Shown here: positions 1 to 64,000 of the stretch, in pieces
Layout: the number at the start of each line of letters is the position of its first letter
Position numbering within the stretch: the stretch's first letter is position 1
Assembly (NCBI GenBank): GCA_004431415.1
Contig: QPMI01000429.1
Location: 1 to 64,000, forward strand
Origin: Cyanophora paradoxa CCMP329
Lineage: Eukaryota; Plantae; Glaucophyta
Length of the DNA stretch: 64,000 bases
Reading direction: 5' to 3'
Made by a program: the position numbers and the translations under genes
Notes under the pieces: generated by a model
Database searches by the model: none
Told to the model about the DNA's origin: nothing
Seen by the model: only the letters and a program-made list of their open reading frames with translations

Positions 1-23
1 GAGTCCTCTTTTAGAATCTGTGA

Positions 24-134
24 AAAAATGAGTCAACTCCCCCACTTAGTCAACCTAATCGATAAATAAACCATAAATAAAAGACTGTTTGGGTCTTTTA
101 TGATTAAATTTGAGTCAACCTGTGAGTCCACTTT
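24..134. repeat. Block of GAGTC(A/C)AC iteron-like motifs, diverged relative of 18901-19011 (inverted) and 19055-19088 (direct)
   Basis: aaaaaatgagtcaactcccccacttagtcaacc ... cttttatgattaaatttgagtcaacctgtgagtccacttt aligns by eye with the reverse complement of 18901-19011. Confidence 0.85.
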
Positions 135-143
135 TGAGTAAAC

Positions 144-2712
144 CTAAAACTTCAACATCAGATCATAATCTGATGCATCAGGATCAGCAGCAGGTAGTTC
201 TTGTTTCATCCTTGGATTAGCTTCTTCCTCAATGGTCTCCATTACAAGCTTCATCTTTCTGAATTCCTCAAATACTTGTGGGAAGAAATGATAGTATTGT
301 TTACCATTTGTAGTTTTCACTTGGATATATGTAACACTTCGCATTTTGTATAATATCTGCGACTTATAATCGTTTTATATTATTTGCTGGTAATGAACTC
401 CTGGAACCATTTCCAGGTTTCCACAAGGCTACCAGACTTGCATTTATTCTCGGAAATTAAGCCTCGATCACCAAGCCACTTAGTGAACATAGGATGATTG
501 GGCGCACCTGCTGGGCTAAATAGTATTTATTTGTAAGGGGTCTATCAGCAATCCAGTTCACATCCTCACTCAACTTTGGTTCTCAAATAGTGGGCAATGT
601 TTCGAATATTGCAGTGATCATTAAGCCATATTTACAAGTGGAAGGAAGTATGACCTATCCTTTGCGAATTTCTTACTAACTTCAACAACCACAAATCGCC
701 TATCTCCAGCTTCAATTTTAACTGGAATGTTGTTATTGCTGGTGAATATAATCCTGGCAAAGTTGCTTTTTGTGTATGAATCTATCCCTTTGTGTTCAAT
801 ACAATCTTATCAGAAGTTAATGAGATCTTTAAGCATATCATTATTTTCGAATGTGTCCTTGCCTGAGGCTTCATTCACAACAATAAGATCTTATCCTCTC
901 TATTGTGGGCAAATCGACCAAACAGATCCTCTTTTGGCTTACCAGTTGCATAACTCAGGGCATCTCCAAGTATCTTCTTTTGGAAAGTATCAACCAACAC
1001 ATTCTTACCAGTTCCCTGTTCACCAATGAAGATTAAGGATACTCCATTGAGTTCCCCAGGCTTTTGCAGCATGTGGGCAAACCATTTCAACAGATATTCA
1101 TAGGTATTTTGATCCTCACCAGACATTAAGAACAAGTGATCAAGGAAAGGCTTAATCATCTCAGCAGTTACATCCTCTGGAGCATTTTCGAATTGCTGAT
1201 GGTCGACCTTCATTCCTGGATAGAGATTAAATACAGACTTGCATTTTGCACTGAGAGTAGCAGGAGGGGGAGGAAATCCATGTAAGTTGATCTTGTGGCT
1301 GTTGGATCCACAATCCATTTCCTAAATGATTGCTCCCATTTCTCTTTCTCATTATCTGTCCCCTCATTCACAATCACCTTATGCATCAAGTGGGGGAAAT
1401 GCTTTGTAGAGAGTTTTCCCAATATCTTTGGGCATCCAGCAAAGTAGTTGTTCATCCCAGAGCATCACACAACCAACATTTTCAACATGATGCATTCGAG
1501 CATTGAAATACCTCTTATGCACATTGTAATGTTCAGCCAAAGGAGATACTTGCAGTCTTGTAATCGATTTTCATTGTGTCTCTGGTAGGAATGCATACTT
1601 TTTGGGGAAGAGTTCCTTGAAAAGCTCATTGTTATCTTTGCTCAACCAATAAACAAGGATTTGAAGGTCAACACTTTGCCAGGCTCAGCCTTCTTCTTGC
1701 TTCTGCGAGCTGTGTAAACTTTTCTGGCATTCATCATAATCATACTTGTCACTCTGTTCTGAGAATTGGTGGAAGAGTTCAGCCTGCATTTTAGGGGTAA
1801 ATTTGTTGTCTTCCCAACATTGATGATGACCAGTCCAACATCATCCAAGTCTTATACTCGCTGGCTCTTTCAGCATTGAGACCCATTATAACACTTTGTA
1901 GCAGTTCGAAAGTAACAGGATTTTCGGGTTCAGTGTCTTTTTCAGCTTCTACCTTCTCAGTCTTCACTTTATCACTTTTTGGCTCCTTTTTAACTGGTTT
2001 TGGCTCAGGAGTATAATTTGCAAATGCAGAAATATTTGATTCATCACAAGTTTAGTAGTAGCTGAGAGTAAGATACAAAGAAGTCCTCATTTCGCATTAA
2101 CACTTTGTCACAGTCAACGAATTTCTTAAAGCAAACGTTTTTATCAACATCTTTTTTCGACTTATTTTGAGCATCCAGAGTCTCACCTTTGCAGCAATTG
2201 AGGCAGATTAGGTTCTGTGTGGAGCTGTAAACTCCACTGTCATAATCCTCATTTTTCACCAATCCCATCGCTTTGAAAAGCTTGGGGATATCTTCATGTT
2301 TGCATGCAAGCGACTTAATGATAAAGTGGGCTGAGATCTTGAACTTGGTGACATCCTCCTTGATCAAATAAACCCTTCTATGGCGAACTGCAACAGCAAT
2401 ATCGTTAATTGAAGTGGTCCCAGATCGCTTCCATAGCTTATCTCTCATCTCTCTTACAACAGTTTCCGCCTCAGCATAGTTATCAGCAATGTTCTCCTTC
2501 AAATCAGCGAATTTATCCAGGTCCAGGTAAACTCTGGTCACTTGCTCAGGTTGAATGCATTCAGCCCAGGTCTTAACCTTGCTATTATCAATAGCTTCAA
2601 GGGCATCTTCGGCGGAATCAAATACATGGGTGACCTTGTTGCGATCACCAATGAGAGTACTAAGGAATGTAGCATTTTCAACAGGGGTGGCGAATTTCTC
2701 GATTTTGTTCAT
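144..2712 (-). CDS. AEP primase - D5-like superfamily 3 helicase fusion, split by several frameshifts (main fragments 2044-2712, 1210-1455, 875-1318, 144-344)
   Basis: N-terminal RVYLDLD / KISAH / DSGVYS..Q AEP motifs; helicase part FNLY..., FLDHL...YLLKWFAHMLQKP, Walker A GEQGTGKN; continuing off-frame into VNEA (Walker B), IIFTSNNNIP and GDRRFVV. Confidence 0.88.
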
Positions 2713-2851
2713 TTTCGATTTTGGGGGACTTCTACCTTTAACGAAGAAAATAATTTCGGAAGGAGGAATTGTCTTTTATATATATCCTATTATTTGCCAA
2801 GTCCTTAAGTAGTTTTGGGTCGGGATACTGTCTCGATATATAGGTACAGTT

Positions 2852-3256
2852 TTAAAAAAGAGGGAAGAAAGCTGTCATTTTTTTGCCTCCGATCAAATCG
2901 ATTTCTACAAAATTTGTTTCGATCGAGAATTTATTCTTCGATATATTTCCGAGGTCTTCCAACCGGTTTATGCTCTTTGGGTTTCTTGGCTGTTCATCTT
3001 TCTTCTTGTGGTAATATTCCAGCGCTTTTGCCTTTTTTTGCTCGCGATATTCTTCATTTTCCCTGTATTTCCTCTGGTGTCTGAGGGCAATCTTTTTGAG
3101 TTCTTCTGGTGTGTGAACTGTAGCGGCTCCTTGGGATAATCGTTCCTGCTTCTTTTTATGATAGGCTTCGCGTTTTCTTTGGGCATCTTGCTCCCTTTTC
3201 AGTCTCAGCTTCTCTGCTTTTTCATCATCTGTGAGTATCTTGCGGATATTCGGCAT
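2852..3256 (-). CDS. Small basic coiled-coil protein, possible DNA-binding
   Basis: 134-aa K/R/E-rich ORF with RKYRENEEYREQKKAKALEYYHKKK; TAAAG upstream of ATG. Confidence 0.6.
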   Translation of the reverse strand: MPNIRKILTDDEKAEKLRLKREQDAQRKREAYHKKKQERLSQGAATVHTPEELKKIALRHQRKYRENEEYREQKKAKALEYYHKKKDEQPRNPKSINRLEDLGNISKNKFSIETNFVEIDLIGGKKMTAFFPLF

Positions 3257-3407
3257 TTCTCTTTAATAGTAGATACGAAAATAATTTTTCCTCAATACAA
3301 TCTATCTACTTTTTCCTTAAGTCATTTTTGTTGCGAACACCAGTTCCTGTCTGTAAACTTTTATAGCTGCCTCAGTGGCATACTGAGACCGCTTTTTCTC
3401 AATTATC

Positions 3408-3653
3408 TTATAGACCTGGGGGTCCATTGCTACTTTCAGTAGGCAAATAATATTTAATTGGTCTACCTCTGGGTCTCTGCTCCTCTTTTTGGGCTTTTCT
3501 GCGATAATAGGATGCCAGGGCTTGCTGCTTTTTATACTCTCTATATGCTGGGTCCTCTCTATATCGTTTCTGCATTGCTAGAATGTGTCTAATAGAACCC
3601 TCAGTAACAGGTTCATCACTGGTAAACTCGATTAAACTAATAGTGTCCTCCAT
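3408..3653 (-). CDS. Small basic protein with AT-hook-like RPRGRP; paralogue of 2852-3256
   Basis: QKRYREDPAYREYKKQQALASYYRRK aligns with the 2852-3256 motif; RPRGRP follows. Confidence 0.6.
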   Translation of the reverse strand: MEDTISLIEFTSDEPVTEGSIRHILAMQKRYREDPAYREYKKQQALASYYRRKAQKEEQRPRGRPIKYYLPTESSNGPPGL

Positions 3654-3908
3654 TTATATTCCCAGAGAAAACGTTTTCTGCTGGCAGAGAACTTCTCCTT
3701 GGATACTCCTGTTGCTCATATGTATACTCTGTGGGGTCTGCTGGCATTGACTCCACAGAAATCGTAGACCTCCTTCTCTCTCTTGCTTCTGAGGCATTAT
3801 CCTCAGTATCTGACATCTCAAACTCCACTCTTGTCTCACAGCATCCACTGTGGCAATTGCTCACCACATGCAGACTGAACATCTCGAAAACTTTCGTATT
3901 ATATCCAT
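3637..3908 (-). CDS. Small hypothetical protein with CHSGCC motif (probable 5' frameshift)
   Basis: ORF 3637-3882 plus upstream out-of-frame ATG at 3908; overlaps the start of the next gene. Confidence 0.4.
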
Positions 3909-4038
3909 GTCTCTAATAAAACAGAGATAATTAAAGCCAAACTCGTCTTTTATATACTGTGGGAGCTACTCCTTTTCTACTTCAGCTTAGTGGCACCAGG
4001 TTCAATGGTTCCCTTCTGGGTCTTTGTTTTCATTTCAT

Positions 4039-4659
4039 CTACTGCCTGCTCATCGATTTGGGTTCTTTCTTAGCAATAAACTGTTTATCTGGGACACCAG
4101 TAATGCCCATTTTATAAACTTCCTTTCGAAGCATCTCCTTTAGCTTGGCTCTCTCTTTCTTCTCAGTAACATACTGCTCCAAGGCACTTGATTTGGCTTC
4201 CAGATCTTTGAGTTTAGCAGTCATCTCATCCCATTGAGCCTTGGGAATTCGATGAATATTTTGAGTGGGAGCAGTCTTATATGTGACTTCACCAGCCATA
4301 GACTGGATTACCTTGTCTGATTCTTTACTGAGACCCTCACCTTTGCGAGCCAGTGATAGATCTTGCAAGCCTAAACCTTTATCATCAGCAGCACAATAAT
4401 TCGCCTGGCTCCTCAGCAACAGCCTTCATCTTTGAGGCTTCAGGTGAAATGTTGAGTTGGTCACTGGTTGAAGCCTGTGGGGCTTTGTCATCAAATGATT
4501 CCTCATAGGCAGCATTGAGGGGGTCTTCTTGTTGTTGAGAGGGCTTCACTTCATTCATACCATTGAATTTCAGTGGGTCTGTGTTAATGGATCCATTGTT
4601 TCCACCACCTGAATAGCAACAGCCCCAGCTGGGATCCCTATCTTTCGTTTGGGAGGCAT
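4039..4659 (-). CDS. Hypothetical viral protein (frameshifted; starts MPPKRK)
   Basis: ATG at 4659 preceded by AATAAAG; C-terminal fragment is ORF 4039-4419 with a coiled coil; NLS-like PKRK. Confidence 0.45.
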
Positions 4660-4773
4660 TGTATCTTTATTAGAATGAGAGATAATTTTATAAACCGCGT
4701 TTATATCGCATCAATTTATTGCTATGGACTTGGCTTTTCACTTCTTTGGGGGCTTCCTCTTTCTCTGGTGGTT

Positions 4774-5466
4774 TCAGTTCATCTTCTTTCTTTTTGGCTT
4801 CCTGTGGAAGCGAGGAAATGGGAAATCTTTCACAAGCTCAGCTTTATCTACATAGTATTTAACTGAGTAGTTTGCAGAGGACCAAATGATATACTGATAG
4901 GAGTGAACATACTCTTCAAACATCTTGTAGAAATCCTCTTTATTTCGCATTATATTGTATTCTTCCTCTATGGCTTCCAGTTCTTTGCGATTTGCAGCAC
5001 TTAGAAACATTGCATAATCGAATTTACTCGAATAGTCGAAGAGACTTTTCTTAGCTTTTGTGTGATGCAGATAATGGATATTTTCGAATGGCGACCTCTG
5101 GAATACAGAGATCCGATTATTTTATCCTTGTGAGATCGACTATCTCATTATCGATTAATCATCTAAAACCACACACAATTGGTTAACAGGTTCACCTTTC
5201 TCTATTTTCTCTTGCCTCTCATCTAGCAATTTAGCAATGTAAGGGGCATCCCATTTTCCCAGTTGCAGTGTTGCCACTTTATCCCAGAAATGATTGAAGC
5301 TGGTTCCACTCACAACTAATACAACATCAATCTTTTTGGCATCATGTAATTGCTTTAACCAATACTTCACAGCTTCTGATTTACCAGTTGCTGATTTTCC
5401 TATTGCCAATACACGAAATGGTGGTTCTATCATTTCACCAGCCACAAATTCATCCAAATCAGTCAT
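4774..5466 (-). CDS. A32/FtsK-like DNA packaging ATPase (frameshifted)
   Basis: Walker A GKSATGKS, Walker B LCVVLDD; manual translation past the break gives LYSRGRHSKISIICITQK...TIRVN (A32 GRH...Q...R.N motif), then ORF 4774-5010. Confidence 0.92.
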
Positions 5467-5531
5467 TGTTGTATATCTTTCTTAATAAAGACATATAAAA
5501 ATAATGCAGGGAGACTGAAAATCGTAACAAT

Positions 5532-6898
5532 CTATAAATTAATTCTGCGTAAACCATCTTTGTCGACAATAATAAAGCTATGCATGAGAGCGCGAACATT
5601 AACATCGATTACCTTATCTGAAGGCATGTAGAGGGTGAGGAATGAAGAGGAGGAATTTGTTAAATCAACATAACCAGACTGGGCAATATTTCGAATCGCC
5701 TTTTCTCCATCAAGGCAGAAAGGCAATCCTGAAAGGACATAGCGATCAGCAACCTTATCCATGTTAGAGCATTTGAAGGCATCAGCAATTAGCTCAGCAC
5801 CTTTGAGTAGGGAAATTGGCTCAGTGGCAAAAAGTCGCTGACCATTTATTTCAGTTGTAAATGTTATGTCTTTGGAGTTGGCATAGGTCTTAAGAACACT
5901 GTGGGAGCCATTGGATTTGTCAACAGTTGCATTATCACGAACTGAAACAAGCAGAGCATATACAAGACCTGAGATTTGAGAGAGGTTAATTCGATTGGGT
6001 TGGGCATTGCCCTTAGCAGGGAAAGCAATAGCATCAACAAATCCAATATCAAGGGAGGGAATAGCCATGCCAGTAGTCTTAACTTTTTCAATTACAGTAG
6101 CGAAAAGCTCATCAGAAACATTAATAGCATGCATATAAAGGCGAGGAGAAGTAATTGAAATTTCAGGAGTTGTTGCACCAAGAGTAAAGTCTGTGATGTT
6201 TTGACCAACATTTGCCAGAACAGTTTCAGCAGGGGCAGTTCCAAGACCATCATCTTTTGAATAATCTACATCAGCTGCTGCAACAGTAAGACCACGACCA
6301 CCATAGGATGTTTCAACATAGCCTTTTCCAACATCCTTAAACAAACAGTAACAACCATTTCACCAGATAAAGCACCAAGGGGAAGGTAGTGATTTAGCCA
6401 AGGCACTGGAATTTCAACGAAAAATGAGCCACCAAGTCGGTTGGTTCCATGAGCAGGGATGCCATGAACCATGCCCATTGATCGTTTCTTTTTAGCTAGT
6501 TGATCCTCGAATAATAGACCAGGGGAAATGAGCAAGGAAATCAGATGGAATATGGTAGGTGTAAGATCCATAGGTAATTTCAAGTCGCTGAACTAAAGCA
6601 CCAACTGGGCGAGTGTATCCATTGCGAACTAGATCAGTATCACCAGCAAAAGTGATAGCTGGAAGGTCAAAAGCAAGTTCGAGTTTTCCACAGAAATTGT
6701 AGCGAGTAGCTTGAAGGAAATGCGATTTCCTACATTATTTGTGAAAGTATTACTAGGATTCACAACAACTAGAACTGGCTTAGACTTGGATTCGAGACCA
6801 AGCATAAGGGAGTTATCCAGGAAAAAGGCTTTCGCCTCCTCTGGGGTTGTTAGGGCTTCTTTCAGCGAAAGTCTTTGAAGAGTGGAAGTGATATCCAT
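5532..6898 (-). CDS. Probable double-jelly-roll major capsid protein (frameshifted; fragments 6629-6898, 6266-6583, 5532-6344)
   Basis: About 450 codons in total, beta-strand-like composition, motifs such as RISFKL, FFVEIPVPWL..YLPL.AL..EMVV and ISITSPRLYMH; lies between ATPase and penton as in PLVs. Confidence 0.72.
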
Positions 6899-6951
6899 TA
6901 TATTCTCTTTTATTATACTGCAACATAAAAAATCTACCAATGATCCTTAAT

Positions 6952-7962
6952 TTATGCGAAGTTTGTAATAACTGGATAGGAAGGGTGAAGCTGCGACATT
7001 CTCATCTTATAGTATTCATAAACTGGGTCCCCAGCTGGCTCATCACCATAGCGAATTTCAAAGGTAAGATGAACAGGTTGACCCTCGAAATCAATTGGTT
7101 CATTAACAGCATTCACAATATCAACCGAGAAAGTGGATAATCCAACCTTCTTATTATAGTATTTGTAAAGTGGATGAGCCTCTGTCGAATTGTAAACTAC
7201 ATGCTCACCATAATCTTTGTCAGGGACCACTATTTTATGGAAGTAACCAGTCAGGAGACCATCCCCACATTGCACCAGATCACCCAGCTCCTTTACTCTC
7301 ACAAACAAAACACTGTCCCTGGTCATTTCAGGCTCAAATGAAGATATAATACCGTTTACTCGAGTTCCAGTAAAGATTCCATCAGTGAGAGCATCATAGA
7401 CCTGTGATTTGATTGGGGAATTACCATATCTTCCAGGATCAAGACCAAAAAGTCGAGCTGAGCTTAACAGCTTTTGGATTGTTTTCAGGTTTGGGTCTAC
7501 AGCAAGTGAGAAAGCCAGGTAAAACTTTTTTTCGGAATGGAATATAATTCGTTTCAGTGACTCATCCCATTTGCAGCGAACAGATGGTTTAGGATTTCTG
7601 TCATTAAACTTTTCATTTATAACATTCACCAGCTGTTGGTGGTTTTGAATGGGGGTTTCGCGATTTACAATGAATTGTTTCCATTGTTCAAAATCAGCAG
7701 CTGGGCGAGTTGTTGGAATTCCTGTAGTTCCAGCTCCCGCAAGCTCTTCAGAATAATAAATACTAAAAGTGTTGTCAACTGTTATATCTCCTGCTTTGGT
7801 TTCACCACTCACCATAGGGATGCTGTTATAAAATTCGGCTGAGACCAGTCTCACAGCCCTCACATTCTCATAAGTACTGGGGAGTCTAGCCACAAAGCTT
7901 GATGTGGGACCATCACCAGAGATTGTATTAAATGAGCTAACCTCGATGTAATCCACAGGCAT
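6952..7962 (-). CDS. Minor capsid protein / penton-like (single jelly roll) 1
   Basis: N-terminal IEVSS...SSFVARLP..YENV.AVRLVSAEF.NS and C-terminal LSTFSVDIVN....IDFEG.PVHLTFEI, typical of PLV/NCLDV penton proteins; intact 336 aa. Confidence 0.82.
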   Translation of the reverse strand: MPVDYIEVSSFNTISGDGPTSSFVARLPSTYENVRAVRLVSAEFYNSIPMVSGETKAGDITVDNTFSIYYSEELAGAGTTGIPTTRPAADFEQWKQFIVNRETPIQNHQQLVNVINEKFNDRNPKPSVRCKWDESLKRIIFHSEKKFYLAFSLAVDPNLKTIQKLLSSARLFGLDPGRYGNSPIKSQVYDALTDGIFTGTRVNGIISSFEPEMTRDSVLFVRVKELGDLVQCGDGLLTGYFHKIVVPDKDYGEHVVYNSTEAHPLYKYYNKKVGLSTFSVDIVNAVNEPIDFEGQPVHLTFEIRYGDEPAGDPVYEYYKMRMSQLHPSYPVITNFA

Positions 7963-7991
7963 TCTTCTTTTATCTATATTTATATATTAAA

Positions 7992-8922
7992 ATGAACCGG
8001 CTCGTTAATATTGATAGCAGGGATAGAAGCCAAGGACAAAATGAAAACTCTTACAGGGTCACCCTCACAACTCCAGTAGAGAGACCAAGGGAATGCAGGG
8101 TTCTATATGCAGAGATTCCAAACAGCATCTATAACAGTGTGGGAACTGATCATCTAACAGTTCAGTTTAATTACCAAGATGGTTCATATAACCAAGTGAT
8201 CACACAACAAGTGTATCCCCTTCCCAGTGGCTACATCAATCAGGGTCATTTTGGGGTAACACACCCTTATAATTATGGGCTGAACTATTCAAGCTTCCAA
8301 ACCATTGCAGGCAAAACAGTAGCTTTTGAGTTCAAGATATTCTATAACCCAACTACCTATAAAGTGGAGTTTTACAGTAACCATGAGTTTCGTTTTATTG
8401 CAAGCAACCAGAGAATAGGGAAGCTTTTGGGTGTGAGTTCTACTGAATACACCAATGGGTATTATAGCACTCCTCCTGTTGGTGGATCACCCTATCGACC
8501 TGAGAACCTGTTAAAGTATGATGGCAAACCTATTACACCTGATCACCCAGCATGGGAACCACCTTTTCAGGACCCAGACTCTCATCTAAGCCCTTGCAAT
8601 ATTATTTTGACAGCAGAAAGATGTCTGATATGAATGCTGAGCAGTATCTATACATGCACATTAAAGAGCTTGCCCCTTTTGCCAGCAGACACAATATAAT
8701 TCCGAAATCGCAACCACATAACCAGGGGCAATCCTTAGATTGCAATTGAGTAAGGATATAGGTGGCTATGTTTACCATAGTGGTGAACATGCAGAATTCA
8801 TTCAGATAAATGACAGAAACCTGGTGATAAGGGAACTCACAGTTGAGTTTAAAGATTACTTTGGTGAACTGATTGATATGAATGGAATCGATAATTCTTT
8901 TCAGTTGGAGTTTATCGAATAA
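7992..8922 (+). CDS. Minor capsid protein / penton-like 2 (frameshifted near 8600 and 8730)
   Basis: VNIDSRDR...YRVTL...VLYAEIPNSIYN at N-terminus; YLYMHIKEL; C-terminal IRELTVEFKDYFGELIDMNGIDNSFQLEF. Confidence 0.85.
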
Positions 8923-10466
8923 AGGCACCTGTAAAGTCAACTCTCATTGTGGGAGCATTCACATACACAAGGGGATAAATGCGAATATATTTAATTCTGA
9001 GAGAAAAACCTATGTAAAAAGCATCCTTGATGCTGAGAGGAAATCCACTCAATAGAGCCATATCACCTGAGTTGTGAGCATTGTTAATGTTCTCACAGAC
9101 ATATATTTTGTTCTGCCCATCTGATCGAATAAAAGACCAGTTGATCCCATCAGTGGATGTTGCCACATTGAAAATCTTAATAAAAGCATTGGTGTCCCCT
9201 GATCCATAGGCAATCACAGAAGAGAGTTCAAAAGTATATGGGAAAGCAACTTGAAGGTATTCAGTGGGGGTTTCCCATATCTGCTCAGGAGCATAGGCTC
9301 CAGCTTCCCAGCCAAATGCTGAAGGTCTAGCCATGAAAGGCTCTTTACCAGTCACAGAGGATGAGGCAGTGAAGGCATCATCTGCAAGCTGATACCAATT
9401 AGCATCCAAAGGTGGTGATGTAGTGAGAGTGGATGAAATGTAAGCCTTTGAAGGGTTCTTTAGTTCATAGTTTGCTACTAGTAGGCTGCAAAGCTTATTG
9501 ATCATATCATTGTTTGCTGCAATGTAGGTTTCTGTGAAAGAAAGCATATCTGGGATTTTAGAAGTGTCATCAAGGGAGCTAACTATATGGTTTGGAAGAG
9601 GCACTGATAGCCTATAGTATCTCCCATAATCCTGATCATAGTTGTAGGGTAACAACTCCTCCATCTTATCAAGGGCAGAAAGCTCACTTGCAGCCATGAG
9701 CATGTTAATCAATGGGCTTCCATCTGTTGAGGCAATCCATGAGAGAATGCCCCAGCTGTTGACAGTCTCATAAGCATAACCCACATAATCAGACTCTAAA
9801 TGTGGGTCCACCTCTCCACAAGAGATACTTATTACTATAATGTCATCATCATCACTGTAAATCTTCTTTGCATGGCTGTAACCACACACACTGGGATTAT
9901 TGTTTCCCGAAATGGCACCATCAATGAGACAGACATATACTCCCCGATTGAAATCAACAATGCTTACAGGAGAGAAATATGTAGGAGCAGCAGAAGTAGC
10001 CCTAGCAGCAATCTTACAAGGCATAAAGTTGTAATTGTTGTCATTTGTGATAAATATTGGTTTCATATTCTGAGTATCAAAGGATGTAATCACAATGTCC
10101 TTTAGGGAATCCTGTATTAGTGATTCACCAGTAACTGAATTGATTGCAGTCTCCAAGGGTCCCACATCATACTTTGTATTAAAAAGGGCATTTTCGATTA
10201 TATTTCGAGGATTTGCGAAAATCAAGGGCAGTTGAGTTAGGTAAATATTGTGTAAATCGTTCGCTGTCAGTTTAGGTTCACCTGGTCTATCAGGATGCCT
10301 TATATTCAAACCTATTGCAATGATCCCACCAGTGGAAGTTCCACTCACAAGATCCACAAGATCGATTATTCTCCTGCCAGTTCGATTTTCGATTTCTTTG
10401 AGCAGCCTGGTTATGATAATGCCCTTGCACCCCGCCAGAAAGACTTAAAACGACCTTGAGAGGCAT
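8912..10466 (-). CDS. Patatin-like phospholipase fused to C-terminal discoidin (F5/8 type C)-like domain
   Basis: True start likely ATG 10466 (MPLKVVLSLSGG-CKG, frameshift in a G run); GTSTG nucleophile elbow, ARATSAAPTYF, DGA; C-terminus FTASSS...EYLQVAF...STDGINWS...KYIRIYP...MRVDF. Confidence 0.9.
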
Positions 10467-10509
10467 CTTTTACTTATCAGGAATTTTATAAATCCATATA
10501 GTAAAAGCC

Positions 10510-13500
10510 ATGAGCTTCAATTACCCACCCAATCTAGAAACCATTCAAGATGATAATGCAAGCAGCACCAAGCATGTGAACTTTGATAATATTAAAGTAA
10601 AGGGTTCAGTTTCAATTGACCACAGCTCTGATAATTCATCAAAGACTCAATCAAGGGAGCATGCTTTATCTGTGAATCAAACCGATCCAGATAAAGAGGA
10701 GGTCAGTGTTGCTTTTAGTTTGGGTAATGTGAAAGCAAACCAAGTGGCAGAGATCAAAGCAACAAGAAGGAGACCTAGGAAACTAAAAACCAGTGGCACT
10801 CACCCAGATATACCTTCCAGGTTCGATAGTGGTCGATTGATTTTCAATGTTCAAGATGAGCAGGGCAAACAGAACACAGCTTTGCGAATTTACAATGAGG
10901 GCAGCACTGCAAAAGCTGAGGTCCCCAAGTATTGCAAGTGGGTCCCATTGCCAACACAAATCAGGTCTCCTACACAAATGATGTATACCCCAAGGATATT
11001 ACATATGACTTTGCGAGGAATGAGCCTTTTGGGTTTTTTACTCCAAAAGATGTCCATCAAAAAAAGCCATCAATTACAATCAACAGTAGCCCCAGTCAAC
11101 CAGTAGCAATCCATTTACACCCTGATTTAGTCGAAATGGATAGGCACCTTTTGCCTTTGTATAGCAATGTGAAAGACCTTGGAATTCGAACCAGGCAATG
11201 GCGAAATATCCATGGCAGCAATGTGTATGCAAATGGAGAGAAGCTTGTAAGTGAGAAAACCCTAAGAGAAATCATTGAGCATTATGGTCCCAATGGACCT
11301 ACTGTCCCATTCCCTATTCCATTTCCCAATGGACCACCCGATTTAACACCAAAGAAGCAACCTGGAAGAGAATACACAGCAACTGAAGATGTAGCCTTTG
11401 GGCAGCACATTGTTAGTTGGGAGCAAGTTCGCAATAAACCTATAATTGAACCAAAAAAGCAAATAGATGAGCAGTATTTACCTCCTGAAATCGATATATT
11501 AGAGCTTGATGAATATCAATTCGTTCCAGATGAGGAAGAATATTTACCAGATGGTTTTGACCCACAAGAATATGAATATGATCAGTTTGATCCCAATGAG
11601 GAGGAGATACTACCAGATGGCTTAGATCCACAAGAGTTTGAGTATGAGCAGAACTATGAACCTGATGAGGAGTATTTGCCAGATGGGCATGATCCACCAG
11701 TTGTTGATTATGAGCAACCTTATGAACCCCATGAGGAATTATTACCAGATGGATTTCGACCTGAGATCTGGGAGTTCTTTCCTGATTATGAACAAATTAA
11801 TAATAAACCTGCAAAGTATCCCCAGAGGATCACAATCATGATTGGGATGAGATCTTAGGCAAACCTCAAAAGTATCCACCAGAGGATCACAGGCATGATT
11901 GGGGTGAAATTGATGGGATTCCAACTGAGTTCCCACCAAGCAAACATGAACATATTTGGGATGAGATCAATGACCAACCAGAATTTGCAAAGGTGGAGCC
12001 TCTTGATAACTTGGGGTTTCTCTTTACCAGACTTGTAATATCCCTGAAAGGATCTTTTTGAATGAACACTATGTTCATGTGAATGGGACACTTGCAAATT
12101 CAGCTATGAGAGGACCACTTCATATTAGGACATTACCAGGCTCTTTTGAAACCCACCACCACCAGGAGCAACCATACCAAATATCTTTGTGTCAAGCTAC
12201 ATGGAGGCTGACATTCCCACAGATACATTCAGAGTCCCAACAGACCCAGCAACCTACCAAAATTACAACTCTGCTATACAGGTTCATGTAGCAGATGTAA
12301 GCAGCTTAGATGGCTCAAGACCAATGATAGTTTTCAGTCGAGATAAGTATTCCTACATTCCCATAGTGGGAACTGCAAATGATAATTATGGAAGGGCAGA
12401 GCTTGCATGGATTAAAACAGATTATGGTGGGGTTCTGGAAGCCAATCAAAGAATGGCTGCAAAAAACATACACAATGAGAGCATTTCGAGAGTAGTCACA
12501 GAGGATTACCTTCAAGCTCAGAACTACATAGATGAAACAGAACTAAATACAATCATTGCAGGTATAGGTATTGGTGTTACAGGCAATTACCTCCCTCTCA
12601 CAGGTGGGACTATTGATGGAACAGTAACAGCATGTAACTTCTTTGTCCATACTGAAAGCAATCAAACCTTTCCTGTGGTTCATCCAGGAGGTGAGTATGA
12701 GATACCTGATGATCCAGCTATTATGCCCATTAAGATTGATCTCCCTTCTGATTATGTAGGAAGGGGTGAACTAAAGACCATCTCTTTCACAGGAGATTAT
12801 AATGATCTCATAAATAAACCTACTGCTGCAAATCTGCATCCTGTTGCATTTTCGGGTAGTTTCCTTGATCTAAATAATAGATCACACACCCACACAAAGG
12901 CAGAAATCACAGATTTTGCACACACTCACACCAAATCACAAATTACAGATTTTGCACACTTCCACACAAGAGCAGATATCACAAATTTCGCTCACACTCA
13001 TGTTAAATCAGAGATATTAGATCTCGGAAATGTTGCATATGTGGGTCACACCCATACCAAGGCAGAGATTACAGATCTTGGAAATGTTGCATATGTTGGT
13101 CACACCCACACAAAGGCAGAGATTACAGATTTTGCACACACTCATGATTGGAATACAGATATCTATAACAAACCTGCAATTTTCTCAGGAAACTACAATG
13201 ATTTGACCAATAGACCAACTCTTGATCCTTTCACAGCCACCACAATCAGAGCCAACAACACAATGTATGTAGGATCAGGTCAGATTGTAGAACCAGCAGG
13301 ACCTATGTTTGAAGAAACATGGTTCTTCCACAATTCGCAGAATTACTTTGATAAAACCTTACTTGTTCGTGGAAATGCCTATGCAAGAAATTTCTATGCT
13401 ATGAACCCCTCAAATAATGCGACCATCAGTCGATGTATTACAGAGGCAGATCTTTCCAGTCAACTCAATGCATATTTTAATGGGAAAATCCAAGCAGGAA

Positions 13501-13766
13501 CGTATGTTTACACTACTCCTTATCTTTGGGCAAATCCTGACCATAGGTTTAACCTCACTATTAATTTCAACAGCAGCTTTGCTAACCCTCCTATTGTAAC
13601 AACTGGTATACAACACAATGAGACAGCCTACTACTATCGAATGTATGTTAGGCTTAAACAAGTTTACAGTAGCTATTTCACTTGTGAGCTTGACATAGTT
13701 CCATTAAGTTCTTTTGACAGACCAGGATTTCCAGTTACAATTCATTACATTGCTGTCGCAATTTAA
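10510..13766 (+). CDS. Long fibre/adhesin-like protein (ORFs 10510-11106, 10932-11858, 12058-12291 and 12189-13766 probably one frameshifted gene)
   Basis: Acidic EEYLPDG.DP repeats, PP.DH.HDW.EI..KP repeats (off-frame, 11810-11990), FSG.YNDL.NKP and HTHTKAEITDF phage-fibre repeats, C-terminal H-type-lectin/gp53-like domain (INFNSSFANPPIV...IHYIAV). Confidence 0.75.
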
Positions 13767-13785
13767 CTATTTCGTAATTATAAAG

Positions 13786-14865
13786 ATGACCTCCCTTTTA
13801 GAGATTCCGAACTATGAACTTGCAGCCAAATCACTCCACAGCACCTCTCATGAAGTAGTCGACTCCACACCCGGTTTTATTTGCACTGAAACTACAAGTA
13901 ATACCTCTTTCACAGAGAACAGTATACTGAGGGTCAAAGAAATTCGATGTGATCGAAATGGAGGCAAGATTAGAACCACAGGCATTATAATCTCGAATAA
14001 AAACCAAGTTCAAGCAGGTCAGGTAGTCCCCAATTCAGCAATATATGATAATGTGGGTGGATTCACCACAGCACAGATAGTTACTTTTGGTAATACAAGC
14101 AATAATTCTGCTCTTGTGGTGAAAAGTGGAGGAGCCTACATTGGTGATGGAGCAAATGTAGCAGGAACTCTGACAGCAAATCAATTGACTGTGAGTGGGA
14201 CATGTTCATTTGCAGGATTGATGACCTTTAATGGTGGGCTTTCAGGGAATATTCAGTATGGAACACTCACACTTTCCACAAGAATAAATACACCTGAGAT
14301 TGACAACATGAGTGACATAGTCATGAATTACAAGAGGAATGGGGATACCATTCTTTCTCTTCAAAAAACTACTCAAACAGATAACACAACTGTTCAACAT
14401 CTCACACTTCCTGACTACAAGTATCTGAAATTAAGTAGTCACCCTCGTTTCTTTGCAACAAAACAGGAACCAAATGGGTCAATAACTGAAACATTTCGTT
14501 ACATTCTAACCGAATCCTTTTATGCGATAGTCAACAATGGAAATCATTTCAATACCACAACAGGGCTTTTTACCGCACCTGTTTCCGGTAACTATTTAGT
14601 CTCATTCAGTGGATTCTTTTTTATTCCTGATACTCGAAGAAATGGAATAATCACTACCTTCTTACGGAAGAATGGAAGCTCATTTGGAGTTGAGGTTACA
14701 ACTTTAAATAAATCATCAACTGTGTATGCTCATAATGGGTTTGAGATTATTGTAAGCCTTGAAGCTAATGATGGTCTCTCTTTAACTTTTGCTTCTAATG
14801 ATGCTGGTAATATAGAATATAATGTCAGATTTTTCTTCGGATGTATGCTTCTCAGCTCTTCATAA
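13786..14865 (+). CDS. Fibre paralogue A with C-terminal C1q-like domain
   Basis: Shared N-terminal module (KEIRCDRNGG.VRTT, SGGAYIGDG); PRF...NNGNHFNTTTGLFTAPVSGNY...LRKNG C1q signature; ATG 13786 after TAAAG. Confidence 0.82.
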   Translation: MTSLLEIPNYELAAKSLHSTSHEVVDSTPGFICTETTSNTSFTENSILRVKEIRCDRNGGKIRTTGIIISNKNQVQAGQVVPNSAIYDNVGGFTTAQIVTFGNTSNNSALVVKSGGAYIGDGANVAGTLTANQLTVSGTCSFAGLMTFNGGLSGNIQYGTLTLSTRINTPEIDNMSDIVMNYKRNGDTILSLQKTTQTDNTTVQHLTLPDYKYLKLSSHPRFFATKQEPNGSITETFRYILTESFYAIVNNGNHFNTTTGLFTAPVSGNYLVSFSGFFFIPDTRRNGIITTFLRKNGSSFGVEVTTLNKSSTVYAHNGFEIIVSLEANDGLSLTFASNDAGNIEYNVRFFFGCMLLSSS

Positions 14866-14887
14866 TATTATCCACATAATGTAAAGT

Positions 14888-15906
14888 ATGACCACTCAAA
14901 TAGCTGTCCCTGTTTTCTGTTATGCCGCCCCAAAATTACATCAACTCAATCACACAGTAACAGATGCAACCCCTGGTTTTATTTGCACTGAAACGACAGG
15001 AGCCGATTCGTTTTCTCAAAACTCTGTGATCAGATGCAAAGAAATTCGATGTGATCGCAATGGGGGCAAGGTGAGAACCACAGGTTTAATAGTTTCAAAC
15101 AAAAACCAAGTTCAATCAGGTCAGATAGTCTCAGATTCATCAATATATGATGATGTTGGAGGGGTCACCACACCCAAAATAGTAACCTTTGACAATACAA
15201 TTAATAACTCTGCTCTTGTTGTGAGAAGTGGAGGAGCTTACATTGGAGATGGGGCAAGAGTTGATGGAACTCTTACAGCAAACCAGGTGAGTATTACAGG
15301 AACAAGCACCTTTACAGGATTGGTAACAGCTAATGCTGGTATTTCACTACCAATTGCCTCACAGGCTACAATCACAGCAACAAACAAGGTTGTTACACCA
15401 GAAATCGATACAGGAGCCAATGTAGACCTTCTCCTGAAACGAAATAGTAACACTGTTGTTACTCTGGAAGCGAATAGTTTGACAGTTAATACAGGGTGTT
15501 ATCTCAAAACATCACATCCACGATTTTCAGTTCAACTTGGCTACAACCACACTGCTACAACTTCTGCTGATCTAATAAACTGGGCAACAGTTCGAGTAAA
15601 CAATACCAATTCATTCAGCACATCAACTGGAAGGTTCACAGCACCTGTTGCAGGACACTATCGATTTTCAGTATTCACTTCTTCAACCACAACTTCTGCT
15701 ATTGAATTGTTTCTCAGGGTAAACAATGCAGATCCAGGGGATTGAGCATTTCCCAAGTTCACAATCTGTCAACAACAAATAAAGCGCTGTGTTTCTCTTG
15801 CATTCTCAATCTTGCCCAAAACGAATATGTGACACTTGTTACAAATTCAGTCGGTTCCTATGCAAGTCAAACAGCCTTCTCAGGTGAATTAATAAGCATC
15901 GTTTAA
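14888..15906 (+). CDS. Fibre paralogue B with C-terminal C1q-like domain (frameshift near 15740)
   Basis: Same N-terminal module; FSTSTGRFTAPVAGHYRFS; off-frame continuation ...ILNLAQNEYV...FSGELISIV ends at 15906. Confidence 0.82.
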
Positions 15907-15928
15907 TTTTCTTATGGTAGTTTAGGAA

Positions 15929-16195
15929 ATGTCGAATATTTACCAAGTGGTTCTATCTGATATTGAGAAGTTGGGAATGGAATTTTGTGCTGCTTCTGTT
16001 CAAGATTGGATCGATAATGCAGCCCATAACAGGGCAAGAATCGCAATTGATGAGATTGTTCAGAAAGAGATCCACTCTTGCATCTCAGGTGGAGTTCAAA
16101 TACCAACCTCAAAGGAAGCAATTGTGTTACAGGCATTCCAAAGGGGAACTGTTAAAAAAGCGATCGAGTATAATATTATCACAGAAGAGCTGTGA
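15929..16195 (+). CDS. Small phage-like protein, possible fibre partner/chaperone
   Basis: QDWIDNAAHNRARIAIDEIV...QIPTSKEAIVLQAF resembles (from recall) small ORFs that follow C1q-type fibres in aquatic tailed phages. Confidence 0.6.
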   Translation: MSNIYQVVLSDIEKLGMEFCAASVQDWIDNAAHNRARIAIDEIVQKEIHSCISGGVQIPTSKEAIVLQAFQRGTVKKAIEYNIITEEL

Positions 16196-16230
16196 ACATT
16201 ATTTTTCTTTCCTTCTTAGTAAAAGAAGCA

Positions 16231-17076
16231 ATGGGTGAATATAATCGGGTTCAACTGCCTATATATTCCCTTGGATCCCCTGCAATGCATTTTCGCCAGC
16301 ATGAAGTAAATGATGAGGTTCGTGGTTTAGAATCCACAGAGAGACCCAATTCCAATGGTAACTCCTTTGATAAAAATTCGATTATTCGAGTAAAAGAGCT
16401 GAGAGCTGATAAGAATTCTGGTGTGGTTAAAACAACTCGACTTCTTGTCACCAATGCTAACTTCTTCCAGCCTACAAATGGAGGTCCTGATGCTTACAGT
16501 GTTGCCCTGAAAGCCCTAGATTTCGACAAGAATACTGCTGCTGTTACTGTGAGATCAGGAGGAGCATTTATTGGGGGAGGTTGCAGAGTGTCAGGTCAAC
16601 TCTCATCCTCCATTTCGTATAATGATGTCCCAGATACTCTAGAGCAAAATGTGGAAGACCCCCAACGAATTCGATTATATACTCCTGTTGCACAGCAGCC
16701 ATTAATTCAATTTTACATTGGATATACTGTTACTCTTGAAAACTCGGAATTAATTGAAGGAACCAAAAGAGTACTGAGAGGTCTTGCGATTCCATCTGCA
16801 ATGCTTTCCCTTTGTAGAGCCAACAACAATCAAGTAGGTCATAAATACTATTTCAATGTTCAGGGATATAATCATTTCGGTTATGGCTACTGTGTTTATA
16901 ATAATAATTTCACCTTTGACTTGTTTGTTACAGATATTGGGTTATATACTATAACTCTTATCGGTTTGAGAACAGATATAGCCGCTGTATCAGCTCTTAG
17001 AGGTGTAACTCCTGATACTCTTTCAGTTACAGGGTTTTACCAAGAGCCAGATGTAATTGATGACCCAACCCCATAA
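16231..17076 (+). CDS. Fibre paralogue C with non-C1q C-terminal domain
   Basis: Shared N-terminal module (RVKELRADKNSGVVKTT, SGGAFIG); C-terminus HFGYGY...GLYTITLIGLRTD. Confidence 0.72.
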   Translation: MGEYNRVQLPIYSLGSPAMHFRQHEVNDEVRGLESTERPNSNGNSFDKNSIIRVKELRADKNSGVVKTTRLLVTNANFFQPTNGGPDAYSVALKALDFDKNTAAVTVRSGGAFIGGGCRVSGQLSSSISYNDVPDTLEQNVEDPQRIRLYTPVAQQPLIQFYIGYTVTLENSELIEGTKRVLRGLAIPSAMLSLCRANNNQVGHKYYFNVQGYNHFGYGYCVYNNNFTFDLFVTDIGLYTITLIGLRTDIAAVSALRGVTPDTLSVTGFYQEPDVIDDPTP

Positions 17077-17099
17077 AAGATATATCCCTTTAATGTAAA

Positions 17100-17934
17100 A
17101 TGGCAGAGGCACCCACACCAATAGAGCGAATTATAACACCACAGCTATCATTAGCTGCCCCAGCAAACCATGTTTTACAGCATGCTACTTTTGATGATGT
17201 GGAAGGTCTCCAATCCACAGAGGTCCAACCTACCATGAATACTTTTGGTTCCACCCACAAACTGAGATTGCAGGAACTCAGATGTGATAAAAATAATGGA
17301 ATAGTTAAGACAACTAAGCTACTTGTCACAAATGCAAACTTTTCTGCTCATTATGGAGACCCAGATAGCTATGGAGATCCTCTGTCTACTTATTCTTTTG
17401 AATCTAGGTCTGGAGCTATTAACTGCAAATCGGGGGGAGCTTATATTGGTGATGGTCTTAGGGTTGGTGGGGCTGTTGGAGCGCCTCTATTTGTGAATGA
17501 TCAACCCAATCCCATTGATCCTAACACAAGAATTCGAACCTATGTCCCAGCATGAATGCCCCCTATATAATCAAGATATTCCCAATTGTTGTGAATGAAC
17601 AAACAGCAGTAGTAGACTCTCTTGTTGAGATTGGTGACCACTATAAGGTAGTTGTTGATATTCCACCTGATGTTTATGCTGTTTGCCAAGTAGAGGGTGG
17701 AACTCCTAATTTTGCTGTTGTGATCACCCATATGATAATTTTGGTATTGCTTATCATGGAGTCAATTTCGGTTTGGAAGATTATCAGTTCTTAGTGAGAG
17801 CCACCAAGTTTGGTATCTACAAGTGTGTATTATATGCTGAGAGAACCGATTTTATTGCAAGGCAGAATACCTATGCTGAGTATTATGGCACAAATCGATA
17901 TTTCCCCATTTTTGGACAGGATACTGCTCCATAA
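17100..17934 (+). CDS. Fibre paralogue D (frameshifted near 17550 and 17730), C-terminus related to paralogue C
   Basis: Shared module (LQELRCDKNNGIVKTT, SGGAYIGDG); manual joining gives ITPYDNFGIAY...GIYKCVLYAERTD, stop at 17932-17934. Confidence 0.68.
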
Positions 17935-17956
17935 GAATATTGGTTATATATAGAGT

Positions 17957-18229
17957 ATGGATAGTAAAACAAAAAAGTTTATTGATGCTGCTATGACAGT
18001 TCATGGTAAAGATAAATTCGATTACAGTGAGACACATTACATCAAAGCTCAAGAGAAAGTATCTGTTAGATGTTTGCAGTGTAACAAGGTGATCCTTACA
18101 TATCCCTTTAATCATGTGAAGGGATCAGGTTGTAGGGAATGCAACAAAAAGCATTCTCAGGCTTACAGGAAAAGGGCTACTTCATCAATCAAAGTAGAGT
18201 ACAGGGATATTTGCATTAGGTTCGATTAG
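17957..18229 (+). CDS. Stand-alone Zn-ribbon (DUF723-like) protein
   Basis: FI..A..VHG.DKFDYS...Y.....KV...CxxC.......HxxGxGCxxC, the repeat unit of viral homing-endonuclease-associated domains; no nuclease domain attached. Confidence 0.72.
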   Translation: MDSKTKKFIDAAMTVHGKDKFDYSETHYIKAQEKVSVRCLQCNKVILTYPFNHVKGSGCRECNKKHSQAYRKRATSSIKVEYRDICIRFD

Positions 18230-18258
18230 GATTAATTAATTTTTCTAAGGTATTCTTA

Positions 18259-18657
18259 ATGGAGACTAAATACAGAGGCTTTCATGTAATGCTTGATTAC
18301 AAGGCTAAAACAGCTATAGCAACAGGTTATGAGCATGTTAGCTTTCTTGGTAATTGGATTATGAGAACCCTTGAACAAGCAATATTGAGACAAGGTATTA
18401 GGATTGTTCATAAACACTGTGAGATATTTGATGGCAAACTATCACCTCCTGGTTTTGCTTTGGTTCTGCTATTAGATGAAAGCCATTGTACAGCTCATTG
18501 TTATTCCAATGAAGGCATGTTAGCAATTGATATATTCAGTTGTGGTAAAGAAGCTCAGCATAAAACACAATCAGTAGCAGATGAGATCGATAAAACAATG
18601 AATTTCTTAACATTTGAGAAGACTGAGAGACATAAACATGATAGATTCCCGTTTTGA
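18259..18657 (+). CDS. speD: S-adenosylmethionine decarboxylase proenzyme, short prokaryotic type (class 1B)
   Basis: G.H..LD start, PPGF..V.LLDESH self-cleavage motif, AHCY.....AIDIFSCG; 132 aa, intact. Confidence 0.9.
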   Translation: METKYRGFHVMLDYKAKTAIATGYEHVSFLGNWIMRTLEQAILRQGIRIVHKHCEIFDGKLSPPGFALVLLLDESHCTAHCYSNEGMLAIDIFSCGKEAQHKTQSVADEIDKTMNFLTFEKTERHKHDRFPF

Positions 18658-18901
18658 TGGGTTTCTATAATGAATTTCTAAAGGATTCCTTTGTTTTCTA
18701 ACAATAACATTGATAAGCTACTGTAACAAAAAGATATAATATATCCTTTCACTACAGTAGCTTTATACAATGATTATTTTCCGGATTCCGGACATTTTTT
18801 ACGATAGAATTCTATTGTAAGTAATTGGAATAATGTTCGATTTCATTACAGTAAAACTCAACATTCCCCTAGATTCCCCCTATTATATAATATTTATATT
18901 A

Positions 18902-19620
18902 AAGTGGACTCAAGGTTGACTCATATTAATCGTAAAAGTAGTAATAGTATATGGATTTTGTTACGAATTCAATGCAAGGGTTGACTAAGTGGGTTGAGTT
19001 GACTCAAATTTCACAGGAAATATTTGGGACCAAAAGTTTTCTAAAAAGGATTTCAAAAAATGTGTCAACTCCCCCCACTTAGTCAACCCTGACCATAAAC
19101 AGTAAGGATTTGAGCTAACATGTATCACAAAGTGAACATTTTGAGTCCACTTAGAAGATCCACCTAACAGTTTAGAGTCAAATTTACTTGGGAATTCGAT
19201 TTGTATAAAAAGTGAGTCCACCCTGACCATATTCAATAAGCATTCCTCTTAATCCCCTTGTTTATATTTACATTGATTAATATTTAATACTAAGTGGACT
19301 CATGGTTGATTCATATTAATCGTAAAAGGAGTAAATGTATATAAAAATGTGACCATTTCAATGCTAAGGTTGACTAAGTGGGTTGAGTTGACTCAAATTT
19401 CAGAGGAAATTTTGAGATCCAAAGAATATTCTATAAAAGATTTTGAAAAATGTGTCAACTCCCCCCACTTAGTCAACCCTGACCATATACAGTAAGCATA
19501 AGAACTTAAATGTATCACAAAGTGAACATTATGAGTCCACTTAGAAGATCCACTTTTGAAATCAAAGTTGATTTTGCTTGAAATTTCAAAGTTGATCTAA
19601 AAGTGAGTCCACCCTGATTG
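18902..19620. repeat. Two ~390-bp tandem direct repeats built from inverted GAGTC(A/C)AC motifs (candidate replication origin)
   Basis: aagtggactca at 18902 and 19292; ggttgactaagtgggttgagttgactcaaattt at ~18979 and ~19368; tgtgtcaactccccccacttagtcaaccctgaccata at 19061 and 19451. Confidence 0.92.
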
Positions 19621-19778
19621 ATTATGGTAACAAAGTTGACTAAGTTGACTAAGTTGAGTCATCTTAAGAAATTCAAGAAGACTAAGAGTTCAAAATGTTT
19701 ATGAAAAGTGAGTCAACTTAGACCACTTATGGTAACAAAGTTAAATATTTAATTGATTTAATCGGAAAAGAACATGAT

Positions 19779-20005
19779 TTAATCGAATTTATTGATATAA
19801 TTCCGATTAGATTCATTTAGGATTCAATTAAGATTAATCGAAGTTATAGATATAATTCCGATTAACTACAATTAAGATACAATATCGATTAATCGAGTTT
19901 ATCGATATAACATCGATTAAATTAATTGAAAATGCATGTAAAAATATGAAAATTCATGTGAAAATTCAAATAAATTAATCGATTTTATTGATATAACATC
20001 GAATC
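19779..20005. repeat. Four ~32-bp imperfect palindromes (TTAATCGA...TCGATTAA type)
   Basis: Copies start at 19779, 19834, 19889 (55-bp period) and 19975; best copy ttaatcgagtttatcgatataacatcgattaa. Confidence 0.8.
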
Positions 20006-20078
20006 ACACATATGAATATTCATATTTTAATCCTGAGGCGGAACGCCGAGGGATTAAAATATGAATATTCATATGTGT
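20006..20078. repeat. Terminal hairpin at virus/host junction
   Basis: Perfect 28-bp inverted repeat (20006-20033 / 20051-20078) around tgaGGCGgaaCGCCgag; each arm contains the 16-bp palindrome ATATGAATATTCATAT. Confidence 0.95.
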
Positions 20079-20535
20079 TCTGTGCGGCAAGAGCTTCCTC
20101 TCGTGTGGCTGCACCGCCGAACTGCTCACGACGCTGCACGCCGGCAATCACATCCTCCTCGTCCTCGGAAAATGGCTCTGGATCCGGAACGCCGTCACTG
20201 GTGCGGTTTTCGACTGCTGGGGCGGCTGGCGCCTTGCGCTTGTTGCTGGTTGACTGACGGCCACTTGGCGTTGGAGTAGGCGCCGAACCGTTGTCCTCGC
20301 CGCCGGAGTCCGCCGCCTCGGTCACACGCGTGGAACGGCGAGCTCGTGGCTGGGCGGATGCGGTCGGCCGCGGACGGGCTGTCTTGCGGGAGCCCGTTGC
20401 GGAAGACTTGCCCTTCTTGTTCGACCCCGCCTCCGCGCAGGCCGCCAAGAGGCTGAAAACGACGACGACGAGAACAAGTGTGACCACCAGAGGGGCCCAG
20501 CTAGGGCCCCTCCCACGACGAGCCACGCGACACAT
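20079..20535 (-). pseudogene. 5' part of an ORF truncated by the viral insertion
   Basis: MCRVARR... with a hydrophobic segment then a low-complexity region reads open straight into the hairpin; product unknown. Confidence 0.5.
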
Positions 20536-21212
20536 CTTCACTGCTTCGCGCGAAAGAAGACTGAAGGTTGTACCCCTAACAATCATTGTATAGAATCAAG
20601 GCTGCTTACGGAGTGGCAGGCATACAAAGTCATATGCTACGCGTTCGCTCGCATATTCAGTAGTTTCGAAAATGCGGCCGAATGTTCACTCGAATGTTCA
20701 TTGTTCAATGAAGGGACTCGAATCGGTCGCGGCTCACGACTTGAAGGAACAGTAATTATTATAAAAACAGAAGAAAAACGCGATTGCGCCATCGCCGTTA
20801 TCGGGAACAGCGAATACGTAAAACATTACTGATTCGAATTCGAAGACTTTTCGAACCGGCCTGCCGCGCCGCGGACCGGACCGTCGGACGCCCGGCGGCC
20901 CCGCGCCGCGGGCCCGCGCGCCCCGTCGCTGCCGGGCGGCAGTGCCGGCTCGCCGCCAACGGCGCCAAGTCGCCGGCGGCCGCGCCGCCAGTGCCCGCCA
21001 CTGGTCACAGTGGTAGCGCTAGCTCTGTTACGACGTCGACGTCGGAGTCACGGTCGGACTCACGCCGTTCGACGCACTTACACTAATTCAGTGAGATCTA
21101 GAGCTCGAGTCACGTGGACTGTCAATCGCAACTCATGATCACTGATTGCGATTATTAACTCAATTGACGGCGACTTGCCAAAGTTGCCATGCAGGAACGC
21201 TTTTCAGACTCA

Positions 21213-21513
21213 GGCTGTGATCCGGTAGGGAATCCTTAAGCGCGGATAGCTTAAGGTTTCGTCGCTAGCTTGACTCCGTTCCGAACTAGTTCGACTCCTA
21301 GCGAATTACTAGGAGCACCAACGTAGAGGTTTGCTAAGCTTTGCTCTAAGCTAAGCGAAATGTGGCTTGGCGCCGGTATGGCCATACCAGCGTCAAAAAA
21401 CTTACTAAATCGCAATCGCACCTTCCGGAATGACGTAATGGTACCTCCGCAACGGCGCTAAGTACCAGCCAAATTGCTAAGCTTAGCTAAAAACGCCCTT
21501 CCGGATCACTGCC
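21213..21513. mobile_element. MITE, PIF/Harbinger-like
   Basis: Terminal inverted repeats ggctgtgatccggtaggg / cccttccggatcactgcc (2 mismatches) flanked by the 3-bp direct repeat TCA (21210-21212, 21514-21516); no ORF. Confidence 0.7.
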
Positions 21514-21867
21514 TCAGGCCCCTCCTCAGGAGAAATTAACTTAGTCATAATTACTAGTCTTAGTAAACGCTTCTCAGGTCGTTTTCCCCATATGCATGCG
21601 TGGCGACTTGGAATCCGCCTGATCCGATGATCGATCATCGGATGTCGATCACCGTGGCTCCAGGCTCCAGCCTCCCAGGAGCCGCGGCCGGGCCGGCCCG
21701 GCGGGAGTTCCGGATCTGCTCGTGATCGATGACGCTAGCGGCGGCCGGGCGACGCTGGCAGCAGCGCGCACAGTAATTATAACGTAGCCTCGGTATGCTA
21801 CGAACGCATACAGCAGCAGCAGCCGCCATCTACGTATACAGCTACGTATACACTGGAGAGTGTGATT

Positions 21868-24155
21868 ATGAGGGAGCCCGGCCGCGGAGCAGCGCGACAA
21901 ACCAAATCGCGATCGCAGAATAACCGCGTGCAGGTACGGCCGCGGGCAGTTCCTCACCGACTTAACATTGCTGTGAAACGGCGTTAATCGCACTGGCCGC
22001 ATGTGCAGGGAATAAACTGCAGCTGGTTCGCGGTTCTGATTACGTGTCATGTGTGTCTGCAGCTGCCTGTTCTGTAAACGTTGACGTTTTCGACGCGGGG
22101 TCGCGCACGCGCAGGACTGTGGAAGAAGATGATAGACTGCGAGAGCTCGTTGCACAACACGGAACAAAGGATTGGGTTCGTCTCTAGATCTTCTGGCCGC
22201 TTCTAGGTTTATTCCGCTAATACAAAGACCGCTAGGTCCTGATAACGCAGCTGCTAGGCGTACGGAGAAAAAGCAAGCAGGTAGGCATTGCATATTGTGA
22301 TCATGATCATGAGTTGCATGATAAGAGCGTGTTGGCCGGCACCGCTGCTGTTTATGGGACATCGATGCATTCACTGATGCGCTCGCAGGTTCGCGAGAGA
22401 TACATAAATCACGGTTCGCAACTTGGCAATCACCCCCGGGGGCACATGCATATGCAATGCCGGCGCCTAGCTATGCATAAGGGCACTGCGGCACATGCGC
22501 GTTCACGCCATAAATATGTGTGCATGAATCTGCCCGGCGTGCGCATTCGAATTTACCGTGGCACGGCGCGTTGCTCACAAGCATCCCCGCTTCGAATTCT
22601 TCAGTCGACCCGAGCGTGCGGAAAGATCCATGGTGCGCGTCGCATCCTTTTGTGTCGACGTCAATTGCGATTTGTCGCGGTCGTCGATCCCGATACGACT
22701 CTAATTATAATTATAACTATATTAAGAGAGCTCGGGGCGCAGGACCGAGGAAGAAGATCAGTTGATCGCGACTTTGCAGGCGAAGGTAAACCAATTCGCC
22801 GGCCTGGCCATGGCCCCCGGCGACTTTAATTTTCTCCCGTACGTCCCGGGTCTAAAATTAAAGCTGACGCGTACGTGCGCGTGGCTCTGCGCAGCTGGGC
22901 AACGCGTGGGTCCAAATCGCACCATACCTTCCGGGCCGCAGCGAGAACAGCGTGAAAAATCGTTGGAACTCCTCGATAAAGAAGCGCCTGCAGGTTCGAA
23001 TTCGCCTTTGTGTGCAATTGCAATGCGTGCGCTCATGAGCAGCAGAGCGGCGAGCTGCGGCCCGGGGCGATGCCACGGGGCTACGTAAGCGCACATGCAC
23101 ACCGGGCGCGGCCAGCCAAGCGCGGCCAGTACACGTTGCGCACCAGGCGTAATGAGTCGGCGTCGAGATCGGGCGGCGACGTCGACGATCGCGACGTCGA
23201 AATCGAGGATCCGGAGCAGGGTTCGGAGCAGAAGGAGGAAGGCGAAGAAACGGAGGAGGAGACGCCAGCGCCGATGAACGACGACGAGCTCGAGGGCCTG
23301 GCATCGGCGCCGGCGCCTCGGGTGGCGTCGGGGGCGGGAGGGCGGTCGGATGACGGGGATCCGGATCCGGAGGACGATCGCGACGATGAGGCGGCGAGCG
23401 CATGCGGCAGCGACGACGCGCTGCCAGCGCTGCGGCCGCGGTGCCCCCTTTCGCGATCGGGGGCGATGTCGGACGGCGAGCGCTCCGCCGGCGACAGCAG
23501 CAGCCGCCTCCCGACGCCACCCCCGCCGCCCTCGCCGCAGGCGCCGGCGGCGCGCCCACGGCTCAAGCTAGCGCGAGACTCGCGCAGCACGCTCGAGCTC
23601 ACGCCGCCTCCGCCCAGTCAGCATCAACAGCGGCAGTCGCAGCTGCAGCCGTTGCAGCCGGCGCCGTCACAGCTGCGCAGGCCGCAGGCAATGCGGCTCC
23701 AGTTCGTGCACGTGACGGTACCGGTGGCGGTGCTCGTCCCCGCGGATGAGGACGCCTGCAGCGACGGCGCCGGCGACGTCGACGCATGCGTAGGCCTCCA
23801 CGCCTCGGCCGGCGCGGCGGCCTGCTGGCCGGTCTCCGGATCTGCCGTAAAGTCCGAGGGGGAGGGCCTCGCGATCGAGAACCAGCTCGATCTGGGCGCG
23901 GGACTCTCCGAGGCGTGCGGGGGGGAGTCCGGATCCGGCGCCCCCCCGGGAGACTTCGGCGCCGCCACGTGCACGCCGGGAGACCTAGGCCTCCTCGGCA
24001 CGGACCCCCTCTCCATGCAGCTCTCGCTGCTCCTCGCCTCGAGCTCCGCCCACGCCGCCCACGACCGCGGCCTGCAGGGGCCCTCCTTCGACCCCCCGCC
24101 CCCTGCATGCGCGCCTGGCGCTGAGTCCACCGCTGCCACTTTCGCTTTCTTTTGA
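21868..24155 (+). CDS. R2R3-type Myb transcription factor (multi-exon; start tentative)
   Basis: Exons joined at GT-AG sites give WTVEEDDRLRELVAQHGTKDW...KQVRERYINH.DPSVRKDPWTEEEDQLIATLQAKLGNAWVQIAPYLPGRSENSVKNRWNSSIKKR; long last exon within ORF 23010-24155. Confidence 0.92.
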
Positions 24156-25287
24156 GCGCACTACAGCTAGCGTCGACGTCGCGCCGCCCCGCTCCTCTTT
24201 TTCAAGGGATACACATTGGGCCGCCGGGGCGCCTTTTTCCTTCGCTTTTTCAATTAAATGTCAGGTCTACGTATACGTGCACGTATGTGCCGCGTGTCTC
24301 GCGTAGCTTATATAATTACCCTCATTTTTCGGATGCACATGTCAATACTATCTTTTTCAGTTACGTGGCTCACACTCATCTTAAGGAATGCGGGCGACTC
24401 GCCAACTGCCCCCCATGCTGTACTTGACGAGATTGATCAGAGGGCGAGGCTGACGTGCACGTGCCAGCCTAATTCTCCGGGATCCTGCACCAACGAACCC
24501 ACCTGCACGTGCGTCGACGTCTACCGCACGCGTCTGCAGCGCGTGGAAGAGGGTCTGTTGCGACGGCGAATAAGTTAATCGGACGTCAAAAATACCAGCG
24601 AGCCTTTCCGTCCCCGCTTTGATTTGCACGACAAGTTCGTGATGTGATGCTGGAGACGATTTTTGCAATTGCAATGAGCTTGGTCGCGATCAGGCGCACT
24701 ACTAGGGCTAGCTAGTACTCTGAGCCTAGCTGCTATTTTACGCAATCGCCCAGTGCGATCGGAAACCACAAGGGACCTTGCTTCGCGAACGGAAGGGAGG
24801 TCGGCCGCCGTGGGATTGCAGGAGGCATCAACCAGAACGTTCAACGATTCGAATCAATTGAGTCTCTCATATGCATAATATGCATACGATTCGAACGTTC
24901 ATATGCATAATAAAATTAGAGTCTCTCATGATATTGATCGCGATTCGCGATCAGTCAGAATCGAAGTCTTGAGGCTTCCGCTTTCCTTACCTGTTCTAGC
25001 TATATAGATCTAGAGGGGATACTTCCCCTAGGCCTGGCCGATCGCGAGCCTCGATCTCGCGCCCTAGCTCCTCTTCTAGATTATTTCTTGAGAGATTATT
25101 TCCCCACCATAGGCCTCCCATATACATATAGACTAGGCCTCCTCTATAGCTAGGCCTCCCGAGATATCGATCTGCTACGCTGCAGCTGCTCCCGCGCGCT
25201 CTTCCTAGGTCTCGAAGCTCGAGCGTTCCGACATTGCCGCGCCGATCGCGATCGGACCCGGAGAAATCCGATTGACCGAGCCCGGCC

Positions 25288-28200
25288 ATGCGCGGATCCG
25301 TCCTCTCCGCCGTCCTGTTGACCGCGGGCTTGAGTCTGCTGCTGCTTGCGGCCTTCAACACCAAGTTCTTTGACTCCTTCGTTGACCTTCATGAGCTGCG
25401 TGCGCGATTTACAACGCCACGCGGCCATAAGTATGCTCCTCTCGCGCGAGCTCGATCTCGATCTGACGCACGGGCCCCGGCCCGCCCGCGCGCGCGCTTT
25501 GCGCATGCGCAGCTCCAGCGCTGGACCCGCTGTCTGTGCCTTTCTTCGTGAACCAGGTGATCGCAAGCTCAAGCGCCTCGAGCTCGCAATCGAGCTCGAC
25601 TCCCGCCGTCCGCTGCCCGCGGCCGCGGGCGCGGGCGCAGGCTGCGCATATCCATGCACCTCATTGTACGCAATCACGGTGTTTGACGAAGATGCGCATG
25701 TGCAGCTCAAAAATGCGCTCGACCCGGATTTCGTTTGGAAGCTCGATAACTGCAGCGCCAGCTCGTTCAAGATCGCAGCACGGGAGGTCGGCTCATGTGA
25801 TTGACTTGCGCATTGTTAATTCGGCTTAATTACGAGCTTGAGCCGCGCATGCGCACGTGCCGGCGCCCGGAGCCGTTGCAGCTGACGCGAGTGCGGGCGA
25901 AGTTCGTGCAGGACCTGGGCCTCGGCACGGGTCCGACCCCGCTCTTCGGCTTCGGGGGGCTCGCGATCGTCCAGCTCGACGCCACCTACCCCGGCGCGCC
26001 CTGACCAGGAGCCGATTACGATCTTTAATTTCGAATTCATGTACATATCGACGTCGAAGTTGACGGCGCAACAGGACGCACGTTTGAAGTGAAGGCGGGT
26101 CTGGAGACGCGCGTCGAATGGATCAACGAGCTGGTCCGCTTCCGAACTTCGATTTCATGCTTCAACGCCGTTAGAGCTGCGCCAGAAATTCAAAAAGATT
26201 TTTGACGCTTGCACAGTGCGGACCCCTGGACACTGTTGATGTCGACCCGACAATCCACTGGGCACTCGGCGCCGCAAATCCACCGGGCATCTTCGGCGCC
26301 GACCCCTACAAAGGTCCTATGCCTATCGGTGATTGAGGCTCGATTGTGAAAAGAAAGAAGATATTATTTATTTTCGAAGCCGTCGTAACATGTGTACAAC
26401 ATTAATTTGAATTTACAGTGCATCTCTCATCAAACAGAATCTCCGCGTTCTTATTAAAAATTTAATAGAGCTGCATTTCGACCTTCATTTTATAAACTGA
26501 TTCATGCGCGCCGAAACAGCGCCACATCTGCACGGCGGTCGAACTGAGCCGGCATCTGACGGCCATGCGGAGGTAACGTAACGACCGTTTAAGCTTTGAA
26601 TTTAAGATTGATGGGCTGGAATTCGAAATGGAAGACCTAGGCCTCCCTGAAAATCTGTTCGACGGGTATCAGGCGTGGTACCTGGCGGAGGAAGCGCACC
26701 TCAGCTCGAGCGCCAAGTGCAGGGCCGCCCTCAGCGCCCTGGACCAGTACGGGGCCACCGTACGCCGCGGTGCGCTCGCTCAGTAGTAGTAGTGGAGTAG
26801 TAGTAGTGGAGGGCCGGGAATTTCTTCTGCAGCGCTCAACTCACGGGCGCGCGTGAAATTATAGGGCCTGCGTACGTCAAGCGGAATTTCACCTATTCAA
26901 ACGAGCAGGAAGCCGGCAACATCTGGTACCACGGTACGTCTAATCAATTGCATTTGATTGCGATTGACGACACCATTATTGGGTAATCTCCGGCACCCGT
27001 GCCGCGCCGGTAGATCACACGCTCGGGAACACTCGCCTTGGCGTGTATGCCGGCCTCGTAGGCTTCTACATCATCCGGTGACCATACACATCTGTTTAAA
27101 TCTCGCGACCGAAGGTAGCATAGCATCCATTGCTTGACTCGCGCCTGACCGTCTTGCAGTGATTCGCGAGACACGGGCACGACAGACGGGCCCCTTCCCT
27201 TCCCGGTCTACCCCTACGAGGTCCCGATCGCTATCCAGGACAAGGGTCAGCGCGCACGGTTGAATCAACAGCGCGACCAGTAGAACTAATTGCACGCGAG
27301 CATTAATCTCTCAGAATTCCACGAGGACGGGCGTCTCCGCCGGGCGCCGAGCACGAGGTCCGAGTTCTTCGGCAACGTCGTCCTCGCCAACGGGAAGGTG
27401 AAGCGAGTCGCCCGCAACCCGCTCTAGCGCTCGCGCTGCTGACAGAAGCTGCGCATGCGACGAGCCGCCTTCTCAAGCGTTGACGCGCGACCGATAACGT
27501 TAACGCAGGCGTGGCCGGTGCTCGCGGTCGAGCCGCGCATGTACCGCTTCCGGTCAGGACCTGCTTTTCTGATTTAATTTCTGTTGATCGTTTCGCTTGA
27601 CCGTCGAAAAGTCTCCTCAACGGCGCCGACTCGCGCTTTCTTCGCATGTGGCTCAGGCACGCCCCTTCCACCCCCTTACTAATCATGCCGGCCCCTGGCC
27701 GCGGAAAATAAGCATGCATATGTGTATGTGTATTTGACAGCGCTGTGCGCGCACACACGGGCAGCTACGCGGGAGGGACCCCGGACCCGCTCGGCCGCGC
27801 GAACTCGACCCTAGATGGCCTCGGGCCCGACGTCGTCCCCGTCTTCCAGATCGGCACGGACACGGGTCCGGATCCACGCGTCGGCAGCTCCGATCCAACC
27901 TTCGGGCTGATATTCGCGATCGCAAGCAGGCCTGCTGCACACAGCGGTGCCGATGATGGACACGACGAACGCGACTTGGGACAGCCGCCTAACCCTCGGT
28001 GCTAAACTCGAGATCGCCGGTTGAAGTCGAACATGTTTTTGCTATATATAAAATTCAAATCGAATCGATATCGCAGTCTAACCATACATAAATGTAAGCG
28101 TGCACTTGATTCCAGCTCGCGATCGCAGGCTCCGGCCAGCGCGCTGACATAATCATCGATTTCTCGAAACTCGGTGCGCGCGCACGCGGTTGCTGCCCCC

Positions 28201-30279
28201 GGCAAGCCACAGCACGCGCGCGCGCCGAGCGTGCCCTGGCGTCTCAGGGGGCCAGTCCGTCGTGCTCCGCAACGACGCCCCGAACCCTTTCCCCGCGTGC
28301 GTCGGGCCTGCGAGAACCGCGCTCGCTCGGCCCGTGCCCGATCTCATTCAGTTGTCGTCTACCTCCGGGCCGCCTGGCTGCCCAGGGGAGGCGAGCTCGA
28401 AGGCGGGCTCCGCATGTCCGCCCTCGTCAAGTTCGACGTCTCCCTCCCGCTGAACAACGACCCCGCCCTCGCCCTCCGCGACCAGCGGGTGAGCCCCGCG
28501 TACGCGTCTCATGATCAAAGGCGTCGTCCATCCATCGACTCCGATCCGATTCAATTACGATGTTCTCGTTATTGAATTTATGACCCGATATCGATCTAAT
28601 TTATGATCAGTGACGATGTTCTTGAATTTATCAATTTACCCGCACGTGCACCGCAGCTGGGCGCCATTTTGAAGGGCCGCGAGCCGCTCCGTCCTGATTG
28701 CACGTACGCGAGCCCTGATCATGAGAACGGCCTCGGAGAAGCCTTCGCGGTGGGCGCCCTCTCCGCTCGCGGCTTTAAATTTCGCGGCGAACGGTTAAAT
28801 TTACGGGTTCTGCATGCGATCATTAATTCTTTAAAACTGTTTGCGCAGTCGGATTGCAAGACCCGCGCGTTGCACTTGAAGACCGGCGCGCCGGAGGGCC
28901 TATCGCTTGGAGAGGTCTGCATGCGAGCCCCCGGCAACCGTGTCGGATGTACACTAATTCCGGTATGCTCGCGGCAGCACAAAGACAAGGCCGGCCGCAC
29001 GCAGCCGCTCGTCGGCACCGTCAACTTCACCGAGAGCGCATTCGAGTTCTCCACCGCAGCCGGCACGGCGCCGGCCCAGCTCTACCGCTGGAGCGTGCGC
29101 CCAACTCGAGCTCGAGATGTTTATGCAGTAGATCTTCAACCTGCAATTACCTGGCGTAAATCAAAGAGTGCAGAACCCGGTGACCGAGCGGGCGAACGAC
29201 AACACGTCTGTTCTCTACGACATCTGGAACCTGACGCGTTCGCCCTTCTTCAATCTCTTCCGACGCCCCCGCGGCCGGTCGCTCATATCTGCCGATCGCG
29301 ATCGCGAGAACAGCGGACTCGCACCCGATCCACTTCCACCTCGCCACCCTCCAGCTCATCCAGCGGTCCGCTGATTTCCGCGCAATTCAATCGCGGCCAT
29401 GGCCGGTCATGGCCAGGACGCTCTGACCGCGCTCAACAGGACGCTCAACGTGACGGCGCGTGTCGCCTTCCCCGACCACCCAATCGTGCCCATCGTGGGG
29501 GCCGCGCCGTATGACTTCTCGGTGAGATCCAGGTCTAGAATCGCTTGGATTCAGACGTAGTCGTCAAGTATCAAGAAACGACGCATTCATGCTCGACGCA
29601 GGGCGCGAAAATCGTCCCCCCGGACCCAAATGAGCTCGGCCCGATGGTGCGACAGTGCACTTAATCCGAATTCGAAGCTTAGCACGTACGACTCTGCAGC
29701 TGACGTCGACTCGATGGCGACGTGGGCGCAGGACACGATCAACGTGCCGCCGGGCTCGATCACCCGCATCCTGGCCCGCTACATGCTACCGTCCCGCCTC
29801 GACGCCGTGCGCCCCGAATCCGACGCAGCGCCTTTCGAGAACTCGCCTCTTCGAAACTCGCCTTTCGATTCGAATTCCCGGCTCTAGGGCTTACAGCCCT
29901 GGCCTGGGCCCCGCGCAGACGAGCTTCCTGCCGTTCGCGGACCACCCGGCGCAGTACGTCTGGCACTGGTGCGCTCGGCTACAGGATAGCGAAATATTCG
30001 TTGCGATCGCCTGATCACGATCATGCATATGATGTGTTGCGGGCGGCACTCGCACATGATCGATATCAGCCACGTTCTCTCGCACGAGGACAACGAGATG
30101 ATGCGGTGCGCGAGCCCCTCTGTGTTCTCAGTCAAATTGGATCTAAAACCCTCTCGCCTCGAGCGCGCAGACCCATCGACATTCTACCGAACAAACACTG
30201 CGTCGCCGATCGCGATCGCGAGGCGGCGAGCAAGGCCGACGTCAAGCTTAAGCCCCCCGAGGCCTACTGTAAGTTCTAG
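25288..30279 (+). CDS. Multicopper oxidase, CotA/bilirubin oxidase/LPR1-like (multi-exon, N-terminal signal/TM)
   Basis: Spliced copper motifs HLHGG..SDG (~26525), WYH/DHTLGNTRLGVYAGLVGFYIIR (26925-27080), HPIHFHL (~29320), YVWHC/HVLSHEDNEMMR (29955-30105); also DPTIHWA, EFFGNVVLANGK, YRFRLLNGADSRF. Confidence 0.93.
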
Positions 30280-30665
30280 AGCGGCTGGGAGCGCCGGGCG
30301 TCCCTTTTAGACAGCAGTTTGAATATATAAACGTGTCTGAATATTAATTCGAATGCATGCCATCGCCGAGTCGAGCTCGAAGATATCGACGTACATTGAC
30401 CGCGCGAAACCGACGTCGACGTCGACGTCGATTTCCGAATCTTCGCCTGAATAGAAGCGTGCATGCACAGAAGCGTGCACGTGCAAGTGTGCTCGCCAAA
30501 TGCAAGATACAAATACGGAGCGCACTCTATAGCTAACTATAGCTGGCTTTTACGACAACTTAAGCTTCGTCAGTCGAAACTACCAACAGTCACTTCCTGA
30601 ATGCGAGTATAAATATAAATACGAATAAGCCGCGTCCGGGGATCCGGGGTGCGCGGGCCGCGTGG

Positions 30666-33600
30666 TCACCCCCGCGGCCTGGAGCCGCCGTAGAAGCGGC
30701 CGACGGCGGCGGAGGCGGAGCCAGGGTGGGGAGGGGCGGCCGGCACGGCCGCGAGCTCCGCCCCGTCCTCGTCGCCCTCGTCCAGGGTTCGCGCTTCGGG
30801 TTGCCCGGGCAGCAGCTGCGTCTGTCGTCGGCCCCCTAACAGCGCGAGCGACTTGGAGAGGGGCGACGCGAGCGGGGCCGGCGCCTGCGCGACCAGCGGC
30901 GGCGATTTCGCAACGAGCATAAGATCGTCGCCGGCGCTTCGCTTGGGCTTCTCCTCCTCCTCGTTCGCAGAGCCGAGCGCGGCGGCGCCGTCCAGCGGCC
31001 GCGAGACGGTCACCGCCACATCCTCCGCGGGGCCCTGTACCCCCCCAGTCGCCTCCGCCGGACTGTCCGATCCGCCGACCGGCTCTGCAGCCGGCGGCGG
31101 GGGAGCACTGCTGCCGTCACCCTCCCCCTCTTCCTGCTCAGGCGCACTCCAAACCGCTTCCGCCACAGTCTCAGGTCCACTGTGCTTTGGTGCGCGGTCG
31201 TCGGGTGCCTCCGCCGCTCCCTCCCGCCCGCCGGCTGCCTCCGCCGGGCCCGGCGGCCCGCCACTGGCGCCAGCCACCTCCGCGGGGCCCTCCGACCCGC
31301 CGGCCGCCTCCAGCAGGCCCTCCGGCCCTCCCGCGGAGTCCGCCGCGCCGCGCGGCGACGGCCGCTCGCGCTGCCCCGCGGCGGCCGCTGCCGCCTCGGC
31401 CCGGGGCCGCTGGCGCGGACGCGGGGCGGGGCGGAGGCGGCGCCGGGGCGGGGGCCGGCCTCGCCCTCGAAGCCCCCGAGGCGCTGGGCGATGGCCGGCG
31501 AGACGCGCCGCCGCGGCGGCTCCCGCGCCGGCGCCCTCGACTCTTCCGCCTCGAGCCACGCCCCCGCCAGCGGCGGCCGTCCCCCGTAGCTCTTCACCCC
31601 CGACGGTCCCGCGGCGACCGGCGCCGGCGCCAGGGCGGAGGAGCCCGCGCTGCTCGCTGCGGAAGGTTTGTGTGGCGGCTGCACCCCCGGCCGCAGCAGC
31701 GGCTGCTGCACCGCCGGCCGCGCGGGGCGGGGCGGCTGCGACGCCGGCCGCGAGGGCGGGGCTGGGGCTGGAGCGGCGCCGGCGGCTGCCAGCGGCGGGT
31801 GGCGGCCGACGAGAAGCCCGAGGAGCGGTAGGCGGAGGGGCGGCCCGCGGCGGAGGCGGCGGGGAGGCTCCGCGGGGACGGCGGCCGGGCTGGCCGCAGG
31901 AGCCTCGAGGGGCGGGGCCGGCGACGACGGGAGGGCAGCTGGAGGCTGCTCCTTGACTTGAGCCTCCGGAGCGCCGGCCTCCGCCGGCGCAGGCGGCTCC
32001 GGAGCGGGCGGAGCCGGGGCCGCGGAGGAGTCGGAGACCGGTGCCGGGGCCGCGGCGGGCGGCCCCTCCACTGGCGCCGCTGGACCTTCCCGGCCGGACA
32101 CATCGCTTGCCGGCGGCGGCCGGGCGACGGCTGCAGCTGCCGAGGCAGGCGCCTGCGCGGCGGACCCCGCGGGGGCGGGCGGGGGCCGTGGGAAGCCGTC
32201 CTCGAGGGGGTAGTCCCAGAGGTACGGGATGTCGCGCAGGGGGAAGACGGGGGGCGGGGCGGGGCCCTCCTCGAGCTCGGGGTACTCCCACAGGTACGGC
32301 AGGCGCCGGGGCGGGAAGCTCAGGGCCGCCGACTGGCCCGGCTCGTCCTCCGGGTACTCCCACAGGCGCGGCAGCGCGCGCTCGGGCGCGGCGAGCAGCT
32401 CGATGTCGAGAGCCGGCGGGTCCTCCTCGCACGCCGTCAGCCGGTCCTCCTCCTCCGGCGCCGGCGGCTCGGACGGCGGCACGGACGGCGCCACCTCCAG
32501 CGCCCCCGCCACCAGCTGCTCCAGCTGAGGCTCTTGCTTCGGCTCCTGCTCGCCCGCAGCCTCGACCTCCCGGAGCTCTGGCTCCGGCTCCGGCTGCAGC
32601 TGCGGCTGAAGCTCGGGCTCCGGCTCCGCCTCCGGCAGCGGCTCCGGCAGCGGCTCCGGGACGGCGGGGGACGGGGGCGCCTCGGGCTCGGGCGCGGGCG
32701 ACTCGACCGTGAGCTCCCACAGGAGCGGCACGGGCCGCTCGCCCGGCAGCCGCGGCGGCCGCCACGCCGGGGCGCGCCCCCGCAGCGAGCCCGCCGATAG
32801 CAGCCGCGCGCTCTTGACCACGTCGGTCGGGCTCGGCGGCACGAGGCCGGGGCTCGGCGGCGGGAGGCTCGGGGCGCGCCGGATCGCCAGCAGGCGCTCG
32901 CTCACCGCCGGCGCCGCGGGCTCCGCGGCGGGCGGGCAGAGGTAGAGGTCGAGGAGGCGGCCGGGGCAGGGGCGGCGGCCTCACCGGCGCGCCGCTCGTC
33001 CTCCCACAGCGGCGCGAGGAGGTCCGGCGCCGTCGGGCGGGCGGCGAGGATGGCGAGGGCGCGGGGCGGGGCGAGCGGCGGGTCGCCGGGGCCGGGCGGG
33101 AGTCGACGGGCGGCGGGCGCGGCAGGTCGATGGTGCGCGGCCACTGCGCCACGACCGACGCGAGCGCCGCCGCGAAGAAGGGCGCCGGGGCCCGCAGCGG
33201 GGCCGCCGCGGCGCCGGCCGGCCGCGCGGCGAGGGCGAGGGCGCGGGCCTGCAGCTCGCGGTGGCGGACCGCCCACGCCCAGATCTGCTGCTCGTGCTCC
33301 CGCTTGTACCGGTCCTGCGGCGGGTCGGCGGGGCGGCGCAGCGGGGCGGGGGCGGGGGCGCACGAGGCCGAAGGAGGCGGCGACGTTGGCGCGGTAGCGC
33401 ATGCCGAGGCGCTGCCGCAGCAGCTTCGCCTCCGCCATCCGCGCCCGCAGCGCGCCGGGGCCGCCCCGCAGCAGCGCGTCGAGCGAGGGGCCCGGCCGCG
33501 GCTCGCCCGCCAGCTCCGGCAGGTACCCCGTCATGCAGAAGACCTGCCCCCGGTCAGCGCCGGGCGGGCGGGCGGCGGGCGGCAGGCGGCGGGGCGGGAC

Positions 33601-36600
33601 CTCGAGCTGCGCGCGGGCGAGGGCGGCGTGGTCGACGGGCGGCACGAGGGCTCCGAAGACGCGCGACGGGTCCTCCGGCACTTGGATGATCTCCTTCGAC
33701 CCCGCCACTGCCCCGGCCGGCGGCGTCGGCCCCGCTGGCGCGGCGCGGGGCGGCTGCGGGGGGCGCACCGTCCGTGCAGACGACGGGGAGGCCGCAGAGG
33801 CCGGCCTCGCCCAGCGCGAGCGGCAGGCCCTCCGAGCGCGACGAGTTCAGCATCAGCCTGCGCGCCCGAGCCGTGAGAACGCGACCCGAATGCGAGAGCA
33901 GCATCCACTCACCAGCCGCGGGGAAGCACGATGGGCGAGTTGCCGAGGCCGCAGAGCGTCACGTTCGCCTCCAGGCCGTTGGCCAAGATGAAGGCTCGGC
34001 ACTCGGCAGTGTGCGCCGGGTCTGGAATAGCATGAGGGCAAGGTTCCCGGATAGCCTGGCTTATGTCGACTCGCATGTTTATGGATATTCGTGACAATTG
34101 CACTAGATAATGCGGAGTTTGGTCACATATTCTCGCGCACCCTTCGTGGTGTCGCCGTATACGAGGAGCTGGTATTCGCGCAGACCGTACTCCTCCACGA
34201 TCACCTGCATTGCACTTGAGATATCCGCAGACAAATGAGCGGGAATGGTGAACTGCATGCGAAATCACCTTTGCGGCTCGCACAGCTGTCTTTATGTCTT
34301 TAAGCACATTTACATGTGAGATCTGCGAACAGGTTCGATTTGTTTCCGAGCACTGTGCTTAAAGTAGTTCGAAATTCAAAAGCCTCGCACCATGACGGAC
34401 GTCGGGCGGGGGCGCTCGGACTCGCGGCGCGGGGCGAAGCGGCCCATCAGCATCCCGTTCACGACGGGCGAGAGCTTGCGCCGCATCGCCACCGTGCGCC
34501 CGTCGTGCCCGCGGCCGCCCCCCATATGGGCCTCCCACTCGTTGTTGAAGGAAGCACAGCACGAAACGATCTGATCCGGAGCTGAGCAGGCACGAGAAGA
34601 CGGCAATAGTGATGAGTGCCGCACAGTATCCGCTGCGTGGAAGTTGACGAACATTGTGCCACGGAAAAGGCATCCGATAGCATACTTTATCTTTCGAATT
34701 TGAAACAATGATAAGTCAGCGAATCACAAACAAATTTTAGAGGAGACTAGCAGAGCAAAGGGGGCGGACCCACTGGTGGAAGAACTTGTCGTCGTTCATG
34801 TAGCGGAGGAACTCCCGATAGAGGATGCTGTCTGCGGCGCCCGCGCGTGAGGGCCGCGCCAACGCCGATCGAAACTTATTTCATGGCAGGATGGCGCACG
34901 GTCCCAGTTGATCATCCCGCTGCCGTGCATGACCTTCGCCGCAACGCCCAGCGCCCCCTGGATGCCTGCGAAAATGCGAAAAGCACAACGGTGAGAGGCG
35001 GAGCGAAGACGGAGCACGCGACAACGGCCGGCCCGCACCGTGGTGGGAGGCGTGAGTGACGAGGTTGGCGACGGGCGTCGACCCGTACGGACGCAGCACG
35101 TGCCGCAGCATGTACTCGTAAGCCGACTCCAACTCCTCCACTGGTGGAGGTGAAATGTCGGTGAGAATTAGATTCAATGATTGGACTCACAATTGCACAT
35201 CTCGATGCGGGCGAAGGGGCCGCTCTGCGCCATGCGATATGCGTCCTCAAGCCTGCATCGGACCAGATCCGTGTGAGAGAAATCGCCCATATAACACTGC
35301 AAACAAGTAAGGAACCAGAAGCGAGTGTAGACGGCGCGGGCCTCGGCGCTGCCGGCTGTCGCGTTGAAGTCGTACGTGCGCAGGTCTGGCGACCGGCTGT
35401 GGTTAGACTGAGGCAGCAAACACGGCGTGCAGGGGCGGACAGAGGGCGAAGTTGGCATAGGCAACAGTCGCGAGGTCGAGCTCGCGCCGCGTCGGACGCG
35501 GGTTCGCGTGCAGCGCCAGCATCTGCACATTCGAGCATGTAAGTTGCAATCGCCGTCACAGCGAGCGCAAATCAAACGATCACGCACGCGACGCAGGACG
35601 GGAACGAAGAAGCGGCGGATCGCCCGGGAAGAGGTGCGCCAGCGCCGGGCGGCGAGCAGGCCGTACGGCAGCGTTGCCAGCTCGTGCTCCCCCTGTTGCG
35701 CCTCCGGAAGCTGCAGCAAACGGATTGAGGCGCGGAATGAGATCTAGAGTTGAAGCATACGCCGACGCACTCCAGTCACGTGCCAGAGGGGCGTGAACTG
35801 CAGCGACCGCACATTGCGCGACACATTGTAGCCATCGGGCACGACTGCAAAAATTAAAGCGTTGGTGTTCAAGAATATGCATGTGAAGAAATGACATGTA
35901 GGGAAAGCGCACGGCGGGCCTCGTTGCCCAGCTCGATCGTGGCGTCCCACCGCAGACGCGGAAGCGTGTCCACGAGGTCGCGCCGGCACGCCGCCACGCC
36001 CTGCGCGATGCTTACGATCAGACGCCGAAAGCATCCGGAGCTATAGCTAGCAGGCCTAGGGACGCACGCCGCCGTCCATGGGCCAGGTGCCCGTGTCGAC
36101 GTTCGTGACGGGCAGCGGGGCGGCCTCGTTCCAGCGCGCGAAGAGCGCCGGGTCGTCGGGGTCGGCCCCCTCCGCCCCCGCCCCCGCCCCCGCCGGCGCC
36201 TCGGCCTCCGCGATCGAGTACCTGCGGCGCATCAGAGCGCGCCTCTGGCGCAAAGGACGGGGCGCACCGCTGCGACGCGCCGCCGCGGCACATGTCGAAC
36301 AGGTCCGACGTGCGGAGGGCCATGAGCGTTCGCACGCCCTGCGCGGCGTCAGACAATCGCCGAACGCGTGTGCGGCCGGTCACGCCTCGTTGTTGAGCGC
36401 GATCGCAGCGACGATGTCCGATTCGCGCTCCCGCAGCTCCGCGCGGGCCGCCTCCAGCAGGCCCCAGTCCCGCAGCCGCCAGTACCGCCGAAGCGTCGGC
36501 TCGGCCCGCAGCAGCGCCTCGTCCCACTGCCGTACCTGAACTCCGTCCACAGCGCCCTGCACCTCAAATCAGCGATAGAAGCTCAATTTAAATGAAATGT

Positions 36601-39600
36601 ATCACCGCACCGAGGCCCAGGAGCGCCAGAGCGCGGTTCGCGCCATCGCAGTCGGCATCGCCCCTGACGCGACGCTCCGAGAACGGCGCTTGCGACGCCA
36701 GCGCCGAGGTGGCTCCTCGAATTCTTCTCGATCAGTTGGAAGCGGGGCAAGGAGATCGTCCTGCCGCGAGCGTCAGTGAAGTCCGCCGACTCTATCTGAA
36801 AATTAATGGACCTGATAGATGGAGGCGACGTGCCGGAGGCGCGCAATCAGTCCGAGCGTGTCTTTCGCGACCTGCAAGCGCGTTTCGCGCCCAAATCCTC
36901 TTGATCGAGCACGTGAGAGCGCGACTTCTCACCAGCTCCGGTGTCTCACACGGCTCGCCTGTGTCTGCATTCTCCTGCAAGATCGCGTTTTGCATTGGGA
37001 AAGAGCTCGCGATGATACAGACGCACTGTGGCGATGCGCGGGTGGCTGGGGTGGCCCCATGAGTACGTCGTCCGCAAGGTTGGCACCCCTTCCTCCCGCA
37101 CTTCGACCTGCGTCCGATCTTAGGAGGGCGGGCCCGGACATCTACGCTGGAGACGTCGGACCTGCTTGAGGAGGAGGGTGTGGGGGTGCAGCTCGACGAA
37201 GACGGCGCCCGTGCGGCGCGGGCCGAGCGGCACGCCGGCGTACTCGACGGCCACCGCGTGCGAGTCGGCGAGGGGATAGCCTCTCAGGAAGCTGTGAAAA
37301 GCAGAGACGGGCTGCGGAGAGCTCTTGTCCCACGGCACCCGCACATACACCACAGCTGCAACCTCGCGCCCCGTCGCGTCGTAACGCACACCCTGCAGCC
37401 GCCTCAGTCCTTAGTTTTGAGCACAGCGAAAAAGCGACCAACGCGCCTGCAGGAGCCCCGCTGGACGCGGTTCCCCCTCCTTCAGTAGCGGCTCCTCGAA
37501 TACCTGGCGAAATGAAAGAATGACAATGAGGAAATGGGTTCAACGACGTCCTGTTTTGAGCGAACCTCGCCCTGGTAGACGCGCTTGGCGCTGGGGACGT
37601 GCTCGGGGAATCCCTGCGGTGCTGTCAGCGGGTGGCACTAGCAGGTAAATTGTTAAGCTTGCCTCGCGAGAGCCGTCGTACGAGTAGAAGGCGGTCCACT
37701 GGACGGCGTTGCTGCGGTACTGCAGGCGCCGGCGGATGCGCCCGTCGCCGTCGTACTCGGCCCGCACGAAGGCGCACTCGCAGCCGGCCAGCGAGAGCGC
37801 AGCCTTGCCGCCCTCCTTGCCCGAAGCGACCCCGACGTGGCCCACGCACGTCCGCTTCGGCTCCCTGAGGCGCGTCGGCGGAGGGCGGCGCGTCGGCGGA
37901 GGGCGGCGCGGGCGGCGGGGCGGGCCGCACGCGTCGAGGAGGCCCGGGAGGACGTGGACAGCGAGCACGCGGCCCGCCTCGTCGGGCGCCCGCCGCACAA
38001 AGCCCGTCACCGGACCCTGCGCGACGCGTGAGGCGCGATGCGCGCGACAGGCAGCAGGCGCACGTCGAACAGGTTGCACTGGACGGCGGCGACGAGGCCG
38101 TCGCGGCGGAGCTCGCGGCGGTAGATGCCGCGCTCGATCGCGCGCTGCAGCGCCCGCAGCTTCGGCGAGAGCGCCATGGCGATTCCCCAGAAGAGGGCCT
38201 CCGCGACGGGCCGGGCCGCCGCGTGCACCAGCAGCATCAGGTGCGACGCCAGCCTACCGCTCCATCAATAATGGGTGAAACGTGTCCAAGGAATCCGCGA
38301 ATGCGAACGGGTAGAGAGGCCACGCGAGGCAGCCGGCGCGGACAGCGGCGTCGGGCCCCGGCTCGCGCGGCCCGTGCAGCGCGTAGCCGTACCTGCGACC
38401 GCCCCAATCAACTCTACAAAGCGAAATCTTTGCAGCGAGAACACGGACTCGGCGGGGAATGAGGGGTCGCCCGTGATGGCGAGGAACCAGAGGCGAGCGA
38501 TGAGCTGCACGGGCGTCAAACCGGCGAGGCGCGTGGCGCGGACCGCGCACGTGCAGCTGCTCCAGCGCCCGCGCCGCGAGCGATTCCGGCGCCCGCGGCA
38601 GCCGCACGTACAGCTCCTCGGGTGCCAGCCGCCCGCCCCCCTGTGCGGCCGAGTCAATAGAGGAAGTTTCGCACATAAATAGTGAACTCACGAGGGGCTT
38701 CGGGGCGACCTCCGGCTCCGGCAGCTCCAGCGCAGGCGCCTCGGCGGGCCTCGCTGCGGCCTCCTCCCGCGCCGCGCGCCCGATCGCGTGCGCGAGGCGC
38801 GCCAGCAGCCGCCCCCGCTCTGTGAAAACCGACTCAGCCCCTTTCCGCAGGAGACGAATGGAGGAGAGCGCACCGCAGGCCTCGCGCCACGCGGCGGGCT
38901 CGACCGGGCGGCCGTACAGCTCCGCGAGGGCGGCGCGCAGGGCGGCCTCCCCAGCGGCGGCGGCCGCCTGTGGGGCGCTCCCCGCGAGGCACGCGAGGGC
39001 GATGGCGCGGGCGCCCCACGGCAGCTCCGCCCAGCGCCGGTCCACATCGACACCCGCCAGCGCCGCCACCGCTGCATAGGAGTGCGCCCGCGCCGCCAGC
39101 GCCGCCAGCGCGCCGCCGTCACAGCGTCGCAGCTGCAGCGGGAAGCGGGCGGGGACGTAGTCCGGCGCCGGCGGGTCCTGCTCGCTCAACAGAAGCTCGG
39201 CGGCTGTGGCGCCCGTGCCGCCGGGCGCGTCATCGTCCGCCGGGCCGAACGCGGCGGCCTCCGGGTCGGCCCGACGGCGCGCCTTGTCGAGCGCGTGCAG
39301 CATCAGCTCCGCCACCGCCGCCGCAGCGGGGCGCTCCCCGACCGCCGCCTCCGACACGAACAGCCGCGCCTGCTGTGAGCTGTCGGCGACAGCTGAGCTG
39401 CCGCTCACACTGACAGGGGCGCACCGGCGAGGAGCGGTGGTACCAGCCAGCAGGCACGTACAGCGCCGCCAGCGGGTACCTGCGAGATCGCTCAGTCATG
39501 AAATGCAACTCGTTGGAACGGTGGAGCACGACGCACCGGCCGGCCACGGCGAGGCCGCTGACGAGCGCATGCGACCCGTCGACTGCGGCGAATGCTTCCG

Positions 39601-42600
39601 ACACGACAGAAACCTGCATCCGTCGCCAAATCAACGGAAGATCCCCGACGTCAGTCCGCAACAGTGCGCACCTGAAGCCCCTCGCCATCGGCGAGGGCGT
39701 CGTGGGCCTCGGCGAGCAGCTCGGGCCCCGCCGGAACGGCGCTCAGCAGCGCCGAGTGGAAGCCGCCCCGCCCGAGGCGCCGCGATGCCAGCCCGCACAG
39801 GAAGGATGCGGCGGCGCGGACGGCGCTGGAGACAACGCGGACGCCGGAGCCCGGGCCGGCCCTCGCGAGGCGCGCGGCGAGGGCGCTGATCTCCTCCGGC
39901 GCGGCGGGGCACGGCTGCCCGACGAGCCGCACCACCACGCAGCGAGCGCCCCGCTCCGCCTCCGCCGCCTCCTGCGCGACCGCCGTGAGCGCCGGCGACG
40001 CGGGATGCTCGGGCGGGGCGGGCGCGCCTTCGGGTCCGGGTCGTCGAATCGGGCGGCCCGGCGGGAGAGGAGCGGGATGCCGTCGAACCAGCCGTGCGCC
40101 CCCTCGAGGTACAGGAGCAGCTGCAGGGAATTGAGGCTCTGAGCGTGGGTCCGATGAAGCACAGAGAAAGACCTTCAATGCAAATACAGCTGTCCAGGTT
40201 CCAGCAAGGGGAGCCAGGAGAGCGTAGTCCAAATCGTTCGTCATCTTCACTGCACGGTGTCTTAAGCTTCAGCATGGGCGCAGGAATATTTGCGGCATCG
40301 CGTGCACCGGCGATGGAGCCGGCGGGGAAGCCAATACAGCAGCCAGCGACGTACGCCCACGCGACTTTGCTCTTCTTCGCGTGCTCCTCCGTCCACTGCA
40401 ACAGGCGCCGCGTCAGAAAATAACCTGTTGGCACGCGGGGACGCGCAGACCTGCAGCCAGCAGCAGCGGTAAAAAATGTCGCTGAAGTACAAGACCTGTT
40501 CGGAGACAACCGCGTGAGACTCCCGTGAGCTGCGTTTGGCAGCAAATGCCGCGCTGCGCGCCTGCAGGCCGAAGAAGGCGACACAGGCAACAGCATAGAG
40601 GACCCAGCCCCGCGTGTGAAAGTAGCCGCTGCGCAACGGTCAGAAGGTCGGGGGCGGAAGGCGGTGCAGGGCGCACGAAGAGCTTTCGGTGAAGTACAAA
40701 AGGGCAGCCCCAAGGCCGGACACGAAGGCACAGACAAGCCCGAGGCGCTGCGCACGGCTCGTAAGCATGAAGCAGGTCACGGAGAATATTCTGACGCTGC
40801 GATCCGCACGGCGATTTCAGAGAAGAACAGGCGGTTGCGCTGCCGCTCCTCGTGCAGCATCACTTCCTGCGGCGTGGCGCCGTCCACCCCGACCCGCAGC
40901 TGCGATCGTCAGGTCAGCACTTGAAATGCATGCTCATGATCAGAAAGAGAGCAGACCCGATGCCAGTAGCGGGCGATGCGCGGTAAGCGGGCCCACATAG
41001 TTTCCATCATGCAGACCATGAATATGAGAACGAAGACCGCCACATTAGTGCTGACCTGTAGATGCACGCAATTTAGTTGAAAACATCATTCACAAAGTTG
41101 TACACAGCACTGCGCAGACGTTGTATAGCGTCGAACTGTCGAGGGGCGCATAGGAAAAGCGAACAAGGCGGTCGGAGAAGAGAAGGACAAAGAAGAGCGC
41201 CCCCGCTATCGCCTGCAAAGATACGAGGTAAGAGCATTTACGGAAGGCCTACACTCACGCGTCCTGGCGCACGTGAGGAAGTGTTGCGTCGAAAACCGCC
41301 CCGCCGCGATGCAGCCCGTCCACGCGACGCTTGAGGGTCGTGGCCGCGACGCCCTCTCGCAGCAGCTCGTCCCACTGCCGCGTAAAAGCACGTGGAAGGT
41401 CCTTGCCCGCGTATCCCTACAAAACTTCCGATCAGCCTCGAACAATGACACAGGCCCAAGCATGCGCACCGCCGCCCACAGCACAAGTCCGCGCTCAGCG
41501 TCTACGTGGCTGTTAGCATAGCGACGAGGGCAGCCAATAGCAATTGTGCAACACTCACCGAAATTCCTTGCACGTTGAAGGACGAGCTGAAGAAATACAA
41601 TCTCAAGTAAGCTGGTAGCGTCGGAGTCTTCAGGAACCCATGACAGCCACGCACCTCATCGAATTTCGTCCGGCGCATGTGCAGGCAGAAAGGAACCCAG
41701 CGCCCCAAAATCCGGCCCGAATGCGCTGCTTGCGCGCATTCGGCCGCAAATTTTCCCTGCGAACCCCGCAAGCTCATGCCAAACTTCGGGAAAGCACTGA
41801 AAAAAACAGCCGCGCGCACTCGAGCGTCGGCGAGGAACCGATCTCGGGCTTTGCGTGCGGCATCCAGCATCTCGCGATCCTTCGTCACCTCCGCAGTGAG
41901 AAACGTCCCCTCTGCACGTGTCCACCACTCCAAACACTGTAGTGCAATCTCAGATGGGAAGCACGCGTACGTGCGATTACAATGCAGGGAAGAATGTACG
42001 GCAGTGTTGTCAGCGGTCTCGTTGCTTGACTTGAGCGGCGCGGGGGGCTGACCTGTGCGCTGCGCGTACCACTGCAGCAGCGTTGAGGTCGGTGGCCGGG
42101 TTTACGAAAACGAAATGACGGCACAGACTTACCGCGACGATATCGGCTTCAGGGGTGGGGTTGATGCTGTTGAAGGCGGTGTTGTGGCGCTGCAGTTGGG
42201 CGGCGGTGAAGAAGCCGAGGAAGGCATCCGTAACGGCAAGGGCGACGAGGTGGTTGTACTCGCGGCGCCAGACGTCGCCGTGCTGCACAGTGAAGTCGAG
42301 GAGCACAGATACAAGAACGGCGGAGAGCAAAGCGACGATGATCGCATGGCCCTCGGCCGACTTCCAAGCCGAGGAGCCCGACGGGTGCAGCGCGTAGAGC
42401 ACCGCCGTCAACGACACGAAGAAAGCAAACAGCAGCACGTAGACGAAGAAGACGGCCGCGAGCCGCCCGTCATCGAACTGCGACGAGACTTCACATTACG
42501 AAACACAGGCAGAACGCATTCTTAGAGACGGACGGCGTAGAAGATAGCGACGGCGGTGCCGCCTCCACCGACGAAGTACAGAACGAGGGAGGCCTGCAGA

Positions 42601-45600
42601 GGGGTCGGCGGTAGGGATTGCATCAACATTGGGGGACAGCGGACGAGGGCCATTTGCGAGATGGAGGCCGACATGAGGGAGTACGAGGCTTGGAACTTGT
42701 ACGCGTACACCAGCAGCGCCAGTCCCTGCACGGAATGTCGTATGGGCGGGACGTCGCAATGGAGTGATTGGAACCAGTGTGCGTACCTGAGCGCCGGCAG
42801 CCGAGAGGAACAAGGCGAGATAGAGAGCGACGGTCAGGCAGGCCCCGACGTTTGGCTCGAGCCTGCGCGAGCTGAAAGGACCAACGCCCAGTTCCGCGAA
42901 CAGAGCGAGCTGCAAGAGAAGTGGAATCTGCAGAAAAGGATCGAAGTCAGCGCGTAAATGAACTGTCGCGATACAGACGCTCACCTGGAAGAAGCTGCCG
43001 TCAACGAACTTTTTGATGTGCAGCGCCACCGACATTTTGACTGTCGGCTGACGGGGCGGGGGCCAGATGATGTCGGGGTCTGGATCCTCCTCGATCAAGC
43101 GCCCCCGGACCTGTGAACGATTTTTGGCCACGTGCTCGAGGCGACGCGACGCAAGGGAAGAACAATAACATTGTCTTCACGCACGCGCTCGTGGAGGAGG
43201 GTCTCGCAGAGTCTGTACTTCGACAGGCCGAACACCCGTTCCGCCTGGTCGCTCCGCAGGCCCGTCCACTCCGTGTATATCGCTGAGCGAAATATTCTCG
43301 TGTCAGCGCCAGCACTTCCAGTTTACGATAGAAGCCAGGCGAGTTGTGACGCACTTGTAACATCGGAAACGTTTATGAAGTCTGCGCGGAGAGCGAGTGA
43401 TATCGATCAGCCCGCGGGCGTATATGTAGGTCAAAGACACGAACTGACAGGGTGAGATCAGAGCTCGGTCCCGGCACGTCACCTCCAGCTCGTCGAATGC
43501 ACTGTGCTCGATATCGATCAGCAGGCGTGTCCATGCTGTCCGACAAACCTCGCTCACCATGCTCGGAGGGCGGCAATCGGGGCTGCGATCACATCCCGCG
43601 CGGCGGCGCCCGGTGGACTGCAGCACACGTCGCAGCCGACGGCGAGCGCAGCCAGCAGCGGCCGCAGCGTCTCCGCCATCACATTGGTCTGCCACAGCGA
43701 CCGCCGCACCAACTGCAGCCACGGGTCGTCCGCCCCGCGCTCCTCAGCCTGTCGAATCGCCTTCGTGCTGCGCTGCGTGAGCAGTGCTTCAAGATCGACG
43801 GGCGGGGTGCGCACGTGGCGCGGCCCCGCGCAGAGTCCCGAAGTCCGTGCGAGGACAGTCGGGCGAGCGCGGCCGCCAGGACGCAGCGCTCCACCGACGC
43901 GAGCGCCGTCCGCTCCTCTGGGGGCAGGCGCTCGTCACGCTCCACCGCCTCCGCCCGCGCCGCGCAGCTCAGCACCAAGGCCTGCAGACCGCGCCGGTCA
44001 GGCATGTCTGCGAAATATCATGACAGCAGGTCCATCTCATACCTGGAGCTCTCGTAGCGACGCGAGGAGGACCTCCGCCCGCGTCGTGTCGCTCAGGGGC
44101 ACCGTCTCACGGCCGTCACTCTCCTCGTCCCTCCCCGACGGCCGCCGCGCCATCGTGCTCTGTCGCATCCGTTGGCGGCAGAAGGGTGAGGGGAGAACAG
44201 AAAATGCAAGCGCACCAGCAGCCGCGCCTGCGCCGGCGGGTAGCCAGCAGCGCGCAGCGCGCAGAAGAGGACCGCCTCCGCCACGTTTGGGTGTGCATGC
44301 GGCTCCGGCGGCCGCCGCACGTACACTGCGCCACTAATCATGTCGGCGCCAGAAGAAGCTGCTGGGGAGGACGGGCACCGTGCAGGGCGGGCGGGTCGGC
44401 CTCGATCTCCGCGACGGCGAAGAAGCGCTGCGGGCCGTCCGCTGTGTCCACAGCGAGGCTCACGTGGTCTGGGCCGGCCACGTCAGCGCGAATGCGCGTT
44501 TAGACCGAAAGGCGCCGCACCCGAGGACCAGACGTGGACAGCGGGCCCCGAATGGCCCTCGCCCTTCGGATTAATATTCCGCAGTGCCTCCACCACCCGC
44601 TGCAGCAGCCGGAAAGGCGCCGCCCCCGCGAGCGGCCCGCCGGCCGCGAAGGGCCCCAGCAGCGCAGCGTGGGGCGCTGCATCCGCGGCCGCCGCCTCCA
44701 GCAACGTGATCGCCTCCCGCATTTCTAGCTGTAGCAGCGGTCGCTGCGGGTTCTTGTCCGTCCTGCGGCGCGTCAACGGCTCCCGCGTGACTGCGGTGCA
44801 TTTAATTTCCATGCCACGCACCCGCCCTCGAAGGCCTGCGCTTGTGCTCAGTTATGGCGGGCGGCGCGAGAGTGGAAAGGAAGCCTTCACCTCCGCAACG
44901 CGAGGGGCGGAGATCTGCAGCAGCGTGCCGCCGATGCGCAGGGCTCGCTGGACAGCGATGACTCGCCGTACCGCCGCCTCGCTCGGCACCCCGCAGCAGA
45001 GCTCCCACTGCCCGATCGCCGCCGCCCCGCCGCTCCAGCCCCAGTCGCTCGCGCCTGCGTCCTCCGGATCCCCCGCCCACGTCGCCGGAAGCTCCAGCGT
45101 CGTCGACACGACGCCGCTCTGGACATCGTTGTCCGTGCCGCCGAGCTCAGATATGACGTCACTCTCCGCGGCCGCCGCCCGATGCAGGAGGGTGATCGCC
45201 TCCCGACCCGCGCCGGTCTCCTCGAGCGCCGCTGCACTCTCCGCCAGCCACGCCGTCCACTTCCGCTCCGCTTCCGCTGCGCCGCACTCGTCATTGCGCG
45301 CCAGTATCCGAGAAAGAAGGGCAGGACGCACGGCGCTCGGCGAGGCGATGGGCGGCGGTGGCGAGGGCTTCGGCAATCGGCGCGGAGAGGCATGAGGTGG
45401 CCGCCGCCGGCCCCCCCGCCTCCTCGCGCGTGAGCAGATGCTCGGGGACGCCCGGCAGGCCTCCCGCCCGCTCCCCCGCGGCGTCCAAGCGCCGAACCTG
45501 CCGCGGCTTCCCGTGAGCGGCCCGCGCGATATCGATGCGGCCAAAAGGCGACGGACCTGTGGATCCGAGGAGAGGAGGGCCAGCGGCGAGGGCCCGAGCC

Positions 45601-46900
45601 GCAGCGGGCGGACGGCGCCGAGGTCCTTGAAGGTCGGGTCGCTCGAGAAGTAGCCCGCGATGGGGTACTCGCTCGTCAGGTTCGCGAAGCGCCGCACCAC
45701 CTCCGGCCGCGCGTGCTGCTCGCTCGGCGCGACGCCCACCGCCAGCACCACGAACCCCGCCCGCGTCCGCATCTCCTCCAGCAGCTGCCGCCCGGCCCCG
45801 TCAGCGGCGCCCCTTGCGCCTCGCCCCGCGCAGCTTACCTCATCGCGGTACTCCCGTGTCTTCCGCCACGCCTCGCCGTACCAGACCCTGCGGGGATCCG
45901 GTGGTCCGGAGTCAGCAGTCGCCGTCGGCGCTGGATCGGGGTCGGGGCGAGGCGCACCGCGGCGAGCCGTCGGAGTTTATGCAGAGGTCCGTGAGGAGGA
46001 CGCCCGCAAGCAGCGCGCGGGCCGCTGGCTGCCGGAAGACCGCCGACCCGTCCTCGAGGAAGAGCAGCGGGCGCTCGCCGAGGGGCTTCTGCTCTGCCAG
46101 CCGCTCCAGCAGGGCCGCCACCGCGCTCGGCGACTTGGCCGCCCCCACGCCCGCGAGCAGCACCCCATCGAATCCTTTCGCCTCAGCCTGCTTCCAGCGC
46201 TCTGCGCACTCGGCGTCGGCTCACTGGCGTCACTTTTGATCCCGCGCCGCCAGCGCACCGAAGACGTCTTCGGCATGGTCCCCGGCAGCCTCCGCGAGGT
46301 CGAAGCGCGCGATGAAGCGCACACGTGGAGCTGGAAAGTTGGCGGCTGCAGCTGGTTTCGAGCACGACTCGGCCGCGGCCGCGGCAGCCAGCAGGTCCTG
46401 CAGGTCGATGTCGACTGCTGCAGGGTCTGCGGTAGCGCAGGAGAAGTCAACTGACGCTTAGGTGTGCGGGCGTGCGCGTGCGGGCACTCCGGGCTCATGC
46501 ATGCACACCTAGAACCACGAGCTCGAAGTCTCTGCTGTCAACGAGCGCCCTCTTGACATCGTGCGCACGAGAAGCAGTTATCCGGCTGCAAGAGCGTAAG
46601 CATATACATGTGCTGCAGCCTGCACGGCTGCGACCGCGGGCCGGCGCGCACCCGAGGTATATGGCAAACGAGGAGACTCTGGAGAGGAGCCGATCGCTGT
46701 TCGAATCGCCAGTAGAAGAACTGCCATCTGCGGTTGCGCGCTTCGGCTTCCTGGCGAATAAACTACGCAGGCCAGCCCGCGGCGCCGAGCCGCCAGGCAT
46801 CGCGCGAGGGCCCGCCGCCGACAAGCCAGGCCGCTCCTGCAGCGAGCTAAGTGCGCAAGCGCGTGACAGCTCTGCGAGTCCATTCCTGCTGGACCAGACC
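30666..46900 (-). CDS. Very large membrane glycosyltransferase, GT4/PelF-like, resembling fungal Gtb3; copy 1 (5' end approximate)
   Basis: C-terminal GT-B motifs LKDIKTAVRAA, LMLNSSRSEGLPLALGEAGLCGLPVVCTD, GSKEII; PelF-like WDHSILYRE; multi-TM block ~40.1-43.0 kb; N-terminal SFAIYLG and GFDGVLLAG; P/E-rich tail. Confidence 0.8.
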
Positions 46901-47069
46901 CACTTCCCAAATCAGCCGTACCCCTGCGTTGCGATCAAGTTAGGATCAAAACCACTTCCCGGCAGATGACGTGGCTCCCGCACACGCTCAAGCCCCTAAA
47001 TTGAGGCTACGTGTATTCCAGCGCAGCTCATGCTCGGCCGCAACGCGCGATGCGCATGCCATCGCAGCA

Positions 47070-47280
47070 CGCGCCCATCATGGCATGATCATGATCATGA
47101 GCATGTCACAGTGTCATGATCCGAGCAAATTTTTTTTTCACGCGCCCATGATCATCATCATCATGGCATGCCATGATATCGATGATCATGAGCATCATGG
47201 CATGTCATGATCATTGCAGGAATCCGCGGCCGGCCGGGCGCAGACCGCCGATATATGCATCATGGCATGCACATGCAGCG
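47070..47280. repeat. CATG/ATCATG-rich low-complexity tract upstream of copy 1
   Basis: Repeated catgatcatg / catggcatg units. Confidence 0.6.
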
Positions 47281-47757
47281 GCTGCGGCCGCCGTGCTTGA
47301 GCTTCTCGAGCTCGGGTGAGGCCATTTGCGTTTTCATTTGAACGTTAATGTTTCATTGACATTCCGCGCTGCAGCATGCAAATGATCGCACAAATTCCTG
47401 AACAACTGACTCAGTGACTGTTCTGTTTATGGACGAGCGCAGAGCACAGTGAACAATGCGAAGCCAATGTGGCACGATGTAAATGCTGGCGAGAAACGCG
47501 ACACTGAAAAAGCTGCAATCACGCACTTTCACTCAAAAGCTGTACATGTGAAGTCACTGTCACTGATGATCACCAATCACGACGCAATACACGCAAGCCG
47601 CGTAATATCGAGGGGCCACGCATTGCAAGCAATAGCTATTGGCGATCTAGACTTCCTAGCTTGGGGAGAAGAGGGAAACGGTGGAGGATCATGATCAAAT
47701 AAGAACGATGAAGGAAAAAGATTAGTGACAATCTAGACTTTAAAAAGAAGAAAAAAA

Positions 47758-47804
47758 GCTGCGGGCTGCGGGCTGCGGGCTGCGGACTGCGGACTGCGGA
47801 CTGC
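47758..47804. repeat. Heptamer microsatellite (GCTGCGG)n/(ACTGCGG)n
   Basis: Directly visible tandem run in the spacer between the duplicated genes. Confidence 0.85.
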
Positions 47805-48284
47805 AGCTGCTTACTCGCAAATGTAAGAATTTGCTTTGGGATGCTTTGATCGATCGATATCGCGGAAATAGAAAGCCACTCTAAGATGCGTAAAATTCGC
47901 TTTGCACTCTACTCGCACTTGCAAAAAGATCGCCAGGCTGTGCAGAAAAAAAAGAATTTACAGGCGGGCGTTCTGAGCTCTCAGAATCGCTGCTTCTACC
48001 TAACGGAAAAAGCGTAACAAGCTAAGCCTAAGGCAAGGAAGGCTGCGTCGACGTCCAGGATGATATTTGCAGCGGCTGCACAGAGTCTGAAACTAGTAGA
48101 TGCGGACGTCCAGATGAAAGGTTTGGTCCACGTCTATGCTGAGTCTAAGACGAATGATATTTGCAGAGGCTGTATACGTACAGAGTCTGAAACTAGCGAA
48201 TGCGGATATCGAGCAGAAAGGTATAGTCAACGTCTATGCGGAGTCTAAATGCGGATAATTGCAATTGAGATCCAATCTTGACGT

Positions 48285-51200
48285 TCACTCAGTGAGCTGA
48301 AGCCTGCGCGGCCCGCGCCGGAGGGCCGCAGGGTCCGTTTTGGGCTTGCCGCCGCCGCAGAAGAAGAGATCGAGGGCGGCGCGGGCGGCGGCGGGGTCGG
48401 CGAGGGCGGGGGCGGCGGGGACCGCGGCGAAGGCGGCCTCCTCCTCCGCGTCGAGCACGCGGACCTCCGCGCGGCCCGGCAGCGGGAGGCCCTCGAGGAG
48501 GGCGAGGGACTTGGGGAGGGGCAGCCCGAGCAGCGCCCCCGCCGCCCCCGCTGACCCCAGCTTCCCCCCCGCCTGAAGCTTTCCCCCCTCCTCGAAGCCG
48601 AGCGTGGCGGCGCCGTCCAGCGGCCGCGAGACGGTCACCGCCACATCCTCCGCAGCGCCCTCCGCCCCGCCGGCAGCCTTTGCCGGACTGTCCGACTGGT
48701 CAGCCGGTTCTCCAACCGCCTGGGCGGGCACGCCACTGCCGTCCTTCGCCGGCGGCTCGAGCGCTGAGCTTGCCGCGTCGTCTACAGCCTCGGGCCCTCC
48801 GAATGGTGATGCGCGATCGGACTCTGGTGACTTTGGCGGCCCCTCCAGCCCGCCGGCCGCCTCCGCCGGGTTTGCAACACGGGGCGACGGCCGCTCGCGC
48901 TGCCCCGCGGCGGAGGTCGCCGACTCTTCGGAAACGGGCTGTGCGCGGACGCGGGGCGGGGCGGAGGCGGCGCCGGGGCGGGGGCCGGCCTCGAAGCCCT
49001 CGAGGCGCTGGGCAATGGCCGGCGAGACGCGCCGCCGCGGCCTCTGCTGCGCAGATGACCGGTCCTCCTCGTTCTGCGAGCCCCGCTGTAGCTGCCGGCC
49101 CCCGAATTCAGAAAGCTTTGCCCCCAACGGCCCGTTCGGGGCTGGCCCCAAAGCGGGGGGGATGCCACTGCGAGCTGCAAAAGCGGCGCGCGGCTGCTGC
49201 ACCGCCGGCCGCGCGGGGCGGGGCGGCTGCGACGCTGGCCGCGCGGGCGGGGCTGGGGCTGGAGCGGCGCCGGCGGCTGCCAGCGGCGGGTGGCGGCCGA
49301 CGAGAAGCCCGAGGAGCGGTAGGGCGGAGGGGCCGCCCGCGCCGGAGGCGGCGGGGGAGGCTCCGCGGGGACGGCGGCCGGGCTGGCCGCAGGAGCCTCG
49401 AGGGGCGGGGCCGGCGACGACGGGAGGGAGGCCAAAGGCTGCTGCTTCATATCCCCTTCCACACCGATCTCCGCCGCTCGCGCAGGCACAGGCGTCTTCG
49501 GAGTGATCGGCGCCGGGGCTGCCGCGGCAGGCTCAGGCTCGGCTGCCGGGGTGCGCTGGGCTTGGATGGCGGGTGCAATGGGCGCGGCGGGCGGCCTCTC
49601 CACCGGCGCAGCGGGGCCCTCCCGCCCGGGACCGCCCTCTGCCGGCCGCTCCTGGGTGCCGGCCGCACGTCCAGGGCCCGTCGGTTCCGCTCTCTGCGAC
49701 GCTGCCCAGGCTGGAAGACGGCGAGGAAGCATTAACGGCAACGGCTTAGATCCCGAGCTGGCGCTCAACTCGGTGCCGGCAGCAGCCGGCGCCTCTGCCG
49801 CCGCTTGGGCGGCGGCGTCGCCCTCCGGCAGCCGCAGCCCCGCCGCGAGGCCGGCGGGGGTCAGCTTGAAGGCGCGCGAGGCGGCGTCGGCCCTCCTGTA
49901 CACGGCCTCCACGGCCGACTCCTCGCGCTCGCCCGGCAGCTGGTACAGGCCTCCGCCGAAGGGGTACCGGAGGTCCCGGACGGGGAAGGCCGGCGCCGGG
50001 GCGGGGCCCTCGACGGCAAGGGGGTAGTCCCACATGTACGTCGGCGGCCGCGGCGGGAAGGCGGCGGGAGGAAAGAGGCCGTCCATGGAGTCGCGGGCGT
50101 AGGAGGGCTCCGGCCCCGGCTCCTCCTCGAGGTAGTCCCAGAAGTGCGGCACGAGCTTTGCCGGCGACGACGGGGCCGGCGCGGCCGGCTCCTCCTCCGG
50201 GTACTCCCACAGGCGCGGCAGCGCGCGCTCGGGCGCGGCGAGCTCGATGTCGAGGGCCGGCGGGTCCTCCTCGCACGCCGGCAGCGGGTCCTCCTCCTCC
50301 GGCGCCATCGCCACGACCGGCGGCTCGGGCGGCGGCGAGGCCTCCGCCTGCACCGCCTCCACCTCGACTTCCCGCCGCTGCGGCTCCGGCTCCGGCTGCG
50401 GCTGAAGCTCGGGCTCCGGCTCCGCCTCAGACAGCGGCTCCGGCAGCGGCTCCGGAGCGGGCAGAGGCGAGGGCGCCTCGGGCTCGGGCGCGGGCGCGGG
50501 CGACTCGGCCGTGAGCTCCCACAGGAGCGGCACGGGCCGCTCGCCCGGCAGCCGCGGCGGCCGCCACGCCGGGGCGCGCCGCCGCAGCGAGCCCGCCGAC
50601 AGCAGCCGCGCGCTCTTGACCACGTCGCTCGGGCTCGGCGGCACGAGGCCGGGCTCGGCGGCGGAGGCTTGGGCGCGCCGGATCGCCAGCAGGCGCTCGC
50701 TCACCGCCCGCCCGCGGGCTCCGCGGCGGGCGGGCAGAGGTAGAGGTCGAGGAGGCGGCCGGGTGCAGGGCGGCGGCCTCACCGGCGCGCCGCTCGTCCT
50801 CCCACAGCGGCGCGAGGAGGTCCGGCGCCGTCGGGCGGGCGGCGAGGATGGCGAGGGCGCGGGCGGGGCGAGCGGCGGGTCGCCGGGGCCGGGCGGGAGT
50901 CGACGGGCGGCGGGCGCGGCAGGTCGATGGTGCGCGGCCACTGCGCCACGACCGACGCGAGCGCCGCGGCGAAGAAGGGCGCCGGGGCCCGCAGCGGGGC
51001 CGCCGCGGCGCCGGCCGGCCGCGCGGCGAGGGCGAGGCGCGGGCCTGCAGCTCGCGGTGGCGGACCGCCCACGCCCAGATCTGCTGCTCGTGCTCCCGCT
51101 TGTACCGGTCCTGCGGCGGGTCGGCGGGCGCGGCGCAGCAGGGCGGGGGTGCGGGCGGACGAGGCCGAAGGAGGCGGCGACGTTGGCGCGGTAGCGCATG

Positions 51201-54200
51201 CCGAGGCGCTGCCGCAGGAGCTTCGCCTCCGCCATCCGCGCCCGCAGCGCGCCGGGGCCGCCCCGCAGCAGCGCGTCGAGCGAGGGGCCCGGCCGCGGCT
51301 CCCCCGCCAGCTCCGGCAGGTACCCCGTCATGCAGAAGACCTGCCCCGGTCAGCGCCGGCGGGCGGGCGGCGGGCGGCAGGCGGCGGGGCGGGACCTCGA
51401 GCTGCGCGCGGGCGAGGGCGGCGTGGTCGACGGGCGGCACGAGGGCGCCGAAGACGCGCGACGGGTCCTCCGGCACTTGGATGATCTCCTTCGACCCCGC
51501 CACTGCCCCGGCCGGCGGCGTCGGCCCGCTGGCGCGGCGCCGGGCGGCTGGCGCACCGTCCGTGCAGACGACGGGGAGGCCGCAGAGGCCGGCCTCGCCC
51601 AGCGCGAGCGGCAGGCCCTCCGAGCGCGACGAGTTCAGCATCAGCCTGCGCGCCCGAGCCGTGAGAACGCGACCCGAACCCGAGAGCGGCACCCAGCTCA
51701 CCAGCCGCGGGGAAGCACGATAGGAGCATTGCCGAGACCGCAGAGCGTAACGTTCGTCTCGAGGCCGTTGGCCAGGATGAAGGCTCGACAGTCGGCGGCG
51801 TGCGCCGGGTCTGCGACGTGCAAAGTGTGAGGGCAAAACTTTAAATGTTTCGTGGTTTCTAACACAAATATACTCTTCCGCACCCTTTGTGGTGTCGCCG
51901 TAGACGAGGAGCTGGTACTCGCGCAGGCCGTACTCCTCCACAATCACCTGCAGTCGTTAGCGAGACGAGTCAGCTGACAGACTCGCTGATTCGCCAGCAG
52001 TTCTGATATGCTACCTTTGCGGCTTGAATGGCCGTCTTGATGTCCTTTAGCACGTTTACATGTGAGACCTGCTCGCGGAGTTCAGCTCTTAGCGTGCTTC
52101 GCGATGAGACGCCCGGAGGTGCTCCGCGCACCATCACGGACGTCGGGCGGGGTCGCTCGGACTCGCGGCGCGGGGCGAAGCGGCCCATCAGCATCCCGTT
52201 CACGACGGGCGAGAGCTTGCGCCGCATCGCCACCGTGCGCCCGTCGTGCCCACGGCCGCCCCCCATATGGGCCTCCCAATCACGATTGAACGTTGCACAG
52301 CAGGAAACGATCTGATCCGGAGCTGAGCAGGCGCGAAAGGACGGCATTATTGGTGGGTTCCGCACGGTGTCGGCTGCGTGATAGTTGACAAACATGGTAC
52401 CACGAAAGAAGCAACAGATTCCATATTTGACCTGTCAGTAATCCGAAATCCAAATAAAGGAAATTGATTCGCGAAGATCAAACGAAGGGAATTGATTCCA
52501 TTCGGAGCACGGACCCATTGGTGAAGACATTTGTCATCGTTCACGAAACGGATGAATTCACGGAATGCAATGCTATCTGTGGATCGATTAATTCCATGAA
52601 GACAAAAAACCGCACAAAAGCCAAGGAATTCGAATTAAGCGCACGGTCCCAGTTGATCATCCCGCTGCCGTGCATGACCTTCGCCGCAACGCCCAGCGCC
52701 CCCTGGATGCCTGCGAAAACACGAGAAGCACAACGGTGAGAGGCGGAGCGAAAACGGCACACGCGACAATGGCCGCCCTCGCACCGTGGTGTGAGGCGTG
52801 CGTCACGAGGTTGGCGACGGGCGTCGACCCGTACGGACGCAGCACGTGCCGCAGCATGTACTCGTACGCCGATTCCAGCTCCTCCACTGCCGGGAGGTGA
52901 GATTGCTCGACGAGTGACGCAGTGGGACCCACCGTTGCACATCTCGATGCGGGCGAAGGGGCCGCTCTGCGCCATGCGATATGCGTCCTCAAGCCTGCAT
53001 CGGACCGGATGAGCGTGCCATAAATCGCTAATGTGGCATTGCAAACTACAAAGGTACCAGAAGCGAGTGTAGACGGCGCGGGCCTCGGCGCTGCCGGCTG
53101 TCGCGTTGAAGTCGTACGTGCGCAGGTCTGGCGACCGGCTGTGGTTAGACTGAGGCAGCAAACACGGCGTGTAGGGGCGGACAGAGGGCGAAGTTGGCAT
53201 AGGCAACAATCGCGAGGTCGAGCTCGCGCCGCGTCGGGCGCGGGTTCGCGTGCAGCGCCAGCATCTGCACATTCAAGCCATGTCAGATGAAAGCGCCGTC
53301 GACGTCGCAAAGCAAGACGCGCGCACACGACGAAGGACGGGAACGAAGAAGCGGCGGATGACCCGGGAAGAGGTGCGCCAGCGCCGGGCGGCGAGCAGGC
53401 CGTACGGCAGCGTTGCCAGCTCGTGCTCTCCCTGTTGCGCCTCCGGAAGCTGCAGCGAACAGATTGAGGCGCGGAATGAGATCTAGAGCTAGTGCATACG
53501 CCGACGCACTCCGGTTGCGTGCCAGAGGGGCGTGAACTGCAGCGACCGCACATTGCGCGACACATTGTAGCCATCGGGCACGACTGCGAAAACCGTTTGC
53601 GTTCGCGCGCATGCATGTACAGAAATGAAATGTAGGGAAAGCGCACGGCGGGCCTCGGTGCCCAGCTCGATTGCGGCGTCCCACCGCAGACGCGGGAGAG
53701 TGTCCACCAGGTCGCGCCGGCACGCCGCCACGCCCTGCGCATTATGTGCGATCAGACGCCGAAAGCATCCGGAGCTATATCTAGCAGGCCTAGGGACGCA
53801 CGCCGCCGTCCATGGGCCAGGTGCCCGTGTCGACGTTCGTGACGGGCAGCGGGGCGGCCTCGTTCCAGCGCGCGAAGAGCGCCGGGTCGTCGGGATCGGC
53901 CCCCTCCGCCCCCGCCCCCGCCCCCGCCGGCGCCTCGGCCTCCGCGATCGAGTACCTGCGGCGCATCAGAGCGCGCCTCTGACGGGAACGACGGGGCGCA
54001 CCGCTGCGACGCGCCGCCGCGGCACATGTCGAACAGGTCCGACGTGCGGAGGGCCATGAGCGTCCGCACGCCCTGCGCGGCGTCAGACAATCGCCAAACG
54101 CGCGCGGGGGCCGAGCGCGCCTCGTTGTTGAACGCGATCGCAGCGACGATGTCCGATTCGCGCTCCTGCAGCTCCGCGCGGGCCGCCTCCAGCAGACCCC

Positions 54201-57200
54201 AGTCCCGCAGCCGCCAGTACCGCCGCAGCATCGGCTCTGCCCGCAGCAGCGCCTCGTCCCACTGCCGTGCCTGGGCTCCATCCACCGCGCCCTGCACCAC
54301 AAATCAGCGATAGAAGCTCAATTTAAATGAAATGTATCACCGCACCGCGGCCCAGGCGCGCCAGAGCGCGGTTCGCGCCTTCGCAGTCGGCATCGCCCCC
54401 GACGCGACGCTCCGAAAACGGCGCTTGCGACGCCAGCCCCGAGGCGGCTTCTCGAACTCTTCTCGATCACTCGAGCTCGGAAGCGGGGCAAGGAGATCCT
54501 CCTGCCGCAAGTGTCGGTGAAGCTCGCCGACTCTTTGCGGCGACGACTGCGGTTGCACCTGATAGATGGAGGCGACGTGCTGGAGGCGGGAAATCAGTCC
54601 AAGCGTGTCTTTCGCAACCTGCGAACAGATTTCGCGCCAAAGTCCTCGTAATCGGGCATGCGAGAGCACGAATGCTCACCAGCTCCGGCGTCTCACACGG
54701 CTCGCCTGTGTCTGCATTCACCTGCAAAAACGTGAATTGCATTCGGAAAGAGCTCGAGATCACGCAGACGCACCGTGCCAATGCGCGCGTGGCTGGGGTG
54801 GCCCCACGAGTACGTCGTCCGCAAGGTTGGCACCCCTTCCTCACGCACTTCGACCTGCGTCCGATGTAAGAAGGGCGGGCCCGGATATCTACACTGGGGA
54901 CGTCAGACCTGCTTGAGGAGGAGGGTGTGGGGGTACAGCTCGACGAAAAGGGCGCCCGTGCGACGCGGGCCGAGCGGCACGCCGGCGTACTCGGCGGCCA
55001 CCGCGTGCGAGTCGGCCAGCGGATCATCGCTTGGAAAGCTGTGGAAAGCCGAGACGGGCTGCGGAGAGCTCTTGTCCCACGACGGCCGCACGTACACCAC
55101 AGCCGCCACCTCGCGTCCCGTCGCGTCGTACCGCACCTCCTGCGACCGCCTCAGTCCTTTGAGCACAGCGAAAAACTGACCAGCGCGCCTGCACAAGTCC
55201 CGCTGGGCGCGGCTCTCCGTCCTTCAGAAGCGGCTCCTCGAACATCTGGCAGCAAGAACGAATCTTAAGAACGAAACGGGTTGAGCAACCCTGTTTCGAG
55301 AGCACCTCGCCCTGGTAGACGCGCTTGGCGCTGGGGACGTGCTCGGGGAATCCCTGCGGGGCGGTCAGGGGGGATGCAAGCAGGCAAATTGTTGAGCTTG
55401 CCTCACGGGAACCGTCATACGAGTAGAAGGCGGTCCATTGGACGGCGTTGCTGCGGTAGTGCAGGCGGCGGCGGATGCGCCCGTCGCCATCGTACTCGGC
55501 CCGCACGAAGGAGCACTCGCAGCCGGCCAGCGAGAGCGCAGCCTTGCCGCCCTCCTTGCCCGAGGCGACCCCGACGTGGCCCACGCACGTCCGTTTCGGC
55601 TCCCTGCGGCGCGTCGGCGGAGGGCGGCGCTGGCGGCGGGGCGGGCCGCACGCGTCGAGGAGGCCCGGGAGGACGTGGACGGCGAGCACGCGGCCCGCCT
55701 CGTCGGGCGCCCGCCGCACGAAGCCCGTCACCGGCCCCTGTATGGCGAGTGAGGCACGATGGGCGCAGTGGGCGACATGCGCACGTCGAACAGGTTGCAC
55801 TGGACAGCGGCGACGAGGCCGTCGCGGCGGAGCTCGCGGCGGTAGATGCCGCGCTCAATTGCGCGCTGCAGCGCCCGCAGCTTCGGCGAGAGTGCCATGG
55901 CGATACCCCAGAAGAGGGCCTCCGCGACGGGCCGGGCCGCCGCGTGCACCAGCAGCATCAGGTGCGATGCCAGCCTGCCGCTCTATCAATGATGGCGCAA
56001 AACATGCACAAGGAATTCGCGAGTGCGCACGGGTAGAGAGGCCAGGCGAGGCAGCCAGCGCGGACAGCGGCGTCGGGCCCCGGCTCGCGCGGCCCGTGCA
56101 GCGCGTAGCCGTACCTGCGACCGCGCTCAGCATCTCTACGAAGCGAAACTTCTGCAGCAAGAACACGGACTCGGCGGGGAATGAGGGGTCGCCCGTGATG
56201 GCGAGGAACCAGAGGCGAGCGATGAGCTGCACGGGCGTCAAACCGGCGAGGCGCGTGGCGCGGACCGCGCACGTGCAGCTGCTCCAGCGCCCGCGCCGCG
56301 AGCGAGTCCGGCGCCCGCGGCAGCCGCACGTACAGCTCCTCGGGTGCCAGCCGCCCGCCCTCCTGTGTTACCGATTCGGAAAAGGAATTCGCGCACATGA
56401 ACAGTGAACTCACGAGGGGCTTCGGGGCGGCCTCCGGCTCCGGCAGCTCCAGGGCGGGCGCCTCGGCGGGCCTCGCTGCGGCCTCCTCCCGCGCCGCGCG
56501 CCCGATCGCGTGCGCGAGGCGTGCCAGCAGCCGCCCGCGCTCTGTGAAAACAATTTAAGCACGTTCTTGGAAAACATGGATCGACGAGAGCGCACCGCAG
56601 GCCTCGCGCCACGCGGCGGGCTCGACGGGGCGGCCGTACAGCTCCGCGAGGGCGGCGCGCAGGGCGGCCTCCCCAGCGGCGATGGCGGCTCGCCTGACAC
56701 TCCCCGCGAGACACGCGAGGGCGACGGCGCGGGCGCCCCACGGCAGATCCGCCCAGCGCCGGTCCACGTCGACCCCCGCCAGCGCCGCCGCCGCTGCAGA
56801 GGAGTGCGCCCGCGCCGCTAGAGCTGCCAGTGCACCGCCATCGCAGCGCCGCAGCTGCGGCAGGAAGCGGGCGGGGACGTAGTCCGGCGCCGGCGGATCC
56901 TGCTCGCTCAGCAGAAGCTCGGCGGCTGTGGCGCCCGTGCCGCCGGGCGCGTCATCGTCCGCCGGGCCGAACGCAGCGGCCTCCGGGTCGACCCGCCGGC
57001 GCGCCTTGTCGAGCGCGTGCAGCATCAGCTCCGCCACCGCCGCCGCAGCGGGGCGCTCCCCGACCGCCGCCTCCGACACGAACAGCCGCGCCTGCATTGA
57101 GCTGTCGGCGACAGCTGAGCTGCCGCATACTCTGACGGGGGCGCACCGGCGAGGAGCGGTGGTACCAGCCAGCAGGCACGTACAGCGCCGCCAGCGGGTA

Positions 57201-60200
57201 CCTGCGAGTCGTTCAGTTTTGAAATATATATATATATATACAACTCTTTATCGAATTGTGAAACGTGGCGCACCGTCCGGCAACGGCGAGGCCGCTGACG
57301 AGTGCATGCGACCCGTCGACTGCAGCGAATGCTTCCGACACGACAGAAACCTGCGGCCGCCGCCAAATCAACGGAAGATCCCCGACGTCAGTCCGCAACA
57401 GTGCGCACCTGAAGCCCCTCGCCATCGGCGAGGGCGTCGTGGGCCTCGGCGAGCAGCTCGGGCCCCGCCGGCACGGCGCTCAGCAGCGCCGAGTGGAAGC
57501 CGCCCCGCCCGAGGCGCCGCGACGCCAGCCCGCACAGGAAGGACGCGGCGGCGCGGACGGCGCTGGAGACAACGCGGACGCCGGAGCCCGGGCCGGCCCT
57601 CGCGAGGCGCGCGGCGAGGGCGCCGATCTCCTCCGGCGCGGCGGGGCACGGCTGCCCGACGAGCCGCACCGCCACGCAGCGAGCGCCCCGCTCCGCCTCC
57701 GCCGCCTCCTGCGCGGTCGCCATGAGCGCCGGCGACGCGGGATGTCTCGGGCGGGGCGGGCGTGCCTTCGGGTCCGGGTCGTCGAAGCGGGCGGCCCGGC
57801 GGGAGAGGAGCGGGATGCCGTCGAACCATCCGTGCGCCCCCTCGAGGTACAGGAGCAGCTGTAGCAAAACATCAGCAATATGAAGGTAGAAAAGAATGTA
57901 CGCAGACGGAGAGACCTTGATAAAGAAGACACCCGCCCAGGCTCCAGCGAGGGGGGCCAAGAGGGCGTAGTCCAAATCGTTCGTCATCTTCACTGCACGG
58001 TGTATTAAGGTTGAGCATGGGCGCAGGAAGATTTGCGAGACAGAGCGTGCACCGGCGATGGAGCCTGCGGGGAAGCCGACACAGCAGCCAGCGGCGTAGG
58101 CCCATGCGACTTTGATCTTCTTCACGTGCTCCTCCGTCCACTGACGCAGGTGCCGCGTCAAGAAATAACCTGTTACGCGCGGGGGTGCACAGACCTGCAG
58201 CCAGCAGCAGCGATAGAAGATGTCGCTGAAGTACAAGACCTGTTTGGAGATAAGCGCGTGAGACTCTCGTGAACGACATTCGACAGCAAATGCCGCGCTG
58301 CGCGCCTGCAGGCCGAAGAAGGCGACACAGGCAACAGCATAGAGGACCCAGCCCCGCGTGTGAAAGTAGCCGCTGCGCAACGGTCACGATCCGGAGGTCG
58401 CGATTGTGGACGGAAGGCGGTACAGGGCGCACGAAGAGCTTTCGGTGAAGTACAAGAGGGCAGCCCCGAGGCCGGACACGAATGCACTGACAAGCCCGAG
58501 GCGCTGCGCACGGCTGGTAAACATGAAGCAGGTCACGGAGAATATTCTGACGCTGCGATCCGCACGGCGATTTCAGAGAAGAACAGGCGGTTGCGCTGCC
58601 GCTCCTCGTGCAGCATCACTTCCTGCGGCGTGGCGCCGTCCACCCCCACCCGCAGCTGCGATCGTCAGGTCAGCACTTGCGAAACCTTGTGTTGAAATAT
58701 AAATTCTAAGAAAGAGAGCAGACCCGATTCCAGGAGCGGGCGAGGCGCGGAAGGCGGGCCCACGTGGTCTCCATCATGCAGACCATGAAGATCAGCACGA
58801 AGACCGCCACATTAGTGCTGGCCTGAGAAAATGCAGCTCACTCAATAGACACACTTCTCTAATCATAAACATAGAAAACTGGCACACATTGTACTGCATC
58901 GATCCCAAAAGCGGTGCGTGGAAAAAGCGAACAAGGCGGTCCGAGAAGAGAAGAGCGAAGAAGAGCGCGCCCGCAATCGCCTACAAATTAAAGATGCGTT
59001 ATTCGAGGTTTTCCGAAATGCTCCCATGCACGCGTCCTGGCGCACGTGAGGAAGCGTTGCGTCGAAAACCGCCCCGCCGCGGTGCAGCCCGTCCACGCGA
59101 CGCTTGAGGGTCGTGGCCGCGACGCCCTCTCGCAGCAGCTCGTCCCACTGCCGCGTGAATGCCCGTGGCGGCTCCTTGCCCGCGTACCCCTACTGGTCGT
59201 CAAACCGAATCGCAAACGAGAACACAACTACACGCACCGCAGCCCACAACACGATTCCGCGCTCAGCATCTACGCGACCATCAGTCCAACAATATGATAT
59301 TAATGGTTCTTCTCCAAAAATCATCAGCTACACAATTGACGCACCGAAATTACGCGCCCTCGGAAGAACAAGCTAAATCATCGGAAAGAAAGATTCAGAA
59401 AAGATGGAACTGGTTTTGTTAGACTAGTACTTGAGCACCTCATCGAAAGTCGCCGGCCCAGCGAGAAACGGAAACCAGCGCCCCATGAACCTCCCCCGAT
59501 GAGCCGCCTGTGCACACTCTGCAGCGAATTTCGCCTGCCGCGCGCCCATTTGCCACAGTCAAGTAACAAGCATGCTATGGCGCACCCGAGCATCTGCAAG
59601 GAAACTGTCCCGGGCCTTGCGAGCGGCTTCTAGCGCCTCGCTGTCCTTCGCCACCTCCACAGTGAGCAGCGTCCCCTCCGCACGCGTCCACCACTCCAGA
59701 CACTGCAATGCGATTTCAGATGGGAACCACGAGCGATTGCAATGTTGGGGAGAATTCGAATGCACGGCAGCGTTGTCGGCGGCCTCGTTGCTTGACTTGA
59801 GCGGTGCGGGGGGATGACCCGTGCGCCGCGCGTACCACTGCAGATACTGTGAGGTTTATGGAAATGCAAGGTGGAAAAGAACTCACGGCAATCACATCGG
59901 CTTCGGCGGTGGGCTTAATGGTGTTGAAGGCCGTGTTGCGATGCTGCAATTGCGCGGCGGTGAAGAAGCCTAGAAGGGCGTCGGCGACAGTCAGAGCGAC
60001 GAGGTGGTTGTACTCGCGGCGCCAGACGTCGCCGTGCTGCACGTTGTAATCGAGAAGAAGGGAGCAGAAGACGGCGGCGAGTGCGGAAGCGATAATTGCA
60101 TGGCCCTCGGCCGACTTCCAAGCTGAAGAGCCCGTCGGATGCAGGGCGTAGAGCACTGCCGTCAGCGACACGAAGAAAGAGAACAGCAGCACGTAGACAA

Positions 60201-63200
60201 AGAAGACGGCCGCGAGCCGCCCGTCATCGAACTGCGACGAGGCTTCACATTACAGAACACAGGCAGAATGCATAATTAGAGACGGACGGCGTAGAAGACA
60301 GCGACGGCGGTGCCGCCTCCACCGACGAAGTACAGAACGAGGGAGGCCTGCAAAGGTGTCGGGGGGAGGGATTGCATCAAGATCGGGGGACCGCGGACGA
60401 GGGCCATTTGCGAGATGGAGGCCGACATGAGGGAGTACGAGGCCTGGAACTTGTACGCGTACACCAGCAGCGCCAGTCCCTGCACAGAATGTCGCCCAGA
60501 AAATCCGAAAGAGAGCAACCGCGAAATACCTGTGAGGTTGCAGCTGCGAAAAAGAGAGAGACGTAGAGTGCAATGTTTAGACAGATGCCGACGGTTGGCT
60601 CTAGTTTGCGAGAGTTGAAGGGACCAACACCCAGTGCCGCGAACAGAGTAAGTTGCAGTAGAAGCGGTATCTGACGAGAACGAATTATAAACCTTCCTAT
60701 CTGCAGAGAATAAATGCCGTTCAAACCTGAAAAAAGACACCGTCGATGAACTTTTTGATGTGAAGCGTAATTGATCCCTTGACTGTCGGCTGACGGGGCG
60801 CAGGCCAAAGGATGTCGGGGTCTGGATCCTCCTCGATCAAGCGCCTCCGTACCTGCGAAAACGAGTTTTGGCCACGTGCGCCACGCAGCTCAATGCAAGG
60901 AAAGAAAGTAAATCCTGTCTGCATGCACCCGCTCATGGAGGAGGTTCTCGCAGAGTCTGTACTTCGACAGGCCGAATACGCGCTCAGCTTGCTCTCCACG
61001 CACGCCCATCCATTCCAAGTAGAACGCTATAGATGGGCGTATCGATGAGAAATCTATAGAAACAAAAGTACGACGTTTATCTCCATGTGACGCACTCGTT
61101 GCGTCGGTTATGTTGACGAAGTCTGCACGGGAAGCGAATGATCAGCAGCTGAACTGCACCTCCATTGAAAGGAAATTAAAACGAACATGGAGAGGACAAA
61201 GCTCGGTCCCGGCACGTCACCTCCAGCTCGTCGAATGCACTGCGCTCGATCAGCGGGCGTGTCCATGCTTTCCGACAAACCTCGCTCACCATGCTCGGAG
61301 AGCCGCAATCGGGGCTGCGATCACATCCCGCGCGGCGGCGCCCGGTGGACTGCAGCACACGTCGCAGCCGACGGCGAGCGCAGCCAGCAGCGGCCGCAGC
61401 GTCTCCGCCATCACCTTGGGCTGCCACAGTGACCGCCGCACCAACTGCAGCCACGGGTCGTCCGCCCCGCGCTCCTCAGCCTGTCGAATCGCCTTCGTGC
61501 TGCGCTGCGTGAGCGGCGCTTCAAGATCGACGGGCGGGGTGCGCACGTGGCGCGGCCCCGCGCAGAGCTCCGAAGGCCGTGCGAGGACAGTCGGGCGAGC
61601 GCGGCCGCCAGGACGCAGCGCTCCACCGATGCGAGCGCCGTCCGCTCCTCTGGGGGCAGGCGCTCGTCACGCTCCACCGCCTCCGCCCGCGGCGCGCAGC
61701 TCAGCACCAAGGCCTGCAGACCGCGCCGGTCAGGCATGCGTCTGCGAAATATCATGAAAGCAGGTCCATCTCATACCTGGAGCTCTCGTAGCGACGCGAG
61801 GAGGACCTCCGCCCGCGTCGTGTCGCTCAGGGGCACCGCCTCGCGGCTGTCACTCTCTTCGTCCCTCCCCGACGGCCGCCGCGCCATCGCGCTCTGCCGC
61901 ATCCGTTGGCGGCAGAAGGGTGAGGGGAGAACAGAAAATGCAAGCGCACCAGCAGCCGCGCCTGCGCCGGCGGGTAGCCAGCAGCGCGCAGCGCGCAGAA
62001 GAGGACCGCCTCCGCCACGTTTGGGTGCGCATGCGGCTCCGGCGGCCGCCGCACGTACACTGCGCCACTAATCACGTCGGCGCCAGCAGACGCCGCTGGG
62101 GAGGACGGGCACCGTGCAGGGCGGGCGGGTCGGCCTCGATCTCCGCGACGGCAAAGAACCGCTGCGGGCCCTCCGCTGTGTCCACCGCGAGGCTCACGTG
62201 GTCTGGCCCAGCCACGTCATCGCAAATGCGCGTTTAGACCGAAAGGCGCCGCACCCGAGGACCAGACGTGGACAGTGGGCCCCGGACGGCCCTCGCCCCT
62301 CCGCAGTGCCTCCACCACCCGCTGCAGCAGCCGGAAAGGCGCCGCCCCCGCGAGCGGGCCGCTGGCCGCGAACGGCCCCAGCAGTGGAGCGTGGGGCGAT
62401 GCATCTGCGGCCGCCGCCTCCAGCAACGCGATCGCCTCCCGCATTTCTAGCTGTAGCAGCGGTCGCTGCGGGTTCTTCTCCGTCCTGCGGCGCGTCAACG
62501 GCTCCCGCGTGACCGCGGTGCATTTCCGCACCACGCACCCGCCCTCAAAGGCCTGCACACGGGCTCAGTTATGGCGGGCGGCGCGAGAGTGGAAACGAAA
62601 GCCTTCACCTCCGCAACGCGAGGGGCGGAGATCTGCAGCAGCGTGCCGCCGATGCGCAGGGCTCGCTGGACAGCGATGACTCGCCGTATCGCCGCCTCGC
62701 TCGGCACCCCGCAGCAGAGCTCCCACTGCCCGATCGCCGCCGCCCCGCCGCCCCAGCCCCAGTCGCTCGCGCCTGCGTCCTCCGGATCCCCCGTCCACGT
62801 CGCCGGAAGCTGCAGCGTCGTCGACACGACGCCGCTCTGGGCATCGTTGTCCGTGCTGCCCGCGAGCTCAGACATGACATCACTCTCCGCGGCCGCCGCC
62901 TGATGCAGGAGGGTGACCGCCTCCCGACCCGCGCCGGCCTCCTCGAGCGCCGCTGCGCTCTCCGCTAGCCACGCCGTCCACTTCCGCTCCGCTTCCGCTG
63001 CGCCGCACTCGTCATTGCGCGCCAGCACCGAGAAAGAAGGGCAGGACGCACGGCGCTCGGCGAGGCGATGGGCGGCGGTGGCGAGGGCTTCGGCAATCGG
63101 CGCGGAGAGGCATGAGGTGGCCGCCGCCGGCCCCCCCGCCTCCTCGCGCGTGAGCAGATGCTCGGGGACGCCCGGCAGGCCTCCCGCCCGCTCCCCCGCG

Positions 63201-64000
63201 GCGTCCAAGCGCCGAACCTGCCGCGACTTCCCGTGAGCGGCCCGCGCGATATCGATGCGGCCAAAAGGCGACGGACCTGTGGGTCCGAGGAGAGGAGGGC
63301 CAGCGGCGAGGGCCCGAGCCGCAGCGGGCGGACGGCGCCGAGGTCCTTGAAGGTCGGGTCGCTCGAGAAGTAGCCCGCGATGGGGTACTCGCTCGTCAGG
63401 TTCGCGAAGCGCCGCACCACCTCCGGCCGCGCGTGCTGCTCGCTCGGCGCGACGCCCACCGCCAGCACCACGAACCCCGCCCGCGTCCGCATCTCCTCCA
63501 GCAGCTGCCGCCCGGCCCCGTCAGCGGCGCCCCTTGCGCCTCGCGATCGCCCCGCGCAGCTTACCTCGTCGCGGTACTCCCGTGTCTTCCGCCACGCCTC
63601 GCCGTACCAGACCCTGCGAGGATCCGGTGGTCCGGAGTCAGCAGTCGCCGTCGGCGCTGGATCGGGGTCGGGGCGACGCGCACCGCGGCGAGCCGTCGGG
63701 GTTTATGCAGAGGTCCGTGAGGAGGACGCCCGCAAGCAGCGCGCGGGCCGCTGGCTGCCGGAAGACCGCCGGCCCGTCCTCGAGGAAGAGCAGCGGGCGC
63801 TCGCCGAGGGGCTTCTGCTCTGCCAGCTGCTCCAGCAGGGCCGCCACCGCGCTCGGCGACTTGGCCGACTCCACGCCCGCGAGCAGCACTCCATCGAATC
63901 CTTTCGCCTCCGCCTCCTTCCAGCGCTCTGCGCACTCGGCGTCGGCTCACGGGCGCACTTTTGATCCCGCGCCGCCAGCGCACCGAAGACGTCTTCGGCA
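48285..64000 (-). CDS. GT4/Gtb3-like giant glycosyltransferase; copy 2 (5' end beyond window)
   Basis: Collinear with copy 1 at ~17.7-kb offset (e.g. 34395 vs 52137; ~46200 vs ~63930); same SEGLPLALGEA motif at ~51600. Confidence 0.8.

What the first reader, a model, noticed from the sequence alone, without database searches (positions are those of the whole stretch)
1..20078. ~20-kb PLV with primase-helicase but no polB, integrase or protease between two related motif blocks
Seen: all genes from 144 to 18657 lie between two homologous GAGTC(A/C)AC blocks in partly inverted orientation, and none is a protein-primed polB, rve integrase, tyrosine recombinase or adenain-like protease. Inference: if 24-134 is the inner edge of the left terminal region, the coding set is complete. 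The element would then replicate via AEP-D5, iterons and hairpin ends and integrate without its own integrase. Over a third of its length goes to fibres. This is the best candidate for an undescribed system in the window.
Basis: partly seen in the sequence, partly recalled or inferred. Interest (0 to 1): 0.8.

Follow-up and report, generated by a model that had tools for sequence, protein, structure and literature searches.

The report
Integrase-less hairpin-ended algal polinton-like virus
A 20-kb virus present in dozens of copies in an alga's genome ends in a precise fold-back hairpin and shows no insertion enzyme among the genes in view, so it likely primes its own copying from the hairpin and likely borrows the enzyme from sister viruses; its family is already catalogued, and the unseen left end could still hold such a gene.

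Summary
Positions 1-20078 are an AT-rich polinton-like virus (PLV) in a GC-rich host, very likely the glaucophyte Cyanophora paradoxa. Genes tile 144-18657 with gaps of at most 151 nt: primase-SF3 helicase, A32 ATPase, capsid, two likely pentons, patatin-discoidin, five fibres and SAM decarboxylase. No polB, rve, tyrosine recombinase or protease was detected. Short-read contigs show a multi-copy family (about 30-40 copies with this replicase, about 70-90 sharing the capsid arm), an exact end at 20078 on a 73-nt hairpin with three different flanks, and an intact empty site. The best-supported frame breaks look like assembly errors. 'Undescribed system' is overstated: this host's PLVs are catalogued (Bellas 2023; Bulzu 2025: 156 elements, 0 protease, 0 recombinase, 85 rve, 40 D5). 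Hairpin-ended and integrase-less PLVs are each reported, and this scan noted hairpin ends and swapped replicases in siblings elsewhere in this genome. I did not find the combination described. Best model: hairpin-primed copying with rve integrase borrowed from siblings. The left end was unreadable, so an upstream integrase is not excluded.

The parts
1..145 (.). Left iteron-like block (GAGTC(A/C)AC motifs); likely the inner edge of the left terminal region, cut by the window start
   Evidence: 98 of 135 columns match 18893-19030 inverted; also matches the right units directly
144..2712 (-). Replicase in many frame pieces: likely AEP primase (2047-2712, motif-level only), likely PriCT-2, SF3/D5-type helicase (about 624-1320); 144-344 may be its tail or a separate 66-aa gene
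   Evidence: Pfam DUF5906 and PHROGs primase hits; tblastn 35-43% to P0005-P0007; own HMM E 1e-27 for the helicase, only E 0.3-2 for the PriCT-2 pieces; AEP motifs recalled, no library hit
2852..3256 (-). 134-aa basic, helix-rich ORF, possibly DNA-binding
   Evidence: ORF; no family hit
3408..3653 (-). 81-aa basic ORF resembling the previous one by eye
   Evidence: ORF; no family hit
3637..4656 (-). Low-complexity, coiled-coil frame pieces, likely one or two core proteins
   Evidence: Pieces; only coiled-coil-type hits; missing bases at 4063, 4393, 4616 in short-read contigs
4774..5466 (-). A32-like genome-packaging ATPase, in three pieces
   Evidence: Walker A and B visible; Pox_A32 E 6e-4 on 5004-5144
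5532..6898 (-). Major capsid protein, about 455 aa, in four frames
   Evidence: 57-65% identical piecewise to P0001; P0001 is listed in Bellas 2023 Table S2 with HHpred 98.5% to an iridovirus MCP
6952..7962 (-). Likely minor capsid (penton) protein 1, intact 336 aa
   Evidence: Position and recalled end motifs; N-terminus weakly like penton 2 (11 of 2000 shuffles as good); no library hit
7992..8922 (+). Likely minor capsid (penton) protein 2, in pieces
   Evidence: missing base at 8553
8912..10466 (-). Patatin phospholipase fused to a discoidin (F5/8) domain; likely an entry enzyme
   Evidence: Pfam Patatin E 1e-15, F5_F8 E 3e-5; fusion noted in glaucophyte PLVs
10510..13766 (+). Likely one long fibre: unassigned front (10510-12200, in pieces), phage-tail repeats and a C-terminal H-type lectin
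   Evidence: Pfam PTR E 5e-8, H_lectin E 1e-4; missing bases at 10922, 11819, 12012; PTR-PTR-H_lectin reported for a C. paradoxa PLV
13786..14865 (+). Fibre/spike paralogue 1 with C1q head
   Evidence: Pfam C1q E 3e-5; shallow, variable region in reads
14888..15906 (+). Fibre/spike paralogue 2 with C1q head
   Evidence: Pfam C1q E 3e-8
15929..16195 (+). 88-aa ORF, unassigned
16231..17076 (+). Fibre/spike paralogue 3 (shared N-terminal domain of about 130 aa, different head)
   Evidence: 29 invariant columns across the four paralogues
17100..17934 (+). Fibre/spike paralogue 4, in pieces
   Evidence: missing bases at 17545, 17726
17957..18229 (+). 90-aa zinc-ribbon protein like the DNA-binding part of phage endonucleases; no nuclease domain seen
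   Evidence: PHROGs E 3e-9 over residues 5-71
18259..18657 (+). S-adenosylmethionine decarboxylase
   Evidence: Pfam AdoMet_dc E 3e-11; in 66 of 156 glaucophyte elements
18703..18778 (.). Imperfect hairpin behind the last gene, possibly a transcript-end signal
   Evidence: z -6.7 and -7.1 against 200 shuffles; function inferred only
18888..19730 (.). Two 390-nt imperfectly palindromic iteron-like units (82.5% alike) plus a partial third; likely origin or subterminal binding sites
   Evidence: a one-unit variant is common in run X2
19779..20029 (.). Four AT-rich 55-nt repeats
20006..20078 (+). 73-nt terminal palindrome (28-29 bp outer stem, G.A/A.G internal mismatches, 4-bp inner stem, GAA loop); exact right end of the element
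   Evidence: -30.6 kcal/mol, z -13; two other flanks follow this end in runs X2 and X20
20079..20586 (-). Host target: 5' part of a GC-rich ORF in a repeat of about 9-10 copies, cut by the insertion
   Evidence: Contigs of all four runs carry the uninterrupted site; copy estimate

Best explanation
This is one copy of a multi-copy endogenous polinton-like virus, very likely of the glaucophyte alga Cyanophora paradoxa, of the subtype that carries an SF3 helicase likely fused to an AEP primase instead of a protein-primed polymerase; its free genome would fold each 3' end back on the terminal palindrome to prime copying, and it likely integrates with an rve integrase borrowed from sister viruses in the same genome. 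Shown: the gene set in view, the multi-copy state, the exact hairpin end, the empty site, and rve-bearing relatives in the host's catalogue. Inferred: that the left end mirrors the right about 0.7-1.1 kb upstream with no further genes; that the helicase loads on the GAGTC iteron units and a host or giant-virus polymerase elongates; that the integrase acts in trans; that patatin-discoidin and the five fibres serve attachment and entry.
For: Identity: P0001 (EukProt C. paradoxa) is 57-65% identical piecewise and is a published MCP; the patatin-discoidin and PTR-H_lectin fusions match those reported for glaucophyte PLVs. Multi-copy: single-contig depth over single-copy host depth gives roughly 30-34 (X2) and 33-42 (X1) copies of the replicase arm, and 67-87 (X2) at three capsid-arm sites. 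Precise insertion: three different flanks follow 20078, and the empty site is intact on the side that can be seen. Donor available: of 156 glaucophyte elements, 85 carry rve, 0 a tyrosine recombinase, 0 a protease, 49 pPolB, 34 an SF1 helicase and 40 D5_N; 49 + 34 is close to 85, which would fit D5-type elements lacking rve, though these are totals, not per-element data. Precedent: terminal palindromes go with non-pPolB replicases and particular RVE integrases in Halocafeteria; a replicase beside the inverted repeat is the usual end module, and supply in trans was proposed for the integrase-less Ca_PLV1.
Against: The left end is outside the window and no genome is held. The left block is only about 73% like the right units and matches them in both orientations. 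Terminal depth in X2 (31-44 copies) is not twice the replicase depth, although X1 (54) and X3 (108) are higher. In Halocafeteria the palindrome-ended subtypes are associated with RVE genes of the elements themselves, and across polisuviruses AEP replicases go with tyrosine recombinases, not DDE enzymes. No target-site duplication could be read. The AEP call rests on recalled motifs; searches and the fold gave nothing. Contigs of X1, X2 and X3 run through the empty site unbroken and none listed bridges this window's own junction (673 rows not shown). No free or fold-back genome was observed.
Confidence: 0.5

Rival explanations
1. The element is longer on the left. Block 1-145 is an internal repeat bracketing a mobile replicase, and an rve integrase (or other genes) lies upstream of the window, making this an ordinary hairpin-ended, rve-encoding PLV like the Halocafeteria subtypes.
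For: Left block only about 73% like the right and ambiguous in orientation; internal repeats around replicases are reported; 85 of 156 host elements carry rve; palindrome-ended Halocafeteria elements are associated with RVE; an unreviewed note gives a hairpin-ended sibling as 28 kb.
Against: The best match is inverted, to the innermost right unit, and the block abuts the last gene, as expected of an inner terminal-repeat edge. About 21 kb is a normal PLV size. The catalogue totals leave 71 of 156 elements without detected rve.
Confidence: 0.2
2. No integrase is involved. A hairpin-ended linear genome is opened at the base of the palindrome and joined or copied into chromosome breaks by its own primase-helicase and host repair, parvovirus-style.
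For: The whole palindrome is kept to the last base in all three junctions seen; no integrase in view; copy-in by AEP replicases has been proposed as a hypothesis; no recombinase among 156 host elements.
Against: Repair-driven capture usually leaves ragged ends (recalled), whereas the end is exact in 3 of 3 junctions; no HUH nickase gene is in view; rve donors are abundant in the host.
Confidence: 0.15
3. Integration is by a tyrosine recombinase supplied in trans by a non-PLV element, acting on the palindromic 390-nt units or on the ends.
For: AEP replicases correlate with tyrosine recombinases; the units are inverted repeats around a spacer; unreviewed notes report recombinase-bearing elements in this genome.
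Against: The junction is at the hairpin base, 350 nt or more beyond the units; the three flanks share no clear site; 0 of 156 catalogued elements carry a recombinase.
Confidence: 0.08
4. A cryptic integration enzyme hides among the unassigned or broken ORFs (2852-4656, 10510-12200, 15929-16195, 17957-18229).
For: Frame breaks lower search sensitivity; several ORFs have no family hit.
Against: The short ORFs are 81-134 aa; the long ones are low-complexity or fibre-like.
Confidence: 0.07

Closest known systems
Cyanophora paradoxa endogenous PLVs (Bellas et al. 2023, PMC10120064, Tables S2 and S4; Bulzu et al. 2025, PMC12220804, Table S6)
   Same: Same capsid family (P0001 is listed; a second listed 465-aa MCP looks closer still by eye, not aligned). 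366 MCP hits in two clusters. No protease, no recombinase; D5 in 40, lipase in 89 and SAM decarboxylase in 66 of 156; patatin-discoidin and PTR-H_lectin fusions.
   Different: What I saw are totals; no per-element table, no description of termini or iterons, and no statement on which replicase type carries rve.
Halocafeteria seosinensis virophage subtypes 1, 2, 5, 6 and PLV subtype 4 (bioRxiv 10.64898/2026.07.28.741278)
   Same: Terminal palindromes at the outer edge of the terminal repeats (52 nt in subtype 5), tied to non-pPolB replicases; hairpin priming proposed.
   Different: Associated with particular RVE integrases and adjacent to target-site duplications; here no rve is in view, the palindrome is 73 nt with G.A mismatches, and iteron units lie inside it.
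Entomopoxvirus-associated PLVs and Ca_PLV1 (Barth et al. 2024, PMC11296320)
   Same: Primase-helicase beside an inverted repeat as an end module; Ca_PLV1 is integrated with no detectable integration gene, and supply in trans was suggested.
   Different: They encode a cysteine protease; the primase-helicase types carry a tyrosine recombinase; insect hosts.
Mosaic polisuviruses with AEP-SF3 replicases (bioRxiv 10.64898/2026.10.13.758929)
   Same: Shared capsid modules with swapped replicases; AEP genes not always paired with integration genes; one example comes from the same species' assembly.
   Different: AEP is usually paired with a tyrosine recombinase; the word 'hairpin' does not occur in its main text.

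Membership tests
Polinton-like viruses (catch-all, Bellas and Sommaruga 2026) | [quoted passage not shown] | tested here: met
   By homology: 57-65% to P0001, for which a published HHpred hit to an iridovirus MCP is 98.5%. My own fold was uninformative (pLDDT 36).
Polinton-like viruses | A32-like packaging ATPase | tested here: met
   Pox_A32 E 6e-4 on one piece, below the curated cut-off, plus Walker motifs, next to the MCP
Polinton-like viruses | Minor capsid (penton) protein | tested here: inconclusive
   Two candidates by position and recalled motifs; no library hit; weak mutual likeness
Polinton-like viruses | 15-40 kb unit with terminal inverted repeats | tested here: inconclusive
   At least 20 kb with an exact right end; left end outside the window
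Polinton-like viruses | Placement in a named MCP/ATPase clade | not testable with these tools
   Only 3 plausible MCP relatives among 1.84 billion representatives; reference HMM set not available; Bellas 2023 files the host's MCPs under 'iterative HMM search' columns
Maverick-Polintons (Polintoviricetes, group 1) | Protein-primed polB | tested here: not met
   No hit and no room in 144-18657
Maverick-Polintons (Polintoviricetes, group 1) | rve integrase | tested here: not met
   None in view; upstream unseen
Maverick-Polintons, Gosseviruses and virophages | Cysteine maturation protease | tested here: not met
   No hit; 0 of 156 host elements
Mriyaviruses | 35-45 kb genome with HUH endonuclease and late transcription factors | tested here: not met
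   No such Pfam hit in the pieces scanned and no free coding space; the MCP does lean to giant-virus capsids in the published HHpred
Halocafeteria-type palindrome-ended elements | Terminal palindrome at the element boundary with a non-pPolB replicase | tested here: met
Halocafeteria-type palindrome-ended elements | Associated RVE integrase gene | tested here: not met
   None in 144-18657; upstream unseen
Halocafeteria-type palindrome-ended elements | Target-site duplication beside the palindrome | not testable with these tools
   Left junction outside the window

The most novel reading that the evidence does not exclude
A capsid-complete eukaryotic dsDNA virus that has spread to 30-40 exact-ended copies with no integrase from any source: a hairpin-ended, iteron-driven PLV that replicates by rolling hairpin and inserts through its own opened ends, joining parvovirus-like telomere biology to a giant-virus-like capsid.
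Probability: 0.15. Interest if true: 0.85.

Novelty: new variant of a known kind. Interest (0 to 1): 0.45.

Why it matters
How PLVs without a protein-primed polymerase start replication, and how integrase-less ones enter genomes, are open questions raised in 2024-2026 papers. This subtype offers dozens of copies with an exact hairpin end, an empty-site allele, and rve-bearing siblings in a cultured alga, so both questions can be settled by tabulating ends in existing long reads and by simple assays. If the integrase is borrowed, it would show a complete virus hitchhiking on its relatives' enzyme; if none is needed, it would be a new route of viral integration.

Tried and rejected
Upstream DNA: no genome is held; laying contigs on 1-20000 showed records running over the ends but no upstream letters. 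Environmental relatives: none for the capsid in viral or metagenome contigs, the replicase pieces, the fibre domain, the hairpin or the iteron; these word-based scans find close relatives only. P0004, the fourth hit, is a repetitive archaeal-looking protein and was dropped as chance. Folds of the capsid (pLDDT 36) and primase (pLDDT 43) were too poor to use; the Foldseek search gave nothing at E 0.001; PDB sequence searches gave nothing. No Atlas result was obtained, so a feature-based look-alike search is still open. Flip/flop ends: a deep X3 contig stops at 20033, where the two hairpin orientations would diverge. I first read this as flip/flop and then rejected it, because with about 100 junctions any flank starting with the right two letters makes the same branch. 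Both full hairpins seen (window and X20) have the same orientation. One-strand preference of the hairpin is small in the energy model (-30.6 against -29.5). Expression: no RNA holder listed; X19 and X20 are only guessed RNA and X20 also covers the non-coding end and a junction, so they are not used as evidence of transcription. A TATA-like word upstream of 10 of 18 starts (background 9.7%) is confounded by AT-rich spacers and is not claimed. No tree was built: three relatives are too few. Helicase relatives in IMG/VR (L001-L010) lie in other PLV/virophage-like contigs; one capsid candidate tested was unrelated. bioRxiv supplements and the Bellas per-element dataset could not be seen and may already list this subtype's gene content and ends.


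Full report
What is in the sequence. Positions 1-20078 have 30-42% GC per kb against 50-82% in the rest of the window. Between two homologous motif blocks, genes tile 144-18657 with no gap above 151 nt as I drew them. On the minus strand lie a replicase (2712 to about 144), small basic ORFs, a low-complexity likely core protein, an A32-like ATPase (Pox_A32 E 6e-4 on one piece), the major capsid gene and a likely penton. Then come a second likely penton, a patatin-discoidin fusion, a phage-tail-repeat/H-lectin fibre, four paralogues with a shared N-terminal domain (29 invariant columns; two with C1q heads), a zinc-ribbon ORF and a SAM decarboxylase. Fibres take 26.6% strictly, or 35.0% with 10510-12200. 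The helicase is SF3/D5-type (35-43% to P0005-P0007; own HMM E 1e-27). The AEP primase at 2047-2712 rests on motifs I recall; no library, pairwise or fold test confirmed it.

Missing genes. No polB, rve, tyrosine recombinase or protease family was hit in 43 chosen pieces, 41 pieces, or all 108 six-frame pieces of 30 aa or more in the three least-assigned regions. The rest of the element was scanned only as the chosen long pieces. Broken frames lower sensitivity, but there is no free space for such a gene unless one of the unassigned ORFs is cryptic.

Identity and host. The 275-aa capsid piece found 1 protein among 944 candidates, P0001 (55%), labelled Cyanophora paradoxa by its source. A profile search of 1.84 billion representatives gave 4 hits, 3 plausible, so this capsid family is rare outside the host. 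Bellas et al. 2023 (PMC10120064; passages and supplement rows seen) list P0001 itself as an MCP with HHpred 98.5% to an iridovirus capsid, and count 366 MCP hits in this species, 272 and 94 in two clusters. Bulzu et al. 2025 (PMC12220804; passages, section 10 and part of Table S6 seen) give, for 156 glaucophyte elements: protease 0, tyrosine recombinase 0, rve 85, pPolB (PF03175) 49, SF1 helicase 34, D5_N 40, lipase 89, SAM decarboxylase 66. They name the PTR-H_lectin and patatin-discoidin fusions seen here. The host assignment is an inference from these matches, and unreviewed notes on this genome say the same.

Copies and frame breaks. 18 of 24 listed runs hold half or more of the words of 1-10000, all under one organism code. 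Contigs of X1 and X2 cover 30 of 30 bins with thousands of variants. Dividing single-contig depths by single-copy host depth (about 36.5, 115 and 35 in X1, X2 and X3) gives rough counts: replicase arm 30-34 in X2 and 33-42 in X1, the left edge 22-23 in X2, three capsid-arm sites 67-87 in X2, and this copy's C1q alleles only 4-10. The tool warns that depth is no true copy number, so these are estimates. They fit a shared capsid arm with swappable replicase and fibre heads. Of 92 indel rows, 12 are shown; all 12 are a single C or G absent from the window, 11 of them next to the same base, and three fall at capsid frame breaks. This pattern suggests long-read assembly error, which Bellas 2023 also describe for such repeats. 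I cannot show that this single copy is intact; the helicase has two in-frame stops near 810.

The ends. The right end has two 390-nt units, each an imperfect palindrome of GAGTC(A/C)AC-bearing arms (z -4.7), four 55-nt AT-rich repeats, and a 73-nt terminal palindrome (-30.6 kcal/mol, z -13). The end is exact: besides the window's flank, X2 and X20 each show another flank behind 20078-20079 (182 loose-end rows not shown). The flank 20079-20563 is a repeat of about 9-10 copies, and contigs of all four runs continue it leftwards without the virus, which is the empty site. Read by eye, the minus-strand ORF stays open for the ten codons that can be seen. Against this, contigs of X1, X2 and X3 cross the empty site unbroken and no listed contig bridges the window's own junction; a one-copy link between two deep repeats may have been pruned, or the insertion may be culture-specific. 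The left block matches the innermost right unit inverted (98 of 135; score 130 against 75 +/- 4.5), but also matches the units directly (score 114). It abuts the replicase, as in the end modules of Barth et al. 2024 (PMC11296320, passages). Terminal depth is 31-44 copies in X2, 54 in X1 and 108 in X3, which neither proves nor excludes two identical ends.

Mechanism. Most likely (0.5) the free genome is linear. Each 3' end would fold back and prime synthesis without a terminal protein, the SF3 helicase would load at the iteron units, and a host or helper polymerase would elongate; none of this was observed. Integration to an exact end argues for an enzyme, and the only PLV integrase catalogued in this host is rve, so supply in trans is the simplest source. 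Rivals: an integrase upstream of the window (0.2), integrase-free insertion through opened hairpins (0.15), a recombinase in trans (0.08), a cryptic gene (0.07).

Comparison with what is known. Loss of pPolB and protease and use of AEP-SF3 are ordinary for PLVs (Bellas and Sommaruga, bioRxiv 10.64898/2026.06.19.733378, parts 1-4 of 5 read; Krupovic et al., PMC11161782, passages). Terminal palindromes tied to non-pPolB replicases, with a hairpin-priming model, are in the Halocafeteria preprint (10.64898/2026.07.28.741278, passages and section 7), there with RVE genes. An integrated PLV without a detectable integrase is in Barth 2024. AEP genes without integration genes, and internal repeats around replicases, are in bioRxiv 10.64898/2026.10.13.758929 (passages and section 13), which also finds AEP usually paired with recombinases. 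Starrett et al. (PMC8502044, passages) note relatives of a PolB-integrase virus in this species; the Tetraselmis preprint (10.1101/2025.10.09.676808, passages) shows D5 types with a recombinase that depend on a giant virus. Five literature searches turned up no paper describing a capsid-complete, hairpin-ended, integrase-less AEP-SF3 PLV, or the ends of Cyanophora PLVs; preprint supplements were not visible and may bear on this. The scan's own unreviewed notes report a hairpin-ended 28-kb sibling, siblings with swapped replicases, and an integrase-less fold-back replicon elsewhere in this genome.

Verdict. A real, well-bounded member of a catalogued PLV family, showing a combination of traits I did not find described. 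It works like the Halocafeteria palindrome-ended elements but shows no integrase of its own in view. New variant of a known kind; interest 0.45. Reading one kilobase or more upstream and the target-site duplications of the other copies would settle it.

Noticed in passing
window 32545-46120 and 50347-63846: A host segment is repeated directly at a spacing of about 17.7 kb, with sampled 300-nt blocks 77-99% alike.
   Followed up: no
window 20079-20664: The insertion target is a repeat of about 9-10 copies; 20534-20659 is shared with a further repeat family (about 19 copies), and run X20 shows a 53-nt GT..AG skip at 20564-20618 on the + strand, opposite to the interrupted ORF.
   Followed up: partly
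window 13786-17552: Four paralogues share an N-terminal domain of about 130 aa with no family hit but carry different heads; the two C1q-headed alleles are present in only about 4-10 copies, suggesting head exchange among copies.
   Followed up: partly
window 18259-18657: A SAM decarboxylase, common in this host's PLVs (66 of 156) and in some cryptophyte PLVs but absent from most other groups in the table part seen; a polyamine or base-modification role is untested.
   Followed up: partly
window 1-20000, run X19: A run under a second organism code holds near-identical pieces in 19 of 30 bins at depth 2-3: a related host, or the same alga present in that run.
   Followed up: no
L002 1017-17346 and L010 1025-8967: IMG/VR contigs with the related SF3 helicase beside an A32 ATPase and capsid-like genes; no integrase was obvious by eye in the 17 kb held of L002, of which 5 ORFs were scanned.
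   Followed up: partly
window 18703-18778: A strong imperfect hairpin 45 nt behind the last gene recalls the hairpin transcript-end rule of mimiviruses and virophages (recalled); no comparable hairpin stood out behind other genes in the 70-nt scan.
   Followed up: partly

What the first reader, a model, noticed from the sequence alone, without database searches (positions are those of the whole stretch)
20006..20078. Hairpin at the exact virus/host junction: possible opened hairpin terminus
Seen: the last 73 nt of the AT-rich element fold into a perfect 28-bp stem, a short T.G/G.A/A.G mismatch bubble and a GGCG-GAA-CGCC cap, and host-like sequence starts right after the second arm. Known: classical Polintons have protein-primed TIR ends, whereas poxviruses, parvoviruses and N15-type phages use hairpin ends. 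Inference: this PLV may have a hairpin-ended linear genome integrated in its nicked, extended form, or the palindrome is a recombinase/resolvase core site. Either would be an unusual end structure for this group.
Basis: partly seen in the sequence, partly recalled or inferred. Interest (0 to 1): 0.85.

Follow-up and report, generated by a model that had tools for sequence, protein, structure and literature searches.

The report
Hairpin tip of algal endogenous virus
A 73-base fold-back sequence forms the exact last bases of a virus-like element integrated in a probable glaucophyte alga, recurs at the ends of many copies, and likely primes copying of the genome ends; a 2026 preprint described the same kind of end in another protist, without testing its function.

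Summary
The hairpin is real: 28 perfect pairs, a T.G/G.A/A.G bubble, a 4-bp cap and a GAA loop. It is the element's true right end. All 5 runs laid show the empty site joined at 20079. A database protein continues the split host ORF. Two further host-like flanks join directly after 20078, and contig depth suggests roughly 75 such ends in one run. The element is a polinton-like virus with a double jelly-roll capsid and a primase-SF3 helicase. No polymerase or integrase appears in the 20 kb visible. The host is probably Cyanophora. Most copies are open duplex (centre/inner depth 1.04). No 'flop' form was seen (weak test). The left end and any target-site duplication lie outside the window. Terminal palindromes in pPolB-less PLVs and virophages, with the same hairpin-priming idea, appear in a 2026 preprint. 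This scan noted similar ends in three or four other genomes. Verdict: new member of a recently described, untested kind. Its asymmetric centre makes a flip/flop test of rolling-hairpin replication possible with existing reads.

The parts
20006..20078 (.). Terminal hairpin; last 73 nt of the element, 3' base paired flush with the first base of the inner arm
   Evidence: junction
20006..20033 (+). Inner arm, 28 nt, 21% GC
20034..20050 (+). Asymmetric centre, 17 nt, 71% GC: T.G, tandem G.A/A.G, 4-bp cap, GAA triloop; marks orientation (flip versus flop)
   Evidence: only 2 diagnostic 31-mers separate flop or fold-back from flip
20051..20078 (+). Outer arm, ends at the host junction
20010..20025 (.). 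Perfect 16-bp palindrome inside the arm (second copy 20059-20074); candidate site for a dimeric protein (inference)
19941..19968 (+). Two subterminal copies of the arm's core motif (19941-19960 is 18/20 identical to 20056-20075)
19779..20005 (+). 55-bp tandem repeats (3 copies plus a fourth running into the hairpin)
   Evidence: family D2
18888..19617 (+). Two about 390-bp direct repeats (82.5% identical) with internal inverted motifs
18..134 (-). Diverged inverted copy of the 390-bp repeat (matches 18901-19016): probable inner part of the left terminal repeat; the left end lies outside the window
   Evidence: score 101.5; shuffled mean 37.6, max 57.5
150..2712 (-). Primase (AEP-like DxD and SxH motifs, read by eye) fused to a D5-like SF3 helicase; broken into several frames in this assembly
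   Evidence: (PHROG primase E 2e-12); primase part unconfirmed by profile or structure
4774..5466 (-). Probable packaging ATPase (P-loop), in pieces
   Evidence: (E 4e-4); weak
5532..6898 (-). [quoted passage not shown]
   Evidence: aligned along its whole length to P0001, which folds like the PBCV-1 capsid protein
6952..8920 (.). Two putative minor capsid genes (6952-7962 minus; from 7992 plus); assigned by position and recall only
   Evidence: no family hit
8912..10444 (-). Patatin phospholipase fused to an F5/8 domain
12201..15745 (+). Fibre-like genes: PTR + H-lectin, and two C1q proteins
   Evidence: a PTR-PTR-H_lectin protein is listed for a Cyanophora PLV in PMC12220804
18259..18657 (+). 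S-adenosylmethionine decarboxylase; last gene before the terminal repeats
20079..20535 (-). 5' part (152 codons) of a host Gag-like ORF with a C-terminal CCHC knuckle; the insertion splits the codon for Met153
20079..20664 (.). Target: a host repeat at roughly 9-11 times single-locus depth, probably a retroelement

Best explanation
The 73 nt are the outermost tip of an integrated polinton-like virus that has a primase-helicase but no visible DNA polymerase, they sit in open double-stranded form at the ends of many copies, and they likely fold back when single-stranded to give a 3' primer that would let the linear genome finish copying its ends. Shown: terminal position to the base; flush pairing of the last base; multi-copy presence; absence from the empty site; no pPolB in the visible 20 kb. 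Inferred: (1) after excision or strand displacement the 3' end folds into the hairpin; (2) a host or helper polymerase, or the element's primase-polymerase, extends it; (3) an unidentified nuclease reopens the closed end; (4) the open form is integrated, most likely by an RVE integrase encoded left of the window or by another copy.
For: The stem end equals the junction to the base, so fold-back leaves a paired 3' end with no overhang. In run X2 the centre contig (20024-20069, no differences) has depth 8000 and the inner neighbour 7670, against 101.5 for an adjacent host contig: roughly 75 ends. Depth rises toward the tip, from about 10x to 41-51x to about 76x, so diverged copies converge on this terminus. 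Two other GC-rich flanks join right after 20078 in X2. An X15 contig stops exactly at 20078. No pPolB among 118 frames; a primase-helicase is present. The order gene, tandem repeats, mismatched hairpin matches the description of NCLDV ends (PMC12085832 passage). The preprint links such palindromes to non-pPolB replication genes. RVE is the only integrase class counted in glaucophyte PLVs: 85 of 156, against 0 tyrosine recombinase (Table S6 row, columns read by position).
Against: No function is tested here or in the preprint. No nickase, HUH protein or resolvase was found in the visible element. Fold-back priming with simple terminal resolution should invert the centre each round, yet the one listed contig spanning the whole hairpin (X15, depth 36) shows the window's orientation without a branch. 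That is weak evidence, because contigs drop minor paths and the run type is a guess. The centre/inner depth ratio of 1.04 gives no sign of closed-hairpin or tail-to-tail molecules in the bulk DNA. The left end was not seen, and the depth step toward the tip is about 1.5-1.8x rather than a clean 2x. X1-X3 share variants and may be one strain.
Confidence: 0.5

Rival explanations
1. The palindrome is only a duplex or cruciform recognition site for the integrase or the packaging machinery and has no priming role.
For: It lies exactly at the junction. Each arm holds a 16-bp palindrome whose core recurs subterminally. Bulk copies are open duplex and no flop form was seen.
Against: A duplex binding site does not need 28 perfect pairs plus a separately pairing GC cap with tandem G.A and a GNA loop, which are single-strand features. 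No integrase in the visible part.
Confidence: 0.2
2. The hairpin forms on a 3' overhang as a template or landing structure that directs the element's primase to patch the end, as Streptomyces telomere palindromes do. The end is never closed and the centre never inverts.
For: Streptomyces telomere hairpins have GNA loops with sheared G:A and are read by a primase (PMC5449611 passages). A primase-like gene is present, and only one orientation was seen.
Against: That system needs a terminal protein, and none is identifiable here. It uses several short palindromes, not one long flush stem. A flush paired 3' end is itself a ready primer.
Confidence: 0.17
3. The palindrome is a protelomerase or tyrosine-recombinase core site.
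For: An inverted repeat at the junction. One X2 contig joins foreign sequence at the loop apex, position 20043.
Against: The centre is non-palindromic, whereas N15-type sites are perfect across the axis (recalled). The whole palindrome belongs to the element and is not shared with the target. No such gene in 118 frames; 0 of 156 glaucophyte PLVs with a tyrosine recombinase.
Confidence: 0.05
4. It is a one-off fold-back made at insertion, a long-read assembly artefact, or a host or miRNA hairpin.
For: The window has many indels. The filled junction is not bridged by any listed contig. The preprint also names accidental annealing as an alternative.
Against: The centre is found letter for letter at depth 8000 in X2 and is spanned in X15. 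Other flanks join at the same base, and the empty site lacks it. Rfam hits are all far below the gathering score.
Confidence: 0.03

Closest known systems
Terminal palindromes of endogenous virophages and PLVs of Halocafeteria seosinensis (bioRxiv 10.64898/2026.07.28.741278)
   Same: Palindrome at the outermost edge of an integrated double jelly-roll element; linked to non-pPolB replication genes; hairpin priming proposed and untested.
   Different: Other host supergroup and an unrelated capsid lineage. Here 73 nt with a 17-nt asymmetric centre, against a 52-nt example there (figure and supplements not seen, so their symmetry is unknown). TSD and RVE are reported there and not visible here.
Glaucophyte (Cyanophora) PLVs catalogued in PMC12220804
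   Same: PTR + H-lectin fibre, patatin-F5/8 fusion, AdoMet decarboxylase, D5-type helicase.
   Different: The main text has 0 occurrences of 'hairpin' or 'palindrom', so the end structure is not described there.
Parvovirus/AAV termini (rolling hairpin)
   Same: Imperfect terminal hairpin with a bubble, flush 3' fold-back, extended duplex form; some left ends occur in flip only (PMC1185569 passages).
   Different: dsDNA double jelly-roll element; no HUH Rep/NS1 found; flip/flop not shown.
Poxvirus/chlorovirus/ASFV hairpin telomeres
   Same: Order gene, tandem repeats, mismatched hairpin.
   Different: Those ends are covalently closed (recalled). Here the bulk is open and integrated, and no resolvase was found.
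Classical Polintons/Mavericks
   Same: About 20 kb, double jelly-roll capsid, ATPase, terminal repeats, integrated.
   Different: No pPolB, RVE or protease in the visible 20 kb.
Streptomyces telomere palindromes (Tap/Tpg end patching)
   Same: GNA loop with predicted sheared G.A at a linear replicon end; a primase is involved.
   Different: Terminal-protein primed, several short palindromes, bacterial.

Membership tests
Polinton-like virus | [quoted passage not shown] | tested here: met
   Window 5535-6898 aligns to P0001 along its length. The P0001 model (pLDDT 60.7) matches PBCV-1 Vp54, E 2.5e-16.
Polinton-like virus | A32/FtsK-like packaging ATPase | tested here: inconclusive
   P-loop ORF next to the capsid gene, in pieces; weak hits only.
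Polinton-like virus | Minor capsid protein | not tested
   Two candidates by position; no family hit; not folded.
Polinton-like virus | Terminal inverted repeats | tested here: inconclusive
   Diverged inverted copy at 18-134 and rising depth toward the tip; left end outside the window.
Polinton-like virus | Integrase (RVE or tyrosine recombinase) | tested here: inconclusive
   None in 118 frames of 1-20078; the part left of position 1 was not seen.
Classical Polinton/Maverick | Protein-primed PolB and Ulp1 protease | tested here: not met
   No hit in 118 frames; a primase-helicase instead. Holds for the visible 20 kb.
Halocafeteria-type palindromic termini | Palindrome forms the outermost bases of the element | tested here: met
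Halocafeteria-type palindromic termini | Non-pPolB replication gene | tested here: met
Halocafeteria-type palindromic termini | Shared by the copies of a subtype | tested here: met
   Centre depth 8000 against inner 7670 in X2; two other flanks.
Halocafeteria-type palindromic termini | Present at both ends, adjacent to a TSD | not testable with these tools
Parvovirus-type rolling hairpin | HUH nicking initiator | tested here: not met
   No motif or Pfam hit in the visible element.
Parvovirus-type rolling hairpin | Flip/flop isomers | tested here: inconclusive
   One spanning contig, flip only; only 2 31-mers are diagnostic.
Poxvirus-type closed telomere | Covalently closed ends | tested here: inconclusive
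   Depth ratio 1.04 says the bulk is open duplex; rare free molecules cannot be seen in contigs.
N15-type protelomerase site | Perfect palindrome across the axis and a protelomerase gene (recalled) | tested here: not met
   17-nt asymmetric centre; no such gene.

The most novel reading that the evidence does not exclude
A eukaryotic double jelly-roll virus with neither polymerase nor integrase of its own replicates through true hairpin telomeres, using a primase-helicase and a reopening step that keeps one orientation. It reaches the chromosome by an integrase in trans or by host repair of opened hairpins; the contig joined at the loop apex would be a tip-opened closed end caught in the genome.
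Probability: 0.2. Interest if true: 0.8.

Novelty: new member of a known kind. Interest (0 to 1): 0.5.

Why it matters
How PLVs that lost the protein-primed polymerase copy the ends of a linear genome is an open question, and hairpin priming was only proposed in a 2026 preprint. A perfect palindrome cannot record inversion. This end has a 17-nt asymmetric centre and dozens of copies in a probably cultured alga, so counting flip against flop in existing reads tests rolling-hairpin resolution directly. It also extends this end type to a probable glaucophyte host, which would suggest the solution is widespread.

Tried and rejected
No genome was held, so the left end and TSD could not be retrieved. 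Exact hairpin patterns gave 0 matches in viral contigs and metagenome contigs. Related-locus scans found no usable relative; the single weak locus L001 (30 residues, E 7e-4) was not followed. The primase part had no homolog among 1216 candidates, a useless single-sequence model (pLDDT 42.7) and no PDB sequence hit. P0003 (3989-aa repeat protein, spurious) was left out of alignment A1, which used 5 of 6 hits. Rfam gave 14 matches, all below gathering score, so a miRNA reading was rejected. TSD from gene models: P0008 starts at the split Met153 and P0009 at the next Met; either could be a 3' remnant with or without a TSD, or an unrelated broken copy, so this is inconclusive. Splitting the summed depth bins into flip and flop was underdetermined. 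No RNA holder is on record, so nothing is claimed on expression. The protein atlas and VIA-align did not complete. Kapitonov and Jurka 2006 was not held under the id tried. Target preference was rejected as unshown: the listed flanks begin with T, but only flanks with chance matches are displayed.

Full report
Observation. The structure is as described: 28 perfect pairs (20006-20033 with 20051-20078), then T.G, G.A, A.G, four G-C pairs and a GAA loop. It folds at z = -9.3, with 0 of 200 shuffles as good. The next perfect stem with a gap of 30 nt or less in the window is 11 bp. The arm pattern occurs only twice in the window, as the two arms. GC per kb is 30-42% over 1-20000 and 50-82% beyond, with a change-point near 20079.

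The element. Positions 1-20078 hold a primase-like ORF with a D5-like SF3 helicase, a P-loop ATPase, a capsid gene, a patatin-F5/8 fusion, fibre-like genes and an AdoMet decarboxylase. Several genes are split across frames. At 19206 all three DNA runs carry an extra base at full depth, which suggests assembly indels. The one capsid homolog among 2072 candidates, P0001 (61% identical), is labelled Cyanophora paradoxa. It aligns along the whole window gene, and its model matches the PBCV-1 capsid protein at E 2.5e-16. A Pfam scan of all 118 stop-to-stop frames of 55 aa or more found no polymerase, integrase, recombinase, HUH protein or protease, and a motif scan agreed. Positions 18-134 are a diverged inverted copy of the right subterminal repeat. 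The left end may therefore lie about 0.7-1.1 kb outside the window, but an integrase gene further left cannot be excluded.

Is it the true end? I laid contigs from 5 of 24 listed runs. In all 5, a host contig matches from 20079 onward and carries other letters before it: the empty site, without the hairpin. Independently, protein P0007 is 100% identical to the interrupted ORF and continues past the break. The insertion splits the codon for Met153 of a Gag-like ORF with a CCHC knuckle, in a repeat at about 9-11 times single-locus depth. The empty allele has no overlap with the element's last base, so the junction is 20078/20079 and coincides with the stem end. Limit: no listed contig bridges this filled junction, and the host contig runs unbroken through the site. 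This insertion may be missing from those cultures or may have been cleaned from the contigs. The tables were cut (32 of 776 and 9 of 103 pieces).

Other copies. In X2 the centre contig (20024-20069, no differences) has depth 8000 and the inner neighbour (19958-20031) has 7670. The adjacent host contig has 101.5, which gives roughly 75 ends; depth is only a rough copy measure. Depth rises from about 10x at 19135-19396, through 41-51x, to about 76x at the tip. Two contigs join different GC-rich sequence right after the hairpin, and one joins foreign sequence at the loop apex, 20043. In X15 one contig covers 19521-20078 and stops exactly there. X1-X3 share variants and may be a single strain. A one-off fold-back or an assembly artefact is therefore rejected.

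Form of the end. A centre/inner ratio of 1.04 fits open duplex; closed hairpins or tail-to-tail junctions would give about 0.5 or less (inference). Flop and fold-back forms differ from flip by the same two 31-mers and would branch the graph at 20033. The X15 contig passes that point unbroken in the window's orientation. This argues weakly against a 1:1 flip/flop mix, because contigs drop minor paths and the run type is a guess. The X2 tables do not decide the question.

Mechanism. The element lacks pPolB in the visible part, so a linear genome needs another way to finish its ends. The last base pairs flush with the start of the inner arm, which is primer geometry. The cap has single-strand features: tandem G.A and a GNA loop, the latter described for Streptomyces telomeres (PMC5449611, passages). 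The hairpin follows 390-bp and 55-bp repeats, the order described for NCLDV ends (PMC12085832, passages). I favour fold-back priming (0.5). The folding, extension, reopening and integration steps are all inferred, and no nickase was found. RVE is the likely integrase, since a supplement row counts 85 RVE, 0 tyrosine recombinase, 49 pPolB and 40 D5_N among 156 glaucophyte PLVs (PMC12220804 Table S6, columns read by position). Rivals: recognition site only (0.2), template hairpin for primase patching (0.17), recombinase or protelomerase core (0.05), artefact (0.03).

Comparison with print. bioRxiv 10.64898/2026.07.28.741278 (abstract, sections 6, 7, 10 and passages read; figures and supplements not seen) reports palindromes next to TSDs in four virophage subtypes and one PLV subtype. 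They are associated with non-pPolB genes, and the authors propose hairpin priming without a test. PMC12220804 (passages and supplement rows), PMC10120064 (passages) and PMC8547959 (passages) contain no 'hairpin' or 'palindrom' in the main text. PMC11071308 (passages) has 'hairpin' only in a reference. PMC1185569 (passages) served for flip/flop. Searches found no description of glaucophyte PLV ends; only listings were seen for the other papers, and the library lacks most subscription papers. Earlier notes of this scan describe similar ends in other genomes; these are unchecked leads and are not used as support.

Verdict. The feature is real, terminal and multi-copy. It is a new member of a recently described, functionally untested kind. 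Its value is the asymmetric centre, which allows a direct flip/flop test. Interest 0.5.

Noticed in passing
window 20043 (run X2): One contig joins 255 or more foreign letters exactly at the loop apex. It is either a later insertion into the loop or a closed hairpin opened at its tip and joined to host DNA.
   Followed up: partly
window 20079-20664: The target is a multi-copy Gag-like retroelement. Near 20664 other copies continue with an inverted repeat of about 20596-20630, reminiscent of DIRS/Ngaro ends (recalled, untested).
   Followed up: partly
window 20565-20619 (run X15): A 53-nt skip with GT..AG ends on the plus strand, antisense to the Gag-like ORF, in a run guessed to be RNA.
   Followed up: no
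window 18715-18763: AT-rich hairpin (24-nt arms, 83% complementary) just downstream of the last gene; resembles giant-virus/virophage 3'-end hairpins (recalled).
   Followed up: no
window 17957-18229: Short zinc-finger ORF matching the N-terminal part of phage HNH endonucleases (PHROGs E 3e-9) without a visible nuclease domain.
   Followed up: no
window 150-2712, 4774-5466, 5532-6898: Core genes are split across frames. An indel at 19206 that differs from all three DNA runs suggests assembly errors rather than decay.
   Followed up: partly
window 30971-46275 versus 48596-64000: Host tandem duplication with a period of about 17.7 kb, mostly 87-90% identical.
   Followed up: no
P0001, P0002, P0004-P0006: The capsid lineage is nearly an orphan: 6 hits at E <= 0.001 among 1.84 billion representatives, one of them spurious, and no Pfam family for the three scanned.
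   Followed up: partly
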